64,000 bases of DNA from Spirochaetia bacterium (GTDB lineage: Bacteria; Spirochaetota; Spirochaetia; SZUA-6; Bin103): NCBI GenBank assembly GCA_965208575.1, contig CBDBOV010000005.1, positions 608,001-672,000 of the forward strand, written 5' to 3'. The notes beneath the pieces are model-generated. The model ran no database searches. It saw only the letters and a list, made by a program, of their open reading frames with translations, and was not told the origin of the DNA. Position numbers and translations under genes: made by a program. How positions within the stretch are numbered: position 1 is the first letter of the stretch; each line of letters begins with the position of its first letter. Positions 1 through 64,000 of this stretch are shown here, piece by piece.

Positions 1-1663
1 AGGTCAGCGTCAGCGATGCGCCGTTCACCGCGGCGCGCGCGAGCAACGGACACCGCTTCGGGGTCCACCGCGTCGTCGCGACGATCGTCAACCCCGAGGT
101 TGCTCCGGCAGGGTCGCTCGCCGTCACCCCCACGACGGTCGCGAACGATTCGGGGGGCGCCGGTGTGATCCTGCGCATTTCGCAGACCGTCTTGGTCGTC
201 AGATACGCCGACGAGCCGCTGCCGGTAACCGTGGCCGCCCCGAACCCGCCGGTCGTGGTCAGCGACAACGTCACGGCGTCGCCGTCGGGGTCGCGGAAGG
301 CGGCGATATTCCTGAACGTGCCGGGAGACGTAAGCATGTACACCGTCGAGCCGGGGCTCGGAGGTGGCCGCGGGACGACGTGTTGCACCGGACTGTACGG
401 GGCAATGGGGACCGGGGCGTTGTTGGTCGAGTCGACGCGCGCCGCCCGGTCGGTGAAGCCGGTCGTCTTCGGGTCGGCACCCGGGGCATGGCTCACCGTT
501 ACGGCCTGGTTGCGGGCTACCGGAGCGGCCAGCGCGAGCGTGACGATGCTCCCGCTCACCGACACCGGATTGGTGGCGGCCAGGCCCATCGCGGCTCGGT
601 CCACCTTCACCGTGAATTCGCCGGCGGCCGGCGACCAGCCGGCGGGCAGGCTGTCGTAGGTCAGCGTCAACACCTTGTCTCGCGCCACGGCGCTCGACAG
701 TAGCGGACATGCGAAACTCGTGGTGAGAGGCTGCTTCACCTCAGCAGCCGCACCTTGGGCGTCGGACGCCGTCACGGTGATGACCGTGGTGAGCGGGTTG
801 CCCGGCGTCGGCCTGAGGTTCGCCAACACGCAGTTCGCCTTCGTCCGGGCATAGACCCGTTCGTCCGACCCGTAATACAAGTCAGTGAGCACGTCGTCGC
901 GGGTCGCGCTCAGCGACAACGTCAGTGCGTCGCCATCGGGATCGCTGAAGCGGCTGCTCGGCATGGCGAAGCTTACGAGTGTGCCGGGTGGTGCATTCGC
1001 TGACGTTGGCGCCGGGCCGCTGTAAACCGGCACGCTGCTGTTGGTCGTGGTGTTGGTCACCGCCCGGAACGGGATGTGCCACGCCGGGTTGCCGGCCAGG
1101 TCCCGGAGCCGGGAAACCGAATGCGCGAGTGCGCCGCTCAGGTAGCTCATCGTGACGATCTCGCCGCGCAACACCGCGCGAGTCAGGGTCAGCGTCACCG
1201 TCGCGCCGCTTACCGCAACCTGCGAGATCGACCGGCGTGTGCCGTCCGCCGGGGGCCGCGAATGAGGATAGATTCCAACCGGCAATCCCGGGATCGGACG
1301 GCCGAAGCGTGGCCCTGCGCTGCCGGCATCTCTTACCGTCACCTCGTACAAGTCGGCCGGCGGCACCGAGGTCTCGTTCAGCGCCTCGTTATACGTCAAC
1401 GTCAATGTCCTGCCGTTCACCGTCGCGCCGGTCAGGTTTGGCGGTGTCCGGTCCAGCGCCTGCGCGGGCGCGGTGCCGAGCAGCAGGGACATCGACGCCA
1501 CGAGCAGGCAGGCCGCCGTACGGCACAAGCAGGCGACGCGGACCGAGTGGAATCGGGAAGCAGGCGGGGGAGAAGGGGGGACATCGCGCTCCGCCCCGGC
1601 GAGTCTTGGCGCGGCCCATGGCGTCGGACGCGCTCGCGAGAGGGTGCGGATATCACGATTCAC
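1..1663 (-). CDS. Large secreted/surface protein with SwmB-like repeats and a cadherin/Ig-like segment (runs off the left edge)
   Basis: Not in the ORF track. Manual translation gives a signal-like ACLLVASMSLLLGTAPAQA, then DRTPPNLTGATVNGRTLTLTYNEAL...VAVSGATVTLTL...LRDLAGN, FSDPDGDALTLS and further TLTY...RDPDGDAVTL repeats. The GTG start at 1663 is uncertain. Confidence 0.75.
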   Translation of the reverse strand, partial: MNRDIRTLSRARPTPWAAPRLAGAERDVPPSPPPASRFHSVRVACLCRTAACLLVASMSLLLGTAPAQALDRTPPNLTGATVNGRTLTLTYNEALNETSVPPADLYEVTVRDAGSAGPRFGRPIPGLPVGIYPHSRPPADGTRRSISQVAVSGATVTLTLTRAVLRGEIVTMSYLSGALAHSVSRLRDLAGNPAWHIPFRAVTNTTTNSSVPVYSGPAPTSANAPPGTLVSFAMPSSRFSDPDGDALTLSLSATRDDVLTDLYYGSDERVYARTKANCVLANLRPTPGNPLTTVITVTASDAQGAAAEVKQPLTTSFACPLLSSAVARDKVLTLTYDSLPAGWSPAAGEFTVKVDRAAMGLAATNPVSVSGSIVTLALAAPVARNQAVTVSHAPGADPKTTGFTDRAARVDSTNNAPVPIAPYSPVQHVVPRPPPSPGSTVYMLTSPGTFRNIAAFRDPDGDAVTLSLTTTGGFGAATVTGSGSSAYLTTKTVCEMRRITPAPPESFATVVGVTASDPAGATSGLTIVATTRWTPKRCPLLARAAVNGASLTLT

Positions 1664-1854
1664 ACCTGCATCATAGCCAAGGTTGCTACAATATGTCCAG
1701 ATAATCTCTTGCTTCTATGAAACGTCGCCAAAACATGTATATGACCTTGTTTTCGTGTCTTTGACCGAACGCCAGGAGCGGCGGCGCCGAGCGTGGCGCA
1801 TGGGCGGCTCCGGGTACTGGGTCCCGGCGCCGCTCTCTGCTATGGTGGCGCGCC

Positions 1855-4068
1855 ATGGCCGACAATTCCGCAGCGGCTTCGTCCGCGAACCGTGCCGAGG
1901 CGCTCATTGCCCGCCGCCGCGCCGCCGGCGGCACGCCCAACCGCCTGATCGGCGAGGGCAGCCCCTACCTGCTGCAGCATGCCTACAACCCGGTGGACTG
2001 GTATCCGTGGGGCGACGAGGCGTTCGCCGCGGCGGCCGCCGCCGACAAGCCGCTGTTCGTGTCGATCGGCTACTCCACCTGCCACTGGTGCCATGTGATG
2101 GAGCACGAGTCGTTCGAGGACGAGGCCACCGCGGCGGTGCTGAACGAGCACTTCATCAACGTCAAGATCGACCGCGAGGAGCGGCCCGACGTGGACCGCA
2201 TCTACATGAGCGTGGTGCAGGCGGTCACCGGCTCCGGCGGCTGGCCGATGTCGGTGTTCCTGACCCCGGGGCGGCAGCCGTTCTACGCCGGCACCTACTT
2301 CCCGCCGCGCTCGGTGTACGGGCGGCCGGCGTTCCGGGAGGTGCTGCTGTTCCTGGCCGGGCGCTGGCGCGAGCGGCGCGCCGAGGTGGAGGCCACGGCG
2401 GCGCGCGTCACCACCGCCGTGACCCAAGCGGCAGGCGGAGCCGCCGCCATGGCGGGACCGGCGGCGGAGTCGGAGCCGGACGAGCTGCTGGCGGCCGTCG
2501 CGGACGGGCTGGCGGAGTCGTTCGACGCCCGCTACGGCGGCTTCGGTTCCGCGCCGAAGTTTCCCCGCCCGGCCGTGTTCACGGCGCTGCTGCACCACTA
2601 TCGGCGCTCCGGCAGCGAACAGGCCCTGGAGATGGCAAGGGTCACGCTGCACGCGATGGCGCGCGGCGGCATGTACGACCACCTCGGCGGCGGCTTTCAC
2701 CGCTACAGCGTGGACCGCTACTGGCGGGTGCCGCACTTCGAGAAGATGCTGTACGACCAGGCGCAGCTCGTCACCGCGTATGCCGCCGCCCACCAGGTCA
2801 CCGGCGACCCCGCCTGCGCCGCCGTCGCGGGCGCCACCCTCGATTACCTGCTGTACGACCTGCAGGCGCCGGAGGGCGGCTTCTACTCGGCCGAGGACGC
2901 CGACTCCGCCTCCGACCCGGAGCAGCCGGAGGACAAGGTGGAAGGCGCGTTCTACTTGTGGCGCATCGACGAGGTGCGCGCGGCGTTCGCGGCCGCCGGC
3001 GGCGCCGCGGCAGCGGAGGCCGACGAGATGATCGCGGCCTACGGCCTGACCGCCGGCGGCAACACGATCTCCGACCCGCAGGGCGAGTTCGGCAGCGGCA
3101 ACGTCCTGTACCGCGCGCGTGGCGAGGGTCCGCTGCCGGGACACTGGCGGGAGGCGCTGCTGGCGGCGCGCGACCGGCGCGCGCGGCCGCTGCTGGACGA
3201 CAAGGTGATCGCGGCGTGGAACGGGCTGGCGATCGAGGCGCTGGCCGTGGCCGGCCGCGTGCTCGGGCGGGAGGAGTTCGTTGCCGCCGCGGCCGCGGCG
3301 GCAGGCTTCGCGCGCCGCGAGCTGATGCGGGATGGGCGGCTGCTACGCTGCTACCGGGCGGGCGAGGCGCGGCACACCGCCGGGCTGGCAGACTACGCGT
3401 TCCTGGTCGGCGGCCTGATCGAGCTGTACCAAAGCGGCGGCGAGCTGTGGACGCTGGAGTGGGCCGGCGAACTTGCCGACGCGATCCTGGAGCAGTTCGC
3501 GGCGCCGAACGGCGCGCTGTACGACACCCCGGGCGGCCAGCGCGACCTGATCATGCGCACCAGCGAACTGTACGACTCCGCGGAACCGTCGGGAACCGCC
3601 GCCGCGATCCTGGGCCTGCTGCGCCTCGGCCGCCTGCTCGGCAACCGCGACTGGGACGACGCCGCCCGGCGCGCCCTGGCGGCCGTTTCAGGGGCAGCGG
3701 CCGCCCAGCCCACTGCAACGCCGCTGCTGGCGGTGGCCGCCGATCTGGCCGGCCATCCGCCGGTGGAGGTGGTGCTCGCCGGCGAGTGGGCGCAGACCGC
3801 GCCGCTGCGCGGCCAACTGGCGCGCCACTACCTGCCGGACGCGGCGGTGGTGCACCTGCTGCCGGAGGCGGCGGCCTGGTGGCAGGCACGTCACCCCGCC
3901 GTGGCCGCCATGGCCGCGGCCGGTTCCGGCCCCCGCGCCTACGTGTGCCGCGATTTCACCTGCGACCTGCCGGTGAGCACGGCGCCCGAACTCGCCCGCC
4001 AACTCGAAGCCATCGCCCCGGCAGCCGGACGCGGCCCTGAGCCGTTACGGAAGGCGGCAGAGACTTGA
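1855..4068 (+). CDS. Thioredoxin-domain protein, YyaL/DUF255 (SPATA20-like)
   Basis: [62 protein letters not shown]. Confidence 0.92.
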
Positions 4069-4092
4069 CACCGAACACGATTGTATTACGTT
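4065..4092 (+). promoter_or_regulatory. Putative sigma70 promoter for the 4117-4801 gene pair
   Basis: TTGACA at 4065-4070, 16-nt spacer, TACGTT at 4087-4092. Confidence 0.4.
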
Positions 4093-4116
4093 GACGGTGC
4101 ACTGGAGGACCGAGCC

Positions 4117-4374
4117 ATGGGAGAGATACAGGATCCCCTCAGGGTAGAGAAGGGCTATCTGAAAACCAACCAAGCAGAACTGGCCGCCAAGTACCCCGGT
4201 AAGTACTTGGTGATTCAGGGCGAGAGCGTGGTTGGCGCCTTCGACTCATACGAGGAAGGAGTCAAAGCTGGAGCGACGGCACTAGGCGTAGGTCCTTTCC
4301 TGGTGAGGTCTGTCCATCGGCCCGACGAAGACGAGACGCTGACGGTCCCTGCGCTCGCTATGGGGATACTTTGA
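4117..4374 (+). CDS. Small DUF5678-like hypothetical protein
   Basis: GGAGG RBS, then 85 aa with ELAAKYPGKYLVIQGESVVGAFDSYEEG; lower GC than the flanks. Confidence 0.65.
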   Translation: MGEIQDPLRVEKGYLKTNQAELAAKYPGKYLVIQGESVVGAFDSYEEGVKAGATALGVGPFLVRSVHRPDEDETLTVPALAMGIL

Positions 4375-4375
4375 G

Positions 4376-4801
4376 TTGCCTGTCTTCAACGCCAGATTCG
4401 GCGATCCGTCAAGCGACGGTCTAGCCGAGCGGGGACCGGTGGTGCCAGTTTCCTTGTTTCCGCCGGTTCCTCCCAAGGGTTCCCAGCCAACCCCGGTTTC
4501 AGGCCTAGCCTTGATCGACACTGGAGCACGGGTAACGTGCATCGATCGAGAGGCCGCCGCCCAGGCGCAACTTCCGACCGTCGGTAGCGGCAAGATGACT
4601 TCTGCTACTCATGCGGAGGAGATTGTGCCGATCTTCGCGGGAAACATACAGATAGCTGGGCTCGGCAACATCGCCGCCAGCCGTGCTTACGGCGCCAACC
4701 TGGGGCCACAGGGGATAATCGCTCTGATCGGACGAGACGTATTGAAGCAGATGATCCTATTTTACAACGGTACTGACGGGACATTCACTCTGTCAGCGTA
4801 G
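4376..4801 (+). CDS. Retropepsin-like (clan AA) aspartyl protease
   Basis: ALIDTGA catalytic motif and C-terminal ALIGRDVL. Confidence 0.85.
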   Translation: MPVFNARFGDPSSDGLAERGPVVPVSLFPPVPPKGSQPTPVSGLALIDTGARVTCIDREAAAQAQLPTVGSGKMTSATHAEEIVPIFAGNIQIAGLGNIAASRAYGANLGPQGIIALIGRDVLKQMILFYNGTDGTFTLSA

Positions 4802-4853
4802 TAGATAGCTGCGCGACGAGACCACGCCGAGATCGTACGTTGGCACGGCTGCT

Positions 4854-5594
4854 TCAGCCGGGGTGGCGCATGCGAGCGGGGCGGCGGCGGCGGGCGGCGG
4901 TGCCGGAGATGCGGCGGCTCACGCGTCTGCTCGCCAGCAGGAAGCCGATCAGCGCCAGCCATGCCAGGAACAGCGGCCCGCTGAAGCGGTGCACGACGGT
5001 TGCGGCATCCACCCAGATCACCTGCATGGCGGCGCCGACCAGTGCGGTTGCGGGCGCCAGCCGGCGCAGCGTGCCGCGCAGGCGCCACTGCCGAACGGCG
5101 TTCGCGAGCAGGGCCAGCCCGGCCAGCGTGAACCCCAGCTTGCCGCTGATTCCGCGCAGTTCGGCCACTATCGCCTCCGCGCCTCCCTGCGCAGCCACCT
5201 CCGCCGCCGCCGCCGGCGCCGGCGCGACCCGCGCCAGGGCCACGGCGGACGCGCCGGAGACCGCCGTAAACAGACCGGAAACGGCCAGGAACACGGGTAC
5301 CAGCAGCGTGCCCAGGCGCCGGCGCATGAAGCGCGTGTGCCACAGGTACCAGGCGCCGGCACCGAGCGTGATCCCGGACGCCAGCCGGGCCGCGCCGCCG
5401 GTGCCGTAGAGTCCGCGGCGCCGCGCAATGGCCGCCAGCGACTCGGCCAGCGTCGGCAGGTCGGCGCCCGCCGCCACCCGCGCGACCACGGCCACGGCGG
5501 TGGCGGCCGCGGTCGCCAGCAGCAGCCAGCCGGCGCGCTGGGCGGCCGTGTCGTACGCCGATTCGATGGCGTGCCGCCGGGCGAAGTTCAGCAC
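4854..5594 (-). CDS. Hypothetical integral membrane protein
   Basis: About six hydrophobic segments in the 3' part of ORF 4854..6158; the upstream part of that ORF overlaps ribA; start uncertain. Confidence 0.6.
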   Translation of the reverse strand: MLNFARRHAIESAYDTAAQRAGWLLLATAAATAVAVVARVAAGADLPTLAESLAAIARRRGLYGTGGAARLASGITLGAGAWYLWHTRFMRRRLGTLLVPVFLAVSGLFTAVSGASAVALARVAPAPAAAAEVAAQGGAEAIVAELRGISGKLGFTLAGLALLANAVRQWRLRGTLRRLAPATALVGAAMQVIWVDAATVVHRFSGPLFLAWLALIGFLLASRRVSRRISGTAARRRRPARMRHPG

Positions 5595-5731
5595 GGCGTC
5601 GTACCGGCGCGGCGCGGCGCCGGGCTGGCAAGGCGCGACGAGCGAGCACGTCGGATGTCGGTGAGCGAGGAGCAACGCGGCGAGCCGGTGGACATCGCCG
5701 CTCGAATGCAGCCGAGTCTCGCCACGGGTGG

Positions 5732-6382
5732 CTACAGCAGGTGGTTGAAGCGGGTGCGCTTGGTGGCCAGGTAGCGCTCGTTGTACCGGTTGGCAGTCAC
5801 CACTACCGGCACCCGCCCGGTGACCGTGATGCCCTCCCGCTCCAGCCCGGCGATCTTGGCCGGGTTGTTGGTGAGGAGGCGCACGGAGGCGATGCCGAGC
5901 AGCTCGATGATGCGCGCCGCGGTGCGGTAGTCGCGGGCGTCGGCGGGAAAGCCGAGGCGTTCGTTGGCGTCCACGCTGTCGAGTCCCTGGTCCTGCAGCT
6001 CGTAGGCGCGGATCTTGTTCAGCAGGCCGATGCCGCGCCCCTCCTGACGCAGGTAGATCACCGCCCCGCAATCGAGCGCGGCGATGTAGCGCAGCGACTC
6101 CTCGAGCTGCTCGCGGCAGTCGCAGCGCAGCGAGCCGAAGATGTCGCCGGTGTGGCACTCGGAGTGCACGCGCACCGGGCAGTCGACCGCGCCGCGCACC
6201 TGCCCGCGCACCACCGCGGTCAACTCGCTGCCGCCCTCCCGGTCTTCGAAACCGATCAGCGTGAATTCCCCGAACAGGGTAGGAAACGCGGCCTGCGCAA
6301 CCCGCCGCACCTGGCCCGCGCAGCGGCCTGCAGTTCCCGATTCCGCCTTGGGACGCCGCGCCAACGGCCCGAATTCGCTCAC
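5732..6382 (-). CDS. ribA: GTP cyclohydrolase II
   Basis: VRVHSECHTGDIFGSLRCDC, YLRQEGRGIGLLNK, LLTNNPAK; start approximate. Confidence 0.95.
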   Translation of the reverse strand: MSEFGPLARRPKAESGTAGRCAGQVRRVAQAAFPTLFGEFTLIGFEDREGGSELTAVVRGQVRGAVDCPVRVHSECHTGDIFGSLRCDCREQLEESLRYIAALDCGAVIYLRQEGRGIGLLNKIRAYELQDQGLDSVDANERLGFPADARDYRTAARIIELLGIASVRLLTNNPAKIAGLEREGITVTGRVPVVVTANRYNERYLATKRTRFNHLL

Positions 6383-6437
6383 TATGTCTCGACTCCCATG
6401 TGTCGATGCAAAGATACGGTGCCGCGGCGGTGAGAAG

Positions 6438-8603
6438 CTACGCTGCCCCGGGGTCAGTGGCCGGCTCCGCCGCCGGCTCCCGGCCGCGCCGCGTACCGAA
6501 CAGGCGGTAGCGCAGCAGGCGCCAGTAGGCGGCGCGCAGGAAGCGCAGGTCGCGGTCACTGGCCGGCTGCCCGCCGTACACCGCGCGCGCCACCAGCGAG
6601 GTGAACCGCTCCACCAGCCGGCGCGCCGCCGGTGCGCGCTTCGCGCTGCGTGAACGGTATTCCTCGCGCCACGCCATCCAACCCGTGTGGCGCGGGTCCG
6701 GCACGCCCAGGGTGCGGCCCAGGGTCACGTAGCGCTGCGACAGGCGCATCAGCGGGCGCAACTCGCGCGCCACGCGCGGTCCGCGCAGCCGGCGCGCCAG
6801 TCGCCAGGCGATGAGGGCCGCCAGCAGCACGCCGCCGCCGGTCACCGCGATGCGTGCCGGCGACCAGATCGACGGCTGCGCCGCCAGCGCCTCGCCGTCC
6901 AGGAGATCGATGTCCAACTCCCGGTCGCCGAGGATCGACTGCACCTGGCGCAGGGTGAACGAATCCATCTCCATGTCGAACCCGTACAGCGACAGCAGTT
7001 CCTCTTCGTCGAAGAAGTTGGCGTACTGGCTCGGGTTCACCGCCGGCGTCGCCTCCCAGCGCGTCCAGCCGGTGCCGTCTATCCACACCTCGGGCCAGCT
7101 ATGGGCGGACAGCCCGGTCACCTCGGTCTCGTTCGCGCTGCCGGGAAAGTTGATCAGAAAGCCCTCGTTGTAGCGCGCAGGAAACCCGTTCATGCGCGCG
7201 ATCGTGGCGAACGCGGTGGCGAAGTGCACGCAGTAGCCCTTCTTTTCCTCGAACAGGAACTTGTCGATGAAACTTTCCGAGCGGCGCAGGTTGTCCACGT
7301 TCAACGAGTAGGTGCAGGTGTCGGAGAGATAGTCGTTGATCGCGTTGAGGCGCTCGTGCGGCGTTGCATCCGGCTGTTCGAATGCCGCCGCCACGCCGCG
7401 CAGGTCACCGCTCATGCCGCGCGGAAGCTGCAGGTAGCGGCGCCGCTCCTCCTCCGTGAGGCGGATCGGCTGCATGGCGGAGCGCTCCACGAAGATCACG
7501 TCTCCCGCCACCAGCGGGTCGACGAGCTGGAAGCCGCGGTGGAAGTGGCCGCTCTCCAGCACCGGCACCTCGCGCCCGAAGCGGAACGCCGACGTGTCGA
7601 GGGTGTAGGGCAGCTTGTTGTAGAACTCGATCAGCAGCTCCACCCGAACGGCGTTGTCGCGCCGCCGCGGCCGCCCGCGCAGCATGATCGATCCCGGTTC
7701 GCCGATGCTGTCCTCGGCACGGAAGGTGGTCTTCCAGTTCTTGCCGTCATAGTGGTCGAACACGTCGGTCTTCAGGTACAGCGGGCCGTCGCCGTCGGCG
7801 GTGATACGGAAGATCGGCAGCGGCGACAGCACCGGCGAGCCGCCGAGGGAGCGTTCCTGAAACGAGTAGCCGTAGCCCGGTATGCCGTACAGCAGCGGAA
7901 ACTGCGGCAGGGTGTTGGACACGTACTGGCGCAGTTGCGGATGCAGGGTGACGTCGATGAGCGGGCTGCCTCTGGCTTCGCGGCTGCCGGCCAGCATGGT
8001 GGCAGCGAGCAGCACCGCCGCGAACAGGCCGCCGCCGTACACGATGCGCCGTACCAGGTAGCGGTCCGCGCCGCCGCGCAGCAGCAGGTAGAACACGCAC
8101 GCCATCGCCGCCAGCAGGGACACGACGTACAGCGGTCCGGTCTGCAGGATCACTGCCACGATCGCCGACACGAAGGCGGCCGAGATCAGCAGCGGCCAGA
8201 CGTAGCCGAGGCTGATGAAGGTGCCCGCCAGCGTGGTGGCGAAGAACGTCGACATCAGGGTGAACAGGTTTGACACGGTGCCGGTGCCGGTGCCGTCGGT
8301 CATCGCTTCGAACCACAGCTTGTAGGCCGAGAACGGGGTGATCACGATGCCGATCAGCAGCGCGACGCCGAACGCCGCCGTCACCACCAGCGAGAGCGTG
8401 CTCAGCGCCCAGCGCAACGGGCCGGCCGCCAGCGCGCGGCCGGCGTGCAGCAGCGCCAGCGGCACGATCACCGCCAGCAGCAGGGAGAGCGCCAGCGACG
8501 ACTTGGTGTACGACCAGAACAGCAGCGGAATCCCGACCCCGTACACCAGCGCCAGCAGCGCCTTGAGGTGCGCGTCGTAGCGCAGCAGGTCAGCCCGCTT
8601 CAT
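6438..8603 (-). CDS. Membrane-anchored transglutaminase-like (TgpA-type) protein
   Basis: N-terminal TM helices; GYCVHFATA and HSWPEVWIDGTGW catalytic motifs. Confidence 0.88.
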   Translation of the reverse strand: MKRADLLRYDAHLKALLALVYGVGIPLLFWSYTKSSLALSLLLAVIVPLALLHAGRALAAGPLRWALSTLSLVVTAAFGVALLIGIVITPFSAYKLWFEAMTDGTGTGTVSNLFTLMSTFFATTLAGTFISLGYVWPLLISAAFVSAIVAVILQTGPLYVVSLLAAMACVFYLLLRGGADRYLVRRIVYGGGLFAAVLLAATMLAGSREARGSPLIDVTLHPQLRQYVSNTLPQFPLLYGIPGYGYSFQERSLGGSPVLSPLPIFRITADGDGPLYLKTDVFDHYDGKNWKTTFRAEDSIGEPGSIMLRGRPRRRDNAVRVELLIEFYNKLPYTLDTSAFRFGREVPVLESGHFHRGFQLVDPLVAGDVIFVERSAMQPIRLTEEERRRYLQLPRGMSGDLRGVAAAFEQPDATPHERLNAINDYLSDTCTYSLNVDNLRRSESFIDKFLFEEKKGYCVHFATAFATIARMNGFPARYNEGFLINFPGSANETEVTGLSAHSWPEVWIDGTGWTRWEATPAVNPSQYANFFDEEELLSLYGFDMEMDSFTLRQVQSILGDRELDIDLLDGEALAAQPSIWSPARIAVTGGGVLLAALIAWRLARRLRGPRVARELRPLMRLSQRYVTLGRTLGVPDPRHTGWMAWREEYRSRSAKRAPAARRLVERFTSLVARAVYGGQPASDRDLRFLRAAYWRLLRYRLFGTRRGREPAAEPATDPGAA

Positions 8604-10011
8604 CGTGTGCCTCCAGGTCGGCGGGGATGGTGGTGGAGCCGCGCAGGGCTACCACGCGCGTGCCCTGCTCGCGCAGGCGGTTGAAGTAGCCGGCGTGGCG
8701 CTCGGCCGGTTCGGCGGTCTGGTTGTGGATCAGGGTCACCTGGAAGTTGCTCGAGCGCTGTTCGTCGAGCAGGATCAGCAGTTCGGGGTCGAGCAGGTGG
8801 GTGATGAAGAACATCGAGTTGACCTCGGTGTTCATGCCGGTCTCCAGGTGGCTCTCGTACAGGCGGGCGGCGGAGATGTCGCTCACGAACAGCAGCTCGA
8901 AGGTGGACTCGTAGAAGCGCCCGAAGTCGGATGCGTGGTCGCCGATGAACTCGTACGAGGTGCGGCTGGCGGCGCGCACGGTGACCGGCAGGTTGCGCTT
9001 CAGGAAGTGGTTGACCAGCGCCACCAGCGCTTCGACGGTGACGTCCTCGGTGAGCAGCACGTCCTCGGCGCCGCTCGGTACCGGGCGCAGGTCGACGTAG
9101 ATGCTCACCGCCGGCTCGCTGGTGGAGTCATACTCCTTGACCACCGGGATGCCGGTGCTGGCGAATTTCTTCCAGGCCAGGTGGCGCACCGATTCGCCCG
9201 GCCGGTACTCGCGCAGTTGGTTGAACAGCGAGTAGTCGGGCAGGTTGCCGAGCGAGCCCACCTCGGAGGTGCCCAGGCGCCGCTCGGTGCCGGGCTGAAA
9301 CTCGCTGATCGGCAGGATGCGCGGATAGACCCGGAATTCGCGCACCCGCACGCGCGGGCGCACGCTGAACAACTGCAGGGTGTCGCTGAGCTCGATCCGC
9401 TCCAGTCCCACCGTGTAGATTCCGCGGTAGGGAAGCTGCACCGTCTGCTCCCGTTCCACGAACTGGTGGCCGGGCAGGTAGGTGGTGATGCCGTCGCCGC
9501 CATCGCGCTCGCCGCCCGTGGACCCGTCCGCCCCGCGCACGCGGCCGGCGTCGGCCGGGCCGGACCCCGCCTGCGCGCCGCCGCCTGCCGGCAGGATGGC
9601 GCGGAACCGGGCGCGCACGCGCGGCAGCGGCAGCGCGGAGCCGTTCTCGATGATGCAGCGGTACTGCAGTTCCTGGCCCTTGACCGGCTGCTCGTTGCTG
9701 AAGTGCTGGTTGTAGCGCAGGCCGGCGGCGGCGATCAGCAGGAGCACCAGCGACACTACCGGCAGCACCATGAACACGGTCGCGAACACGGCGAAGAACT
9801 CCCCCAGGTAGGCGGCGGCCAGGTAGCTGAGCACCGCCGCGAACAGGTACACGCCGCAGGCGCGCAGCCGCAGCGTGAACGGGAACGCGGCTGCGAAGCG
9901 CGTCCCCCACCGTGCGACCTCGCCGGCCGCGCGGGCGACCACGCCGGCGACCACGCCGGCCACTTCGGCCACGGCGGCGACGCCGGCCATGCCGGCCCGG
10001 GAGGCGATCAT
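8590..10011 (-). CDS. DUF58 protein
   Basis: VYPRI, LREYRPGESVRHLAWKK; lies between MoxR and the transglutaminase. Confidence 0.88.
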   Translation of the reverse strand: MIASRAGMAGVAAVAEVAGVVAGVVARAAGEVARWGTRFAAAFPFTLRLRACGVYLFAAVLSYLAAAYLGEFFAVFATVFMVLPVVSLVLLLIAAAGLRYNQHFSNEQPVKGQELQYRCIIENGSALPLPRVRARFRAILPAGGGAQAGSGPADAGRVRGADGSTGGERDGGDGITTYLPGHQFVEREQTVQLPYRGIYTVGLERIELSDTLQLFSVRPRVRVREFRVYPRILPISEFQPGTERRLGTSEVGSLGNLPDYSLFNQLREYRPGESVRHLAWKKFASTGIPVVKEYDSTSEPAVSIYVDLRPVPSGAEDVLLTEDVTVEALVALVNHFLKRNLPVTVRAASRTSYEFIGDHASDFGRFYESTFELLFVSDISAARLYESHLETGMNTEVNSMFFITHLLDPELLILLDEQRSSNFQVTLIHNQTAEPAERHAGYFNRLREQGTRVVALRGSTTIPADLEAHDEAG

Positions 10012-10979
10012 GCCAGCCCGGTGGGTATGGGAACCTGCTGCAGGATGCGCTCCACCACCTGCGCCGGCGACAGGTTCTCCATGCGCGCCTCGGCGGACAG
10101 CACCACGCGGTGGGTGAGCACGATGCCGGCGACCGCCATCACGTCTTCCGGCATCACGTAGTCGCGCCCGGTAATCAGCGCTTCCGCTTGCGCCGCCATC
10201 ATGATGTGCTGCGATGCGCGCGGGCTGATGCCGAGACGCAGCAGCGGGCTGGAGCGGGTCTGGTTGGCGACGCCGATGATGAAGCGGCGCACGTCGGGCG
10301 ACACGGTCACCGAGCGCACCACGTTGCGCAGATCGATCACGTCCCGCGGGTTCACCACCGGCTGCAACTCGTGCAGCGGATCGGAGCCGTACTGGTCCAG
10401 GATGCGCACCTCGTCGTCGCTGTGCGGATAGCCGATCGACAGGGAGATGCCGAACCGGTCGAGCTCACCCTCGGGCAGGTGGAACACGCCAATGAAGGTC
10501 ACCGGGTTCTGCGTGGCGATCACGAAGAATGGATCGGGCAGCCGGTAGGTGGTGCCGTCGACCGTCACCGAGCCCTCCTGCATCGCCTCCAGCAGGCTCG
10601 ACTGGGTACGCGGCGAGGCGCGGTTGATCTCGTCCGCCAGGATGAACTGGTGCATGATGGCGCCCTGCTTGAACTCGAACTGGCGTGACTCGTTGTTCCA
10701 CACCGTCATGCCCACGATGTCGCCGGGCAGCAGGTCGGGAGTGAACTGGATGCGTCCGTAGTCGGTGCCGGTGCTCGCCGCCAGGCAGCGCGCCAGCGTC
10801 GTCTTGCCGACCCCGGGAACATCCTCGATCAGGACGTGCAGGCCGGCGATGAAGCCGATCAGCATGTGGCGAACCTGTCGCTGCTTGCCGACAAATACCT
10901 CGCTGACGTTGTGCTCGATGGCCCGTACCTGCTCGCAGTAGGGCGAGATGTCCCGCTGTTGCATGCTGAAGTGTAACAT
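10008..10979 (-). CDS. moxR: MoxR family AAA+ ATPase
   Basis: HVLIEDVPGVGKT, RIQFTPDLLPGD, LADEINRASPRTQSSLLEAM, ATQNP. Confidence 0.95.
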   Translation of the reverse strand: MLHFSMQQRDISPYCEQVRAIEHNVSEVFVGKQRQVRHMLIGFIAGLHVLIEDVPGVGKTTLARCLAASTGTDYGRIQFTPDLLPGDIVGMTVWNNESRQFEFKQGAIMHQFILADEINRASPRTQSSLLEAMQEGSVTVDGTTYRLPDPFFVIATQNPVTFIGVFHLPEGELDRFGISLSIGYPHSDDEVRILDQYGSDPLHELQPVVNPRDVIDLRNVVRSVTVSPDVRRFIIGVANQTRSSPLLRLGISPRASQHIMMAAQAEALITGRDYVMPEDVMAVAGIVLTHRVVLSAEARMENLSPAQVVERILQQVPIPTGLA

Positions 10980-11135
10980 GGCGCATCAGCGCCGGTTGGA
11001 CAAGCGGCGCTGGGCGCCGAGGGGACGCCGCGCTACCCGGTCACAGGAGCCGGCTTACCGAGACGGCGACGTGAACGAGCGGATTCGTTGACCAGCGTGC
11101 GAGCGCGGCAGTACGCTGAAGCACAACTGGTCGCC

Positions 11136-12380
11136 ATGCTTTCCGTCTCCGAAGTCGATTCCCTGCTGACCGACCGCACCGCGGTGCTGCCCGCCGAACC
11201 GTGCGCGCTGGCCGGCTCGGTGGGGCGCGTCCTGCGCGAGTCCGTTCGCGCCGACCGCGACCTGCCGCCGCATGACCGGGTGACCATGGACGGAATCGCC
11301 GTCGCCTCGGCAGCGCTGCAGCGAGGCGGCCGCCCGCTGCGCATTGAGGGCGAGGCGCGCGCCGGCGACCGGCGGCAGCAATTGCGCGACGCCGGCGACG
11401 GCGCCCTGCGCGTCATGACCGGCGCCGTGCTGCCGGCGGGCAGCGACACGGTAGTCCGCAGCGAAGACCTGCGCAGCGAAGGCGAGCGCGTATGGCTGCA
11501 GCCCGAAGACCTGATCGTGCCGGGGCAGAACGTGCACCGGCAGGGCTCCGACACGCGCGCCGGAACCACCGTGCTTGCCCCCGGGCGGCGCATCTCTCCC
11601 GCCGACGTCGCCGTGCTCGCGTCGGTGGGCCGCGCCGAGGTGGCGGTCGGGCGGCGGCCGCGGGTTGCCGTGATCTCCACCGGCGACGAACTGGTCGACG
11701 TGGGCCGGCCGATCGCCGCCCACCAGGTGCGCCGCTCCAACATCTACGTGGTGGCGACCGCGCTCACCGGTCTCGGCTACCAGGTGGACGCCCGCCACCT
11801 GCCCGACGATCCCGACCGGCTCACCGACGGGGTGGAGGCCGCGCTCGCCGGCCACGACGTGCTGATCACCACCGGAGCGGTGTCCAAGGGCAGCGCCGAC
11901 TTTCTGCCCGGGGTGTACCGCCGGCTCGGTGCGGAGCGCTACCTGCACGGCGTGCGGCAGCGGCCGGGCAAGCCGCTGTGGATCGGCGGCACCGGCGACG
12001 GACGGCGCGTGTTCGCCCTGCCCGGCAACCCGGTGTCGGTGATGATGTGCCTGTACCGCTACGTGGTGCCATACCTGGCCGCCGCCGAGGGAGCCGCGCC
12101 GGCGCCGCCGCTGCACGCCGCCCTCGCCGAGGAGGTGCGCTTCCCGCCGCCGCTGACCCTGTTCCTGCCGGTGCTGCTGACCGCCGCCGGCGGCACGCTC
12201 GCCGCCCGCCCGGCGCCGGCGCAGAACTCCGGCGACTTCCTGGCCCTGGTGGGCACCGACGGCTTCCTGGAGCTGGCGGCCGGGCAGGCGCGGTTCGCCG
12301 CCGGCAGCGTGCTGCCCCTGTACCCGTGGCAGCCCCTGGCCTGGGGCGCCGGCGGCGGAGGCGGAGGCGGAGCGTCGTGA
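11136..12380 (+). CDS. moeA: Molybdopterin molybdotransferase
   Basis: TMDGIA, VMTGAVLP, STGDEL, RPGKP, LPGNPVS. Confidence 0.95.
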   Translation: MLSVSEVDSLLTDRTAVLPAEPCALAGSVGRVLRESVRADRDLPPHDRVTMDGIAVASAALQRGGRPLRIEGEARAGDRRQQLRDAGDGALRVMTGAVLPAGSDTVVRSEDLRSEGERVWLQPEDLIVPGQNVHRQGSDTRAGTTVLAPGRRISPADVAVLASVGRAEVAVGRRPRVAVISTGDELVDVGRPIAAHQVRRSNIYVVATALTGLGYQVDARHLPDDPDRLTDGVEAALAGHDVLITTGAVSKGSADFLPGVYRRLGAERYLHGVRQRPGKPLWIGGTGDGRRVFALPGNPVSVMMCLYRYVVPYLAAAEGAAPAPPLHAALAEEVRFPPPLTLFLPVLLTAAGGTLAARPAPAQNSGDFLALVGTDGFLELAAGQARFAAGSVLPLYPWQPLAWGAGGGGGGGAS

Positions 12381-13405
12381 GCGGGACTGCCGTGCGCGAC
12401 GCGTTCAGCCGTCCGTTGCGCGACCTGCGCATCTCGGTGATCGACCGCTGCAACTTCCGCTGCCCCTACTGCATGCCGAAGGAGACCTACGGCGACGACT
12501 ACCAGTTCCTGCCGCCCGCCGACTACCTCACGTTCGCCGAGGTGACGCGGCTGGTGCGCCTGTTCGTGGCCCACGGCGTCACCAAGGTGCGCCTGACCGG
12601 CGGCGAGCCGCTGCTGCGCCCGCGCCTGCCGGAGCTGGTCGCCGCGCTGGCGCGGATTCCCGGCATCGAAGACCTCGCCCTGACCACCAACGGCTACCGG
12701 CTGGCCCAACACGCCGACGCGCTGCACGCCGCCGGGTTGCGCCGCGTCACCGTCAGCCTCGACTCGGTCGACCCGGACGTGTTCGCGCGCATGAACGGGC
12801 TCGGCATCGCGATCGACCGCGTGCTCGCCGGCATCGCCCGCGCGCAGCAGGTGGGGCTGGCGCCGGTCAAGCTCAACGCGGTGGTGCAGCGCGGCGTCAA
12901 CGACCACACGGTACTGGACCTGGTGCGCCGCTTCGCCGGCGAAGCGATGGCGATCCGTTTCATCGAGTACATGGACGTCGGCAACCGCAACGGCTGGGAC
13001 CCGGCCGGCGTGGTGCCGAGCGCCGAGCTGAAAGCCGTGATCGAGGAGGAATTCGCCCTGCTGCCGGTGGCGGCCGCCTACCGCGGCGAGGTGGCGCAGC
13101 GCTACCGCATTGCCGGCACCGCGACCGAGGTGGGTTTCGTGTCCTCCATCTCGCAGCCGTTCTGCAGCGACTGCAGCCGCGCCCGGCTGTCGACCGACGG
13201 CCACTTCTACACCTGCCTGTTCGCCTGGCAGGGCACCGACCTGCGCACCCCGTTGCGCGCCGGCGCCGGCGACCGCGATCTCTCCGACCTGCTCGCCGGC
13301 GTGTGGCGGCGGCGCGTCGACCGCTACTCGGAAGAGCGCGCCGAGGTGACCCGCTTCGAGCGCAACCGGGAGCGCAAGATCGAGATGTACCAGATCGGCG
13401 GGTAG
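12377..13405 (+). CDS. moaA: GTP 3',8-cyclase
   Basis: LRISVIDRCNFRCPYCMP radical-SAM motif, FCSDCSRARL, C-terminal MYQIGG; GTGA overlap with moeA. Confidence 0.96.
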   Translation: MSGTAVRDAFSRPLRDLRISVIDRCNFRCPYCMPKETYGDDYQFLPPADYLTFAEVTRLVRLFVAHGVTKVRLTGGEPLLRPRLPELVAALARIPGIEDLALTTNGYRLAQHADALHAAGLRRVTVSLDSVDPDVFARMNGLGIAIDRVLAGIARAQQVGLAPVKLNAVVQRGVNDHTVLDLVRRFAGEAMAIRFIEYMDVGNRNGWDPAGVVPSAELKAVIEEEFALLPVAAAYRGEVAQRYRIAGTATEVGFVSSISQPFCSDCSRARLSTDGHFYTCLFAWQGTDLRTPLRAGAGDRDLSDLLAGVWRRRVDRYSEERAEVTRFERNRERKIEMYQIGG

Positions 13406-13414
13406 GGCAGGGCA

Positions 13415-13930
13415 ATGCGCAACAGCGGCGCCGGGCCGCAAGGCACACTCACCCACGTTTCGCCGGCCGGGCAACCGGCGATGGTCGACGTCGGCGCCAA
13501 GCCGCGCAGCGCGCGCCGCGCCCGCGCCCGCGCCGAGGTATACCTGCCGCCGCCGGTGCGTGCGTTGCTGCGCGACGGCGAGTTGCACGGCGCCAAGGGG
13601 CCGGTGTTCCAGACCGCCATCACCGCCGGCGTCATGGCCGCCAAGAAGACCAGCGAGTTGATCCCCCTGTGCCACCCGATCGGCCTCGACCGCTGCGACC
13701 TGACCGTGGAGCTCGACGCCGCCGGCAACGCCGTGGTGACCTGCGTCGCCGCGGTTGAGCACAAGACCGGGGTCGAGATGGAGGCGCTCACCGGCGCCGC
13801 GGTGGCCGCGCTCACCATCTACGACATGTGCAAGGCGGTGTCGCACGACATCGCGATCCGCGAGGTGCGGCTCATGGAGAAGAGCGGCGGCAAGAGCGAC
13901 TACCGCGCTCCGGGGGCGGACCGTGGCTGA
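13415..13930 (+). CDS. moaC: Cyclic pyranopterin monophosphate synthase
   Basis: MVDVGAK, LIPLCHP, TGVEMEALT, IYDMCKAV. Confidence 0.96.
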   Translation: MRNSGAGPQGTLTHVSPAGQPAMVDVGAKPRSARRARARAEVYLPPPVRALLRDGELHGAKGPVFQTAITAGVMAAKKTSELIPLCHPIGLDRCDLTVELDAAGNAVVTCVAAVEHKTGVEMEALTGAAVAALTIYDMCKAVSHDIAIREVRLMEKSGGKSDYRAPGADRG

Positions 13931-14183
13931 GCGCGCCGCCGTGCGCGAGGTGCGGGTGAGCTATTTCGCGCTGTTGCGCGACGAGACCGGGCGCGACGAG
14001 GAACAGGTGGCGACCGCCGGCGCCACCGCCGGCGAGCTGTACGCCCAGTTGCAGGAGCGGTACCGCCTCTCGCTGCCGCGGGAACGGCTGCGGGTGGCGA
14101 TCAACGCCAGCTTCGCCGAGTGGGACACCGCGCTCGCCGATGGTGACGTGGTGGTGTTCATTCCCCCGGTCGCGGGCGGATGA
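13923..14183 (+). CDS. moaD: Molybdopterin synthase sulfur carrier subunit
   Basis: VSYFALLRD...VAIN...FIPPVAGG C-terminus. Confidence 0.93.
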   Translation: MAERAAVREVRVSYFALLRDETGRDEEQVATAGATAGELYAQLQERYRLSLPRERLRVAINASFAEWDTALADGDVVVFIPPVAGG

Positions 14184-14205
14184 ACCGGGCGCAAGGAGCA
14201 GCACG

Positions 14206-14703
14206 ATGAGCGATACCAGGATGAGCGATACCATGCAGGCGGCCAGCTTCGCCCTGACCGACGCCGCGATCGCTCCGGAGCGCCTCAAGGCGCGCCTCGA
14301 GCATCCGGCCGCCGGGGCGCTGGCCACCTTCGAGGGTTGGGTGCGCAACCACGCCGACGGCCGCGCCGTCCACCTGCTGGAGTACCAGGTCTACCGGGAA
14401 CTGGCGCAGGCGGAGGGAACGCGGGTGCTGGCGGAGGCGTTGGCGCGGTTCGACGTAATCGCCGCGCACTGTACGCACCGTTCGGGTATACTGCACGTAG
14501 GCGATATAGCGGTGTGGGTCGGCGTGGCGGCGGCGCATCGCGGCGCGGCGTTCGACGCCTGCCGCTATATCATCGACGAGATCAAGCGGCGCCTGCCGAT
14601 CTGGAAGCGCGAAACCTACGCCGGGGGCGACTCCGGCTGGGTCAACTGCCAGGTCGACGGGGCGCAGCGTGCGACCAGCGGAGGAAACGATGGCGCAGAG
14701 TAA
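14206..14703 (+). CDS. moaE: Molybdopterin synthase catalytic subunit
   Basis: GALATFEGWVRN, AAHRGAAF, IDEIKRRLPIWKRE. Confidence 0.95.
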   Translation: MSDTRMSDTMQAASFALTDAAIAPERLKARLEHPAAGALATFEGWVRNHADGRAVHLLEYQVYRELAQAEGTRVLAEALARFDVIAAHCTHRSGILHVGDIAVWVGVAAAHRGAAFDACRYIIDEIKRRLPIWKRETYAGGDSGWVNCQVDGAQRATSGGNDGAE

Positions 14704-15664
14704 GCGGAAAGAGTACGAAGCCGGCATCAAGTGGTGGGACATCACCGACCGCGAGCACTACATCGGCCGGCGCGAGTTCATGCGCAAGGCCGGCACGGTG
14801 GCGGCGGGCGTCGGCCTCGCTACCGCGGCACCCGGCTTCGTACAGCGCGCGTTCGCGCAAAGCGGAGCGTTCCCCGGTCTGCCCGGCAGCAAGTACGACA
14901 CCGACGAAGAGCAGAACACGCTCAAGCAGGCCACCACCTACAACAACTTCTGGGAGTTCGGCGCCGGCAAGAACGACCCGGCGCGCAACGCCAAGAAATT
15001 CGTCACCGCACCGTGGGAGATCAGCATCGGCGGATTGCTCGCCAACCCGGTGAAGATCGACGTGTCCGACGTCATCGCGCGCTACCGCGACAAGCTGGAG
15101 CAGCGCATCTACCGCATGCGCTGCGTGGAGGCGTGGTCGATGGTGATTCCCTGGGTCGGATTTCCCCTGCACGAACTGATCAAGGACTACCAGCCCGATT
15201 CCGCGGCGAAGTACATGCGCTTCGAGACCTTGTGGGACCCGGACCAGATGCGCAAGGCGGCGCGCTCCATCCAGTATCCCTACGTCGAGGGGCTGCGCAT
15301 GGACGAGGCGATGAACGATCTCACGCTGGTCACCGTGGGCATGTACGGCGACGTGCTGCAGAATCCCAACGGCCCGCCGATCAAGATCGTCATACCGTGG
15401 AAGTACGGCTTCAAGAGCATCAAGAGCATCAACAAGATCGAGTTCGTTGCCGACGAGCCGGTGAACACCTGGAAGAAGGCGCAGCCGCGCGAGTACGGGT
15501 TCTACTCCAACGTGAACCCGGAGCGCCCGCACCCGCGCTGGAGTCAGGCCACCGAGCGCCGCATCGGCGAGCGCGGGCGGCGCGAGACGCTCAAGTTCAA
15601 CGGTTACGGCGAGTGGGTGGCCTCGATGTACCAGGGGATGGACCTGGTCGAACGATACTACTAG
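14690..15664 (+). CDS. msrP: Protein-methionine-sulfoxide reductase catalytic subunit (Tat-exported)
   Basis: GRREFMRK Tat motif, TYNNFWEFG, RIYRMRCVEAWSMVIPW, PWKYGFKSIK. Confidence 0.96.
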   Translation: MAQSKRKEYEAGIKWWDITDREHYIGRREFMRKAGTVAAGVGLATAAPGFVQRAFAQSGAFPGLPGSKYDTDEEQNTLKQATTYNNFWEFGAGKNDPARNAKKFVTAPWEISIGGLLANPVKIDVSDVIARYRDKLEQRIYRMRCVEAWSMVIPWVGFPLHELIKDYQPDSAAKYMRFETLWDPDQMRKAARSIQYPYVEGLRMDEAMNDLTLVTVGMYGDVLQNPNGPPIKIVIPWKYGFKSIKSINKIEFVADEPVNTWKKAQPREYGFYSNVNPERPHPRWSQATERRIGERGRRETLKFNGYGEWVASMYQGMDLVERYY

Positions 15665-15687
15665 GCCTCACCGAGGCGGGGGAGCGT

Positions 15688-16317
15688 ATGGCGGACGCGA
15701 AACCGAAACGGCGCAACCCGATGCAGGTGGCCAAGCGGGCCAAGCTGGTCATACTGCCGCTGGCGATGGTGCCGCTGGCCGTCGCGCTGCTGCGCTATCT
15801 GGGCGACCAGTTCGGCGGCAACGCCATCGAGGCGTTCACCCTGGACACCGGCAACTGGGGCATCCGCCTGCTCCTGGTCACCCTCGCCATCACCCCGCTG
15901 CGCGAGCTGACCGGCTGGAACTGGCTCATCACCTACCGCCGCCCCATGGGGCTGGCGGCGTTCTACTACGTCTGCGTGCACCTGCTGGTGTACCTGTACC
16001 TCGACTTCAACTTCGAGTTTCAGTACATCATTCCCGACCTGTCGCAGTCGATATACGTGGTGGTGGGCTTCGCCGGGTTCCTGCTGCTGATACCGCTGGC
16101 GCTCACCTCCACCAACGGCTGGATCCGCGCCCTCGGCAAGCGCTGGCGCACCCTGCACCGGCTCGGTTACGCGGCGCTGATCCTGGGCGTGGTCCACTAC
16201 CTGCTGCAGATCAAGGAGATCAGCTTCCAGCTCTGGTTCTACATCATCGCCGGCGGCGTGCTGCTCGCCTACCGCGTCGTAGCGCCCGTCCTGAAGCGCT
16301 CCGCCAGCCGCAAGTAG
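15688..16317 (+). CDS. msrQ: MsrPQ heme-binding membrane subunit
   Basis: TLAITPLR, RRPMGLAAFYYVCVH, LALTS, WRTLHRLGY. Confidence 0.94.
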   Translation: MADAKPKRRNPMQVAKRAKLVILPLAMVPLAVALLRYLGDQFGGNAIEAFTLDTGNWGIRLLLVTLAITPLRELTGWNWLITYRRPMGLAAFYYVCVHLLVYLYLDFNFEFQYIIPDLSQSIYVVVGFAGFLLLIPLALTSTNGWIRALGKRWRTLHRLGYAALILGVVHYLLQIKEISFQLWFYIIAGGVLLAYRVVAPVLKRSASRK

Positions 16318-16340
16318 TCCGCCTTGAGCTCCGGTCGGTA

Positions 16341-18131
16341 TCAACGGAACTTGACCGTCGTGACATACGAACAGTTGTTCGCCATGTTGGTTTCCCCGCG
16401 CACCGCGTCCACGCACATGACGTAGTAGTACTCCCCGGCGGTCGCCGGTGCCTGAAACCTCACGTTCCCGATGAACGACGGCCCGTTGAGGCGAAAAACC
16501 AACTCCGGCACGTCGACCTCACCCACCTGTGTGCCGGCGGACGGTTTGCTCGTCCGATCCGGCAACAGGAGGAGACGCAACGTCGTCGCCTCGGACGGGC
16601 TCCCTTCGTTCCGCACAGGAACGCCCCACAACCTCGACCCTCCGACAGGCAATTCGCGCGCCACCGCCCACCCGCCGAGATCCATGTCCGGTCGGTAGTG
16701 AGAGACCTCGATCCTCACCGCCGTCGAGCAGGGGTTCGCCGTAGCGGGCGCTCCCGTCGGCACGTCCGCGCACGCACCGTAGTAGTACACCCCCTTGCTT
16801 GACGGAGCCTTTACGTTCGCGTACGATCTGTCGCCCGAGCGCGTCCAACGGCGGGCAAATTGCGAGTCGGACGGTGTGATGGTCGCATCCGTTGAAAGGT
16901 AGAAGCGCAGTGCCGTAGGCGTTGGCGAACCGCCGAATTTGTGCACCACCGCCCACAAGCGGAAGAACCCTCCGATGGCCGGACTGCTCGTGCTCGCCCA
17001 GATCCGGTTGACCACCGGCTCGGGCTCCGGCTCCGGCTCCGGCGCCGTCTCCTGTACCGGCACCGGCTCCGGCGCCGTCTCCTGTACGGGCTCCGGCTCG
17101 GGCGCCGTCTCCTGTACGGGCTCCGGCTCGGGCTCCGTCTCCTGTACGGGCTCCGGCTCGGGCGCCGTCTCCTGTACGGGCTCCGGCTCGGGCGCCGTCT
17201 CCTGTACGGGCTCCGGCTCGGGCTCCGGCTCGGGCTCCGGCTCCGGCTCGGGCTCGGGCTCGGGCTCGGGCTCCGGCTCCGGCTCCGGCTTCGGCACGAT
17301 GACGCGGACTGCTGCCGAACAGTTATTCGCGATGCCGGATTCTCGCGCCACCGGGTCGGCGCAGGCGCCGTAGTAGGAGGTTCCGGGAGTCGACGGGGCG
17401 GTCACCGTGACCGACTCGACCATGCTCGCCGACGCCGCCAGCCCCGCCACCGTGGCGGCGATCACCTCGTCGTCGGATGGCGTGATCGTCTCATCGTCCG
17501 AACGGTAGACGCGCAGCGTCGTCGCAGCGGCATGTGCATCCCCCGCGTTGCGCACCGAGGCCGAGAACGTGAAGCTCGCCCCGGCGGCCGGGCTTTCGTC
17601 GCTCACGGACGGCATCTCCACCACCAGATCCGGCTGCGGCGATGCCGGCTCCGTATCCTGCGCCTGCACGATCACGCGGACTGCTGCCGAACAGTTGTTC
17701 GCGGTGGCGGATTCTCCCGCCACCGGGTCGGCGCAGGCGCCGTAGTAGGAGGTTCCGGGAGTCGACGCCGCCGTCACCGTCACCGTCACGGCGCGGCTCG
17801 CCGAGGCCGCCAGGGCCGCCACAGAGGCGTCGCTCACCTTCTCGTCTACGGCGGGCGTGATCGTCTCATCGTCCGAACGGTAGACGTGCAGCGTCGTGGC
17901 CGCCGCGTCTCCGCTCCCGGTGTTGCGCACCGAGGCGGAGAACATGATGCTCGCCCCGGCGGTCGGGCGGTTGTCGCTCACCTCGGGTTCTTCCACCACC
18001 AGATCCGGATGAGCCGTGCCCGGACCTCCACCGCAACTCGCCAGCGCAATGCATGCCGGCACGACGAGCGCGCTGCACACGACCGACCGCTTGCCGGAGC
18101 GGCGAATGGTCGACTTGGTGTGCCGCGGCAT
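16341..18131 (-). CDS. CARDB/Ig-like repeat lipoprotein G1 (4 domains, PE-rich linker)
   Basis: LASC lipobox; PDLVV...YYGAC...ES..ANNCS domains; ATG overlaps the G2 stop (TGATG). Confidence 0.85.
17015..17295. repeat. Coding tandem repeat: (PE)n hexamers plus 30-bp [10 protein letters not shown] units
   Basis: ggctcc/ggctcg runs and repeated ggcgccgtctcctgtacgggctccggctcg. Confidence 0.95.
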
Positions 18132-19702
18132 CAACGGAATTCGATTGCGGTGGTCCGCGAACAGTTGTTGGACGTGTCCGATTCCCCGGACACCGCGTCG
18201 ACGCACGCGACGTAGTGATACCACCCGGCGGTCGAAGGTGCCTGGAACACCACATACTGCCTGGAGGACGCCGGCCAGGCCTGCGTCACAACCAGCGCCG
18301 GCACGCCGGACATTCCCACCTGCGTGCCGGCGGACGGTGCGCTCGTCCGATGCGGCAACCGGAGCACGCGCAACGTCGTCGCCACGGACGGGCCCCCGGG
18401 GTTGGACACGTCAATTGCCACCCGGAGCGACTCTCCGGGAGGCCGAGGGAGCCACACGGGCCACGAGTTGACCCGCAGGTCCGGCTTGTTGTGCGACACT
18501 TCGACCCTCGTTGCCGGCGAGCAGTTGTTCGTCGTGTCGGACTCCCCTGCGGCCGCGTCCACGCACGCGCCGTAGAAGTACACCCCATTGCTCGACGGCG
18601 TCTTCACGTACACGGGCACGTACACTTCCCGATTGTACCGGTTGGTGCCCAACCACATCCCGCGGGCGGTCAATTGCGTGTCGGACGGCGTGATGGTCGT
18701 GTCCGTTGATCGGTAGAAGCGCAGCGTCGTCTCCAACGCCGTGGTCGGACCGCGGTTGCGTACCTCCGCCGACAACTCGAACACACCGCCGATGGCGGGA
18801 TTGGCGTTGTCCACCCAAGGTCCGGCAAGAATCAGGTCCAACCGCGGCGCCTGTGACGCCCCCGGCGCCCGCGACGCCCCCGGCGTCCTGACCTGCACGT
18901 GCACCGAGCAGTTGTTCGCCGTGTCGGACTCTTTCGCCAGCGCGTGCACGCACGCGCCGTAGTAGTACGTCCGGGAACTCGACGGAGCGCTCAGCTCCAC
19001 CGACGCGACGATGCTCTCCGAGGCCGCCAGGGCCGCCACCGTGGCGTCGCCCACCTGCTTGTCGGCGGGCGTGATCATCGCATCATCCGACCGGTAGAAG
19101 CTCAGCGTCGTGGCCGCCGCGTCTCCGCCCCCGGCGTTGCGCACCGTGGCCCGGAACGTGAAGCTTGTCCCGGCGGGCGGTGCGTCGGAGCTCACGGTGG
19201 GAGGCTCCACCACCAGATCCGGCAGCGGCGCGGCCGGCTCGGTATCCTGCACCGGCACGATGACCCGGACCGTTGCCGAACAGTTGTTCTCGGTACCGGA
19301 TTCTCCCGCCACCGGCTCGACGCATGCACCGTAGTAGGAGGTTCCTGGAGTCGACGCCGCCGTCACCGTCACCGACACGCCGCGGCTCGCCGAGGCCGCC
19401 AGCCCCGCCACCGTGGCGGCGATCACCTCGTCGTCGGATGGCGTGATCGTCTCATCATCCGAACGGTAGACGCGCAGCGTCGTGGCCGCCGCGTCTCCGC
19501 CGCCGGTGTTGCGCACTGTGGCCGAGAACGTGAAGCTTGCCCCGGCGGCCGGGCGGTTCTCGCTCACCAAAGGAGATTCCACCACCAGGTCCGGCTGGCC
19601 GACCCCCGGACCGCCGCGGCAACTCGCCAGTGCAATGCATGCCAGCGCGACAGACGCGCTGAGCGCGACCCACGATCGACTCGGAGCGGTGGAAAACGGC
19701 AT
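18131..19702 (-). CDS. CARDB/Ig-like repeat lipoprotein G2 (4 domains)
   Basis: Starts [10 protein letters not shown]...LASC; TAATG coupling to G3; the longer ORF-track start overlaps G3. Confidence 0.85.
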
Positions 19703-21354
19703 TACCATATGGTGTGAATGACCTTCGAGCAGTTGTCCGTGGTGTCGGACTCGTTGGCGACCGCGTCCACGCATGCGCCGTAGTGGTACGTACCCGTTGC
19801 CGGCGGCGATACTTCGACCCGCCCACCGCGGAAGGTCGGAGCTATTCGCGACTGCGTCTTGGTCAGCGGGCCCACCGCAACGGTGTGAATCTCCGTGTCG
19901 GACGCCGTGAACGTCCGGTCCGTCGACCGGTAGAAGCGGAGCGTGGTCGCCTCTGACGCGCCTCCCACGTTCTCGACATATGCGTGTATCGTGAACGGGG
20001 GTTCGCGAAAGCTTCTCGTAGGCGACCCCCACCCCCCGATTTGCAGGTTCGGCTTGTTGTGCGACACCACCACCTTCACCGGCGCCGAGCAGTTGTTCGT
20101 CGTGTTCGACTCCCCGCGCACCGCGTCCGCGCACATGCGGAAGTAATACGTCCCCAGGGTCGCCGGCACATCCAGGATAGCCCCTGGGTAGGATGTGCCA
20201 TGCGAAGAGAATGGACCCCACCGGTAGCTGTGTACTTCCGTGTCGGACGGGGTGAACGTTGCGTCATCCGAAAGGAAGAAACGAATCACGGTGCGGTCCG
20301 ACAGCCCCCCGTCGTTGCGTAGTATCGCAGACATCTTGAACACCCCTCCGGCGGCCGGAAGGGCAGGGTCGAAGGAGGGCGACGTAATCACCAGGTCCGG
20401 CGCCGACGACTTCCGTAACGTGACCCGCGAGGACGTGGCCGAGCAGTTGTTCGTCGTGTCGGACTCCCCGTCCACCGCGGTCACGCACGCGCCGTAGTAG
20501 TACGTTCCCGGCGACGACGGCGCCACCACGTGGTCCCACACGAGCTTGTCGTCCGCGGGCGCCAGTCCCGACAGTCGTACCGAGAAGACGGCGCTGTCGG
20601 AGGGTGTGATCGTCGAATCCGTCGAAACGTAGAGGCGCGCCGACGTTTCCGCCGCTCCCTTGTCCCCGACGTTGCGCACCCTCGCCGCAACCAGCAGTGC
20701 CTGCCCGGTGACCGCTCTTTCCTCGCTTACCGTAACATATTGCACCACCAGGTCCGGCCCCGGCGCCCCTTGTGTCGGGGCCGGCGGCACCTGCGTCGGC
20801 GTCGACGGCACCTGCGTTGGGGTCGACGCATCGAGCACGATGACCCGTACCGCCGCCGAGCAGTTGTTCGTCGTGTCGGACTTCCCGTCCACCGCGGCTA
20901 TGCACGCGCCGTAGTAGTACGTCCCGGCATCCGCGGGCGCCCGCAGGGTCACCGAGGCGGCGCTCTCGGAGGCCGCCGGTTCCACAATCGTGGCGTCGCC
21001 GACTGCTTCGTCCGCGGGCGTGATCACCGCGTCATGCGACCGGTAGACGCGCAACGTCGTGGTCGCGCCTACCGCACCCGCGCCGCCGATATTGCGCACC
21101 GTGGCCGAGAACGTGAAGCTCGTCCCGGCGGCAGGGCGAGCGTCGGTCACCGAGGGACGTTCCACCACCAGGTCGGGATGGCCGCCGCGGCCGGAGCCCC
21201 CCGCCACCGGACCGCCGCCGCAACCCGCCAGTCCGATGCACAACATCGCGACCAGCGCGCCGAGTGCGGCCGGCTTCCCGCGCGCGGAACGAGCAGACCC
21301 CTCCAATTTCACCGAGCGTGGATCGTCATGCATGCTCATCGGCACCTTCGTCAT
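19702..21354 (-). CDS. CARDB/Ig-like repeat lipoprotein G3 (4 domains)
   Basis: LAGC lipobox; four PDL/PNL...NNCS/DNCS domains; 21-bp PTQVP linker repeats. Confidence 0.85.
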   Translation of the reverse strand: MTKVPMSMHDDPRSVKLEGSARSARGKPAALGALVAMLCIGLAGCGGGPVAGGSGRGGHPDLVVERPSVTDARPAAGTSFTFSATVRNIGGAGAVGATTTLRVYRSHDAVITPADEAVGDATIVEPAASESAASVTLRAPADAGTYYYGACIAAVDGKSDTTNNCSAAVRVIVLDASTPTQVPSTPTQVPPAPTQGAPGPDLVVQYVTVSEERAVTGQALLVAARVRNVGDKGAAETSARLYVSTDSTITPSDSAVFSVRLSGLAPADDKLVWDHVVAPSSPGTYYYGACVTAVDGESDTTNNCSATSSRVTLRKSSAPDLVITSPSFDPALPAAGGVFKMSAILRNDGGLSDRTVIRFFLSDDATFTPSDTEVHSYRWGPFSSHGTSYPGAILDVPATLGTYYFRMCADAVRGESNTTNNCSAPVKVVVSHNKPNLQIGGWGSPTRSFREPPFTIHAYVENVGGASEATTLRFYRSTDRTFTASDTEIHTVAVGPLTKTQSRIAPTFRGGRVEVSPPATGTYHYGACVDAVANESDTTDNCSKVIHTIW

Positions 21355-21449
21355 GGTACAACGAGTTATTGAGGACTTTCAATCACCTCGGCACGAATCG
21401 GAGTCCATATTGTATAGCTTTGCAGGGTAAAAGGTAACTTTCCCGATTG

Positions 21450-21576
21450 CGCGCGGCGCGCCGGGGTCGGCCCAAGGGCGGGATGCGGGAGGAGAGCGAT
21501 GCAGTGTCCGTCCGCTGGGGCGAACCTGGTCCCACGGTCCGGACCGGTTGTCCCCCTATGACGCGGTGAGGGTAGG
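21450..21576 (-). repeat. Short copy of the clpB 3' tail plus downstream intergenic DNA
   Basis: gcgggaggagagcgatg...tcccacggtccggaccggttgtccc..ctatgacgcggtgagggtagg matches about 28100-28224. Confidence 0.85.
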
Positions 21577-21638
21577 TCGTGTCGGACTCCCTTTCCCCCG
21601 CCCGCGTCTCCGCTCCCGGTGTTGCGCACCCGTCGGGG
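21576..21638 (-). pseudogene. Collapsed micro-fragments of a CARDB lipoprotein gene
   Basis: Encodes VRNTGSGDA (DNA matching G1 at about 17903-17931) next to an ESDT fragment. Confidence 0.6.
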
Positions 21639-23327
21639 TTATCTCCGTATGGTGTGGATCACCTTCGAGCAGTTGTCCGAAGTATCGGACTCGTTGGCGA
21701 CCGCGTCCACGCACGCGAAGTAGTAGTGGGTACCCGTTGCCGGCGGCGTTACATCGACTAGCCCACTGTAGAAGGTCGGAGCTGTTCGCGCCTCCGTCTT
21801 GGTCAGCGGGCCCACCGCAACGCTGTGAATCTCCATGTCGGACGCCGTGAACGTCCTGTCCGTCGACCGGTAGAAGCGTAGCGTGGTCGCCCCTGACGGG
21901 CCGCCGCGGTTCTCGACATACGCGTATATCGGGAACGAGGGTCCGTTCCAGTTTTCCACACCCCACGACCCGATTCGCAGGTTCGGCTTGCTGTGCGACA
22001 CTACCACCTTCACCGGCGCCGAGCAGTTGTTCGTCGTGTTCGACTCCCCGCGCACCGCGTCCGCACACATGCGGAAGTAATACGTCCCCAGGGTCGCCGG
22101 CACATCCAGGATATCCGACGGGTAGGACGTGTTATGCGAAGGGAATGGCCCCCACCAGTAGCTGTGTACTTCCGTGTCGGACGGTGTGAACTTTGCGTCA
22201 TCCGAGAGGAAGAAACGAATCACGGTGCCGCGCGACAGCCCCCCGTCGTTGCGTAGTATCGCAGCCATCCCGAACACCCCTCCGGCGGCCGGAAGGGCAG
22301 GGCCGAAGGAGGGCGACGTAATCACCAGGTCCGGCGCCGGCGACTCCCGTACCGCGACCCGCGAGGACGTGGCCGAGCAGTTGTTCGTCGTATCGGACTC
22401 CCCGTCCACCGCGGTCACGCACGCGCCGTAGTAGTACGTTCCCGGCGACGGCGGCGCGACCACGTAGTGCCACACGAGCTTGTCGCGCGCGGGCGCCAGT
22501 CCCGACAGTCGTGCCGAGTAGACGGTGCCGTCGGCGGGGGTGACCGTCGAATCCGTCGAAAGATAAAGGCGCGCCGACGTTTCCGCCGCCGCCTTGTTGC
22601 CAACGTTGCGCACGCTCGCCGTAACCAGCAGTCTTTGCCCGGCGACCACCGTTTCTTCGCTTACCGTAACATATTGCACCACCAGATCCGGCCCCGGCGG
22701 CGCCTGTATCGGGGCCGGCGGCGCCTGTATCGGGGCCGGCGGCTGCTGCGTCGGGGGCGCCGCATCGAGCACGGTGACCCGCACCGCCGCCGAGCAGTGG
22801 TTCCTCGTGTCGGACTCCCCGTCCACCGCGGCTATGCACGCGCCGTAGTAGTACGTCCCGGCATCCGCGGGCGCCCGCACGGTCACCGACGCGGCGCTCT
22901 GCGAGGCCGCCGGTTCCGCGGTCGTGGCGGCGCCGACTTCTTCGTCATCGGGCGTGATCGTCGCATCATCCGACCGGTAGACGCGCAACGTCGTGGCCGG
23001 CGCGCCTGCCGCGCCCGCGCCGTGGTTGTTGTTGCGCACCGTGGCCGAGAACGTGAAGCTCGCCCCGGCGGCAGGGCGGGGGTCGGTCACCGAAGGACGT
23101 TCCACCACCAGGTCCGGATGGCTGTCGCGGCCGGAGCCCCCGGCCACCGGACCGCCGCTGCAACTCGCCAGTCCGATGCACAACACCGCGCCGAGCGCGC
23201 CGAGCGCAACCGGCCTCAAGCCCGCCGAACGAACGGTCGAGTCCAACGTCACCGAGCGTTGATCACCATGCGGCACTCTTGTCAGCATTTCGCCATCGTA
23301 CCGTGGGCATTGAATTCTTGCAATCAC
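21639..23327 (-). CDS. CARDB/Ig-like repeat lipoprotein G4 (4 domains)
   Basis: LASC lipobox; close paralog of G3 and G7; the true start may be the downstream ATG (MLTRVPHG). Confidence 0.85.
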   Translation of the reverse strand: MIARIQCPRYDGEMLTRVPHGDQRSVTLDSTVRSAGLRPVALGALGAVLCIGLASCSGGPVAGGSGRDSHPDLVVERPSVTDPRPAAGASFTFSATVRNNNHGAGAAGAPATTLRVYRSDDATITPDDEEVGAATTAEPAASQSAASVTVRAPADAGTYYYGACIAAVDGESDTRNHCSAAVRVTVLDAAPPTQQPPAPIQAPPAPIQAPPGPDLVVQYVTVSEETVVAGQRLLVTASVRNVGNKAAAETSARLYLSTDSTVTPADGTVYSARLSGLAPARDKLVWHYVVAPPSPGTYYYGACVTAVDGESDTTNNCSATSSRVAVRESPAPDLVITSPSFGPALPAAGGVFGMAAILRNDGGLSRGTVIRFFLSDDAKFTPSDTEVHSYWWGPFPSHNTSYPSDILDVPATLGTYYFRMCADAVRGESNTTNNCSAPVKVVVSHSKPNLRIGSWGVENWNGPSFPIYAYVENRGGPSGATTLRFYRSTDRTFTASDMEIHSVAVGPLTKTEARTAPTFYSGLVDVTPPATGTHYYFACVDAVANESDTSDNCSKVIHTIRR

Positions 23328-23565
23328 TTCTGCACGATTATTGTTTATATATCATATCTTTACTGGATCATGTGTAATATAATTGAATCGGGCGGTGCGC
23401 CGGGATCGGCCCAAGGGCGAGACGCGGGAGGAGAGCGATGGTGTGTTCGTCCGCTGGGCCGCAACCGGTCCCACGGTCTGGACAGGTTGTCCCTATGGCG
23501 CGGTGAGGGTAGGGGCAGGAGCGGTCACGGCAAAGCTCGACGGCCCGCCGGTGGCTGCGTCCGCG
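23320..23565 (-). repeat. Copy of the last ~22 codons of clpB plus the AT-rich promoter region of the A-type gene
   Basis: DAATGGPSSFAVTAPAPTLTAP* versus Clp[23 protein letters not shown]; homologous to 28030-28275. Confidence 0.9.
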
Positions 23566-23583
23566 GGCGTGAAGAGCGGTGAT

Positions 23584-25524
23584 CTAGCGGGGCGTGACGG
23601 ACGGCGAGCAGTTGTCCGTGTCGGACTCCCCGGGCACCACGTCCACGCACGCGCCATAGTATTGCGTCCCAGGAGCCGAAGGGCGCGGCACCTCGACCCC
23701 TCCAATGAAGTAGTCGAAAGCACCAGACCAGCAGCACGTCCACGAGAACTCGGCGGCGCTTATTTCTGTGTCGGAGGTCGTGATCGTCGCATCCGTCGAA
23801 TGGTAGAAGCGCAGCCGCGGCGCCCCCTCGAAATCGGCGCCGTGGTTCAGCACTATCGCATAGATGCTGAACGTCCCGGCGTCTTTTCTTTGCCATATGA
23901 GCCGGAGGACTAGCAGATTCGGCTTGTCGTGCGACACCTTGACCTGCACCGCTTGCGAGCAGTTGTTCGTGGAATCGGCTTCTCCCGCCATCGCGTCCGC
24001 GCATGCGCCGTAGTAGTAGGTCCCACGGCTCGAAGGCGTCTGGAGCGTCAGCTTGGTGCGGCGGCTAACCGAGGGATCGAGTATGCGCGTCGTGTTGGCG
24101 CCCACCTTCGTGTCGGACGTCGTGATCGTAGCATCTTCCGACCGGTAGTAGCTTAATTTCGGTCTCCACACGACACCGCCCCCGACGTTGCGCACGGTCG
24201 CGTACAGGTTGAAACGCCCGCCGATGGCCGGACTGCCGGGGACCACGGAAGGCGAGACCATCTCCAGGTCCGGCGGCACACGCGGCACCGTGATCGACCG
24301 TGCCCGCGAACAGTTGTTCGTCGTGTCGGACTCTCCCGCCACCGCGTCCACGCACGCGCCGTAGTAGTGCGTCCCCGGGTTCGACGGCGCCTGCAGGGTC
24401 GCCGACACGCGGACGAACCCCCATCCAGAAAGCCAGAAATACAGTCTTGGCACCCTGTCGGCGAATACCTCCGTATCGGCTCTCGTGATCGTCGCATCGG
24501 TCGAGTGGTAGAAGCGCACAGTCGTCGCCGCCGATCTCGTACGCCCGTCATTGCGTACACTCATCGTCAACGTGAAAGGCACGCCGGCGGACGGACGGTC
24601 GAGATTCTCGCTGGTCAAGACCTCATGTTCCGTGACCAGATCCGGCCCCTCTCCCCGCGTTGCGGGCTGTGGCGCCGGCGCCGCGGTGCCCTGCACGTCC
24701 GGAACCGTGACCTGGACCGCTGCCGAACAGTTGTTCGCGGTGTGGGATTCTCCCGCCGCTGGCTCCACGCAGGCGCCGTAGTAGTACGTCCCGGCACTCG
24801 CCGGCGCCGTCAGCATCACCGACACGACTTCGCGCGCCGTGGCGGCCAGCTCCCGCACCGTGCCGTCGCCGGCTCTTTCGTCGTCCGTCTCGATCGTGTC
24901 GTCCTCCGACAGGTAGACGAGCAGCGTCGTCGCAGACGCGTTCCCGCCGCCGGCGTTGTGCACGGTGGCCGACAACGTGAAGGTCGCCCCGGCAGCCGGG
25001 GTGTCGGCGCTCAACGCAGGAGATTCCACCACCAAGTCCGGCAACGGCGAGGCCGGTGAGGTATCCCGCGCATCCGGGACGGTTACCTGGACCGCTGCCG
25101 AACAGTTGTTCGCGGTCTCGGATTCTCCGCCCGCCGCATCGACGCATGCGCCGTAGTGGTACGTGCCGGGACTCGTCGGCGCCGGCACCTTCGCCGCCGC
25201 GACCATGCTCTCCGAGGCCGCCAGGGCCTCCACCGTGGCGGCGCCCACCTGCTCGTCGGCGGGCGTGATCGTCCCGTCATCCGAACGGTAGACGCGCAGC
25301 GTGGTGGCTGCTGCTGCCCCTCTCCCGGCGTTGTGCACGGTGGCCGAGAACGTGAAGGTCGCCCCGGCGGCCGGGCGGTCATCGCTCACCAAAGGAGATT
25401 CCACCACCAGGTCCGGCTGGCCGACCCCCGGACCGCCGCGGCAACTCGCCAGTGCAATGCATGCCAGCGCAACGGACGCGCTGAGCGCGACCCGCGATCG
25501 ACTCGGAGCGGTGAACGGCGGCAT
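23584..25524 (-). CDS. CARDB/Ig-like repeat lipoprotein G5 (5 domains)
   Basis: MPPFTAPSRS...LASC leader nearly identical to G2; TGATG coupling to G6. Confidence 0.85.
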   Translation of the reverse strand: MPPFTAPSRSRVALSASVALACIALASCRGGPGVGQPDLVVESPLVSDDRPAAGATFTFSATVHNAGRGAAAATTLRVYRSDDGTITPADEQVGAATVEALAASESMVAAAKVPAPTSPGTYHYGACVDAAGGESETANNCSAAVQVTVPDARDTSPASPLPDLVVESPALSADTPAAGATFTLSATVHNAGGGNASATTLLVYLSEDDTIETDDERAGDGTVRELAATAREVVSVMLTAPASAGTYYYGACVEPAAGESHTANNCSAAVQVTVPDVQGTAAPAPQPATRGEGPDLVTEHEVLTSENLDRPSAGVPFTLTMSVRNDGRTRSAATTVRFYHSTDATITRADTEVFADRVPRLYFWLSGWGFVRVSATLQAPSNPGTHYYGACVDAVAGESDTTNNCSRARSITVPRVPPDLEMVSPSVVPGSPAIGGRFNLYATVRNVGGGVVWRPKLSYYRSEDATITTSDTKVGANTTRILDPSVSRRTKLTLQTPSSRGTYYYGACADAMAGEADSTNNCSQAVQVKVSHDKPNLLVLRLIWQRKDAGTFSIYAIVLNHGADFEGAPRLRFYHSTDATITTSDTEISAAEFSWTCCWSGAFDYFIGGVEVPRPSAPGTQYYGACVDVVPGESDTDNCSPSVTPR

Positions 25525-26159
25525 CACCATATGGTGTGGATGACCTTCGAGCAGTTGTCCGTGGTGTCGGACTCGTTGGCGACCGCGTCGACGCATGCGC
25601 CGTAGTAGTACGTACCGGTTGACGGCGGTGTCAGGTCGACCAGCGAACCGAAGAACACCGGTGGCGTGCGCGGTACCGTCTTGGCCAGCGGGCCCACCGC
25701 AACGGTGTGAATTACCGTGTCGGACGCCGTGAACGTCTTGTCCGTCGACCGGTAGTAGCGTAGCGTGGTTGCTGTGGAGGCGCCTCCGATGTTCCGCACC
25801 GTTGCAGCGATCGCTAACCCGGGTCTGGTCCGCCGCCGCGAATCCCCAATTTGCAGGTTCGGCTTGGCGTGGGACACCATGACCTTTACCGGCGCCGAGC
25901 AGTTGTTCGTCGTGTTCGACTCCCCGCGCACCGCGTCCGCGCACATGCGGAAGTAATACGTCCCCAGGGTCGCCGGCACATCCAGGATAGCCGACGGGTA
26001 GGATGTGCCATGCGAATAGAATCGACCCCACCGGCCGCCGCAACCCGTCAGTCCGATGCACAACATCGCGACGAGCGCGCCGAGTGCGGCCGGCTTCCAG
26101 CGCGCGGCACGAGCGGCTCCCTCCAATTTCACCGAGCGTGGATCGTCATGCATGCGCAT
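25524..26159 (-). CDS. Internally deleted CARDB lipoprotein G6 (signal fused in frame to the last ~1.4 domains)
   Basis: LTGCGG joined directly to RWGRFYSHGTSYP; about 330 aa missing relative to G3. Confidence 0.75.
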   Translation of the reverse strand: MRMHDDPRSVKLEGAARAARWKPAALGALVAMLCIGLTGCGGRWGRFYSHGTSYPSAILDVPATLGTYYFRMCADAVRGESNTTNNCSAPVKVMVSHAKPNLQIGDSRRRTRPGLAIAATVRNIGGASTATTLRYYRSTDKTFTASDTVIHTVAVGPLAKTVPRTPPVFFGSLVDLTPPSTGTYYYGACVDAVANESDTTDNCSKVIHTIW

Positions 26160-26259
26160 CGTAACCCTGGTGATGGTACGACGAGTTACAGCGTACTCTC
26201 AATAACCTCGGCAAACTGATGGTCGACATTGCATAACTGAGCGGGGTAACCGGTAACTT

Positions 26260-26324
26260 TCTAGACTGCAATGCATGCCAGCGCGACCGGCGATCGACTC
26301 GGAGAGGGTGGACGGCGTCGGCGT
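26260..26324 (-). pseudogene. Relic of a G2/G5-type leader
   Basis: ACG in place of ATG after the G7 stop, then degenerate ccgagtcgatcgc...gtcgcgctggcatgcattgcagtctag (VALACIAV*). Confidence 0.6.
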
Positions 26325-28039
26325 CAATTCCGTATGGTGAGAATGACCATCGAGCAGTTGTCCGTGGTATCGGACTCGTTGGCGACCGCGTCCACGCACG
26401 CGCCGTAGTAGTACGTACCGGTTGACGGCGGTGTCACGCTGAACAGCGAACTGTAGAAACTCGGAGGTGTGCGCGGTTCCGTCTTGGCCAGCGGGGCCAC
26501 CGCAACGGTGTGGATTTGCGTGTCGGACACCGTGAATGTCTCGTCCGTCGACCGGTAGAAGCGTAGCGTGGTCGCTGTGGAGGCGCCTCCGAGGTTCCGC
26601 ACCCATGCACCTATCCAGAACCCGCTTCCCGTCCGCCGATGCCCTCTCACAATTTGCAGGTTCGGCTTGGAATGCGACACCACGATCTTGACCGGCGCCG
26701 AGCAGTTGTTCGTCGTGTTCGACTCCCCGGGCACCGCGTCCACGCACAGGCGGTAGTAGTGCGTCCCCATGGTCGTCGGCACATCAAGGGCTGCCGATGG
26801 TTCGAGTGTTTGAAGCGAAGGAAATGGACCCCATCGGTAGTTGTGTACTTCCGGGTCGGATGGGGTGAACGTCGCGTCATCCGAACGGTAGAAACGAAAC
26901 ACGGTGCGGTCCGCCAGGTTCCCGTCGTTGCGTAGTATCGCTGCCATCGCGAACACCCCTCCGGCGCCCGGGTTGCTGGTGGGATGCACGGAGGGCGACG
27001 TAATCACCAAGTCCGGCGCCGGTGCCTGCCGTACCACGAGCCCCTCCGATGTTGTGGCGCAGTTGTTCGTCGTGTTGGACTCCCCGTCCACCGCGGTCAC
27101 GCACGCGCCGTAGTAGTACGTGCCGGGCGTCGACGGCGCCACCACGTACTCCCACACGAGCTTGCCGTCCGAGGGCGCGAGTTCCGACAGGTGCTCCCAG
27201 TGCACGACGTCGTCGGACGGCGTGACCGTTGAACCGGTCGAAAGACGGAAGATCACGGTCGTCTTCGCCGCCCCCTCGTCCCCCACGTTGCGCACCCTCG
27301 CCGCGATCAGCAGTCGTTGCCCGGTGACCGAACTCAGTTCGCTTACCGTAGTGTTCTCCACCTTCAGATCCGGCCCCGGCGGCGCCTGCGTCGGCCCCGG
27401 CGGCACCTGCGTCGGCCCCGGCAGCACCTGCGTCGGCCCCGGCAGCACCTGCGTCGGCCCCGGCGGCACCTGTGTCGGGGTCGACACACCCAGCACGGTG
27501 ACCCGCACCGCCGCCGAGCAGCTGTTCGCCGTGTTGGACTTCCCGTCCACCGCGGTCACGCACGCGCCGTAGTGGTACGTCCCGGAGTCCGCTGGCGCCC
27601 GCAGGGTCACTGACACAACGCTCTTCGAGGTCCCCGGTTCGGCAGTCGTGGCGGTGCCGACTTCTTCGTCCTCGGGCGTGATCGTCGCATCATCCGACCG
27701 GTAGACGCGCAGCGTCGCGCCGGTGGTATCCGCGCCGCCGATGTTGCGCACCGTAGCCGAGAACGTGAAGCTCGCCCCGGCAGCGGGGTGGGGGTCGGTC
27801 ACCGAAGGACGTTCCACCACGAGGTCCGGATGGTCGCCGCGGCCGGAGCCCCCGGCCACCGGACCGCCGCTGCAACTCGCCAGTCCGATGCACAACATCG
27901 CGACCAGCGCACCGAGCGCGACCGGCTTCAAGCCTGCGGAACGAACGGTCGAGTCCAACGTCACCGAGCGTGGATCGCCATGCAGTATTCTCATCAGCAT
28001 TTCGCCATCGTACCGTGAGCATTGAATCTTTTCAATCAC
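26324..28039 (-). CDS. CARDB/Ig-like repeat lipoprotein G7 (4 domains)
   Basis: LASC lipobox; paralog of G4; five 21-bp PTQV(L/P)PG repeats. Confidence 0.85.
   Translation of the reverse strand: MIEKIQCSRYDGEMLMRILHGDPRSVTLDSTVRSAGLKPVALGALVAMLCIGLASCSGGPVAGGSGRGDHPDLVVERPSVTDPHPAAGASFTFSATVRNIGGADTTGATLRVYRSDDATITPEDEEVGTATTAEPGTSKSVVSVTLRAPADSGTYHYGACVTAVDGKSNTANSCSAAVRVTVLGVSTPTQVPPGPTQVLPGPTQVLPGPTQVPPGPTQAPPGPDLKVENTTVSELSSVTGQRLLIAARVRNVGDEGAAKTTVIFRLSTGSTVTPSDDVVHWEHLSELAPSDGKLVWEYVVAPSTPGTYYYGACVTAVDGESNTTNNCATTSEGLVVRQAPAPDLVITSPSVHPTSNPGAGGVFAMAAILRNDGNLADRTVFRFYRSDDATFTPSDPEVHNYRWGPFPSLQTLEPSAALDVPTTMGTHYYRLCVDAVPGESNTTNNCSAPVKIVVSHSKPNLQIVRGHRRTGSGFWIGAWVRNLGGASTATTLRFYRSTDETFTVSDTQIHTVAVAPLAKTEPRTPPSFYSSLFSVTPPSTGTYYYGACVDAVANESDTTDNCSMVILTIRN
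27372..27480. repeat. 21-bp coding tandem repeat, about 5 copies
   Basis: ggcagcacctgcgtcggcccc repeated. Confidence 0.9.
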
Positions 28040-28203
28040 TCATGCGCGTTTATCATTTATATAGCATAGCTTTACTGGACCACGTGTAACAAATTGAATC
28101 GGACGGAGCGCCAGGATCGGCCCACGGCGGGATGCGGGAGGAGAGCGATGGTGTGTCCGTCCGCTGGGCCGCAAACCTGTCCCACGGTCCGGACCGGTTG
28201 TCC

Positions 28204-30846
<2,643 letters not shown>

Positions 30847-30995
30847 CTTCAGCTCCCTTAATGGTGAAGATACGAGCCGCCAACCCCTCGGGCAAAGGCC
30901 GGCATCCGGCAGCGGCGGCGGCCCGGCGCGGGGCAAGAGTGTGCTCTTACGTCACCGTCCAGCGGCGCGCCGCCGTGCGCAAGATGTGTGCCCGC

Positions 30996-32582
30996 CTAAT
31001 CTCCATCGGTGTCAGCGAAATCGACCGGGATGTTCCTCGAACAGTTGTTTGCCGTGTTCGATTCCCCGGTCACCGCGTCCACGCACAAGACGTAGTAGTA
31101 CCGTCCGGCGGTCGCAGGTGTCTGAAACTCCACAGCCTGGAAGGAGGACGCAGCCGAATCCTGCGTCACGACCAGCGCCGGCACGGCGACCGCACCCACC
31201 CGCGTACCGGCGGACGGTGCGCTCGTCGAATCCGGCAACAGGATGAGGCGCAGCGTGGTGGCCTTGGACGGGCTCCCGCTGTTCCACACATCCGTACCGA
31301 ACGACAATGTCGCTCCGGTAGGTTGCACATTCGGCACGGTCAACTGGCTGACGAAGAGGTCCGGTATGTGCTGCGACACTTCGACCTTCAACGCCGCCGA
31401 GCAGTTGTTCGTCGTTACCGACTCTCCCGCCACGGGGTCCACGCAGGCGCCGAAGTACAATACCGCCTTGCTCGACGGCGCCGTCACCCACCCGCGCACG
31501 GTAACCGAGCGCAAGCTCGACAACGGCCACAACCAGACGCGGTCCAACTTCGTGTCCGACCGCGTCACGGTCGCATCCGTTGAACGGTAAAAGCGCAGCG
31601 CCGTCGGCCCCGCCGTCGCACTGCCGAGATTGACCACTTCGGTCTCGAACTCGAGTCGGCCCCCGATGACCGGCTTGCCGGCGCTCACCCGAAGCGGGTT
31701 GACTATCAGATCCGGCCGTGGCCCCGACACCGGAACCTGCGCCGCCTGCACCGCGACCTGCACCGGAGCCGAGCAGTTGTTCGCCGTGTCGGACTCCTCC
31801 GCCACCGCGTCCACGCACGCGCCGTAGTAGTACGTCCCGGAACTCGACGGAGCGCTCAGCTCCACCGACGCAGGGCTGCTCGTCGAGGCCGCCAGCGCCG
31901 GCACCGCGGCGGCGCCCACCTGCTCGTCGGAGGACGTGATCGCCGCATCGTCCGAACGGTAGACGCTCAGCGTCGTCGCCGCCGCGTCTCCGTCCCCGGC
32001 GTTGCGTACCGTGACCGAGAACGAGAAGCTCGCCCCGGCGGCCGGGCTGGCGTCGCTCACGGCGGGTAATTCCACCACCAAGTCCGGCTGCGGCGACGCC
32101 GGCTCCAGATTCTGCGCCTGCACGTCGACTCGGACCGCTGCCGAACAGTTGTTCGCGGTGTCGGATTCTCCCGCCACCGGATCGGCGCATGCGCCGTAGT
32201 AGGAGGTTCCGGGACTCGACGGCGCCGCCACCTCCACCGACGAGGCGCCGCTCGCCGAAGCCGCCAACGCCGGCACCTTGGCGGTGCCCACCTGCTCGCC
32301 GGCGGGCGTGATCGTCTTATCATCCGAACGGTAGACGCGCAGCGTCGTCGTCGCCGCGTTCCCGCGCCCGGCGTTGCGCACCGTGGCCGAGAACGTGAAG
32401 CTCGTCCCTGTGGCCGGGCGGTGGTCGCTCACCGCCGGAGACTCCACCACCAGGTCCGGATGAGCCGCGCCTGGACCTCCGCCGCAGTTCGCTATTGCAA
32501 TGCATGCCAGCGCGGCGAGCGCGCTGCACGCGACCGGCTGCTTGCGGGAGTAACGCGCAGTCGACCTGGTGTTGCACGGCAT
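30996..32582 (-). CDS. CARDB/Ig-like repeat lipoprotein G8 (4 domains)
   Basis: GGAGGAG RBS, MPCNTRST...IANC lipobox, ends FADTDGD. Confidence 0.85.
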   Translation of the reverse strand: MPCNTRSTARYSRKQPVACSALAALACIAIANCGGGPGAAHPDLVVESPAVSDHRPATGTSFTFSATVRNAGRGNAATTTLRVYRSDDKTITPAGEQVGTAKVPALAASASGASSVEVAAPSSPGTSYYGACADPVAGESDTANNCSAAVRVDVQAQNLEPASPQPDLVVELPAVSDASPAAGASFSFSVTVRNAGDGDAAATTLSVYRSDDAAITSSDEQVGAAAVPALAASTSSPASVELSAPSSSGTYYYGACVDAVAEESDTANNCSAPVQVAVQAAQVPVSGPRPDLIVNPLRVSAGKPVIGGRLEFETEVVNLGSATAGPTALRFYRSTDATVTRSDTKLDRVWLWPLSSLRSVTVRGWVTAPSSKAVLYFGACVDPVAGESVTTNNCSAALKVEVSQHIPDLFVSQLTVPNVQPTGATLSFGTDVWNSGSPSKATTLRLILLPDSTSAPSAGTRVGAVAVPALVVTQDSAASSFQAVEFQTPATAGRYYYVLCVDAVTGESNTANNCSRNIPVDFADTDGD

Positions 32583-32795
32583 TGTCCACTCCTCCGGTTC
32601 GGCGCGACCGTACCGCCGGCGGCCCCGCCGCCGTCGTTCACCAGCGGCGAGGTGCCACCACGTTTCTTCATCGTACAGCGTATCCGATAAACATTCCATG
32701 AACTATCAATCATGAAACAGGCAGGAATCGCATCTTGTGAGGGAGATTCGCGTCTTCTCCCCGGAGTCGTCCCGAGCGACGGGTGGACGAGCCGC

Positions 32796-33362
32796 CTAAT
32801 CTCCGTCGGTGTCGGCGAACTCGACCGGGATGTTCCTCGAACAGTTGTTGGCCGTGTTGGATTCCCCGGTCACCGCGTCCACGCACATGACGTAGTAGTA
32901 CTGTCCGGCGGTCGCAGGTGTCTGAAACTCCACAGCCGGGGAGGAGCACGCCTCCGAATCCTGCGTCACGACCAGCTTCGGCACGGCGGCCGCACCCACC
33001 CGCGTACCGGCGGACGGTGCGCTCGTCGAACCCGGCAACAGGATGAGGCGCAGCGTGGTCGCCTTGGACGGGCTTCCGCTGTTGCACACATCTGTACCGA
33101 ACAACAACGTCGCTCCGGTAGGCTGCACCGTGTTGACTGCCAGCGTGGCGACAAAGAGGTCCGGTATGTGGTGCGACACTTCGACCTTCAACGCCGCCGA
33201 GCAGTTGTTCGTCGTTACCGACTCTCCCGCCACGGTGTCCACGCAGGCGCCGAAGTACAATACCGCTTTTTTCGACGGCGCCGTCAACGACGAGCGCACT
33301 GTTACCAAGGGCAAGCCCAAGCCCAAATTCCGGCCCGGCAACGGCCACAACCAGACGGTGGC
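32796..33362 (-). pseudogene. 3' half of CARDB lipoprotein G9 (split by transposon)
   Basis: ATVWLWP...FADTDGD continues in frame from DTEFA at about 37670; paralog of G8. Confidence 0.9.
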
Positions 33363-33497
33363 TAAGAGCGCTCGGGCTAATTGATGGGACGTTGATCGAG
33401 CAATTCGAGGGACAGGATTGGACAGGAAGGAGCGAGGGGTGGGTGTTTCCCGTGCTTCCCGTTTCCGCGATCGGTAAGGAAGGGAAACGGGGAACAG

Positions 33498-34522
33498 CTA
33501 TTGCACGGCGGACCAGCCATGCGGTGTGCGGGTGATGCGACCGTCAGTTTCGAGAGTGCGCAGTGCGGCGGAGAGCGACTGGTCACGGACGCGCAGAGTC
33601 GCACGCAGGGCGCGATGGGGCATGGGGCCGGCGCTGCGCAGGTGAGCGACGATGCGCTCGGCGAAGGTCGAGGCGGTGGGTGGCGGCGGCGCAGGCGGGT
33701 CATCCGGGTTGTGAGACTCGGATGAACCGGAAGGTCCTGGCAGTCGCGGGAGAGTTCGGTGTGTTCCTGCAGCTCGAGACGAACCAGAGGGGGTTGGCCA
33801 GCGCGGGGGTGATCGGTGGCCAACAGATGGAGCGACAGAGGCGCCGGCGGAGGTGCGGCACGATGCTCGACGGTGAGCCGCAGGCGGTTGGGCCGGCCGG
33901 ACAGATAGAGGTTGGAATCGCCCCAGGCCCAGAAGTCGCCGGAGCCGCGCAGCGCCTGGCCGGGAACGGCGGCGCCGCTCTTGCGGGCATGGTGGACGAG
34001 GAGGACGGCGGCGTTGAAGGTGCGTGCCAACTCACGCAGTGCGGCGAGAATGGCGGCGACTTGACGGGCGTCATTTTCATCGGCGCGCTGGAGGCGTACG
34101 AATGGATCGAGGATCAACAGCTTGGGATGCTGGCCGGCGAGGGTAAGGTGGAGCCGGTGCAGGTCCTGGGGATGGTCGAGGCGGAGCGCGGTGTCGAGGA
34201 TGAGCCTGACATCGAGTGCGGCGAAGTCGGCGCCGCGCGCGTGCGCGATGCCCTGGATGCGACGCTTGACCTGATGCGGGGAGTCTTCAGCGGCGAGGAC
34301 GAGCACCGGCCCGGGACAGGGGACCGGGAAGCGGCCCAGGCACGGACGCCCGGAGGCGACCGCGACTGCCAACTCCAACGCCAAGAATGTCTTGCCACTT
34401 TTCGGGGCTCCCCCGATGAGACCGACCGCCGAAGCGCCCCACAACGGCTCGATGAGCCAGTGCGGCTGGTCTGCGGGGAGGTCCTGAAGGTGAGCGGCGC
34501 GGACCACACGCAGTGCTGCCAT
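33498..34522 (-). CDS. AAA_25/RepA-like ATPase with a C-terminal winged helix in another frame (frameshifted)
   Basis: WLIEPLW, GAPKSGKT, LILDPF, LVHHARK, LRGSGD; wHTH FAERIVAHLRS...LRTLETDGRITRTPHGW* lies in the -1 frame and ends at 33498. Confidence 0.75.
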
Positions 34523-34524
34523 GG

Positions 34525-35364
34525 TCAGCGCGGGCGGCGGGTGGCGCGGGCGGGCGGCGCCGGTGAGAACAGCTCGAAGTAGAGCTTCTCGTCGATTTGG
34601 GGCGACTCGTTCCGGGCTGCGGCGACCAGCAACTCGGCCGCCGTGGTCAACAGCACGCGGTAGTTGCCGAGGGCATGTTCGCACAGGGTGACGATGAGTT
34701 GGTCGGTCATCAGAGCGGAGTTGCCGGCGGCGTTCAGGAGGTGCCTGAGGGCGTCCTGGAGCTGCTCGGCAGAGGCCGGCTGGAGGGCGAGCCTGGTGCG
34801 GACGCGGTTGCCGAGGGGCACCAGGTCCTGGTGGCGCAGCTTGTCCTGCAAGCGCAAGTCACCGGCCAGCACCACACTCAGGAGCTGGCGCGAATCGAAC
34901 CGCGTGCTGCTGAGCAGACGCAGTTCAGCGGCCACGGGAGGAGCGAGTTCCTGCGCCTCGTCGACCAGCAGCAGGGGGCGCAGCAGGGTGGTGTCGAGGT
35001 GCAAGGTCCAGCGCTCACGCAACGCCTTGGCGCCACCCCAGCGATTGTGGGGTCGCAACGGGACGCCGAACAGGTCGCCCAACTCGCGGTAGAAGTCGGC
35101 CACGTTGGCCTGCGGTCGGGAGATGGCGCCGACCACCAGATCCGGCTCGGCGGCGAGCCGCTCACTGAGCAGGCGCAAGGTGACGCTCTTGCCGCTGCCG
35201 GACTCGCCGGTGATCAGCGCGAAGCCACCTTCGCGCACCAGCGCGAACTGGATGCGCCACAGGAAGTTCTCCACCTCGGGTGCGATCCACAGCGCCTCGG
35301 TCGGCAGCTCGGGTGCGAACGGGTTGAACTTCAGCCCGTAGAGAGCGAGCAATTTGCGGTTCAT
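34525..35364 (-). CDS. ExeA/AAA_22 family ATPase (TnsC/MuB-like transposition helper)
   Basis: YGLKFNPF, GESGSGKS, LLVDEAQ; ATGA overlap with the transposase. Confidence 0.88.
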   Translation of the reverse strand: MNRKLLALYGLKFNPFAPELPTEALWIAPEVENFLWRIQFALVREGGFALITGESGSGKSVTLRLLSERLAAEPDLVVGAISRPQANVADFYRELGDLFGVPLRPHNRWGGAKALRERWTLHLDTTLLRPLLLVDEAQELAPPVAAELRLLSSTRFDSRQLLSVVLAGDLRLQDKLRHQDLVPLGNRVRTRLALQPASAEQLQDALRHLLNAAGNSALMTDQLIVTLCEHALGNYRVLLTTAAELLVAAARNESPQIDEKLYFELFSPAPPARATRRPR

Positions 35365-36827
35365 CGGAGATCCTCCTCGGGGTTCTCTGGTTTGGGGATG
35401 TAGGCCGGCGGCAGGCCGGTGGCCGCGTAGTCGGCAAGCAGCTTCTGCAACAGTGGTGCGACTCCTGACGGCGCCGCGGGTGCGGTCGCGGCATCGGTCT
35501 GTCGGCGACGGCGCTGGCCGCCGGCGTTGTCGACCTTGTTGACCGGATGGATGGTCGCCACCTCGGCGCCGGTGCGCTCATCGACCACCGCGGCCTGACT
35601 GAGATCCCAGCGCGCATAGCGCACCGCCACGCGTGCCAGGTGATGCAGCCGGCCCGGCAGCTCGAAGCGCACGCCGTCGAGAGTCAGGGTGCCGTCACTG
35701 CGGCGCTGCGTGCGCCGCACCTTGACCCGAAAGGCGCGCCGCAGCTCCGGCGCCGCCGGGCAGTCGCGCAGCACGTTGTTCGACTCCAGGAACGAAGCCA
35801 GCGGCGTCTGCCCGGTCTCGGAGTGCACGCGTCGGTGGTACTCCAACTCGATCCAGGCCACGGTGGCTTGGTTGAGCCGCTCCAAGGTCAGATCAGGCAC
35901 CCCTTCCAGCATCGCCAACAGACGCGTCTCGATCGGCACCCAGAACACTTCCTGCTTGGCGTTCTGATAGGGCGAATAGGGCAGCGTCAACTCCTGCAGC
36001 ACGCCCAACTGAGCCAACCCTTCTTCGATCTCGGCCGCCGTCTCGGCGCCGCCGTTGTCGGTCATCAGGGCACGCGGCAGGCCGCGCTTGAGGAACGCCT
36101 GCCCGAGCCCGTGGACGAAGCTCTCCGCATCCTCCTGCAGGTACCACTGCGCGTGGCAGCACAGCCGCGACTTGTCGTCCAGGACCGCGAACAACTGCGG
36201 CCTGACCCACTGTCCCTGGCGGGTCAGCACCTCCCGCGAGGCATGATGAAAGTCGGCATGGAACAAGCCGCCGACGTACTCGGCTTCGTAGCTGCGCACC
36301 TCGCGGTGCTCCAGGCGCCAGGCGGCTTTGCGGGCGCCGGCGGTGTGCCGTACCCGGACGCGCTTGCGACGGTACAACCCTTGCGTCTTCATCCACCGCC
36401 GCACCACCGCGTAGGACGGCACCCGCCCCAACTCCTCCTGCTGCGTGGCCAGCACCTTCAAGTTGTCGTGATGCAACTGGTAGCTCCAGCCGGGGTGGTC
36501 CTGGTGCTGCTGGCGGAGCACCACGCGCAGCGCCGCCGACACGCTCGGATGCCCGCCCGCATCGCTGCGTACCTGGTTGCGCAGCGCCGCCACCGGATCC
36601 CGCTCCTGCCGGGCGCGGTAGTACCAGCGTTCGATCGTCGACACTCCCAGCCTGATCGGTCGCTTGCTCAGCGGGTGCTGGTACTCCCGCGCGGCGAGCT
36701 CCCGCAGCGCCTGCTGCAGTTCGCCGCACGCCGGTGGCGCGGCCAACAGCGGCCCGATCACCGAAAACCGGAATCGTGCCCACTGATCGCGGTCCGAGAC
36801 CTCTCGTTGTCTGTCTGATGCTTCCAT
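35361..36827 (-). CDS. DDE transposase (rve core, Mu-transposase-like C-terminus)
   Basis: N-terminal HTH (STIERWYY); FHADFHH, LMTDNGG, NAKQEVFW; RRSDGTLTLDGVRFE. Confidence 0.92.
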   Translation of the reverse strand: MEASDRQREVSDRDQWARFRFSVIGPLLAAPPACGELQQALRELAAREYQHPLSKRPIRLGVSTIERWYYRARQERDPVAALRNQVRSDAGGHPSVSAALRVVLRQQHQDHPGWSYQLHHDNLKVLATQQEELGRVPSYAVVRRWMKTQGLYRRKRVRVRHTAGARKAAWRLEHREVRSYEAEYVGGLFHADFHHASREVLTRQGQWVRPQLFAVLDDKSRLCCHAQWYLQEDAESFVHGLGQAFLKRGLPRALMTDNGGAETAAEIEEGLAQLGVLQELTLPYSPYQNAKQEVFWVPIETRLLAMLEGVPDLTLERLNQATVAWIELEYHRRVHSETGQTPLASFLESNNVLRDCPAAPELRRAFRVKVRRTQRRSDGTLTLDGVRFELPGRLHHLARVAVRYARWDLSQAAVVDERTGAEVATIHPVNKVDNAGGQRRRRQTDAATAPAAPSGVAPLLQKLLADYAATGLPPAYIPKPENPEEDLR

Positions 36828-36934
36828 TTCCCCCGGTTCCTGCTGCTCGCCCCAAATCTGGCCAGCGCAGCGCCCCGGGGATAGATCACAACTCGTGCGG
36901 GAGCTTCAGCGCGGCTTGCATCTTCTGCGGGAAC

Positions 36935-37522
36935 TCACCGGTCCATCACCGAGCCCGCTCCGGCGGTCGCCGGCGCCAGATAGTGCAACGCTGCCACCAG
37001 CCGCTCGGCGGCGTCGGTCTGCTCAAACCGCTCCAGCAGCGAGGCAGGCAGCGACTCCTCATCTACCGGCGACGCAAACCGCCCCCGCCCGGCGCGCCAG
37101 AACGAACTGTTCGGGAACTCCTCCAGCCACCACTGGCGCCAGCGCTTCAGCGTATGCCGGCTCAACGTCGGCGCCTGCAACTGCTCGCGCAACTGTTCTG
37201 TTCGCTTCTGCGTGATCCCGTTGTGCAGGCTGAACGCCAGCACAAACACCGGCCCCAGGTACACCCGCCGGCCCCAGAACCGCAGCGCCGGCGGCGTCAC
37301 CCGCTTGCGGCACCCCGCCGCCGCGCAACAGAAACTCGCCCGCTGCTCATACTTCGCCGGCAATTCCCTCGGCCCGCCGCGCGGCTTGCGTTCATAGCGC
37401 GCCGAGTGCAGCACACCCGCGCAGTGCGGACAGCCCTTGCTCCGCACCCCCCGGGCCACGTCCTCGTCGATTCTCAGCAGCAGACGATGAAAGCTGGTAT
37501 CTCCCAGCAGTCTGTGTAACAC
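36935..37522 (-). CDS. Cys-rich Zn-finger/HTH protein, first gene of the transposon (DUF6431-like)
   Basis: AAGGAG RBS plus GTG; CPHC...CC...CRKR; TLKRWRQWW. Confidence 0.75.
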   Translation of the reverse strand: MLHRLLGDTSFHRLLLRIDEDVARGVRSKGCPHCAGVLHSARYERKPRGGPRELPAKYEQRASFCCAAAGCRKRVTPPALRFWGRRVYLGPVFVLAFSLHNGITQKRTEQLREQLQAPTLSRHTLKRWRQWWLEEFPNSSFWRAGRGRFASPVDEESLPASLLERFEQTDAAERLVAALHYLAPATAGAGSVMDR

Positions 37523-37525
37523 TGA

Positions 37526-37597
37526 TGGTCTCCTTGCCTTTCGATTACAAGGAGACCACCCCCTCACGGGCTTGTTGGTCAAGCTCCGTGAGGGGGT
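37526..37597. promoter_or_regulatory. Two tandem hairpins in the transposon leader; one sequesters the RBS
   Basis: tggtctccttg/caaggagacca (11-bp perfect IR, 37526-37558) and accccctcacgg/ccgtgagggggt (12-bp IR, 37558-37597) followed by tcttttcccttc. Confidence 0.7.
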
Positions 37598-37667
37598 TCT
37601 TTTCCCTTCCCTCAATCAGCTCGACCCAGAATCACGCTTATCCCATCGATATTCGTGGCGCTGCTGA

Positions 37668-38698
37668 GCGAACTCCGTGTCCGACCGCGTCACGGTCGCA
37701 TCCGTTGAACGGTAGAAGCGCAGCGCCGTCGGCCCCGCGGTCGCACTGCCGCGGTTGACCACTTCGGTTTCTAACGTGAATCGGCCCCCGATGGCCGGCT
37801 TGCCGGCGCTCACCCGAAGCCGGTTGACTACCAGGTCCGGCCGTGGCCCCGACACCGGAACCTGCGCCGCCTGCACCGCGACCTGCACCGGAGCCGAGCA
37901 GTTGTTCGCCGTGTCGGACTCCTCCGCCACCGCGTGCACGCACGCGCCGTAGTAGTACGTCCCGGAACTCGACGGAGCGCTCAGCTCCACCGACGCAGGG
38001 CTGCTCGTCGAGGCAGCCAGCGCCGGCACCGCGGCGGCGTCCACCTGCTCGCCGGAAGGTGTGATCGTCTCATCATTCGAACGGTAGACGCGCAGCGTCG
38101 TCGCCGCCGCGTCTCCGTCCCCGGCGTTGCGTACCGTGACCGAGAACGAGAAGCTCGCCGCGGCGGCCGGGCTGGCGTCGCTCACGGCGGGTGATTCCAC
38201 CACCAGGTCCGGCCGCGGCGCCGTATCCTGCACCTGCACGATGACTCGGACCGTTGCCGAACAGTTGTTCGCGGTGTCCGATTCTCCCGCCACCGGCTCG
38301 ACGCACCCGCCGTAGTAGGAGGTTCCGGGACTCGACGGCGCTGTTACCTGCACCGACGCGACGCGGCTTGCCGAAGCCGTCAGCCCCGTCACCGTGGCGT
38401 CGCCCACCTGCTCGTCGGAGGGCGTGATCGCCTCATCGTCCGAACGGTACACGCGCAGCGTGGTCGCCGCCGCGCTCCCGCGCCCGGCGTTGCGCACGGT
38501 GGCCGAGAACGTGAAGCTCGTCCCGGCGGTCGTGCGGTGGTCGCTCACCGCGGCATCTTCCACCACCAAGTCGGGATGAGCCGCGCCCGGGCCTCCGCCG
38601 CAGTTCGCCAGTGCAATGCATGCCAGCGCGGCCAGCGCGCTGCACGCGACCGGCTGCTTGCGGGAGTAACGCGCAGTCGACCTGGTGTTGCACGGCAT
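37668..38698 (-). pseudogene. 5' half of CARDB lipoprotein G9
   Basis: MPCNTRST...LANC leader nearly identical to G8; breaks after RSDTEFA. Confidence 0.9.
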
Positions 38699-38984
38699 TG
38701 TCCACTCCTCCGGTTCGGCGCGACCGTACCGCCGGCGGCCCCGCCGCCGGCGGTCGCCAGCGGCGAGGTGCCACCACGTTTCTTCATCGTACAGCGTATC
38801 CGATAAACTTTCCATGAACTATCAATCATGAAACAGGCAGAAATCGCATCTTGTGAGGGAGATTCGCGTCTTCTCCCCGGAGTCGTCCCGAGCGACGGGT
38901 GGACGAGCCGGGCAGGACGCGAGAGGTGAGAGGTGAGCGGATCTGTCCCGCCGCAACCAGGGGCCCGCTGTCAGCGCAGGCTCC

Positions 38985-39056
38985 ACGTCACCGCCTACCC
39001 GCGCTCCGCCGTGCGCGAGATGTCTACCCGCCTAATCTCCGTCGGTGTCGGCGAAC
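38985..39056 (-). pseudogene. 3'-terminal relic of another G8/G9-type gene (FADTDGD*) with its downstream flank
   Basis: acgtcaccg...ccgccgtgcgc.agatgt...cccgcctaatctcc.tcggtgtc matches about 30949-31020. Confidence 0.75.
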
Positions 39057-39488
39057 CGGCGCACCGGCTTGCGCCCGGCCCTGGGGGCGGGTGTGCGAGC
39101 AGTCAACCGGGTGCCGGCGGGGGGTGCGAACGCAGAAAGCGGTAGCGTGTTCCGACAGAGCCGGCCGGTGGGCAGTGCTTGGGTGCCGGGTTTCATCGTC
39201 TTCCATGGCATCGAGTGCTGTACAGATTCGGACCGAGAGTGGAGACGGTGCGAGGCAGCCCGCCGTACCGACAGGTCGCGAACACGGAGAGAAACCGGAA
39301 AAAAGTTGTGCGTACCCCTTGACGCGATTTTCGGTGCCCATAAGCGCCCGCCACGGCCCGTGGCGGCCCCTCCGACTGTCCGAAAACGACTCGGCCTCCG
39401 TGGACGCGGCAGCACCCCGCTGAGCGGCCCTCCGGGCGCCGTTCCACCGCCATCGAGGACTCGAACGAATCGGCTATTTTCAATCCCA

Positions 39489-39507
39489 TGGTATACTTAT
39501 GAGTATG
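39489..39507 (+). promoter_or_regulatory. Extended -10 promoter (TGgTATACT) with probable leaderless ATG of the HNH gene, now cut off by IS66
   Basis: TG-G-TATACT at 39489-39497; ATG at 39505 is the first codon of the duplicated target. Confidence 0.55.
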
Positions 39508-39525
39508 AGTGAGTAAACATTCGGT

Positions 39526-40422
39526 TTAACGGTGGGGAGGAGGATTGAGAGGAGCGCAGAGTCGGCGGCGGAAGTCGCGCCTGAGCGGGTAGAGCCAGAT
39601 GTCCTTCCTGGGCAGCGAGTAGGTCTTGTGCACATCGAGTTTGCCGCGCCCTTGGGTCTGTCCGACGTGGGTCCAGTTGGCGGCGCGGTAGCTGGTACCG
39701 GCGAAGCGGTCGGTCTGCACGAAGGTCTCCAGGAGCAGCGGTCGGTAGCCATAGCGAGCCTGCCAGTCATCGGGCAGCCGGCGGCTGATGCGCGCCAGCA
39801 CGGTGGAAGCGAGATTGCGCACCTGCACCCAGGGCAGGATCAAGAAGCGGGCGTTGTTCACGACCAACTGCAGCCGGGCTTCGCGTTGGGCAACGCTCCA
39901 GCCGATGAAGCGGTCACGGGGAGCCGCCTTCCAGGCGCTGGCGCCAAAGCCGACCACCGCCAGCACCTGCCGCTGGCTGGTGACCAGGTAACGCATCTGT
40001 GCTCCCGGCAGCGGGGTATAGCCGAGGTAGTGGTAACGGTCCACGTACTCGCGCCACAACTGCGCTTCGCGCTGATCGGCCAGCGGTCGTACGTGCAGCG
40101 CCGGCAGCGCATCGACGCGGGCGATGATCGGCAACTCCGGTTCCGCCTGCGGGGTACGGTGGCGGTGCAGGGTGCCGTTGTAGTGGCGCCGGCGCGGCGC
40201 CGGCAGTTGGATGAGCCCGTCGCGGTGCATGCGCAGCATGGCGACCCGACAGCTCATGTCCTTCAGTTGACCGTTGGCACGCCGCCAGGGGAGCCGTTCG
40301 CACACCACCTTCGAGAGGGCGAACCGATGGCGGCTGGGGTCCTCGGCGATGATGGCGCGGATCAGCTGCATCTCGTTTTCGCTGAACAGCCGTCCGCAGT
40401 AGCGCAGCGCCTCAGGCGGCAC
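39526..40422 (-). CDS. DUF4338 (DruA-like domain) protein
   Basis: RYCGR, DRYHYLGY, RDRFIGW, NNARFLILPWV, LLETFV, GTSYRAANW. Confidence 0.85.
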   Translation of the reverse strand: MPPEALRYCGRLFSENEMQLIRAIIAEDPSRHRFALSKVVCERLPWRRANGQLKDMSCRVAMLRMHRDGLIQLPAPRRRHYNGTLHRHRTPQAEPELPIIARVDALPALHVRPLADQREAQLWREYVDRYHYLGYTPLPGAQMRYLVTSQRQVLAVVGFGASAWKAAPRDRFIGWSVAQREARLQLVVNNARFLILPWVQVRNLASTVLARISRRLPDDWQARYGYRPLLLETFVQTDRFAGTSYRAANWTHVGQTQGRGKLDVHKTYSLPRKDIWLYPLRRDFRRRLCAPLNPPPHR

Positions 40423-42040
40423 GGTCCGCGACCACCTGGGCGGGCGAGCCGCGGGGCAGCAGGCGCTCCTCGCGCCGGTTCCAGGGCAGGAACCGCTGGT
40501 AGTCCTCAGGCACCTGACCGCCCGCGTCCGCGCAGGCGCTCAGATACTCGGTCAGCCAGGTACGCGGGTTGATCTGCCACCGTTCCAGCGTGTGAAACAG
40601 GCTGAACAGCGTCGCACACAGCTCCCCGCTCCACCGCGCCCCCGAGCCGTAGTAGTTCTTGCGCCCCACCACCGGGCCGCGCAGCGCGCGCTCGGCCTGG
40701 TTGTTGTCCATCGGCAGGTCGGGGTCCTCCACGAACCGCGTCAGCCCCTGCCAGTGGTTGCGCAGACTCTTCAGCACCTTCGCGCACGCCGCGGGCAGCT
40801 TCGACTGCTGCGCCAGTTCGCGCTCCCACCGTTCCTGCATCGCACCCACTCCCGCCCTCAGCGCCGCGTCGGCCGCGGCGTACTGTGCCGCCTCACCACG
40901 CACCTCAAGCCGTTCGTCGTTCAGGTGATACAGCGTCGCGATCTCCTCCAGCCACTGCTCGGCCCACTCCTGCTGATCGTCCCTTTCGTTGGCCACCGTA
41001 ATGAAGTCGCGGCGGACGTGCACCCAACAGAACGACAGTTCCAGTTCCGTGTCCTTGGCCAACCGTTTGTACGATGAAAAGCGGTCCACGCTCACCACGC
41101 CGCCGGTCACGGTCGCAAAATGCTGCTTCGGCACCCGCGCCGAACGGGTCGGATCCAGCGTGAACACCACCACCTCGGCACTCCAGAACACCCACAGGCA
41201 CCAGCGACAGCAGGCATCCTCGCTGCTCGCCTCGAACACCTGCCAGCTGGTCTCGTCAGCGTGCCAGTGCTGCTCCGTGCGGCTGCGCGCGATCAGCGCC
41301 TCCCGCAACGGCGCGAACAACGGTGCCAGACGGCGCAGGCCGTCGGTGACGGTGCCTTGGGCAAGATCCAGCCCATGCGCGCGTAGATCCGCCAGCAGCC
41401 GGTACGTCGGTCGATACAGCAGGTACTTGTCGATCAGCACCGTCACCCATACCGAGATGCCCAGGATGCCCTTCGGGATCAGCCGTGCCGGCGGCGGCGC
41501 CGTCCGCAACGCCGGCGTCGTCGCGCACTGGCAACTGCGCCGGTAGCGGCGCCGCTTGATCACCCGCCGGTAGGCGCGCACCTCGATCTCCAACTGCTCG
41601 GAGTCCTCGTTGCCGTGCGCGTGATACCCGGCGCCGCATGCCGGGCAGCGGCGCTGCTCCGGGTCAACCTCGTGGGCTTCCACCCGCACCGGCAGGTGTG
41701 CGTGCCCGCGTCGCCCATGGCCCGCTGCCCCGCGTTGCTGACCGCGCCGCCGCGCTGGCGCCGCGACCGCTGCCTCGGTGGCGCCCGCTGTTCTGGTTCG
41801 CTTCTCGCTGCCGCGGCGCCGCGCCCACCGTTCCCGCAGCCGCTGGCGCAGTTCCTTGACCTTCGCACGCAGCGCCTGCAGTTTCCTCTTCAGCCGCTGC
41901 TCTCGCTCGACCGCCTTGCCATGCATCCTGCGGTAATAGCGCGCCTGCCGGCGCAGTTCCAATACCTCGCGCCGCAGCTCCTCCTGCTCCCTACGGCACG
42001 CCGCCGTGCAGCCATGCGCGCTCCGCCAGAACCCTCCCAC
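40412..42040 (-). CDS. tnpC: IS66 transposase TnpC
   Basis: Coiled coil, CPAC Zn finger, WHADET, CWVHVRRDF, DNNQAERALR. Confidence 0.93.
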   Translation of the reverse strand: MGGFWRSAHGCTAACRREQEELRREVLELRRQARYYRRMHGKAVEREQRLKRKLQALRAKVKELRQRLRERWARRRGSEKRTRTAGATEAAVAAPARRRGQQRGAAGHGRRGHAHLPVRVEAHEVDPEQRRCPACGAGYHAHGNEDSEQLEIEVRAYRRVIKRRRYRRSCQCATTPALRTAPPPARLIPKGILGISVWVTVLIDKYLLYRPTYRLLADLRAHGLDLAQGTVTDGLRRLAPLFAPLREALIARSRTEQHWHADETSWQVFEASSEDACCRWCLWVFWSAEVVVFTLDPTRSARVPKQHFATVTGGVVSVDRFSSYKRLAKDTELELSFCWVHVRRDFITVANERDDQQEWAEQWLEEIATLYHLNDERLEVRGEAAQYAAADAALRAGVGAMQERWERELAQQSKLPAACAKVLKSLRNHWQGLTRFVEDPDLPMDNNQAERALRGPVVGRKNYYGSGARWSGELCATLFSLFHTLERWQINPRTWLTEYLSACADAGGQVPEDYQRFLPWNRREERLLPRGSPAQVVADRAA

Positions 42041-42107
42041 ACTTCATCTCTAACACACCGTTCCGGATGTGTCCAGTCCCTCTCACACCCGTAGACCGAA
42101 TGCTTAC

Positions 42108-43721
42108 ATGAGTGAAGCGCCTTCTCCCGCCCTCTGGTCCACCGTCGCCGCGCTCCCCGATCACCTCCTGTTGGCGCAGACCGCGCAGCTCGCCCGCCAC
42201 GAGCAGGCGCTGCAGATCCTGGTGCTCGACCACCTGCGCGAGATCGAGGCGCGCCGCCTCCACCTGACCCACGGGTACGGGAGTCTGTTCGACTACGTGG
42301 TGCATGAACTGGGCTACACCGCGGCCGCCGCTTGGCGGCGCATCAAGGCGATGCGGCTGTGCGACCAGACCAGCGGGGCGCGCGAGCTGCTGCAGGACGG
42401 CTCCCTGAACCTGAGCAACGCGGCGCAACTGCAGAACCTGTTCGAGCGCAGCGACCGCAGCCGGGGCCGTCCGCCGGGCAGTGGCGGCACCGGTGGCGGC
42501 CCGGGCGGGGCGCCGCGGAATGACGACGCACCGGGAGAACCGGCACCGGCGGCACCGAAGCGCCCCGGTGAGTCCGACGCGGCGCCGGTAGCCGGGCCGG
42601 TGCTGGACGCGGCGGCGCGGGAGGAACTGGTCAAGCAGGCGGCGGGCAAGAGCACCCGCGAAGTGCAGCAGATGCTGGCCGAGGTGGCCCCGGAGCTGGC
42701 GCAGCCGAGCGACCGGATGCGCGCGCTCGCAGGCGGCCGCTGGGAACTGAAGGCGACGATCGACACGGAGTGCCGGCACGGCCTGGAGAAGCTGCAGATG
42801 TTGCTGTCGCACACGGACCCGCACCTGACGCTGGGCGGACTCATCGCGCGGCTGGTACAGGACGGCCTGGACCGCTACGACCCGGCACGGCCCCGGGGCA
42901 CGCGGGGCACCGGCGGTCGCGGCTCGGTCAACGGCGCGCGAACCGTGAGCAAGCCGGCGCGGCGCGATACGGAAACGGTGCAGCAAAGCGTGGTGCGTGC
43001 TCAGGGGAGCGATGTCGAACGGCAGAGCGAAGTCGAGCAGGGTGACGCACCGTCCGCGGCCGTGCGCGATGTGGTGCCCGCTCCTTCGGCGCCGAAGCGC
43101 CCCTCGGAAGCCGGGCACGGCAGCGCGTCACCGGCGACGGCACCGAACAGCGGCGGGCACACGACTTCGGCGCCGAAGCGCCACGAGCAAGCCGAGTTCG
43201 GTCGCACTTCCCGTGCCGCGGCGGGGGTCGGCAGCGGGAGAGCCGCTTCGCCGGCGAACCGGCCAGGGCGGGCCGACGACGATGGCCGGGGCGCGGCGGG
43301 AGCGCAGTTCGATGCCGGCATACGCGGCGCTTCGCGGGCACCGGTACGGGGCCACGACCGGTTCACGAGTTCGGCGGCGAAGCGGCTGGCGAACGCAGCC
43401 GGGCAAGGCGCGGTGGAGCGGTCGCCGGCCCTGGCCCGGCACCTCGCCGCGTTGAACGGCTGCGGCGCGTCGCCGGGCTCCCGCTCACGGTACATCCCGG
43501 TGGCCGTACGGCGCGAGGTGTGGCGCCGCGACAACGGTTGTTGCAGCTACGTCGACCCGCACAGCGGCCGGCGCTGCGGTTCCCGCTATCGGCTGGAGAT
43601 CGACCACGTGGTGCCGTTCGCGCTCGGCGGCGCTACCGAGCTGTGGAACCTCAGAATTCGGTGCCGTGCCCACCACCGGTTGCGCCACGCTCCGCACCGT
43701 ACCAACTTGTGCACGAGATAG
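42108..43721 (+). CDS. HNH endonuclease with a DUF222-like N-terminal region and a long repetitive linker
   Basis: GYGSLFDYVVHELGY; C-terminal RYIPVAVRREVWRRD..C...C...LEIDHVVPFALGG....NL...C..HH. Confidence 0.85.
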   Translation: MSEAPSPALWSTVAALPDHLLLAQTAQLARHEQALQILVLDHLREIEARRLHLTHGYGSLFDYVVHELGYTAAAAWRRIKAMRLCDQTSGARELLQDGSLNLSNAAQLQNLFERSDRSRGRPPGSGGTGGGPGGAPRNDDAPGEPAPAAPKRPGESDAAPVAGPVLDAAAREELVKQAAGKSTREVQQMLAEVAPELAQPSDRMRALAGGRWELKATIDTECRHGLEKLQMLLSHTDPHLTLGGLIARLVQDGLDRYDPARPRGTRGTGGRGSVNGARTVSKPARRDTETVQQSVVRAQGSDVERQSEVEQGDAPSAAVRDVVPAPSAPKRPSEAGHGSASPATAPNSGGHTTSAPKRHEQAEFGRTSRAAAGVGSGRAASPANRPGRADDDGRGAAGAQFDAGIRGASRAPVRGHDRFTSSAAKRLANAAGQGAVERSPALARHLAALNGCGASPGSRSRYIPVAVRREVWRRDNGCCSYVDPHSGRRCGSRYRLEIDHVVPFALGGATELWNLRIRCRAHHRLRHAPHRTNLCTR

Positions 43722-43751
43722 CCAGTAGCTCTCAGTGCGTTAAGGTTAAGC

Positions 43752-43955
43752 GTGAACATCAATGATGCGATCTTGCGGGAGCTCCGAGAGCGGGCGCGGA
43801 TTGAGGAACGCCCGTTCGTGACGTGTTGGACCACACGCTGCAGATCGGTCTCGCGCACCTGGACACGCCCGAACCGCGCGCCCGCTTCCGGGTCAAGGCC
43901 CACGCGCTCGGGATCAAGCCAGGCAATCGCGGCGTGAGCATGAATCAGCTCTCCG
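43752..43955 (+). pseudogene. Frameshifted VapB-like antitoxin remnant
   Basis: VNINDAILRELRERARIEERPF continues in another frame as DVLDHTLQIGL...FRVKAHALG; no toxin gene follows. Confidence 0.5.
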
Positions 43956-44078
43956 CGCACCACACGGATAGCGTCGGCCAGTTGTGTGTCACAGGTAGGG
44001 ATTTCGTCTTGTAAGGAAGTTGCGCGTCTCCGGTTTGCAGGGCGGATCGAATGGGTAAGGATGCGCCCATGAATGAAC

Positions 44079-44713
44079 CGTTGTTGCGTGCGCTGTGCGA
44101 TGCGCCGGGGGTGTCGGGTTGGGAGGACGAGGTGCGCGAGCTGGCGCGCGCCGAGATGGAGCCGCATGCCGACGAGGTGCGCGTGGACCGGCTCGGCAAC
44201 CTGGTGGCGGTGCGCCGTGCGGCGCGTAGCGCCGGCAGCGGACCGCCGCTCAAGGTGATGGTGGCCGCCCACATGGACGAGATCGGTTTCATGGTGAAGG
44301 CGATCGATGAGCGCGGTTTCATCCGCGTGCAGCCGGTGGGCGGCTTCGATCCGCGTACGCTGGTTTCGCAGCGGGCGGTGATCCATGGCCGGCAGCGCGT
44401 CGGCGCGGCGTTTGCCCCCATTCCCAACTGGATCGAGAGCGACGAGGAGCGGCGCCGCGTCACGCCGCTCGACCTGCTGGTAGACACCGCGCGGCGCCAC
44501 GAGATCCCATACCAGGTGACGATGTGGGGCGGAACCGACGCATCGGCGATGCAGCGCACCCGCTCCGGCGCACTGGCATGCACCGTCGGCGTACCGGTGC
44601 GCTACATGCACTCCACCGTGCAACTCGCCCACTGGGACGATATCGAGGGCAACGTCGCTCTCATGCGCGGCTTCCTCGCGCGCGCCCACGAACTGACCCC
44701 GCACTGCCGGTAG
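44079..44713 (+). pseudogene. M42 (TET/FrvX) aminopeptidase with a large in-frame internal deletion
   Basis: APGVSGWE, DRLGN, AAHMDEIG, GGTDA and RYMHS are present; the central DDR/EEVG region is absent; about 210 aa versus about 350 aa typical. Confidence 0.75.
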
Positions 44714-44755
44714 CGCAACTGTCCGGCGGGCACAGGCGAGCGCGGGCCCGACCGG

Positions 44756-47080
44756 TTACAGGCTGCGCGGTGCGCGTGCGACGGCGCCGCTGACGAGGTG
44801 GCAGGCGGCGTGGTGACCCGGCGCGCCGTCCACGGAGGTCAGCTCCGGCTGTTGCTCGCGGCAGTGCGGCTGCGCGAACGGGCAGCGGGTGTGGAAGCGG
44901 CAGCCGGACGGCGGCGCGGCGGCATTCGGCACGTCGCCGGCAAGCGCGACCCGCCTCCGCCGCCGGCGTGGGTCGATGTGCGGCACTGCCGACAGCAGCG
45001 CCTGCGTGTAGGGGTGGGCAGGCTCGGCAAACAGGCGCCCGGCGTCGGCCTGCTCCACGATCTGGCCCAGGTACATCACCGCCACCCGGTCGCAGATGTG
45101 GCGCACCACCGACAGGTCATGGGCAATGAACAGGTAGGTCAGGCCCAGGTCGCGCTGCAGGTCCTGCAGGAGGTTGAGGATCTGCGCCTGGATCGACACG
45201 TCGAGCGCCGACACCGGTTCGTCGCACACCAGCAGCTTGGGGGCCAGCGCCAGGGCGCGGGCGATGCCGATGCGCTGGCGCTGGCCGCCGGAGAACTGGT
45301 GCGGATAGCGTGCGGCGTGCTCGGGCGCCAGCCCCACCCGGCGCAGCAGCTCGGGTACGCGCTCGTGCGCGGCGCGCCGCCGGCCGTGGATGACGAACGG
45401 CTCGGCGAGCATGTCGCGCACCGTCATGCGCGGATTGAGGGAGCTGAACGGGTCCTGGAACACGATCTGCATGTCGCGGCGCAACGCGCGCAGCGCTTCG
45501 CCCCGCAGCGCGAATACCGGCGCACCCTCGAACCGGACGCTGCCGCCGGTGGCGCGCAGCAGGCGCAGCAGCAGGCGCCCGGTGGTGCTCTTGCCGCACC
45601 CCGACTCGCCCACCAGCCCGAGCGTCTCGCCGCGCGCCAGGTCGAAGCTGACACCATCGACCGCGCGGACGTGCCCCACCACGTGGCGGAAGATGCCGGC
45701 CGTGACCGGAAAGTGCATGGTGAGGCCGCGCGCCTCCAGCAGGACATCGTTCCCGGCTGCCGGCCCGGTTGCCGCGGCGGGCATGACCGCGGCGGTGGCG
45801 CCACCGCCGGCGACCCGTGCCGCCGTACCGCCGGGCGCCGCCGGTGCCGCCGGTGCCGCCGGTGCCGCCGACGCGCGACCGCCGGCGGCAGCCGAGCCGG
45901 CGGGACTGCCGCCGGGGAACCCCTCCGCGGCAGCGCGCGTCGCCGGGTCTCCCGTCGGATCTGGCGGGAGACCGTCGGCCGAGGCCGGGTCGCGGAAACC
46001 GCCGCCGGGAGACTCGTCCGCCGCCACTGTCTTCCCGGCGCCCGCCTCCGCGGCGTTCGCCAGCGCGGCGCCAGGATCGTACAGGAGGCAGCGCGCCAGG
46101 CGGGCGTCGCCGGCCGGCAGCAGCGGCGGCGGCCCTTGCCGGCAGCGGTCAACGGCGAATTCGCAGCGCGGGGCGAACGCGCAGCCGGGCGGCAGCCGCA
46201 GCGGGTCGGGCACCGCGCCGGTGATCGGGGTGAGCCGGGCGCCGCGCGGCGCCTCGATGTTCGGGATCGACTGCAGCAGCGCGCGCGTGTAGGGGTGGCG
46301 CGGTGCGGCGAACAGCTCCGCGGTGGCGGCCTGTTCCACCACCTGGCCGGCGTACATCACCACCACCCGTTGCGCCATCTCCGCCACCACGCCGAGGTCG
46401 TGGGTGATGATTACCACCGCGGTGCCGAAGCGCGGCGACAGTTCGCGGATCAGTTCCAGGATCTGCGCCTGAATGGTCACGTCGAGCGCCGTGGTCGGTT
46501 CGTCGGCGATCAGCAGCGCCGGGTCGCAGCTCAGCGCCATGGCGATCATCACCCGTTGCCGCATGCCCCCGGAGAACTGGTGCGGGTAGTCGAACACGCG
46601 CTGCTCCGGCGAGGGAATGCCCACCAGGCGCAGCATTTCCAGCGTGCGCGCCAGCGCCTGCCGCTTGCGCAGGCCGCGATGGATACGCAGCGCTTCGATG
46701 ACCTGGTCGCCGATGGCATGCACCGGGTTGAGCGACGACATCGGCTCCTGGAAGATCATCGCGATCTCGTTGCCGCGGATGCGCTGCATCTGCTCCGGGG
46801 TCTTGCCGAGCAGGTCTTCGCCGCGGAAGCGGATGGAGCCGGCCACCACCCGGCCGGGAGCATCCACCAGCCCCAGGATCGACAGCGCGGTTACCGACTT
46901 GCCGCAACCCGACTCGCCCACCACGGCCACGGTCTCGTCGGCCAGCACCTCCAGGTCCACGCCGTTGACTGCCGCGACCACGCCCCGGTCGGTGGCGAAG
47001 TGGGTGGCCAGCCCGCGTACCTCCAGCAGCGCGTCGAGCGCCGGGGCCGGCGAATCGCTCACTGCGCTCATTGCGCTCAT
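44756..47080 (-). CDS. Fused OppD-OppF peptide ABC ATPase
   Basis: Two GESGCGKS and FSGG motifs, each with a PSGCRF/PPGCAF Cys-rich tail, joined by an Ala/Pro linker. Confidence 0.92.
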
Positions 47081-48126
47081 TGCTTCATGCGCGGGTCGAG
47101 GGCGTCGCGCAGGCCGTCGCCGAGAAAATTGAAGCACAGCATGGTCAGCGCCAGGGCGATGCCGGGGAAAATCGCCAGGTGCGGGTGCGAGCGCATGCTG
47201 GTGATGCCGTCGGAGATCATCGCGCCCCAACTCGGCGTGGGCGGGTCGACACCGAGCCCGATGAAGCTCAGAAACGCCTCGGTGGCGATCAGTCCGGGAA
47301 TCATCAGGGTCACCTGCACGACGCCGGGACCGACCAGGTTGGGCAGCAGGTGGCGCACCACGACCCGCGCCGGGCGCGCGCCGAGGGCGCGTGCCGCCTG
47401 CACGAACTCCGTCTCGCGCAGCGACAGCGCCATGCCGCGCGCCAGCCGCGCCAGCCCCACCCAGGAGGTGAGGCTGATGCCGGCCAGGATGAACAGCATG
47501 CCGCCCATGGCGCGGTCCAGCGACACCACGGCGCGCACCAGCGCGCTGGGATCCTCGCGCTGGCCGAACCCCAGCTTGAACACCACCAGCAGCAGGATGA
47601 TGAACAGCAGGCTCGGGAATGCGTACAGCAGGTCCACCACCCGCATCATCGCGTTGTCGGCGCGGCCGCCGGCATAGCCGGCCACGGTGCCGTACGCGAC
47701 GCCGACCAGGAACGCGGTCAGCGCGCCGAGCAGGCCGACGACCAGGGAGATGCGCGCCCCGTAGACAAGCCGCGACAGCAGGTCGCGGCCGAGGAAGTCG
47801 GCGCCCAGCAGGTAGTCGCCGCCGGGCTTCGCGAAGGTCTGCTCGAAGTCCCCGTCGGCGTAATGGCGAGGTGCGATCGCCGGCGCCATCGCGGCCATGG
47901 CCAGCAGCAGCCCGACCACGCACCCTCCCGCCACCGCCAGCCGGTTGCGCAACAGACGCCGCCAGGCGTCACGCCAGAGGCTGTCGCCGCCTGCCCGCGG
48001 CCGCCCGCTGCGCCGGTGGGAGCCGGGGCGCGCGCCGCCGTCGCCAGGCGCCTCGCGCTGCCGGCCCGGTGCCGCGTCCCGCGCGGCGGTTCGGCGCGCC
48101 ACCCATGGCAGCCGGTGTTTCGCCAC
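47077..48126 (-). CDS. oppC: Peptide ABC permease
   Basis: [39 protein letters not shown]. Confidence 0.92.
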
Positions 48127-48133
48127 GGGCTGC

Positions 48134-49060
48134 TTAGGGCGCCTCCAGGCGAATGCGCGGGTCGATCCAGGAGTAGGCCAGGTCCACCGCCAGGTTGGCG
48201 ATCACCAGCACCGCCGTGTACAGCAGCGTGGTGCCCATGATCACCGGGTAGTCGCGGTCCCCCACCGAGCCGACGTAGAAGTCGCCCAGGCCGGGGATGG
48301 CGAAGATCTGCTCGACCACCATGGAGCCGGTCACCAGCGCCGCGAACAGCGGTCCGAGCACCGTCACCACCGGGATCAGCGCGTTGCGCAGCGCGTGATG
48401 GACGATCACCCGCCGTTCGCTCACCCCCTTGGCGCGCGCCGTGCGCACGTAGTCTTCGCGGATCACCTGCAGCATGCTCGCACGCGTCAGCCGCGCCAGG
48501 ATGGCGGCTTGCCCGATGCCCAGGGTAAAGGCCGGCATCACCGCCTGCTGCCACGACCCCCAGCGCGCCACCGGCAGCACTCCCAGTTGCAGGGCCAGCC
48601 CCCACATCAGCAGCGGCCCGAGGGTCAGCGCCGGCACCGAGACGCCGGACACCGCCATGAACATCGCCGCGTAGTCGGCGAGCGTGTTCTGGCGCAGCGC
48701 CGACACGATGCCGAGCGGCACGCCGATCACCACCGCCACGCCCAGCGCCAGCGTGCCGAGCACGAACGACACCGGGAAATGGCGCGCGATGATCTCGTTC
48801 ACGCTGCGGTCCCTGGCCAGGTAGGAGGGGCCGAGATCGCCGCGCAGGGCGCCGCCCATGTAGCGCAGGTACTGTCGCCACACCGGCTCGTCCAGGTGGT
48901 AGTGCGCCTCCAGCCGGGCGATCACCTCCGGCGGCAGCGGCTTGTCCTCCTGATCGAACGGATTGCCCGGTACCGAGTGCATCAGGAAGAAGGTGACCGC
49001 CGAGATCACCAGCAATACCGGCACCAGCCACAACAGCCGGCGCACCAGGTAGGTCAGCAC
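48134..49060 (-). CDS. oppB: Peptide ABC permease
   Basis: GDLGPSY, EDYVRTARAKG, HALRNALIP, RDYPVI. Confidence 0.93.
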   Translation of the reverse strand: MLTYLVRRLLWLVPVLLVISAVTFFLMHSVPGNPFDQEDKPLPPEVIARLEAHYHLDEPVWRQYLRYMGGALRGDLGPSYLARDRSVNEIIARHFPVSFVLGTLALGVAVVIGVPLGIVSALRQNTLADYAAMFMAVSGVSVPALTLGPLLMWGLALQLGVLPVARWGSWQQAVMPAFTLGIGQAAILARLTRASMLQVIREDYVRTARAKGVSERRVIVHHALRNALIPVVTVLGPLFAALVTGSMVVEQIFAIPGLGDFYVGSVGDRDYPVIMGTTLLYTAVLVIANLAVDLAYSWIDPRIRLEAP

Positions 49061-49145
49061 CGCGGTTGGTCGGCGCGCGCCGCGGCCGGGGGCAGGCGTT
49101 GCATGGCAAGCTCCCCGCGGCCGCGCTCGCCCACCCGCGTCAAGC

Positions 49146-50735
49146 TCAGTTGAGCTCCCAGTCCTTGAACAGCTTCATGAACTGCGGGGTCTGCGGGCGG
49201 TCCACGTACGGCTTGGTGAGCGAGTTGTCCGCGTACCAGTAGATCGGGATCACGCCCACCTGCTCCTGCACCAGGATGCGCTCGGCGATGCGATACAACT
49301 GCTGCCGCGTTGCCAGGTCGCTCTCCACCGCCGCTTCCTCGATGATGCGGTCGTACTCCGGATTCTTGAACGTCGCCGGCTGCCCGACGCTGCTGTGGAA
49401 CAGCTCCATGTGGATGTTGTGCGCGTCCGGGTAGTCCATGCCCCAGCCCATGCGCCACACGTCGTGCGCGCCCTGCGCCGCGTTCACGGAGTAGGCGCGC
49501 CCCTCGACGCCGCGCAGCGACACCGTGGCGCCGAGCGTGTCCTGCCACATCTTCTGAATCGCCTGGGCGATGTTCTGGTGCAACTGACTGGCGTTGTAAC
49601 CCAGCTCGATCTCCGGCAGTCCTTCGCCATCCGGATATCCTGCCTGCGCCAGCCACGCCTTGGCCTGCTCCGGGTCGTACGCGATGCCGATGCCGGCTTC
49701 GTTGGCCACGTGGCCGGTGGAGCCGGGCGGCGTCATGGTGCCGGCGGGCACTTCACCGCCGCGCGTAATGCGTCCGGTGACCGTGTCCTTGTCCAGTGCC
49801 GCGGCAAACGCCCTGCGCACCAGCACCTGGTTGAACGGCGGCTTGGCGACGTTGAAGAAGTAGTAGTACACCACGAACCGCGGGCCGTTGTAGTACTCGG
49901 GGCCGAGCACGCCGTCGCCGCGGATGCGGTCCAGCTCGCCCGGCGGTATCGACTCGATGAAGTCCAGCTCGCCGGCCTCGTACATCGCCAACTGGGTGGA
50001 CGCGTCCTTGACCACGAAGAAGGTGATGCGCGGAATGTCCACGCTGCCGGCGTCGAAGTAGCCGTCATTGCGCTCCAGCACGTAGCGGTCCTCCGGCACC
50101 GCCTCGACCAGCTTGTAGGGGCCGTTGACCACGATATTGTCCGGCTTCACCCAGTCGGTGCCGTGCTGCTCGCGCGCCTGGCGCGGCACGCTGTGGCCCA
50201 TCGAGCTGAGCGACGACAGGAACCAGGTCGCCGGCTCGGTCAGGGTGATGGTGAGCGTGAGGTCGTCCACCGCATGCACGCCGAGCGCCGACGGCGGCTG
50301 CTCGCCGGCGTTCACCGCGGCGGCATTCTCGATCACGAACGCGCGATAGGAGATCGGTGCCGCGCTGTCGGGATCGACGATGGTCCGGAACGAGTACTCG
50401 AAGTCGGCGGCGGTAACCGGACTGCCGTCGGACCAGGTCAGGCCGGGCCGCAGGGTGAACGTGTAGGTGCGGCCGTCTTCAGAGACGGTCCACGACTCGG
50501 CCGCGTTGGCAATCGGCTCGGAGCGGTTGTAGTCCCAGTCCACCAGGGTCAGAAACTGCTGCGCCGCCAATATGTGCAGCCAGTTGGTCGCCGGATCGAA
50601 GTTGCCGGGCTCGCCCGGCAGCGCCAAGCTGATTCCGGCCTGCCCGGCGGCATCCGATTCGCCCGCGGCAGAGGCGAAACTGCCCGCAGCGGCCACTACC
50701 AGCAGCGCCAGCGCTGCGCCAATTACTCGTCTCAT
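49146..50735 (-). CDS. oppA: Peptide ABC substrate-binding protein
   Basis: Signal peptide; AESWTVSEDGRTYTFTLR, WSDGSPVTAADF, NGPYKL. Confidence 0.92.
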   Translation of the reverse strand: MRRVIGAALALLVVAAAGSFASAAGESDAAGQAGISLALPGEPGNFDPATNWLHILAAQQFLTLVDWDYNRSEPIANAAESWTVSEDGRTYTFTLRPGLTWSDGSPVTAADFEYSFRTIVDPDSAAPISYRAFVIENAAAVNAGEQPPSALGVHAVDDLTLTITLTEPATWFLSSLSSMGHSVPRQAREQHGTDWVKPDNIVVNGPYKLVEAVPEDRYVLERNDGYFDAGSVDIPRITFFVVKDASTQLAMYEAGELDFIESIPPGELDRIRGDGVLGPEYYNGPRFVVYYYFFNVAKPPFNQVLVRRAFAAALDKDTVTGRITRGGEVPAGTMTPPGSTGHVANEAGIGIAYDPEQAKAWLAQAGYPDGEGLPEIELGYNASQLHQNIAQAIQKMWQDTLGATVSLRGVEGRAYSVNAAQGAHDVWRMGWGMDYPDAHNIHMELFHSSVGQPATFKNPEYDRIIEEAAVESDLATRQQLYRIAERILVQEQVGVIPIYWYADNSLTKPYVDRPQTPQFMKLFKDWELN

Positions 50736-50908
50736 GATACCTCCTCGCCTGCAGATGCGCGTTCGCCGTTCCCACCTGTCATGCGTCAATGAGCGTATTA
50801 CGCCTGTCGGCCCAGGTCAAATGCCCGCATCGGTCGGCACAGCCACGCCGTGCGGACCGGTGTTCGTGGTAGCATGACCGGCATGCGCTTCATCCGAGGA
50901 GAATCACC

Positions 50909-51460
50909 ATGGCCGAGATCGCCAACGTTGGCAGGTTTCTGAGCGACAACAAGATGATCTGGGAGCGTCGGTTGTCGGCGCCGCCGGAGCGTCTGTGGGA
51001 CGCGATTTCCACCAGGGACGGACTGCGCCGCTGGTTCATGCCGACCCGGTTCGAGATAGAGGTGCATGGGCGGTTCTCGTTCGACGGCGGCTGGCAAGGC
51101 ACCGTGTCGGAAGCCCGGCCGCTCCGTTACATACAGTTCGATGTGGACGGTGGCAGCGGAGCGTTTCTTCGGTTCGAGATGCGGCCTGGCAACGGCGCGA
51201 ATACCTTTGCGCTGATAGACCGGATGGGCGATGGCGTGGATGCGAACAACTGGCCGGACGCGCCGGCGCATCGGCGCCATCAGCCTGGTGGCCCCGGTAC
51301 CCACTGGAGTGGAGTAGCCGCAGGATACCACGGCTTCGTGGACGGGCTCGAAGACCATCTCTCCGGTGGCAACGTTTCGTCAGACTATGACGAGTTGTGC
51401 AGGGCATACCAGCGGGTACTCGACGCTCGTTTTGGACCTGAACACTACATCAGATACTAG
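50909..51460 (+). CDS. SRPBCC/AHA1-like domain protein
   Basis: ERRLSAPPERLWDAIS...LRRWF; AAGYHGFVDGL; GAGGAG RBS. Confidence 0.8.
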   Translation: MAEIANVGRFLSDNKMIWERRLSAPPERLWDAISTRDGLRRWFMPTRFEIEVHGRFSFDGGWQGTVSEARPLRYIQFDVDGGSGAFLRFEMRPGNGANTFALIDRMGDGVDANNWPDAPAHRRHQPGGPGTHWSGVAAGYHGFVDGLEDHLSGGNVSSDYDELCRAYQRVLDARFGPEHYIRY

Positions 51461-51593
51461 CAGCCCGCCCGCATCCCGAGAGCACGCAGGTCGGCCACGA
51501 TCGATGCCTCGGTCACCAGACGGTCACGTTCCCCGGCACGGGTCGTCAGAACTCAGGACGCGTTCCTCGCCTCGGCGGCGGTCGCAGTCCGGC

Positions 51594-53222
51594 TCACAGC
51601 CATGCTCCGCCCCAGGCCAGCAGCGCGCTGAACCCGGCGGCCGCCACAACCTGACGACCCACCAGCCGCAGCGCGAACGCGCTGCCCTGCTCGCGCGCAA
51701 TCGTAAGGCAGGTGACCAGGCAAGGCAGCAGCACGCCGGCGAGGTAGACGGCCGTCAACAGTTGCACGGCGCCGAGGCTTGCGGCGACGCCGGGCTCCGC
51801 CAGCAGCAGGATGCCGTCCTTGCGCACGCTCGCCAGGATCACCGCCAGCGCCGCCTCCGGGGGCAATCGAAAGGCGGCCATCGCCGGCTCGACGACGGCC
51901 GACGCAGCTTGCAGCGCGCCCAGCCAGTGCAACAGGGACGCCGCGGCCGTGATCAGAAAGAAGATCGGCAAGGCACTGCGAAAGAACTCCCGAACGACGC
52001 CCTGCGCCTCCAGCCAGACGGTCCGCGGGCGCGGCCACGTCAAGAACACCCCGCCCGCCGTCAACCGCACATCGACGGGGAAACGAGCTGCCCGCGGCGC
52101 GATCAGGCGGGCGTAGGCGAGCGTGGTGGCGCCAAGATAGAGCAGATAGGGTACGATCAACCCGGATCGTCCGGCCGCCGCGAAGACCGCCAGCGTGGCT
52201 CCCAACTGGTACGAACAGGCCGAACCGAAAGCGATGGACGAGACGCACACGCCGCGCGAGCAGACCGGCGACGAGCGCGCGCTGATCACGGCGGGCACGT
52301 TGCAGCCGAAACCCATCACCACCCGCGCCAACTCCCGGCCCGTCATGCCGAACGGCCGCAGCCACGGATTCATGGCGGCGGTCAGGCGGTCGAGCAGGCC
52401 GCTCGCCTTGTACGCACCCATCAGCAGCGCATGGAGCACGACCACCGGAGTCGCCCACACCACCAGCAGCGGCCCCATCGTGACCACGCCGTAGTCGCCG
52501 GCCAGGATCTCGGCAAGCGGCTGCGGCCAGCTTGTCAGCAGCCCGGCCAGCGGCGCCGCCCGGGCGCGCACCCAGGGATCGATTCGATCCGCGAGGCCGG
52601 TCGCGGTGTGCACCGCGACCCAGGCGGGCGTCAACAACAGCAGCAGCGCCCAGAGCGGCGCGAGCGCGGCGCGCTCCAGGAAGAGGCGGCGCGGACGGAC
52701 GATCAGATCGGCGAAGCTCAAACCGGCCTCGGCGGGGATCGCGCCGGGCGCTTCCAGCGCCTGCATCAGCCTGCGGCGATCGTTGGCGTCCAGCCGGCGC
52801 GCGTCCACGGCGACCGCCGGCAGACCGGTGCGCAGCGACAACTCGCCGAGCCGCGCCTCCATCTCCGCCCGCGCGAGTCGGTCGCGAAGGGTCACCACCA
52901 GTGCGCCGGGCCGTCCTGCTGCGAGCGGCAGCAGGTCGGCCAGGTCCACGTCCAGCTCGGTTCCCTGGGCGACCAGGAGTACGGGATCGTCGCCGCCCAG
53001 CCGCGCCAGGGCTCGCCGGGTGGTCTCACCATCGGAGCTGCGCAGCAGCCCCGGTGTGTCGATCAGCTCCCAGTCGTCCACCCGGTAGGAGTCGCAGCCG
53101 ACGGTGGCGCCCCGGTAGTTCGAGGCAGCGCTCGGCGCACCCGCGAGCGATGCCGCCAGTTGCGTCTTGCCGACGTTTTCCCTACCCAGCAGAACCGCGG
53201 TTCGAGTTGCCGTGCGGAGCAC
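51594..53222 (-). CDS. FeoB-like GTPase/gate-domain membrane protein
   Basis: GRENVGKT, SNYRGAT, IDTPG, MGFGCNVPA, ACSYQ, LLPCLVT. Confidence 0.85.
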   Translation of the reverse strand: MLRTATRTAVLLGRENVGKTQLAASLAGAPSAASNYRGATVGCDSYRVDDWELIDTPGLLRSSDGETTRRALARLGGDDPVLLVAQGTELDVDLADLLPLAAGRPGALVVTLRDRLARAEMEARLGELSLRTGLPAVAVDARRLDANDRRRLMQALEAPGAIPAEAGLSFADLIVRPRRLFLERAALAPLWALLLLLTPAWVAVHTATGLADRIDPWVRARAAPLAGLLTSWPQPLAEILAGDYGVVTMGPLLVVWATPVVVLHALLMGAYKASGLLDRLTAAMNPWLRPFGMTGRELARVVMGFGCNVPAVISARSSPVCSRGVCVSSIAFGSACSYQLGATLAVFAAAGRSGLIVPYLLYLGATTLAYARLIAPRAARFPVDVRLTAGGVFLTWPRPRTVWLEAQGVVREFFRSALPIFFLITAAASLLHWLGALQAASAVVEPAMAAFRLPPEAALAVILASVRKDGILLLAEPGVAASLGAVQLLTAVYLAGVLLPCLVTCLTIAREQGSAFALRLVGRQVVAAAGFSALLAWGGAWL

Positions 53223-53234
53223 CTCACGGCTCCT

Positions 53235-54362
53235 TCAGCACACGCAGTCATCGCCGCAGCACGACAGGTCGTCGAGGTACATTCCGTGGCGGCGGTACTC
53301 CTCGAGCGGCTTCGCGCTGACCCGCAGGCGGCGTGCGATCTGGTTGGCCACCACGGCGAAGCGCTGGCGGAACTTGTAGATGAAACAGAAGATCACCTCG
53401 CTCTGGCGCACCTGCGGCCCGACCAGGAACAGCCCTCTCGTCACGGTGGACTCGTCCTCTTCCGTCAGCAGCGGAAAACCGTCATCTCGCCAATCGAACA
53501 GCGGGCCAACGAGGCTTGCCGAACCGACGAATCCGGAGGCCAGGATCGGCTTCTCGGTGCAGTGGACGACTTCGCCGTCCTCGAGCGCCAACTGGTAGCC
53601 GTGATCCTTGCGGCGGACGTCGATCACCGTGCAGCCGCCGCGCAGCGTGACCCGACCCGAGTCAACGGCCGAATCCAGACGCGCCTTCGTAAACGGCGCC
53701 AGGAGTTGGCTGGGGTCGGGACCGATTCGCTCCCACGGCTCCTCGCGGTCGAACACGACGGCTCGCCGGCCGGCGGCGGCCAGCGCGACGGCGGCGTCGG
53801 CGCCGCTCTCGGAGCCGCCGATGATGCATCTCTCGTCGCCGCCGAGATCGTCCCATGAGGCCACCCTGGAGTTGTGCAGGCAAAGCTCGGCTCCGCGGAA
53901 GCCGTTGGTGCGCGGGTATTGCATTTCGCCGCCCGCCCACACCACGAACCGCGCGCGGACGTCGCCGCGACTGGTCTGCACGCGAAACCCCTTGTGCCGG
54001 GTTCCCGTGGCGACCGAGAGAACGTCGACCCCGGACTCGACGGGCAGGTCGAAATAGTTCGCAACGCCTTGCAGGTAGCCGGCGTACTCCGCGCCAGTGG
54101 GGTGCTCGACGCCGAGCGAGTAAGCCGGCGAGGTGTGCGGACAGACGGTGTTCAGGTCGAGGACGCCGAACTGGTTGCTGTTGAACGACGGCGTGATGAA
54201 GCGCGTTTGCCGGGGCCAGCGCAGGAATGAAGCGCCGACATCGGAGCGGTCGAGGATCACGAAGTTGTCGATTCCGACGTGGCGAAGCGTCACGCCAAGG
54301 CCGACACCCGCGGCGCCGGCGCCGACCACAACAACGTCGAAGGATCGGGCTTCCTTCGTCAT
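53235..54362 (-). CDS. NAD(P)/FAD-dependent oxidoreductase (CzcO/FMO-like) with a Cys-rich tail
   Basis: VVGAGAAG, IIGGSESG, FCFIYKFRQRF, C-terminal DDLSCCGDDCVC. Confidence 0.85.
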   Translation of the reverse strand: MTKEARSFDVVVVGAGAAGVGLGVTLRHVGIDNFVILDRSDVGASFLRWPRQTRFITPSFNSNQFGVLDLNTVCPHTSPAYSLGVEHPTGAEYAGYLQGVANYFDLPVESGVDVLSVATGTRHKGFRVQTSRGDVRARFVVWAGGEMQYPRTNGFRGAELCLHNSRVASWDDLGGDERCIIGGSESGADAAVALAAAGRRAVVFDREEPWERIGPDPSQLLAPFTKARLDSAVDSGRVTLRGGCTVIDVRRKDHGYQLALEDGEVVHCTEKPILASGFVGSASLVGPLFDWRDDGFPLLTEEDESTVTRGLFLVGPQVRQSEVIFCFIYKFRQRFAVVANQIARRLRVSAKPLEEYRRHGMYLDDLSCCGDDCVC

Positions 54363-54491
54363 CGGCTCACCTGAACCGTTTCGCGTCCGCCGCGGCGTAG
54401 CTCGCCATCGCGCGGTCGAGGGCAGATCGAAGTGGCCACCGTACGACCAGTCGAGAGCTTCGGGGGCAGATGCATGACGCCCGCAATATAG

Positions 54492-54519
54492 TGTTATTGA
54501 TAATGCCGCATCAATAACA
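54492..54519. promoter_or_regulatory. Palindromic operator, Fur/Zur-like
   Basis: Perfect 10-bp IR TGTTATTGAT-N8-ATCAATAACA in an AT-rich divergent intergenic region. Confidence 0.6.
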
Positions 54520-54617
54520 ACAAGCAGCGCCCATGCAGTGCCCATGAGTTGTCGGCACCGAGCTGGGGCAAGGTGGTGCGCTTGACCGGCGGCGGGGGCT
54601 TGTCTACAACAGGCGGC

Positions 54618-55565
54618 ATGTTGATCGGTAAGGCCGGATGCGCGGGCGTCTCCATCGGGCAGGTGGTGGATCAGTTGTGCGCCAACCCGGTGGTGGCGGC
54701 GCGCCAGGCGGCGGGCGTCGGGTTCGAGCCGCCGTCGCGTACGGCGCTCATCGACGTGCTGGAAGGGCTGCGCTCCGCCCTGTTTCCCGGCTACTTCGGC
54801 CTGGTGCAGATGACCGAGGGCCTCAGCTTCCACATCGGCTCGATCCTGGAGGAAAAGCTGCGCCACCTGCAGGAGCAGATCCTGCGCGGCCTGGTGTTCG
54901 CGCACTGGGCCGAGGCGGGCTCTCCGGAACAACTGCGCGACCAGAACGAGGCGCGCGCCGCAGCCGCAACGCGCCACCTGCTGACCCGCCTGCCGGATTT
55001 GCAGCGGCTCGTGCTTCTGGACGTGGAGGCAGCCTATGCCGGCGACCCCGCGGCGACCAGCCGCGACGAGATCATTTTCAGCTACCCCGGCGTGCAGGCG
55101 ATCATCCAGCACCGCATCGCCCACGAGCTCTACCTGCTGCATATCCCGCTGATCCCGCGCATCATGAGCGAGCACGCGCACAGCGTTACCGGCATCGACA
55201 TCCATCCCGGCGCCACTATCGGCGAGCGCTTCTTCATCGACCACGGCACCGGCGTGGTGATCGGCGAGACCTGCGAGATCGGGTGCAACGTGCGCGTCTA
55301 CCAGGGCGCCACGCTCGGTGCCAAGAGCTTCCCGCTCGACGCCCACGGCCAGCCGATCAAGGGCGTGCCGCGCCACCCGATCGTGGAGGACGACGTGATC
55401 ATCTACTCCGGCGCCACCATTCTCGGCCGCACCCGCCTCGGCAGGGGGGCGATCATCGGCGCCAACGCCTGGGTCACCCGCGACGTCGATGCCGGCGCCA
55501 TCGTGACCCGCTACCACGGCGAGTCGGGCGACCTGCGCGTGGAGGCGCCGGCCACCGATGGCTGA
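54618..55565 (+). CDS. cysE: Serine O-acetyltransferase (EpsC/CysE type)
   Basis: GDPAA, SYPG, TGIDIHPGATIG, FFIDHGTGVVIGET, RHP. Confidence 0.92.
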   Translation: MLIGKAGCAGVSIGQVVDQLCANPVVAARQAAGVGFEPPSRTALIDVLEGLRSALFPGYFGLVQMTEGLSFHIGSILEEKLRHLQEQILRGLVFAHWAEAGSPEQLRDQNEARAAAATRHLLTRLPDLQRLVLLDVEAAYAGDPAATSRDEIIFSYPGVQAIIQHRIAHELYLLHIPLIPRIMSEHAHSVTGIDIHPGATIGERFFIDHGTGVVIGETCEIGCNVRVYQGATLGAKSFPLDAHGQPIKGVPRHPIVEDDVIIYSGATILGRTRLGRGAIIGANAWVTRDVDAGAIVTRYHGESGDLRVEAPATDG

Positions 55566-56535
55566 CGGCGCGCCGGTGTTCGTGGTCGGGTCGATCAACA
55601 CCGACCTGGTGGCGTACGTGGAGCGGTTGCCGGCCCCGGGTGAGACACTGTTCGGCGAGCGGTTCGCGCAGTTCGCCGGCGGCAAGGGAGCAAACCAGGC
55701 GGTGGCCGCCGCCCGCGCCGGCGCCGCGGTCTCCTTTCACGGTGCCGTCGGCGACGACGCCTTCGGGCACGCCGGACGGGCCGGCCTGCGGCAGGACGGG
55801 ATAGCGGTCGACGGCCTCCTGACCCTGCCGGAGCACGCCTCCGGCCTGGCGCTGATCCTGGTCGACCGGCAGGGCGAAAACGAGATCGTGGTTGTGCCGG
55901 GCGCCAACGTGCAGTTCGACGCCGGCCAGGTGGCGGCGCCCCCGGCGGCGCCGGCGGTCCTGTTGCTGCAGAACGAGATTGCGCCCGCGACCTCGCTCGT
56001 CTGTGCGCGGCGCTGGCACGCCGCCGCGGCCCGCGTGGTATGGAACCCGGCCCCGGCGCCGGCGGCGCCCGTGCCCCCCGACGTCCTGGCCGCCGCCGAA
56101 TTCATCGTGGTCAACGAGGTGGAGCTGGCGGCGCTGGCGGGCGTCACGGCGGCAACCGGGATGGCGCCGCTCGCCGCTCGCGCCGCCGGCTTCATGTCGG
56201 ACGACGGGGCGGCGCTGCGCAACCTGGTGGTCACCATGGGAGCCGACGGCTGCCTGTGGGCACGCCGTGACGGTTCCGGGACCGTGGTATTGCACCGCCA
56301 ACCCGCGCTGCCGGTCACCGCGGTCGACACCGTCGGAGCCGGCGACTGCTTCTGTGGCGTGTTCGCGGCGACCCTCGCCGCCGGCGCAACTCCCGCCGCG
56401 GCGCTGCACCGCGCCACCGCCGCGGCCGCGCTCGCGGTCCAGCGGCGCGGCGCACAGCCGTCGATGCCGCCGGCGGACGAGATCGCGGACTCGATGCGCA
56501 GGCTGCCGCTCGGGGGCGTGGTCGCCGCGCCGTGA
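55558..56535 (+). CDS. rbsK: Ribokinase / PfkB family kinase
   Basis: GGKGANQAVAAAR, VNEVE, DTVGAGDCF. Confidence 0.88.
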   Translation: MADGAPVFVVGSINTDLVAYVERLPAPGETLFGERFAQFAGGKGANQAVAAARAGAAVSFHGAVGDDAFGHAGRAGLRQDGIAVDGLLTLPEHASGLALILVDRQGENEIVVVPGANVQFDAGQVAAPPAAPAVLLLQNEIAPATSLVCARRWHAAAARVVWNPAPAPAAPVPPDVLAAAEFIVVNEVELAALAGVTAATGMAPLAARAAGFMSDDGAALRNLVVTMGADGCLWARRDGSGTVVLHRQPALPVTAVDTVGAGDCFCGVFAATLAAGATPAAALHRATAAAALAVQRRGAQPSMPPADEIADSMRRLPLGGVVAAP

Positions 56536-56866
56536 GCCGAATGCGCCGCGGCCACCCGGAGCGCCGGCGGCGCCGGGTTGGCGCCGCCGGCGCTGTTCCG
56601 CTATGCTGTTGCCGGCGCCCCACGTTCGACGGCGTGCGCGCCGGATGCGCGCCGGTTGTTGCAATCGCCGTGTTTATTACCTATATATTACCGGGGCAGC
56701 GGATGCACCGCGCGAATGGCGCGCGTGCGACAGCCGCCGCACCGTCGATCACCTGACGTGAAACTTCGTGATTAGCAGGTATCAGCGACAGACCGTACCG
56801 GCAGCGGCGCGCATGCCGTCCGGAGCCGGCGTGCTGCCGCCATGCCGCCGGCGCAGAGAGGAGTGA

Positions 56867-58213
56867 ATGGCAACGATCAAGCTCAAACGGGGATACGACA
56901 TTCCTCTTGAGGGGGTCGCCGCCGCTGCGGTCGCGGACGCACCGGCGCCGACGACCGTGGCCATCAAACCGCGCGACTTCCACGGCCTGATCGCGCGGCT
57001 CGACATCGATGAGGGCGACTCGGTCAGGGTCGGCACTCCGCTGTTCCATGACAAGACGTTTACCGACGTACTGTTCACCTCGCCGGTGAGCGGCATGGTG
57101 GTCAACGTCAACCGCGGCGCCCGCCGCGCCATCGAGGAGGTGATCGTTCGCCTCGACGGCGGCAGCGGCGCCGACACCTTCGAGGTGCCGGGGCCGTCCG
57201 CCGGCCGCGACGCCGTGCTCGCCGCGCTGCTGCGTTCGGGCCTGTTTCCGTTTCTCGTGCAGCGCCCGCTGGCGCGGCTGGCCGACCCCACCGCCACGCC
57301 GCGCGACATCTTCGTTGCCGTGCACGACACCGCTCCCCTGGCGGCGCGCTCGGACATGCTGCTGGCCGGCCGCGAGGCGCACTTCGCCGCCGGCATCGCC
57401 GCGCTGGCCGCGCTGACCCCCGGTACCGTGCACGTTTGCATCGGCCCCGACACGCCGCCGCTGCCCGACCTGTCGGCGATCGGCAACGTGCAGGTGAACA
57501 CCTTCGTGGGGCCGCATCCATCCGGCAACGCCGGCGTTCACATTCACCACCTGGCGCCGATCAGCGGGCGCGGAGACGTGGTGTGGACCTGCTGCCTGAA
57601 GGGCGTGCTGATGATCGGCGCCCTGTTCGCGACCGGCGCTATCGATCCGACCGTGACCGTGGCGGTGGCCGGTTCGGCGGTCCCCGATCCGTGCTACTTG
57701 CGCACCGTGCACGGTGCCCAGGTCGACGTTCTCGGCGGCGATCTGGCCGACGACCAGGTGCGCTTCATCTCCGGCAACCCGCTCACCGGGCGCCAGATCA
57801 CTCCGGCCGGCTACCTGGGTTTTTTCGACAGTTCGCTCACCGTGCTGCCGGAGGTGGTGGAACCGGAGTTGCTTGGCTGGGTGCTGCCGGGATTCAAGGC
57901 CGGCAGCCGCTCGCGCACCTTTCTGTCGTCCTGGCTGGCGCGGTCGCGTCCGGTGCGCAAGCATACCGGCCTGCACGGCGGCGAGCGGGCGTTCATCGCC
58001 ACCGGCATCTACCGCGAGGTGCTGCCGATCGACGTGCACCCGGAATTCCTGATGAAGAGCATCATGGCCGAGGACATCCCGGAGATGGAGGGCCTCGGCA
58101 TCCACGAGATCGCGGAGGAAGATGTCGCGCTGTGCGAGTACATCTGCCCGTCCAAGATCGAGTGGCAACAGATTACCCGGCGCGGGCTCGACTTCATCGA
58201 GCGCGAAACGTAG
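56867..58213 (+). CDS. nqrA: Na+-translocating NADH:quinone reductase subunit A
   Basis: IKLKRGYDIPLEG, FTSPVSG, GPHPSGN, EEDVALCEYICPSK. Confidence 0.95.
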   Translation: MATIKLKRGYDIPLEGVAAAAVADAPAPTTVAIKPRDFHGLIARLDIDEGDSVRVGTPLFHDKTFTDVLFTSPVSGMVVNVNRGARRAIEEVIVRLDGGSGADTFEVPGPSAGRDAVLAALLRSGLFPFLVQRPLARLADPTATPRDIFVAVHDTAPLAARSDMLLAGREAHFAAGIAALAALTPGTVHVCIGPDTPPLPDLSAIGNVQVNTFVGPHPSGNAGVHIHHLAPISGRGDVVWTCCLKGVLMIGALFATGAIDPTVTVAVAGSAVPDPCYLRTVHGAQVDVLGGDLADDQVRFISGNPLTGRQITPAGYLGFFDSSLTVLPEVVEPELLGWVLPGFKAGSRSRTFLSSWLARSRPVRKHTGLHGGERAFIATGIYREVLPIDVHPEFLMKSIMAEDIPEMEGLGIHEIAEEDVALCEYICPSKIEWQQITRRGLDFIERET

Positions 58214-58243
58214 GCGGCGGATTCTCGGAGCCGGAGGAGCAGG

Positions 58244-59476
58244 ATGGACGTGCAGCAGTTGCTGAAGGGGTTGTTGGAGCGGGTCGAACCGCTGTTCGAA
58301 AAGGGCGGCAAGCTGGAGAAACTGTATCCGGCGTACGATGCGTTCGCGACCCTGGCGTTCGTGCTGCCGAACCGTACCCACGCCGGCGCTCACATCCGCG
58401 ACGACTTCGACTCCAAGCGGATGATGGTGACGGTGATCTTCGCCCTTATCCCGTGCACGCTGGTGGGCATCTTCAACATCGGCTACCAGCGCCTGCTTGC
58501 GGAGTGCGGCGTGTCGGGTGCCGACGTGTGCGCGATGGGGGTCAGCTTCACGTTCGTGCAGGCGGTCGTGCAGGGGCTGATTCGCTTCCTGCCGATCCTG
58601 ATCGTCACCTATGCCGTCGGGCTGGGCTGGGAGTTCCTGTTCGCGGTGATCCGCCGCCACGAGGTGAGCGAGGGGTTCCTGGTTTCCGGATTCCTGGTTG
58701 CGCTGATCGTGCCGCCGAGCATCCCGCTGTGGCAGCTCGCGGTGGCCACCACGTTCGGCGTGATCATCGGCAAGGAGATCTTCGGCGGCACCGGCATGAA
58801 CATCTTCAACCCGGCGCTGGTGGTGCGCGCGTTCCTGTTCTTCGCCTACCCGGCGCAGATCTCCGGCGACCGGGTGTGGGTGGCCCTGGACGGCTACGCG
58901 GCGGCGTCGCCGCTGGCGGTGGTCGCCGAGGGTGCCGAAGCGCCGATCGTCGACGTGCTCGCCGCGCAGGGCGTAACCTGGCTGAACTCGTTCGTCGGGC
59001 TGATCCCCGGCAGCATCGGGGAGACCTCGACGCTGGCGATCCTGCTCGGCATCGGACTGCTGCTGATTACCGGGGTCGGCAGTTGGCGCATCATGGTCTC
59101 GATGCTGGCCGGCGGCGTGCTGATGGCCGCCATCCTGAATCTCGCCGCCCCCCACCCGGGCCACTTCCTGGCGCTTCCGATACACTATCACCTGACGCTG
59201 GGCGGCTTCGCTTTCGGTCTCGCCTACATGGCCACCGATCCGGTGTCCGCGTCCGCCACCGACACCGGCAAGCTGATTTACGGGTTCCTGTGCGGCGTGC
59301 TGTCGATCCTGGTGCGCATACTGAACCCGGCGTTCCCGGAAGGGGTGATGCTCGCTATCCTGTTCATGAACATGTTTGCGCCGCTGATCGATCACTTCGT
59401 GGTGCGCTCCAACGTCAAGAAGCGGCTGGCGCGCGCCGCGCTGCCGGCAGCGGCGGGCGCACGGGTCACGGAGTAA
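58244..59476 (+). CDS. nqrB: NQR subunit B
   Basis: DSKRMM, KEIFGGTG, PGSIGETS, MATDPVS. Confidence 0.95.
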   Translation: MDVQQLLKGLLERVEPLFEKGGKLEKLYPAYDAFATLAFVLPNRTHAGAHIRDDFDSKRMMVTVIFALIPCTLVGIFNIGYQRLLAECGVSGADVCAMGVSFTFVQAVVQGLIRFLPILIVTYAVGLGWEFLFAVIRRHEVSEGFLVSGFLVALIVPPSIPLWQLAVATTFGVIIGKEIFGGTGMNIFNPALVVRAFLFFAYPAQISGDRVWVALDGYAAASPLAVVAEGAEAPIVDVLAAQGVTWLNSFVGLIPGSIGETSTLAILLGIGLLLITGVGSWRIMVSMLAGGVLMAAILNLAAPHPGHFLALPIHYHLTLGGFAFGLAYMATDPVSASATDTGKLIYGFLCGVLSILVRILNPAFPEGVMLAILFMNMFAPLIDHFVVRSNVKKRLARAALPAAAGARVTE

Positions 59477-59482
59477 CGAACG

Positions 59483-60229
59483 GTGAATCGCAGCAAACTC
59501 TATTCGGTGGTGTTCGTCCTGATCATCACGGTGTTCTGGGGCTTCGTGCTCTCCTTCGCCGCGACCTCGCTGCGCGAGCCGCAGCAGGCCAACGAGAAGC
59601 TGAACATGCGCACCAACATCCTGGTGGCACTCGGCCTGGTCGATCGCGACAACGACCTCGCCGACGAGGCGCTCAACGAGATCTACGACGAATCGGTGAA
59701 GAGCTTCCTGGTCGACCACGAGGGAAACGAAATTCCCGGCTCCAGCGCCGAGGGGGTGGACCTCGAGGAAGAGTTGGACAACCCGGATCCGGCCGCGTGG
59801 CGGCTGCCCGTATTCGTTGGCACCAAGGACGGCAACACGGTGTACGCCATCCCGGTGTTCGGCAAGGGCCTGTGGTCAACCCTGTACGGCTACCTGGCCT
59901 TGCAACAGGATCTCGACACCGTAGCCGGCATCACGTTCTACAAGCACGGCGAGACCGCCGGCCTCGGCGCCGAGATCGAGCAGGCCTGGTTCCAGGACAA
60001 CTTTGTTGGAAAGAAAGTATTCGAGGGCAACGAGATACGCTCCATCGAGGTGGTCAAGGGCAAGGTCGGCGACGTGTACTCCAACCCCGCCGACCACACC
60101 TACGCGGTGGACGGCATCAGCGGCGCGAGCATGACCGGGCGCGGCGTGACCGACCTGCTCGACGAAAAACTCAACATCTACGGACCCTACATCAGACGGG
60201 TACGAGCCGAGACGGCTCAGGGGAGGTAA
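59483..60229 (+). CDS. nqrC: NQR subunit C
   Basis: GKGLWS, HGETAGLG, VDGISGASMT flavinylation motif. Confidence 0.95.
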   Translation: MNRSKLYSVVFVLIITVFWGFVLSFAATSLREPQQANEKLNMRTNILVALGLVDRDNDLADEALNEIYDESVKSFLVDHEGNEIPGSSAEGVDLEEELDNPDPAAWRLPVFVGTKDGNTVYAIPVFGKGLWSTLYGYLALQQDLDTVAGITFYKHGETAGLGAEIEQAWFQDNFVGKKVFEGNEIRSIEVVKGKVGDVYSNPADHTYAVDGISGASMTGRGVTDLLDEKLNIYGPYIRRVRAETAQGR

Positions 60230-60232
60230 GGA

Positions 60233-60907
60233 ATGGCAGACCCGAAGGTACTCCCGGTAGCACCGGCCATAGAGCGCGAGCCGCTGTTCTCGCCGCAGAA
60301 CCGGACGGTGCTCAAGGATCCGCTGTCGGACAACAATCCCATCACCATCCAGGTGCTCGGCATCTGCTCCGCGCTGGCGGTGACCACGCAGGTAAAGCCG
60401 TCGCTGGTCATGGGGATCGCGGTGATCTTCGTACTGGTGTTTTCCAACCTGATCATCTCGCTGATGCGCAACCTGATTCCCAACAACGTGCGCATCATCG
60501 TGCAGATGACGGTGGTGGCGTCGCTGGTGGTGGTAGTGGACCAGGTGCTGAAGGCATACGCCTACGACGTGTCGCGGCAGCTCTCGGTGTTCGTGGCCCT
60601 GATCATCACCAACTGCATCATCATGGGCCGCCTGGAGGCGTTCGCGATGACCAACAAGCCGTGGCCGAGCGTGCTGGACGCCCTCGGCAACGGCCTCGGC
60701 TACGCCCTGGTGATCCTGGCCGTGGGCTTCTGCCGCGAACTGTTCGGCAGCGGCAAGATATTCGGGGTGCAGATCGTCCCGCACGCGCTGTACAACGCCG
60801 GCTACGTGGACAACGGGCTCATGGTGCTGGCACCGGGGGCGTTCATCCTGATGGGCCTGTTGATCTGGGCACAGCGCCGCATGAGCGGCTACGCCGAGGA
60901 GGCTTAG
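60233..60907 (+). CDS. nqrD: NQR subunit D
   Basis: [23 protein letters not shown]. Confidence 0.95.
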
Positions 60908-60910
60908 GCA

Positions 60911-61522
60911 ATGGAACTGGTAAACCTGGCGCTCAAGGCGATCTTCGTCGAGAACATTCTGCTCGCCTTCTTCCTGGGGATGTGCTCGTTCCTGGCGGTG
61001 TCCAAGCAGGTCAAGACCGCCATCGGCCTCGGCTTCGCGGTAATCTTCGTGCTCGGCATCACCGTGCCGATCAACTGGGTGGTGCACGAGTTCCTGCTCA
61101 AGTCGGGTTCCCTGGCCTGGGTCAGCCCGGCCATGGCGGAGGTCGACCTGAGCTTTCTCAACTTCATCGCCTTCATCGCGGTGATCGCCGCCATGGTGCA
61201 GTTGGTGGAGATGGTGATCGAGAAGACCTCCACCGGCCTGTATCACGCGCTCGGCATCTACCTGCCGCTGATCACCGTGAACTGCTCGATTCTCGGCGGA
61301 TCGCTGTTCATGGTGGAGCGCAGCTACTCGTTCAGCGAGTCGGTGGTGTTCGGCCTGTCCTCGGGCGTGGGCTGGGCACTCGCGATCATCGCGCTCGCTT
61401 CGATTCGGGAGAAGATCCGCTACTCCAACGTGCCGCCGGCGCTGCGCGGCCTGGGCATCACCATGCTGCTGACCGGCCTGATGTCGATCGGCTTCATGTC
61501 GTTCTCCGGCATCTCACTCTAG
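60911..61522 (+). CDS. nqrE: NQR subunit E
   Basis: [19 protein letters not shown]. Confidence 0.95.
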
Positions 61523-61538
61523 GGGGGACAGACGAACC

Positions 61539-62759
61539 ATGTTGCAGGTATTGGGAAGCATCATCGTTTTCCCGGCCGTCATCGGCCTGCTGACGGTGGT
61601 ATTGCTCGCCGCGGAGGCGCGCCTGCGTCCGCAGCGCAAGATCAAGATCACCATCAACGGCGACGAGTCCGGAGCCATTGAGACCGACGCCGGCGGCACG
61701 CTGCTCAACACGCTGTCGAGCAACGGCGTCATGCTGCCGTCCGCATGCGGCGGCGGCGGCACCTGCGGCGTGTGCCGCTGCCAGGTATTGGACGGCGGCG
61801 GCGACATCCTGCCGACCGAGCAGCAGCACATCAACTTCCGCGACGCCAAGGAGAACTGGCGGTTGAGTTGCCAGGTGAAGGTGCGCGACGACATGCAGGT
61901 GCAGGTGCCGGACGAGGTGTTCTCCATCAACAAGTGGCAGTGCGAGGTGATCTCCAACGACAGCGTCGCCACTTTCATCCGCGAGTTCGTGCTGCGCATG
62001 CCGGAGGGCGAGGAACTCAACCACCGCTCCGGCGGCTACATCCAGATCGAGGTGCCGGCGTACGAGATCGACTTCAGCAAGGATATCGACGTCGAGGAGG
62101 AGTACCGCGGCGACTGGGAGCAGATGAACCTGTTTGCGCTGGGCGCCAAGAACACGGTACCGATCCAGCGCGCCTACTCGATGGCCAACCATCCCGCCGA
62201 GGGCAACATCGTGATGCTGAACGTGCGCATCGCGACGCCGCCGCGCGGCATGGAGGTGCAGCCGGGCCTGGCCTCGTCCTACGTGTACGCCCGCAAGCCG
62301 GGCGACGTGGTGACCATCTCCGGCCCCTACGGCGAGTTCTTCATCCAGGAAACCGAGCGCGAGATGGTGTACATCGGCGGCGGTGCCGGCATGGCCCCGT
62401 TGCGTGCGCACATCTTCCACCTGTTCCACACGTTGAATACCGGCCGCAAGGTGTCCTACTGGTACGGCGCCCGCTCCAAGCGCGAGATCTTCTACGAGGA
62501 TCACTTCCGCGCCATCGAGGAGAAGTTCCCGAACTTCTCGTTCCACATCGCGCTGTCGGAGCCGCTGCCGGAGGACAACTGGACCGGCCCGGTGGGCTTC
62601 ATCCACCAGGTGGTGCTCGACGAGTACCTCGGCAAGCAGGACGCGCCGGAGGACATCGAGTACTACCTGTGCGGGCCGCCGCTGATGCTGACCGCGGTGC
62701 AGAAGATGCTGTACGACCTCGGCGTGGAACCCGAGATGATCCGCTACGACGAGTTCTAG
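61539..62759 (+). CDS. nqrF: NQR subunit F
   Basis: SACGGGGTCGVC, RAYSMA, GGGAGMAP, YLCGPP. Confidence 0.96.
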   Translation: MLQVLGSIIVFPAVIGLLTVVLLAAEARLRPQRKIKITINGDESGAIETDAGGTLLNTLSSNGVMLPSACGGGGTCGVCRCQVLDGGGDILPTEQQHINFRDAKENWRLSCQVKVRDDMQVQVPDEVFSINKWQCEVISNDSVATFIREFVLRMPEGEELNHRSGGYIQIEVPAYEIDFSKDIDVEEEYRGDWEQMNLFALGAKNTVPIQRAYSMANHPAEGNIVMLNVRIATPPRGMEVQPGLASSYVYARKPGDVVTISGPYGEFFIQETEREMVYIGGGAGMAPLRAHIFHLFHTLNTGRKVSYWYGARSKREIFYEDHFRAIEEKFPNFSFHIALSEPLPEDNWTGPVGFIHQVVLDEYLGKQDAPEDIEYYLCGPPLMLTAVQKMLYDLGVEPEMIRYDEF

Positions 62760-62867
62760 GGATCTTCGGAATGCGACAGGCGCAGGCGACGGTCTCGGGG
62801 CGCTGATCTGGCTGCTCTTCCCGGCACGCTCGGCGTCGCGCCGCCGGCCGGTGGCCGGGACGCCGCC

Positions 62868-63722
62868 TTGCAGCGAATCTACGAGTCGATCGCCGGCGAC
62901 CTGCGGCTGGTCGAGGCTGGCCTGCAGCGCCAGATCCGGGCACTGGCCGAGAACCACGAGAAGCTCATTGACCGCCACGCCTACCTCAAGGAGGTGATCG
63001 CCTCGTTGAGCGCCATGCGCGGCAAACTGCTGCGCCCGGCGCTGGTGCTGTTCAGCGGTCGCACGGTCCAGGGACCGAACGGAGGCTCCGCGCAGCCCGA
63101 TTCGGCGTTGATCGCGATGGCGGTGGCCGCGGAACTGGTGCACGCCGCCTCGCTCATTCACGACGACATCATCGACCATGCTCTCATGCGCCGCGCGCAC
63201 GCCGCGCTGTACCGCGAGTTCGGTACCAGCATCGCTGTCCTGGTCGGTGACGTACTGTACGCTCAGTTCTTCAGCCTGCTCGCGGAGTTGCCGCTTGCGG
63301 CCGGTCAGCGCCTGCGGCTGGTACAGTTGTTCTGCGCGGTTACCAAGACGATGAGCCAGGGTGAGATCTTCCAGCACGGCATCAAGCGCTACGGCCTGGA
63401 TATCACGGTCGACGACTACCTGGCGATCATCCGCAGCAAGACCGCGGCGCTGATGTCAGCCTGCTGCGCCGCCGGGGCGCTGGTGGCGCGCGGCTCGGAA
63501 CAGGAGGTCGCGGCAGCCGAAGAGTTCGGGCTGCAGTTCGGTCTCGCATTCCAGCTCATGGATGACCAGATGGACCAGGACGCGCTCGCCACCGACTTGG
63601 CGCCGGGCCGGCAGGCGCGCGGGCACGCCGAGTTGGCGCGCACTACGCTGGCGGCGCTGCCGCCGGGGCCGGCGCGCGCCGCCCTCCACCAGTTGACCGG
63701 CTTCGTACTCGCGCAGCGGTAA
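62868..63722 (+). CDS. Polyprenyl diphosphate synthase
   Basis: GKLLRP, LIHDDIID, KTA, AFQLMDD. Confidence 0.88.
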   Translation: MQRIYESIAGDLRLVEAGLQRQIRALAENHEKLIDRHAYLKEVIASLSAMRGKLLRPALVLFSGRTVQGPNGGSAQPDSALIAMAVAAELVHAASLIHDDIIDHALMRRAHAALYREFGTSIAVLVGDVLYAQFFSLLAELPLAAGQRLRLVQLFCAVTKTMSQGEIFQHGIKRYGLDITVDDYLAIIRSKTAALMSACCAAGALVARGSEQEVAAAEEFGLQFGLAFQLMDDQMDQDALATDLAPGRQARGHAELARTTLAALPPGPARAALHQLTGFVLAQR

Positions 63723-63772
63723 CCGGATCCGGAATCGGTTCGAACTGCCGTTGTCGCGCAGCCGGAACGAGG

Positions 63773-64000
63773 CTACGCACCGGCGTTCGCGGCGTCGAAC
63801 ACGGATGCCACGTCGGCCGCGAATCCTTCGAGCAACGGAGAGACCGCCGACCCGCCGCGGGCGTACACGCCACGTTCGGCGTACGTTCCGCCCGTGAGCG
63901 TCAGCACGGTGATCGTTTCGTCGCGCGGATCTGCGATCCAGTACTCCGGAATGCCGGCCTCGGCGTAGTCGACCCGCTTGTCGACCAGATCCCGGCCGGG
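63773..64000 (-). CDS. Uma2 family endonuclease, C-terminal part (runs off the right edge)
   Basis: Manual translation: RDLVDKRVDYAEAGIPEYWIADPRDETITV. Confidence 0.85.
   Translation of the reverse strand, partial: PGRDLVDKRVDYAEAGIPEYWIADPRDETITVLTLTGGTYAERGVYARGGSAVSPLLEGFAADVASVFDAANAGA

What the first reader, a model, noticed from the sequence alone, without database searches (positions are those of the whole stretch)
16341..39056. Array of nine variable Ig-like (CARDB) lipoproteins around clpB: candidate diversified surface-receptor repertoire
Seen: nine co-oriented paralogs (G1-G9) plus three relics. Each has a lipobox and up to five ~110-aa domains sharing a framework (PDL...V/LRN.G...T.LRFY.S.D.T.T.SD...YYGACVD...ES.T.NNCS) that includes a conserved Cys pair. 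Domains next to the lipid anchor are conserved and Ala/Ser/Thr-rich. Distal domains keep the framework but vary strongly between framework blocks and are rich in W/R/Y/F (e.g. [60 protein letters not shown]). Known: spirochaetes use paralogous variable lipoprotein families (Vls/Vsp, Lig). Inference: a stalk-plus-variable-tip, antibody-like family for host or ligand binding or phage/immune evasion. I do not recognise it as a described system.
Basis: partly seen in the sequence, partly recalled or inferred. Interest (0 to 1): 0.85.

Follow-up and report, generated by a model that had tools for sequence, protein, structure and literature searches.

The report
Tandem family of CARDB Ig-like lipoproteins
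A probably sponge-associated spirochaete carries nine side-by-side genes for membrane-anchored proteins built from Ig-like domains; their anchor-side halves are kept alike by gene copying and their outer domains diverge fast on one half of the fold, which makes this an uncharacterised example of a familiar kind of fast-evolving surface-protein family.

Summary
On the minus strand, 16341-38815, there are nine lipobox ORFs made of CARDB (PF07705) domains on both sides of clpB. Seven are full length (4-5 domains), one is an internally deleted 211-aa form, and one is split by a 4.3-kb transposon. There is also a 3'-end relic at 38985-39056. 36 of the genome's 44 domains of this type lie here.

The "conserved stalk" is largely the product of gene conversion: synonymous divergence is low in domains 1-2 and high in domains 3-4. 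Variation maps to strands A, B, C', E and their loops (omega about 1.2, not significantly above 1). Strands C, F, G and their loops are constrained (omega 0.46). I found no diversity-generating retroelement and no silent cassettes.

The array is missing from the clpB locus in four congeners. In a fifth it sits beside the same left flank with different gene content. The domain subtype is widespread: 16,016 cluster representatives.

Verdict: a real birth-and-death family of Ig-like lipoproteins, probably surface-exposed, whose ligand is unknown. It is a new member of a known kind, not a new system. The scan had noted comparable Ig-like or CARDB arrays on other DNA (e1-5110615, e1-1063453), but no look-alike sequence.

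The parts
16341..18131 (-). G1: lipoprotein with 4 CARDB domains and a roughly 90-aa Pro/Glu-rich linker between domains 2 and 3
   Evidence: The linker is a 30-bp repeat of 8.6 copies at 17029-17287. Domain 2 is closer to domain-1 types: 84-85.5% nt identity against 74-79%.
18131..19708 (-). G2: lipoprotein with 4 CARDB domains. Its stop overlaps the G1 start by 1 nt. This is the protein modelled with AF2.
19702..21354 (-). G3: lipoprotein with 4 CARDB domains of the G3/G4/G6 subfamily. Its end overlaps the G2 start by 7 nt. The exact start codon is uncertain.
   Evidence: A sigma70-like site lies at 21382-21353.
21639..23288 (-). G4: lipoprotein with 4 CARDB domains, 80% identical to G3
23584..25530 (-). 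G5: lipoprotein with 5 CARDB domains
25524..26159 (-). Gs: 211-aa ORF, a G3-type gene with an in-frame internal deletion (lipobox joined to half a domain plus one full domain). It is joined to G5 exactly as G3 is joined to G2.
26324..28000 (-). G6: lipoprotein with 4 CARDB domains. The 21-bp linker repeat has 5.1 copies at 27371-27478.
28204..30846 (-). clpB: a conserved housekeeping gene that the array flanks. It is not part of the family.
   Evidence: Pfam. Orthologues are 87-92% identical in four congeners.
30996..32582 (-). G7: lipoprotein with 4 CARDB domains. Its distal domains are orthologous to H7 of genome G006.
32796..33350 (-). 3' part of G8: the end of domain 3 plus domain 4
33358..37670 (-). 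Transposon inserted in domain 3 of G8 (boundaries approximate). It carries genes for an rve integrase with HTH_32, an AAA_22 ATPase and an AAA_25 protein.
   Evidence: Pfam. Single copy in the genome. Junctions were compared with G7.
37671..38698 (-). 5' part of G8: signal peptide, domains 1 and 2, and the first half of domain 3
38985..39056 (-). Relic: the last codons and downstream sequence of a lost further family gene
   Evidence: 86% identical to 30949-31019; 39028-39056 is identical to 32792-32820. Sequence read.

Best explanation
WHAT IT IS. A lineage-specific tandem family of lipoproteins that evolves by gene birth and death. The proteins are probably on the outer membrane or cell surface of a probably sponge-associated Spirochaetaceae bacterium.

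HOW EACH PROTEIN IS BUILT.
- Each gene encodes a Sec signal peptide with a lipobox. Lgt and LspA, both present in the genome, would leave an acylated Cys followed by a Gly-rich tether.
- Next come two A/S/T-rich CARDB Ig-like domains that act as a spacer. Some genes add Pro-rich repeat linkers of variable length.
- Two or three divergent CARDB domains follow. In these, one half of the sandwich (strands A, B, C', E and their loops) is enriched in aromatic residues and Arg, and differs from paralog to paralog.
- Every domain keeps a Cys pair (strand F and the F-G loop), presumably a disulfide. Strands C and F are conserved at every position.

HOW DIVERSITY ARISES. Ordinary recombination explains it: tandem duplication of gene units, gene conversion that homogenises the 5' halves, domain replacement, deletion, and near-neutral or mildly diversifying change on the variable half of the distal domains. 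No programmed mechanism is needed.

MOST LIKELY ROLE. A repertoire of adhesin-like or ligand-binding envelope proteins exposed to a changing partner (host matrix, glycans or phage).

SHOWN: gene structure, fold, location of the variation, the recombination history and the turnover of the locus.

INFERRED: lipidation, surface exposure, the disulfide, and any binding function.
For: ARCHITECTURE.
- CARDB is present in 8 of 8 proteins scanned.
- A lipobox is present in 19 of 19 genes of this genome and G006, and in Gs.
- LspA and Lgt are present.
- The AF2 model shows four 7-strand sandwiches, pLDDT 85.9. The single distal domain has pLDDT 95.2 and matches 3IDU (Z 11.7, rmsd 2.2, 101 residues aligned) and 2L0D (Z 11.4).
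- Both Cys are invariant in 32 of 32 domains.

GENE CONVERSION.
- Median dS among the G006 paralogs is 0.157 (d1), 0.157 (d2), 0.415 (d3) and 0.377 (d4). The H3-H5 pair gives 0.010, 0.082, 0.427 and 0.345.
- Identical tracts reach 522 nt in G006 and 45-100 nt in the window. All lie in proximal or signal-peptide parts.
- In the domain tree, distal domains pair across species (G7.3-H7.3 support 100; G1.3-H3.3 support 89), while proximal domains cluster within a genome.

WHERE THE VARIATION SITS.
- Entropy over 683 domains from 117 unrelated proteins peaks at profile positions 6-24, 31-37 and 57-80.
- With structural elements defined from the AF2 model, omega in 14 non-overlapping distal pairs is A 1.14, A-B 1.25, C' 1.63, C'-E 1.10 and E 1.84, against C 0.40, F 0.34 and F-G 0.53. 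Grouped, this is 1.19 against 0.46.
- Flanking genes give omega 0.07 and 0.19.

TURNOVER.
- No family domain lies within 20 kb of clpB in 4 of 4 congeners that have the orthologue.
- G006 has nine different genes beside the same left flank.
- The unit junction is duplicated, and there are a deletion form, a transposon-split gene and a relic.
- A second study's run, labelled sponge metagenome, holds pieces of the distal parts at 91-96% identity.
Against: - Omega of about 1 on the variable half, and dN about equal to dS over the whole G7-H7 orthologue pair, fit relaxed constraint as well as diversifying selection. The excess of pN over pS is not significant (p 0.09).
- There is no expression evidence: no RNA run was listed. 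There is also no evidence on localisation or ligand.
- That strands A, B, C', E form one continuous face is inferred from the usual Ig topology. I had no model coordinates to check it.
- Strands C and F are conserved at every position across the family, so the functional surface could be the conserved one.
- The tree is the quick version, with few columns and many unresolved forks.
- NG86 estimates in a 67% GC genome are rough. Some of the 'sister' pairs sit in unresolved polytomies.
- The run that best holds the array is probably the source sample, so it is not independent support for the assembly.
Confidence: 0.6

Rival explanations
1. A germline recognition repertoire under diversifying selection. 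The variable half of the distal domains would be a paratope-like binding surface. Each paralog would recognise a different host, prey or phage ligand, and the homogenised 5' halves would serve as recombination handles that reshuffle the distal modules.
For: - Variation clusters on A/B/C'/E, with omega 1.1-1.8 there.
- W/Y/F is enriched about five-fold in the distal variable segment.
- Old distal lineages are kept across species while the 5' halves are homogenised.
- The locus differs between close relatives.
Against: - Omega is not significantly above 1 (p 0.09).
- In the family-wide entropy split, only the C-terminal domain type reaches 1.53, on 229 codons.
- No ligand, expression or localisation data exist.
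- One of the nine genes is deleted internally and one is transposon-split, which fits weak selection on individual copies.
Confidence: 0.2
2. A structural or coat protein family whose function lies on the conserved face. The Tyr/Arg-rich C-F-G sheet and the disulfide-stapled F-G loop would bind a common partner or pack into a layer. The other half would vary only because it is unconstrained. The many copies would reflect dosage or neutral duplication.
For: - Strands C and F have near-zero entropy at consecutive positions in 683 domains.
- Omega is 0.34-0.40 there.
- Omega on the variable half is close to 1, the neutral expectation.
- The same domain is used as a repeated spacer in giant proteins with up to 24 copies that also carry LRR, fn3, cadherin and subtilase modules.
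Against: - A purely neutral face would not be expected to shift composition from A/S/T-rich to aromatic/Arg-rich specifically in distal domains.
- Distinct distal types persist across species.
Confidence: 0.15
3. A programmed antigenic-variation or hypermutation system: a diversity-generating retroelement target, or Vls/Vsp-like conversion of silent cassettes into one expression site.
For: - The family consists of paralogous lipoproteins in a spirochaete.
- There is evidence of gene conversion.
- Reverse transcriptases exist in the genome.
Against: - The 7 RT hits lie on other contigs or about 470 kb away on the same contig. Five are identical 474-aa copies.
- No copy of any array segment lies outside the three family loci, so there is no template repeat.
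- All nine ORFs have their own start, signal peptide and lipobox, so none is a silent cassette.
- Conversion acts on the conserved half, not on the variable half.
- No recombinase or invertible element lies in the array apart from the transposon in G8.
Confidence: 0.03
4. An assembly artefact: collapsed or mis-joined repeats from several strains of a metagenome.
For: - The genome has 5.75% estimated contamination.
- Short-read contigs break at the conserved proximal parts.
Against: - The distal parts are unique and are covered by pieces with 0 differences (though probably from the source sample).
- An independent genome, G006, has a comparable nine-gene array beside the same flank.
- A second study holds diverged versions.
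- Gene junctions are orderly, with start-stop overlaps.
Confidence: 0.02

Closest known systems
Leptospira Lig proteins (LigA/LigB), spirochaetal surface lipoproteins made of tandem Ig-like domains
   Same: Both are lipoproteins built from a string of Ig-like domains. In Lig, the upstream region and the first six and a half domains are nearly identical between paralogs, the remaining domains are unique, and recombination among lig genes is reported (passages read in PMC7821625). That is the same pattern of a homogenised proximal part and a divergent distal part.
   Different: Lig domains are Big_2. No Big_2 match was found in the 8 array proteins at E <= 0.01. Lig has 2-3 dispersed genes with 12-13 domains, not nine tandem genes with 4-5. 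The Lig ligands are known host proteins; here nothing is known.
VARTIG modules of Thermococcales (Makarova et al. 2021, PMC8416519)
   Same: Secreted proteins with CARDB-like Ig domains whose C-terminal Ig domain is hypervariable through recombination, in hypervariable and recently acquired loci (abstract and passages read).
   Different: VARTIG is archaeal. It has one large protein followed by variable small downstream genes, an organisation like that of polymorphic toxin systems. Here the family is bacterial, the proteins are lipoproteins, the array is a tandem set of paralogs, and there are no downstream partner genes.
Solved CARDB domains: PF1109 of Pyrococcus furiosus (3IDU, 2KL6) and MA_4588 of Methanosarcina acetivorans (2L0D)
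   Same: The fold matches: Z 11.7 and 11.4, rmsd 2.2-2.3 A, 22-24% identity over 101-104 residues of the most distal domain.
   Different: These are single structural-genomics domains of unknown function. A sequence profile of the array's domains does not reach them at E <= 10. The Cys pair and the fully conserved C and F strands define a distinct subtype.
   Same: Both are paralogous lipoprotein families in a spirochaete, with gene conversion in their history.
   Different: From recall, not checked here: those proteins are helical, and they switch by copying silent cassettes into one expression site. Here the proteins are Ig-like, and all nine genes have their own start and signal peptide.
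Bacterial alpha-2-macroglobulins and complement C3/C4/C5 macroglobulin-domain strings
   Same: Whole-protein Foldseek hits, E about 1e-10 to 1e-12 (4u48, 4rtd, 5hcc and others). Both are rods of similar Ig-like sandwiches.
   Different: TM-scores are only 0.15-0.23 and identity 8-14%. The array proteins have no thioester or bait-region domain. The resemblance is at the level of the domain fold only.

Membership tests
Pfam CARDB (PF07705), E-set Ig-like clan | Sequence match above the curated gathering score | tested here: met
   8 of 8 proteins scanned score 73-130 bits against a cut-off of 22.7. In the whole-genome scan, 17 of the 25 hits lie in the array.
Pfam CARDB (PF07705), E-set Ig-like clan | Seven-strand beta-sandwich superposable on a solved CARDB domain, including the divergent distal domains | tested here: met
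   AF2 model of G2 domain 4, pLDDT 95.2. Matches: 3IDU Z 11.7, 2L0D Z 11.4; Foldseek 3IDU TM 0.66.
Bacterial lipoproteins (Lgt/LspA substrates) | Signal peptide with a positively charged n-region, a hydrophobic h-region and a lipobox ending in Cys | tested here: met
   Motif found in 8 of 8 window genes and 11 of 11 genes of G006, and in Gs. G7 and G8 have Asn at position -1. That spirochaetes accept Asn there is recalled, not tested.
Bacterial lipoproteins (Lgt/LspA substrates) | The processing enzymes are present in the genome | tested here: met
   LspA PF01252, 115.6 bits. Lgt PF01790, 215.6 bits.
Bacterial lipoproteins (Lgt/LspA substrates) | Actual acylation and surface exposure | not testable with these tools
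   Needs proteomics, globomycin sensitivity or protease shaving.
Diversity-generating retroelement targets | A reverse transcriptase with a template repeat that matches the variable region | tested here: not met
   None of the 7 RT hits is near the array. blastn of the array against the genome finds copies only at the three family loci: 177 of 861 hits lie outside the array, all on C1 near 50 kb or C2 at 210-214 kb.
Cassette-based antigenic variation (Vls/Vsp type) | Silent cassettes without a promoter or start, plus one expression site | tested here: not met
   All nine ORFs carry a start, a signal peptide and a lipobox. The only fragments are the transposon-split half of G8 and a 72-nt relic.
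Leptospira Lig family | Big_2 (PF02368) domain repeats | tested here: not met
   No PF02368 match in the 8 array proteins at E <= 0.01.
VARTIG module | A large Ig-domain protein followed by variable small membrane-protein genes, in Thermococcales | tested here: not met
   The organism is bacterial. The array genes abut each other or clpB, with gaps from -7 to 793 nt. No small partner genes are present.

The most novel reading that the evidence does not exclude
The array is a germline-encoded recognition repertoire. The aromatic/Arg-rich A-B-C'-E half of the distal CARDB domains would be a diversified binding surface under diversifying selection. The gene-converted 5' halves would act as recombination handles that let distal modules be exchanged between genes and strains. 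This would give a sponge symbiont a set of receptors, or decoys, matched to host matrix molecules or phages.
Probability: 0.2. Interest if true: 0.7.

Novelty: new member of a known kind. Interest (0 to 1): 0.42.

Why it matters
How uncultured sponge symbionts attach to, are recognised by, or hide from their host and its phages is poorly understood. This locus offers a concrete, testable candidate. It is a fast-evolving family of Ig-like lipoproteins that varies between close relatives. It belongs to a large domain subtype (16,016 cluster representatives), and every public name I saw for it reads 'hypothetical protein' (4 named members among the 10 clusters looked up).

It is also a clean example of two processes working side by side in one gene family: concerted evolution of one half of a gene, and long-term retention of divergent modules in the other half. 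It does not reveal a new mechanism.

Tried and rejected
- DGR or hypermutation: rejected.
- Sequence search of solved structures: the full-length profile found nothing at E <= 0.01. The domain profile found only 2kut_A, at E 0.038 over 40 residues. Fold comparison was needed instead.
- ESM Atlas: the window protein is not held. The homologue P0010 gave only generic CARDB clusters, best scores 0.91.
It gave only a rough taxonomic hint: the best hit is 65% identical, in a Spirochaetaceae MAG.
- Literature, full-text searches of the held library:
  - 'CARDB' + 'sponge' as whole words: 2 listings (one work, preprint and journal version), unrelated.
  - 'CARDB domain': 13 papers, none on bacterial lipoprotein arrays judging by titles and abstract starts. 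Passages were read only in PMC8416519.
  - The word-start searches were swamped by 'cardboard'.
  - The sponge/Spirochaetes/Ig-like search gave nothing on this family, judging by the listing only.
- Expression: no RNA holder was listed.
- Laid contigs are short and break in the repeats, so they cannot test the assembly across the array.
- The careful tree search did not finish in 300 s. The quick tree was used.
- Earlier scan notes: no look-alike sequence.
- The transposon in G8 is not the eight-copy Tn6049-like element of note e1-4371052. It is single copy.
- Pfam on the neighbours of the G006 arrays and on the two other family genes of this genome gave no functional clue.
- Complex prediction was not used, because no partner is known.
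Full report
WHAT IS THERE

The window (G000 contig C5, 608001-672000, about 67% G+C) carries nine ORFs on its minus strand between 16341 and 38815. Each starts with a basic n-region, a hydrophobic stretch and a lipobox (L-A/T-S/G/N-C) followed by GG.

With starts placed at the signal peptides, the genes are:
- G1 16341-18131
- G2 18131-19708
- G3 19702-21354
- G4 21639-23288
- G5 23584-25530
- Gs 25524-26159
- G6 26324-28000
- clpB 28204-30846, which is not a family member
- G7 30996-32582
- G8, whose 5' part is 37671-38698 and whose 3' part is 32796-33350

G8 is interrupted within domain 3 by an element of about 4.3 kb (about 33358-37670). The element encodes an rve integrase, an AAA_22 ATPase and an AAA_25 protein, and is single copy in the genome.

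Gs is an intact 211-aa ORF. In it the lipobox is fused in frame to the second half of one domain plus a full C-terminal domain.

A 72-nt relic of the 3' end of a further gene lies at 38985-39056.

Its 'relics' are the other half of G8 and this fragment.

DOMAINS AND FOLD

Pfam CARDB passes its cut-off in 8 of 8 proteins scanned. A profile built from the domains finds 44 hits in the six-frame translation of the whole genome. Of these, 36 are in this array, 7 are in one 1102-aa protein on contig C2, and 1 is on C1. G5 has five domains and the other full-length genes have four. Both cysteines are invariant in 32 of 32 aligned domains.

AlphaFold2 on mature G2 with a 25-sequence alignment gives four seven-strand sandwiches (mean pLDDT 85.9). 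Confidence is low only in the tether and the linkers. The most distal domain, folded alone, has pLDDT 95.2.

That domain superposes on the solved CARDB domains 3IDU (Z 11.7, rmsd 2.2 A, 101 residues, 24% identity) and 2L0D (Z 11.4). Foldseek agrees, with 3IDU at TM 0.66. The whole protein resembles strings of macroglobulin or Ig domains only generically, with TM 0.15-0.23. Sequence profiles do not reach any solved CARDB structure.

ORGANISM AND DISTRIBUTION

- ClpB is at best 65% identical to that of a Spirochaetaceae MAG.
- Close homologues of the array proteins (65-78% identity, same four-domain size) exist on other metagenome contigs. Those that carry names are 'hypothetical protein' of Spirochaetaceae or Gammaproteobacteria MAGs.
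- A run labelled sponge metagenome, from a second study, holds pieces of the distal parts at 91-96% identity. Examples are 18191-18542 with 32 differences, 23522-24364 with 33, and 24339-25351 with 78.
- Among 40 relatives searched with G3, 10 have a match: 3 of 10 in the same genus, 7 of 13 in the sister genus, and 0 of 17 in the other families of the order.
- The domain subtype itself is common. A profile of 32 domains hits 16,016 cluster representatives at E <= 1e-3 and 2,930 at E <= 1e-30. These include giant proteins with up to 24 copies. In 8 of the 10 giants scanned, the domain is combined with LRR, fn3, cadherin, subtilase, Calx-beta or F5/8-C modules.

THE LOCUS IS A VARIABLE ISLAND

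Four congeners have the clpB orthologue (87-92% identity). None has a family domain within 20 kb on either side.
- Window 16311-28245 (G1 to G6) corresponds to roughly 0-4 kb in those genomes.
- Window 30899-44048/44752 (G7, G8, a DruA-like ORF, an IS66 transposase and an HNH ORF) corresponds to 29-43 bp.

A fifth congener, G006, has nine genes (H1-H9, 35 domains) beside the same left flank. Window 12897-17025 matches it at 89.8% identity. G006 has two more genes on another contig.

Only some distal domains have clear cross-species partners.

Within the window, the junction Gs-G5 repeats the junction G3-G2: the same 7-nt overlap and nearly the same upstream 40 nt. The upstream regions of G7 and G8 are 97.6% identical. 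The array therefore grew by duplication of multi-gene units.

Sigma70-like sites fall upstream of G6, Gs, G4 and G3. These are 4 of the 6 sites found, against 1.9 expected. This suggests the transcription units [G6], [Gs-G5], [G4] and [G3-G2-G1]. It rests on a consensus match only.

WHY THE PROXIMAL HALF IS CONSERVED

Synonymous divergence (Nei-Gojobori, own script) is low in domains 1-2 and high in domains 3-4.
- Among the G006 paralogs the median dS is 0.157, 0.157, 0.415 and 0.377 for d1 to d4.
- For the pair H3-H5 it is 0.010, 0.082, 0.427 and 0.345.
- For G1, G2, G5 and G7 of the window, pooled dS is 0.30 in the proximal domains against 0.62 in the distal ones.
- Exact shared tracts reach 522 nt in G006 and 45-100 nt in the window. 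All lie in proximal domains or the signal-peptide region.
- G1's second domain is closer to domain-1 types: 84-85.5% nt identity against 74-79%.

In the quick domain tree, distal domains pair across species while proximal domains cluster within a genome.

The 'conserved stalk' is therefore largely concerted evolution by gene conversion.

WHERE THE VARIATION SITS, AND WHETHER IT IS SELECTED

My first partition of the columns was made after seeing the alignment and is circular. I replaced it with two independent ones.

(a) Entropy over 683 domains from 117 database proteins, excluding this genome's own. It is near zero at PDL, VRN.G, the C strand, the F strand with its Cys, and the F-G loop motif with the second Cys. 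It is high at profile positions 6-24, 31-37 and 57-80.

In 14 non-overlapping distal pairs, omega is 0.37, 0.87 and 1.19 for the low, middle and high entropy thirds. The C-terminal domain type alone reaches 1.53. In proximal pairs the values are 0.24, 0.73 and 0.76.

(b) Structural elements from the AF2 model. Distal omega per element:
- A 1.14, A-B 1.25, B 0.85, B-C 0.90
- C 0.40, C-C' 0.48
- C' 1.63, C'-E 1.10, E 1.84
- E-F 0.35, F 0.34, F-G 0.53, G 0.59

Grouped, A/B/C'/E with their loops give 1.19 (pN against pS, Fisher p 0.09). C/F/G with their loops give 0.46 (p 8e-9).

Two flanking genes compared between the same two genomes give omega 0.07 and 0.19.

The variation is thus clearly localised and evolves at about the neutral rate or slightly above. 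Positive selection is suggested but not shown.

The distal variable segment is enriched in W/Y/F (11.4% against 2.1%) and depleted in A/S/T (26.8% against 47.5%).

That A, B and E form one sheet, with C' at an edge, follows from the usual Ig topology.

NO PROGRAMMED DIVERSIFIER

The seven reverse-transcriptase hits are far from the array, and five are identical copies. No segment of the array has a copy outside the three family loci. All nine ORFs have their own start and signal peptide. The coding tandem repeats are confined to the linkers: 30 bp x 8.6 copies in G1, and 21 bp x 3.0, 2.4 and 5.1 copies in G3, G4 and G6.

INTERPRETATION

The best reading is an ordinary birth-and-death family of Ig-like lipoproteins, so far undescribed in the literature I could search. 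It is analogous to the Leptospira Lig proteins, whose proximal domains are nearly identical between paralogs and whose distal domains are unique (PMC7821625, passages). It is also analogous to the archaeal VARTIG proteins, in which a CARDB-like C-terminal Ig domain is hypervariable through recombination (PMC8416519, abstract and passages).

Lipidation is plausible: the motif is present, and so are Lgt and LspA. Surface exposure, the disulfide and any binding function are inferences.

Two functional readings remain open:
- The variable aromatic-rich half is a diversified binding face.
- The invariant Tyr/Arg-rich C-F-G side is the functional surface, and the rest is simply free to vary.

LIMITS

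- There is no expression, localisation or ligand evidence.
- The dN/dS estimates are rough, from a few related sequences.
- The tree is the quick version.
- The assembly across the repeats is supported only indirectly.
- Supplementary files of the two papers were not looked at.

Noticed in passing
window 33358-37670: A transposon of about 4.3 kb (rve integrase with HTH_32, AAA_22 ATPase, AAA_25 protein) is inserted in domain 3 of G8. It has sub-terminal imperfect inverted repeats and is single copy in the genome, so it differs from the eight-copy Tn6049-like element noted earlier for this genome.
   Followed up: partly
window 39526-43721: A DruA-family (Druantia, PF14236) ORF at 39526-40422 overlaps the end of an IS66 transposase gene at 40412-42040. 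A 550-aa ORF with a C-terminal HNH motif follows at 42069-43721. All lie inside the 13-kb stretch that congeners lack.
   Followed up: no
window 43265-47900: This stretch is 98-99% identical to two contigs of genome G006, whereas the rest of both flanks is 88-93% identical. This points to a recent exchange between the two lineages or a mixed-population bin.
   Followed up: partly
window 28204-30846 (clpB) and genome G006: The clpB orthologue was not found in G006; only a 48% paralog turned up. The G006 array contains relatives of genes from both sides of clpB. Direct-repeat arrays flanking clpB could delete it by recombination, or the gene may simply be unassembled (G006 has 180 contigs and 95% completeness).
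   Followed up: no
window 17029-17287; 20760-20828; 22694-22743; 27371-27478: The linkers between domains are tandem repeats whose copy number differs between paralogs: 30 bp x 8.6 copies in G1 (Pro/Glu-rich), and 21 bp x 3.0, 2.4 and 5.1 copies in G3, G4 and G6. These could vary the length of the spacer.
   Followed up: no
database cluster of P0112: One cluster at 90% identity holds members labelled Spirochaetaceae bacterium and Gammaproteobacteria bacterium. This is either a binning error or recent transfer of a family member between phyla.
   Followed up: no
profile positions 39-46 and 85-93 of the domain (e.g. window 18491-18838): Strands C and F are conserved at every consecutive position across 683 domains, not only at the alternate inward-facing positions. 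The outer face of that sheet therefore seems to be constrained too.
   Followed up: partly
L099 (G006:C59) 1-1245: The ORF just upstream of the G006 array has a weak autotransporter beta-domain match (PF03797, E 1.9e-08). No counterpart lies next to the window's array.
   Followed up: no

Follow-up and report, generated by a model that had tools for sequence, protein, structure and literature searches.

In phage Mu, the target duplication is always 5 bp and the tips are TG..CA. IS21, with its IstA transposase and IstB helper, carries several repeated binding sites in each end, lacks a resolvase, and makes short duplications of variable length, features to which the element described here can be likened. 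Members of the IS481 family carry a single gene and are thought to move alone. The transposon Tn6049 is described, in the accessible portions of two papers, as a 3.5 kb element present in 12 copies in Cupriavidus metallidurans CH34 (PMC2864759, PMC4739549), with published TGTG..CACA tips and 12-bp inverted repeats (PMC4739549) and insertions inside genes such as pbrU (PMC2864759). What is known of Tn6049 is limited to its name and its abundance in a single metal-resistant bacterium. The accessible parts of the Tn6049 literature that we found give neither a mechanism nor a variant with a helicase gene, and, leaving aside the primary description (Van Houdt 2009), we found no experiments on any Tn6049-like member. 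A published description of the four-gene helicase variant reported below was likewise not found, although Table S5 of PMC3414803, which covers Tn6049 relatives, may include it.

We analyzed a 64,000-nucleotide stretch of a Spirochaetia bacterium contig (CBDBOV010000005.1), referred to here as the window. We read one region of it as a Tn6049-family transposon inserted in a CARDB-repeat gene with duplication of 2 bp (GC), and assign this reading a probability of roughly 0.8. The transposon proper, a four-gene variant of the family, occupies positions 33363-37667 (4305 bp) on the minus strand, with all four genes co-oriented; its tips are placed by copy comparison and its family by homology and the structure of the ends. 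The original prediction gave 33361-37669, which takes in both copies of the duplicated GC (33361-33362 on the left and 37668-37669 on the right); because the TAAG tip begins only at 33363, the element itself is slightly shorter.

The insertion separates a minus-strand gene for a CARDB-repeat surface protein into a 3′ part (32796-33362), which aligns with an intact paralog and whose frame resumes from 37670, and a 5′ part (37668-38815), delimited by the paralog alignment and bridging contigs. The paralog is the CARDB gene at 30996-32699 (minus strand), and the two halves join in frame at its length only when GC is counted once, which bears out the predicted TAAG and TCAG tips with a GC-only duplication. 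Two ways of drawing a 5-bp direct repeat for this copy were considered and rejected, as either breaks the CARDB frame and moves the tips off the register of the relatives. The window itself thus presents an ordinary case, one of several CARDB paralogs having been disrupted by one insertion.

The exact ends predicted for the element are confirmed by this host-gene reconstruction and by comparison with other copies. A solo end in the same genome, 93% identical over ≈250 nt, begins to match exactly at 33363 and has an unrelated flank, and a metagenome unitig has its first base at precisely the same position. The TCAG tip is the exact start of three copies in one genome of the same genus, each with its own flank, and a truncated copy in another same-genus genome also begins at this tip with a different flank. 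Metagenome contigs from two studies join 33360 to 37668, skipping 4307 bases, with two ambiguous letters. The long bridging contig may, to judge from its alignment, represent another allele or a paralog instead of a true empty site, because 51 of its 757 aligned letters mismatch and 12 of its 21 listed variants agree with the paralog. No circular or excision joint (37667-33363) appears among the joints listed from Logan contigs, a source that cannot reveal rare forms. The same contigs contain "go-back" joints from 37731 and 37965 to 33171, which lie within the CARDB repeats and outside the transposon.

The gene content agrees with the four genes originally proposed, comprising AAA_25 (E 1.5e-39), AAA_22 (E 5.5e-22), rve with HTH_32, and a protein with four invariant cysteines. 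The DDE transposase (35361-36827, minus strand) features N-terminal DNA-binding domains, an RNase H core whose D192, D257, and E293 do not vary across 62 sequences, a β-barrel, and a conserved C-terminal tail. Its structural model (pLDDT 83) matches ShCAST TnsB (6e-20), MuA (2.5e-16), and IS21 IstA (1e-15) in Foldseek, with ShCAST TnsB being the best match both by fold and by profile, and the protein matches the PHROG Mu-type "transposase" at 1.6e-37. Its best curated sequence match is the NCBIfam IS481 model NF033577 (100.3 bits, E 1.4e-28, against a cut-off of 224), so the enzyme could also be read as IS481-like. The start of the AAA+ ATPase gene (34525-35364, minus strand) and the stop of the transposase gene share 4 nt. 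This AAA_22 protein is of the MuB/TnsC kind: compared by profile with solved structures, it matches MuB best (2.4e-6) and also TnsC (5.5e-3), and it matches the PHROG "DNA transposition protein" at 6.7e-22. Its listed Pfam matches include AAA_22 and other P-loop families but no IstB/DnaC-type family, and no IstB chain occurs among its listed profile matches to solved structures. Since the transposase fold resembles TnsB, MuA, and IstA and the ATPase is linked to MuB and TnsC by profile, a two-component mechanism like that of Mu, IS21, and Tn7 is supported by sequence and modeling, and the predicted "Mu/Tn7-like" character holds.

The element nonetheless departs from each of these systems. It shares with IS21 a DDE enzyme with N-terminal HTH domains and an AAA+ helper, but its ATPase is of the MuB kind and not the DnaC-like IstB type of that family, and Tn6049-like elements have a third universal protein, described below as the Cys4/HTH protein. 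Phage Mu and the transposable phages are similar in having the best match to the ATPase, MuB, and a transpososome (MuA) that matches the transposase fold; however, the window element is not a phage, and Mu has no Cys4 protein. With Tn7, Tn5053, and CRISPR-associated transposons, the likeness extends to the TnsB fold, a weak TnsC match, an AAA+ target-DNA regulator, and a three-component logic with a small zinc protein. Unlike these, the window element has no TniQ or TniB match in Pfam, and searches of Pfam and NCBIfam revealed neither a TnsA-like nuclease, as in Tn7, nor a resolvase, as in Tn5053 and Tn552, in the four genes that fill it. The family also differs from Tn7-like systems in lacking a specific attachment site, and instead of the fixed 5-bp duplication and TG..CA tips of Tn7-like elements and Mu, we find repeats of 2 to 7 nt and TNAG tips.

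The strongest kinship is to Tn6049. In a tblastn search of plasmids, the transposase aligns over 95% of its length with 53% identity (E 4e-134) to the Tn6049 enzyme on pMOL28, pMOL30, and pHS87a, and identity reaches 60% for the ATPase and 44% for the Cys4 protein. The plasmid annotations list the same gene order of a small "transposase," an "IS481 family transposase," and an AAA ATPase. Tn6049, as found in C. metallidurans CH34 and on pHS87a of Pseudomonas aeruginosa, has in common with the window element the trio of Cys4 protein, DDE transposase, and AAA_22 ("GspA/ExeA-like") ATPase, ends in which GATGG lies 20 nt from the tip and is followed by a second inner box, and short, variable flanking repeats, which for Tn6049 measure 6, 5, and 4 nt. 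It differs in its size of ≈3.5 kb with a 90-aa fourth ORF and no further large gene, as well as in its TGTG..CACA tips and 12-bp inverted repeats, whereas the window element, at 4.3 kb, ends in TAAG and TCAG, encodes a RepA-like helicase in its fourth gene, and is flanked by a 2-bp repeat.

Among 84 related loci, the Cys4 gene is present in 80 (in the other four, no more than 273 nt precede the transposase gene) and the ATPase gene in 83, the exception ending 6 nt past the transposase match. Kin of Tn6049 are spread over a dozen or more phyla and are frequently present in many copies; several genomes contain a number of near-identical copies, each at its own site. On this homology and end structure, the window element belongs to the Tn6049 family; the predicted "poorly characterised family" is indeed barely studied, but it is not new and already has a name. 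Many short metagenome contigs consist solely of a Tn6049-like element, which makes these elements a practical annotation target.

The first gene of the operon encodes the Cys4 zinc-ribbon and HTH protein (36935-37522, minus strand; 195 aa, with a GTG start at 37522). Pfam searches of 45 members at E values up to 1 gave only weak HTH_23 matches (27 of 45) and no TniQ; Foldseek returned 0 PDB matches at E 1e-3 or better, a wide VIA fold search reached a best Z of 2.9, and profile comparison with PDB sequences yielded nothing below E 0.3. In a protein atlas, it falls in unnamed clusters, the lead being DUF6431 on 32% of one cluster. The suggestion that this ORF is a TniQ-like target selector therefore gains no support, as it has no match in Pfam, among solved-structure sequences, or by fold, and the insertion sites, which lie inside ordinary genes, have no common sequence; a distant kinship may nevertheless escape such comparisons. 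Most likely, the protein binds DNA, either to regulate the element or to assist as a cofactor at its ends or at the target.

The fourth gene encodes a RepA-like helicase (33498-34522, minus strand) with an AAA_25 domain and a C-terminal winged helix, matching RSF1010 RepA at 1.6e-11. The assembly loses its reading frame near 33719, and the listed ORF consequently continues to 33377 in a wrong frame. Metagenome contigs of the same element from two sequencing runs have an additional G behind 33719 that restores the frame of the winged helix; the break may thus be confined to this strain or reflect an assembly error. The helicase gene was found in 39 of the 84 loci; it is optional and has been repeatedly gained or lost in the family.

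The two ends share a common architecture. The helicase-side end (33363-33412, plus strand) has the TAAG tip, an outer box ATTGATGGGA at 33380-33389, and an inner box at 33396-33412; the Cys4-gene-side end (37608-37667, minus strand) has the TCAG tip, read inward, an outer box at 37641-37650, and an inner box at 37608-37624. The repeated end motifs noticed originally stand out clearly from background: ATYGATGGGA occurs twice in 64 kb (0.16 expected) and TCGAGCNNNTYGAGGGA also twice (0.01 expected), in each case once inside each end. At the helicase-side end, GATGG begins 20 nt from the tip, a layout common to 14 tips of seven elements, including Tn6049, whose ungapped alignment places T at position 1, a GA(T/G)G box at position 21, and a second box further in. 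The first T, corresponding to the 3′-terminal A, is invariant in all 14 of these tips, which were fixed by copy comparison, and the second base varies across Tn6049-like transposons. Relatives from many phyla have T-N-(A/T)-G tips, most commonly TGAG, which starts 48 of 57 high-scoring ATPase-side tips; Tn6049 itself has TGTG, and TG..CA ends are thus common in the family.

Flanking repeats across relatives range from 2 to 7 bp, with 6 commonest. The closest relatives, with TCAG at both tips, have repeats of 4, 3, and 0 nt, a Verrucomicrobial lineage has 3, 3, 2, and 3 nt, and two other lineages have 6-7 nt. Both tips could be placed in 42 copies, using a matrix built from 14 tips that belong to the same set; repeats of at least 2 nt flank 19 of these and repeats of at least 3 nt flank 15 (≈0.7 expected by chance), with 1 nt only in six and no repeat in 17. 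The family may thus include a repeat-free mode of insertion. Copies with no repeat or 1 nt are mostly short metagenome contigs or come from many-copy genomes, where flanks can be swapped. For one further copy (copy B), a 6-bp repeat was rejected in favor of 4 nt; its flanks share 6 nt, but the tip T and the 20-nt spacing are kept only with the shorter repeat. Taken across the relatives, the TAAG and TCAG tips and 2-bp duplication of the window copy fall within the normal variation of the Tn6049 family.

Whatever the family does, the window copy could be a dead relic, a fixed insertion that is no longer mobile, which we consider possible but doubtful. The broken helicase frame would fit, as would the TAAG tip, given that nearly all relatives have TGAG or TCAG, and the single full copy in the genome is accompanied only by a 67%-identical copy and a solo end. 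However, each of the three core genes is complete and can be aligned with relatives over its entire length, both boxes are kept in both ends, the helicase is dispensable in the family and its frame is restored by the extra G in other contigs, and uninterrupted target forms appear in two studies.

We consider it improbable that the locus represents a new, unnamed Mu/Tn7-like family with different end chemistry and a TniQ-like zinc-finger selector. The unusual tips and 2-bp duplication of the window copy suggested this, the short repeats in the closest relatives and the Verrucomicrobial lineage are compatible with it, and a DDE enzyme with an AAA+ ATPase and a small zinc protein recalls TniA, TniB, and TniQ. 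Collecting homologous loci, as had been proposed, did define ends in the relatives, but many copies proved conventional: Tn6049, the founder, is bounded by TGTG..CACA and flanked by repeats of 4-6 bp, TGAG predominates elsewhere, position 1 is constant, and repeats extend to 6-7 bp. These observations, of the kind named beforehand as refuting, contradict the claim of different end chemistry, and the Cys4 protein matches no known family or fold.

Marginally less probable still is an IS481-type insertion sequence moved by its transposase alone, with the Cys4 protein, ATPase, and helicase as passenger or host-directed genes, for although the IS481 model is the best curated match, RefSeq names the Tn6049 enzyme accordingly, and IS481-like elements have variable duplications and T-N-T tips with a variable second base in the accessible part of one study (PMC10045372), the score lies far under the cut-off, the ATPase is of the MuB/TnsC kind, the transposase has the β-barrel and C-terminal tail of MuA/TnsB-type enzymes, and, in place of a single gene between inverted repeats, the trio appears wherever the contig allows, in many phyla, with reading frames that overlap or abut.

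Returning to the Tn6049-family reading, homologies and DNA anatomy suggest how such an element might move. The N-terminal domains of the transposase would bind the two repeated boxes in each end, and the enzyme would pair the ends and expose the 3′-OH of the terminal A. The AAA+ ATPase would coat or bend target DNA and activate strand transfer, probably via the conserved C-terminal tail of the transposase, and the stagger between the two strand-transfer points would be loose (2-7 bp), with no target consensus. Given that there is neither a TnsA-like second nuclease nor a resolvase, movement would most likely be replicative or copy-out, like that of Mu and IS21. The Cys4/HTH protein, as the third universal component, would contribute its putative regulatory or cofactor role, and the helicase may aid replication at the strand-transfer intermediate.

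The kin of Tn6049 retain a compact set of three proteins related to the machineries of Mu, IS21, and Tn7, including a universal protein that matches no known fold, and about half of the loci add a helicase. A small, non-site-specific DDE and AAA+ system whose tip and stagger rules are relaxed would offer a useful comparison for the well-studied Mu and Tn7/CAST systems. More tentatively, and with the odds against it, Tn6049-like elements might form a distinct three-component class spread over many phyla, with an enzyme of MuA/TnsB/IstA fold, a MuB-like ATPase, and a Cys4/HTH cofactor of new fold and type, tolerating any base beside the terminal T and a loose 2-7 bp stagger; many members bring a RepA-like hexameric helicase, which would power the replication of strand-transfer intermediates independently of host restart machinery.

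Upstream of the operon, the leader (37527-37597, minus strand) is predicted from single-sequence folds to form two adjacent hairpins, with a consensus from a MAFFT alignment giving 6 pairs only. Hairpin 1 (37558-37597) holds TTGAC in its loop, and hairpin 2 (37527-37557) includes the AAGGAG ribosome-binding site (37530-37535) in its 3′ arm. Such a twin-hairpin leader would probably block expression of the operon from transcripts entering from outside.

The window transposon comprises four closely packed genes, all on the minus strand: a Cys4/HTH protein, a DDE transposase, an AAA_22 ATPase, and an AAA_25 protein resembling RepA-like helicases. The Cys4/HTH gene (36935-37522, −; GTG start) encodes 195 aa, in which Cys31, Cys34, Cys66, and Cys71 are invariant among 45 homologues and are followed by a basic motif and then a weak homeodomain-like HTH. 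The transposase (35361-36827, −) contains rve and HTH_32 domains with D192, D257, and E293 invariant in 62 sequences, and its stop is overlapped by 4 nt by the start of the ATPase gene (34525-35364, −; E 5.5e-22). When compared with plasmid sequences by tblastn, the transposase is 53% identical over 95% of its length to enzymes carried on pMOL28 and pMOL30 of Cupriavidus metallidurans CH34 and on pHS87a of Pseudomonas aeruginosa. The annotated order on these plasmids matches that of the window: a small "transposase," an "IS481 family transposase," an AAA ATPase, and then a 90-aa ORF. In CH34, an excerpt of PMC2864759 names the 3.5-kb element Tn6049 and describes 12 copies, each with the "gspA" ATPase gene, and an excerpt of PMC4739549 gives it 12-bp inverted repeats starting TGTGC and a 4-bp direct repeat. 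Our literature search found no mechanistic study of Tn6049-like elements. The window element is a new four-gene variant inside a named, uncharacterised family.

The helicase gene (33498-34522, −) is related to RSF1010 RepA and phage primase-helicase families and includes a C-terminal winged helix; the RSF1010 RepA match (E 1.6e-11) was obtained with an intact copy from a genome of the same genus as query. In the window assembly, its frame is broken by 32 bases more than are present in that copy, and the winged helix is therefore out of frame. Contigs from two public metagenome runs, X5 and X7, have one additional G behind 33719, and a third, X1, swaps a 60-nt stretch for 28 other letters in region 33688-33750. 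Because read-through with a placeholder at 33719 yields a helicase protein ending in the winged helix, the break may reflect a fault in the assembly or be peculiar to the strain. A second four-gene copy in the same genome (copy B; contig C4, ~94770-99040), 67% identical in DNA and located in a sulfatase gene, has an intact helicase gene of 323 aa.

The element interrupts one member of a series of minus-strand CARDB-repeat paralogues in the window. Alignment of the 3′ part (32796-33362, −) and the 5′ part (37668-38815, −) with an intact paralogue (30996-32699, −; 567 aa; CARDB E 4.5e-37) shows that the break falls between positions 31539 and 31546 of the paralogue. A GC dinucleotide closes the left flank and opens the right one, and counting it once is the sole way in which the CARDB parts fit both frame and paralogue length. 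Because the TAAG tip starts at 33363 on the position ruler, the original prediction, which placed the element at 33361..37669, described a real element but took in both GC copies; the element itself spans 33363-37667 (4305 bp).

Four independent lines of evidence bear out the exactness of these ends. First, a solo helicase-side end elsewhere in the genome (contig C2, 587416-587667; 93% identity over ~250 nt) begins to resemble the element exactly at 33363, with an unrelated flank beyond; on its inner side it is ended by a group II intron-type reverse transcriptase gene (RVT_1, E 8e-32). Second, three full copies in the same-genus genome, which share 94% DNA identity with the window copy, and one truncated copy in a further genome all start exactly at the TCAG tip and have different flanks. 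Third, among public metagenome contigs, one unitig begins exactly at 33363, and contigs from two studies join 33360 to 37668, leaving out 4307 bases, with two letters ambiguous. Fourth, both ends contain the same two boxes: within the 64 kb, ATYGATGGGA is found only at 33380 and 37641 (0.16 expected) and TCGAGCNNNTYGAGGGA only at 33396 and 37608 (0.01 expected). The long bridging contig is a homologue of suitable length without the insertion; it is not certainly the allelic empty site, because 51 of its 757 letters differ and 12 of the 21 listed variants are shared with the CARDB paralogue.

We fixed tips by copy comparison in four multi-copy genomes, Tn6049, and both copies found in the window's genome. 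All 14 tips can be aligned without gaps. Position 1 is always T and position 2 varies; position 3 is A, but T in Tn6049, and position 4 is G except in copy B, whose Cys4-side tip reads TAAC. A GA(T/G)G box lies at position 21, and a second box lies deeper inside, at a position that differs between the two ends. Using a matrix derived from these 14 tips, which are themselves included in the scored set, the ATPase-side tips scoring at least 20 (n = 57) read TGAG in 48 cases, TCAG in 4, TGTG in 4, and TAAG in 1, and the Cys4-side tips at this score (n = 33) read TCAG in 24, TGAG in 7, and TAAG and TGAC in 1 each.

The flanking repeats vary in length. The window copy has 2 nt and copy B has 4 (6 with tip register ignored), and the lengths are 4, 3, and 0 nt in the same-genus genome; 3, 3, 2, and 3 in a verrucomicrobial genome in which one copy is truncated; 6, 7, and 6 in a Terriglobia genome; 6, 6, 6, 6, 5, 3, 2, 1, 0, 0, and 0 for the 11 copies of a gammaproteobacterial genome; 6, 5, and 4 for the three Tn6049 copies on which tips were confirmed; and 6, 6, 4, 3, and 2 at single loci. 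Both tips could be placed in 42 copies, of which 19 carry a repeat of at least 2 nt and 17 carry none; the latter are mostly on short metagenome contigs or in many-copy genomes, where flanks may swap, and one copy on a finished plasmid has two different truncated genes on its two sides. The flanking repeats of the family copies have no common sequence. Because family tips and repeat lengths vary this widely, the 2-bp duplication and non-TG tips of the window copy lie at the edge of the family range and are no reason to separate it from the family. The original prediction was sound in describing an exact-ended four-gene transposon; the idea of a new family whose ends follow a different chemistry is not supported. 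For IS481-like elements, too, an excerpt of PMC10045372 reports variable duplications and T-N-T tips.

Of 198 relative-encoding stretches detected in species-representative genomes, we kept 80; the phyla represented are Acidobacteriota, Verrucomicrobiota, Pseudomonadota, Myxococcota, Planctomycetota, Armatimonadota, Gemmatimonadota, and others. In length, many of the contigs roughly match the element, as expected of collapsed repeats. The element is a frequent cause of assembly breaks, since many of loci L010-L086 are short-read metagenome contigs of 3-5 kb with little else on them. The Cys4 gene is present in 80 of 84 loci (the other four are without upstream sequence) and the ATPase gene in 83 (the last contig stops at the transposase), compared with 39 for the helicase gene. 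A quick maximum-likelihood tree was built from 62 distinct transposases (32 from four-gene loci, 20 from three-gene loci, 10 undetermined). Its topology does not agree with host phyla, and on it the four-gene state needs at least six changes, at least three of them forced by strongly supported branches; the helicase is thus an optional module, repeatedly gained or lost.

Two neighbouring hairpins, both strongly predicted, make up the leader (37527-37597, −) that lies between the Cys4-side end and the Cys4 gene. The loop of hairpin 1 contains TTGAC, and hairpin 2 pairs with the AAGGAG ribosome-binding site in its 3′ arm. The pair is kept in distant family members with differing stem sequences; by our own reading of predicted single-sequence folds, about 9-10 of 12 representatives have it. 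Ten of the 12 leaders give z of −2.8 to −7.4 with at most one equally good shuffle, and the other two give −2.5 and −0.8. We read the twin-hairpin leader as a putative device preventing operon expression from incoming transcripts.

The Cys4/HTH protein is universal in the family, and our searches detected no functionally characterised relative. Its structural model is confident (pLDDT 88, pTM 0.83), and fold searches with it gave nothing above a best match of Z 2.9. Its database clusters number more than 1000, and among the rows listed every named one is a "hypothetical protein." Basic surface motifs and the HTH suggest that the protein may bind DNA; that it is a regulator, or an end or target cofactor, is a guess.

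The structural model of the transposase (pLDDT 83) aligns over 430-520 columns with ShCAST TnsB (E 6e-20), the Mu transpososome (2.5e-16), IS21 IstA (1e-15), and Tn7 TnsB; at the profile level, the enzyme matches the DNA-binding region of TnsB (1.9e-8), and the ATPase matches MuB (2.4e-6) and TnsC (5.5e-3). Both proteins also match Mu-type PHROG families. We propose that the transposase would bind both boxes of each end and expose the terminal 3′ A, with the ATPase readying target DNA and, via the conserved C-terminal tail of the transposase, activating strand transfer. Because the element has neither a TnsA-like nuclease nor a resolvase, movement would be replicative or copy-out, like that of Mu and IS21; in carriers, the helicase may serve replication of the intermediate.

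Around the insertion, metagenome "go-back" joints lead from 37731 and 37965 to 33171, between repeats of the tandem CARDB paralogues (30996-33362, 37668-38815), and suggest variable repeat numbers or recombination among paralogues. The stretch 32900-38100 occurs wholly or partly in 20 public runs from 10 studies, several labelled sponge metagenome, and six RNA runs contain small shares of it (0.06-0.16). At 39526-40422 (−), 1.9 kb away from the element, a DruA-like protein is encoded (Druantia DruA, E 1.4e-49). Among 30 relatives of the window's genome, three have the element (E 1e-50 or better), and a genome of the same family contains a transposase match of 54% identity that is interrupted by one in-frame TGA (L126; G017, contig C2, 1641710-1643095).
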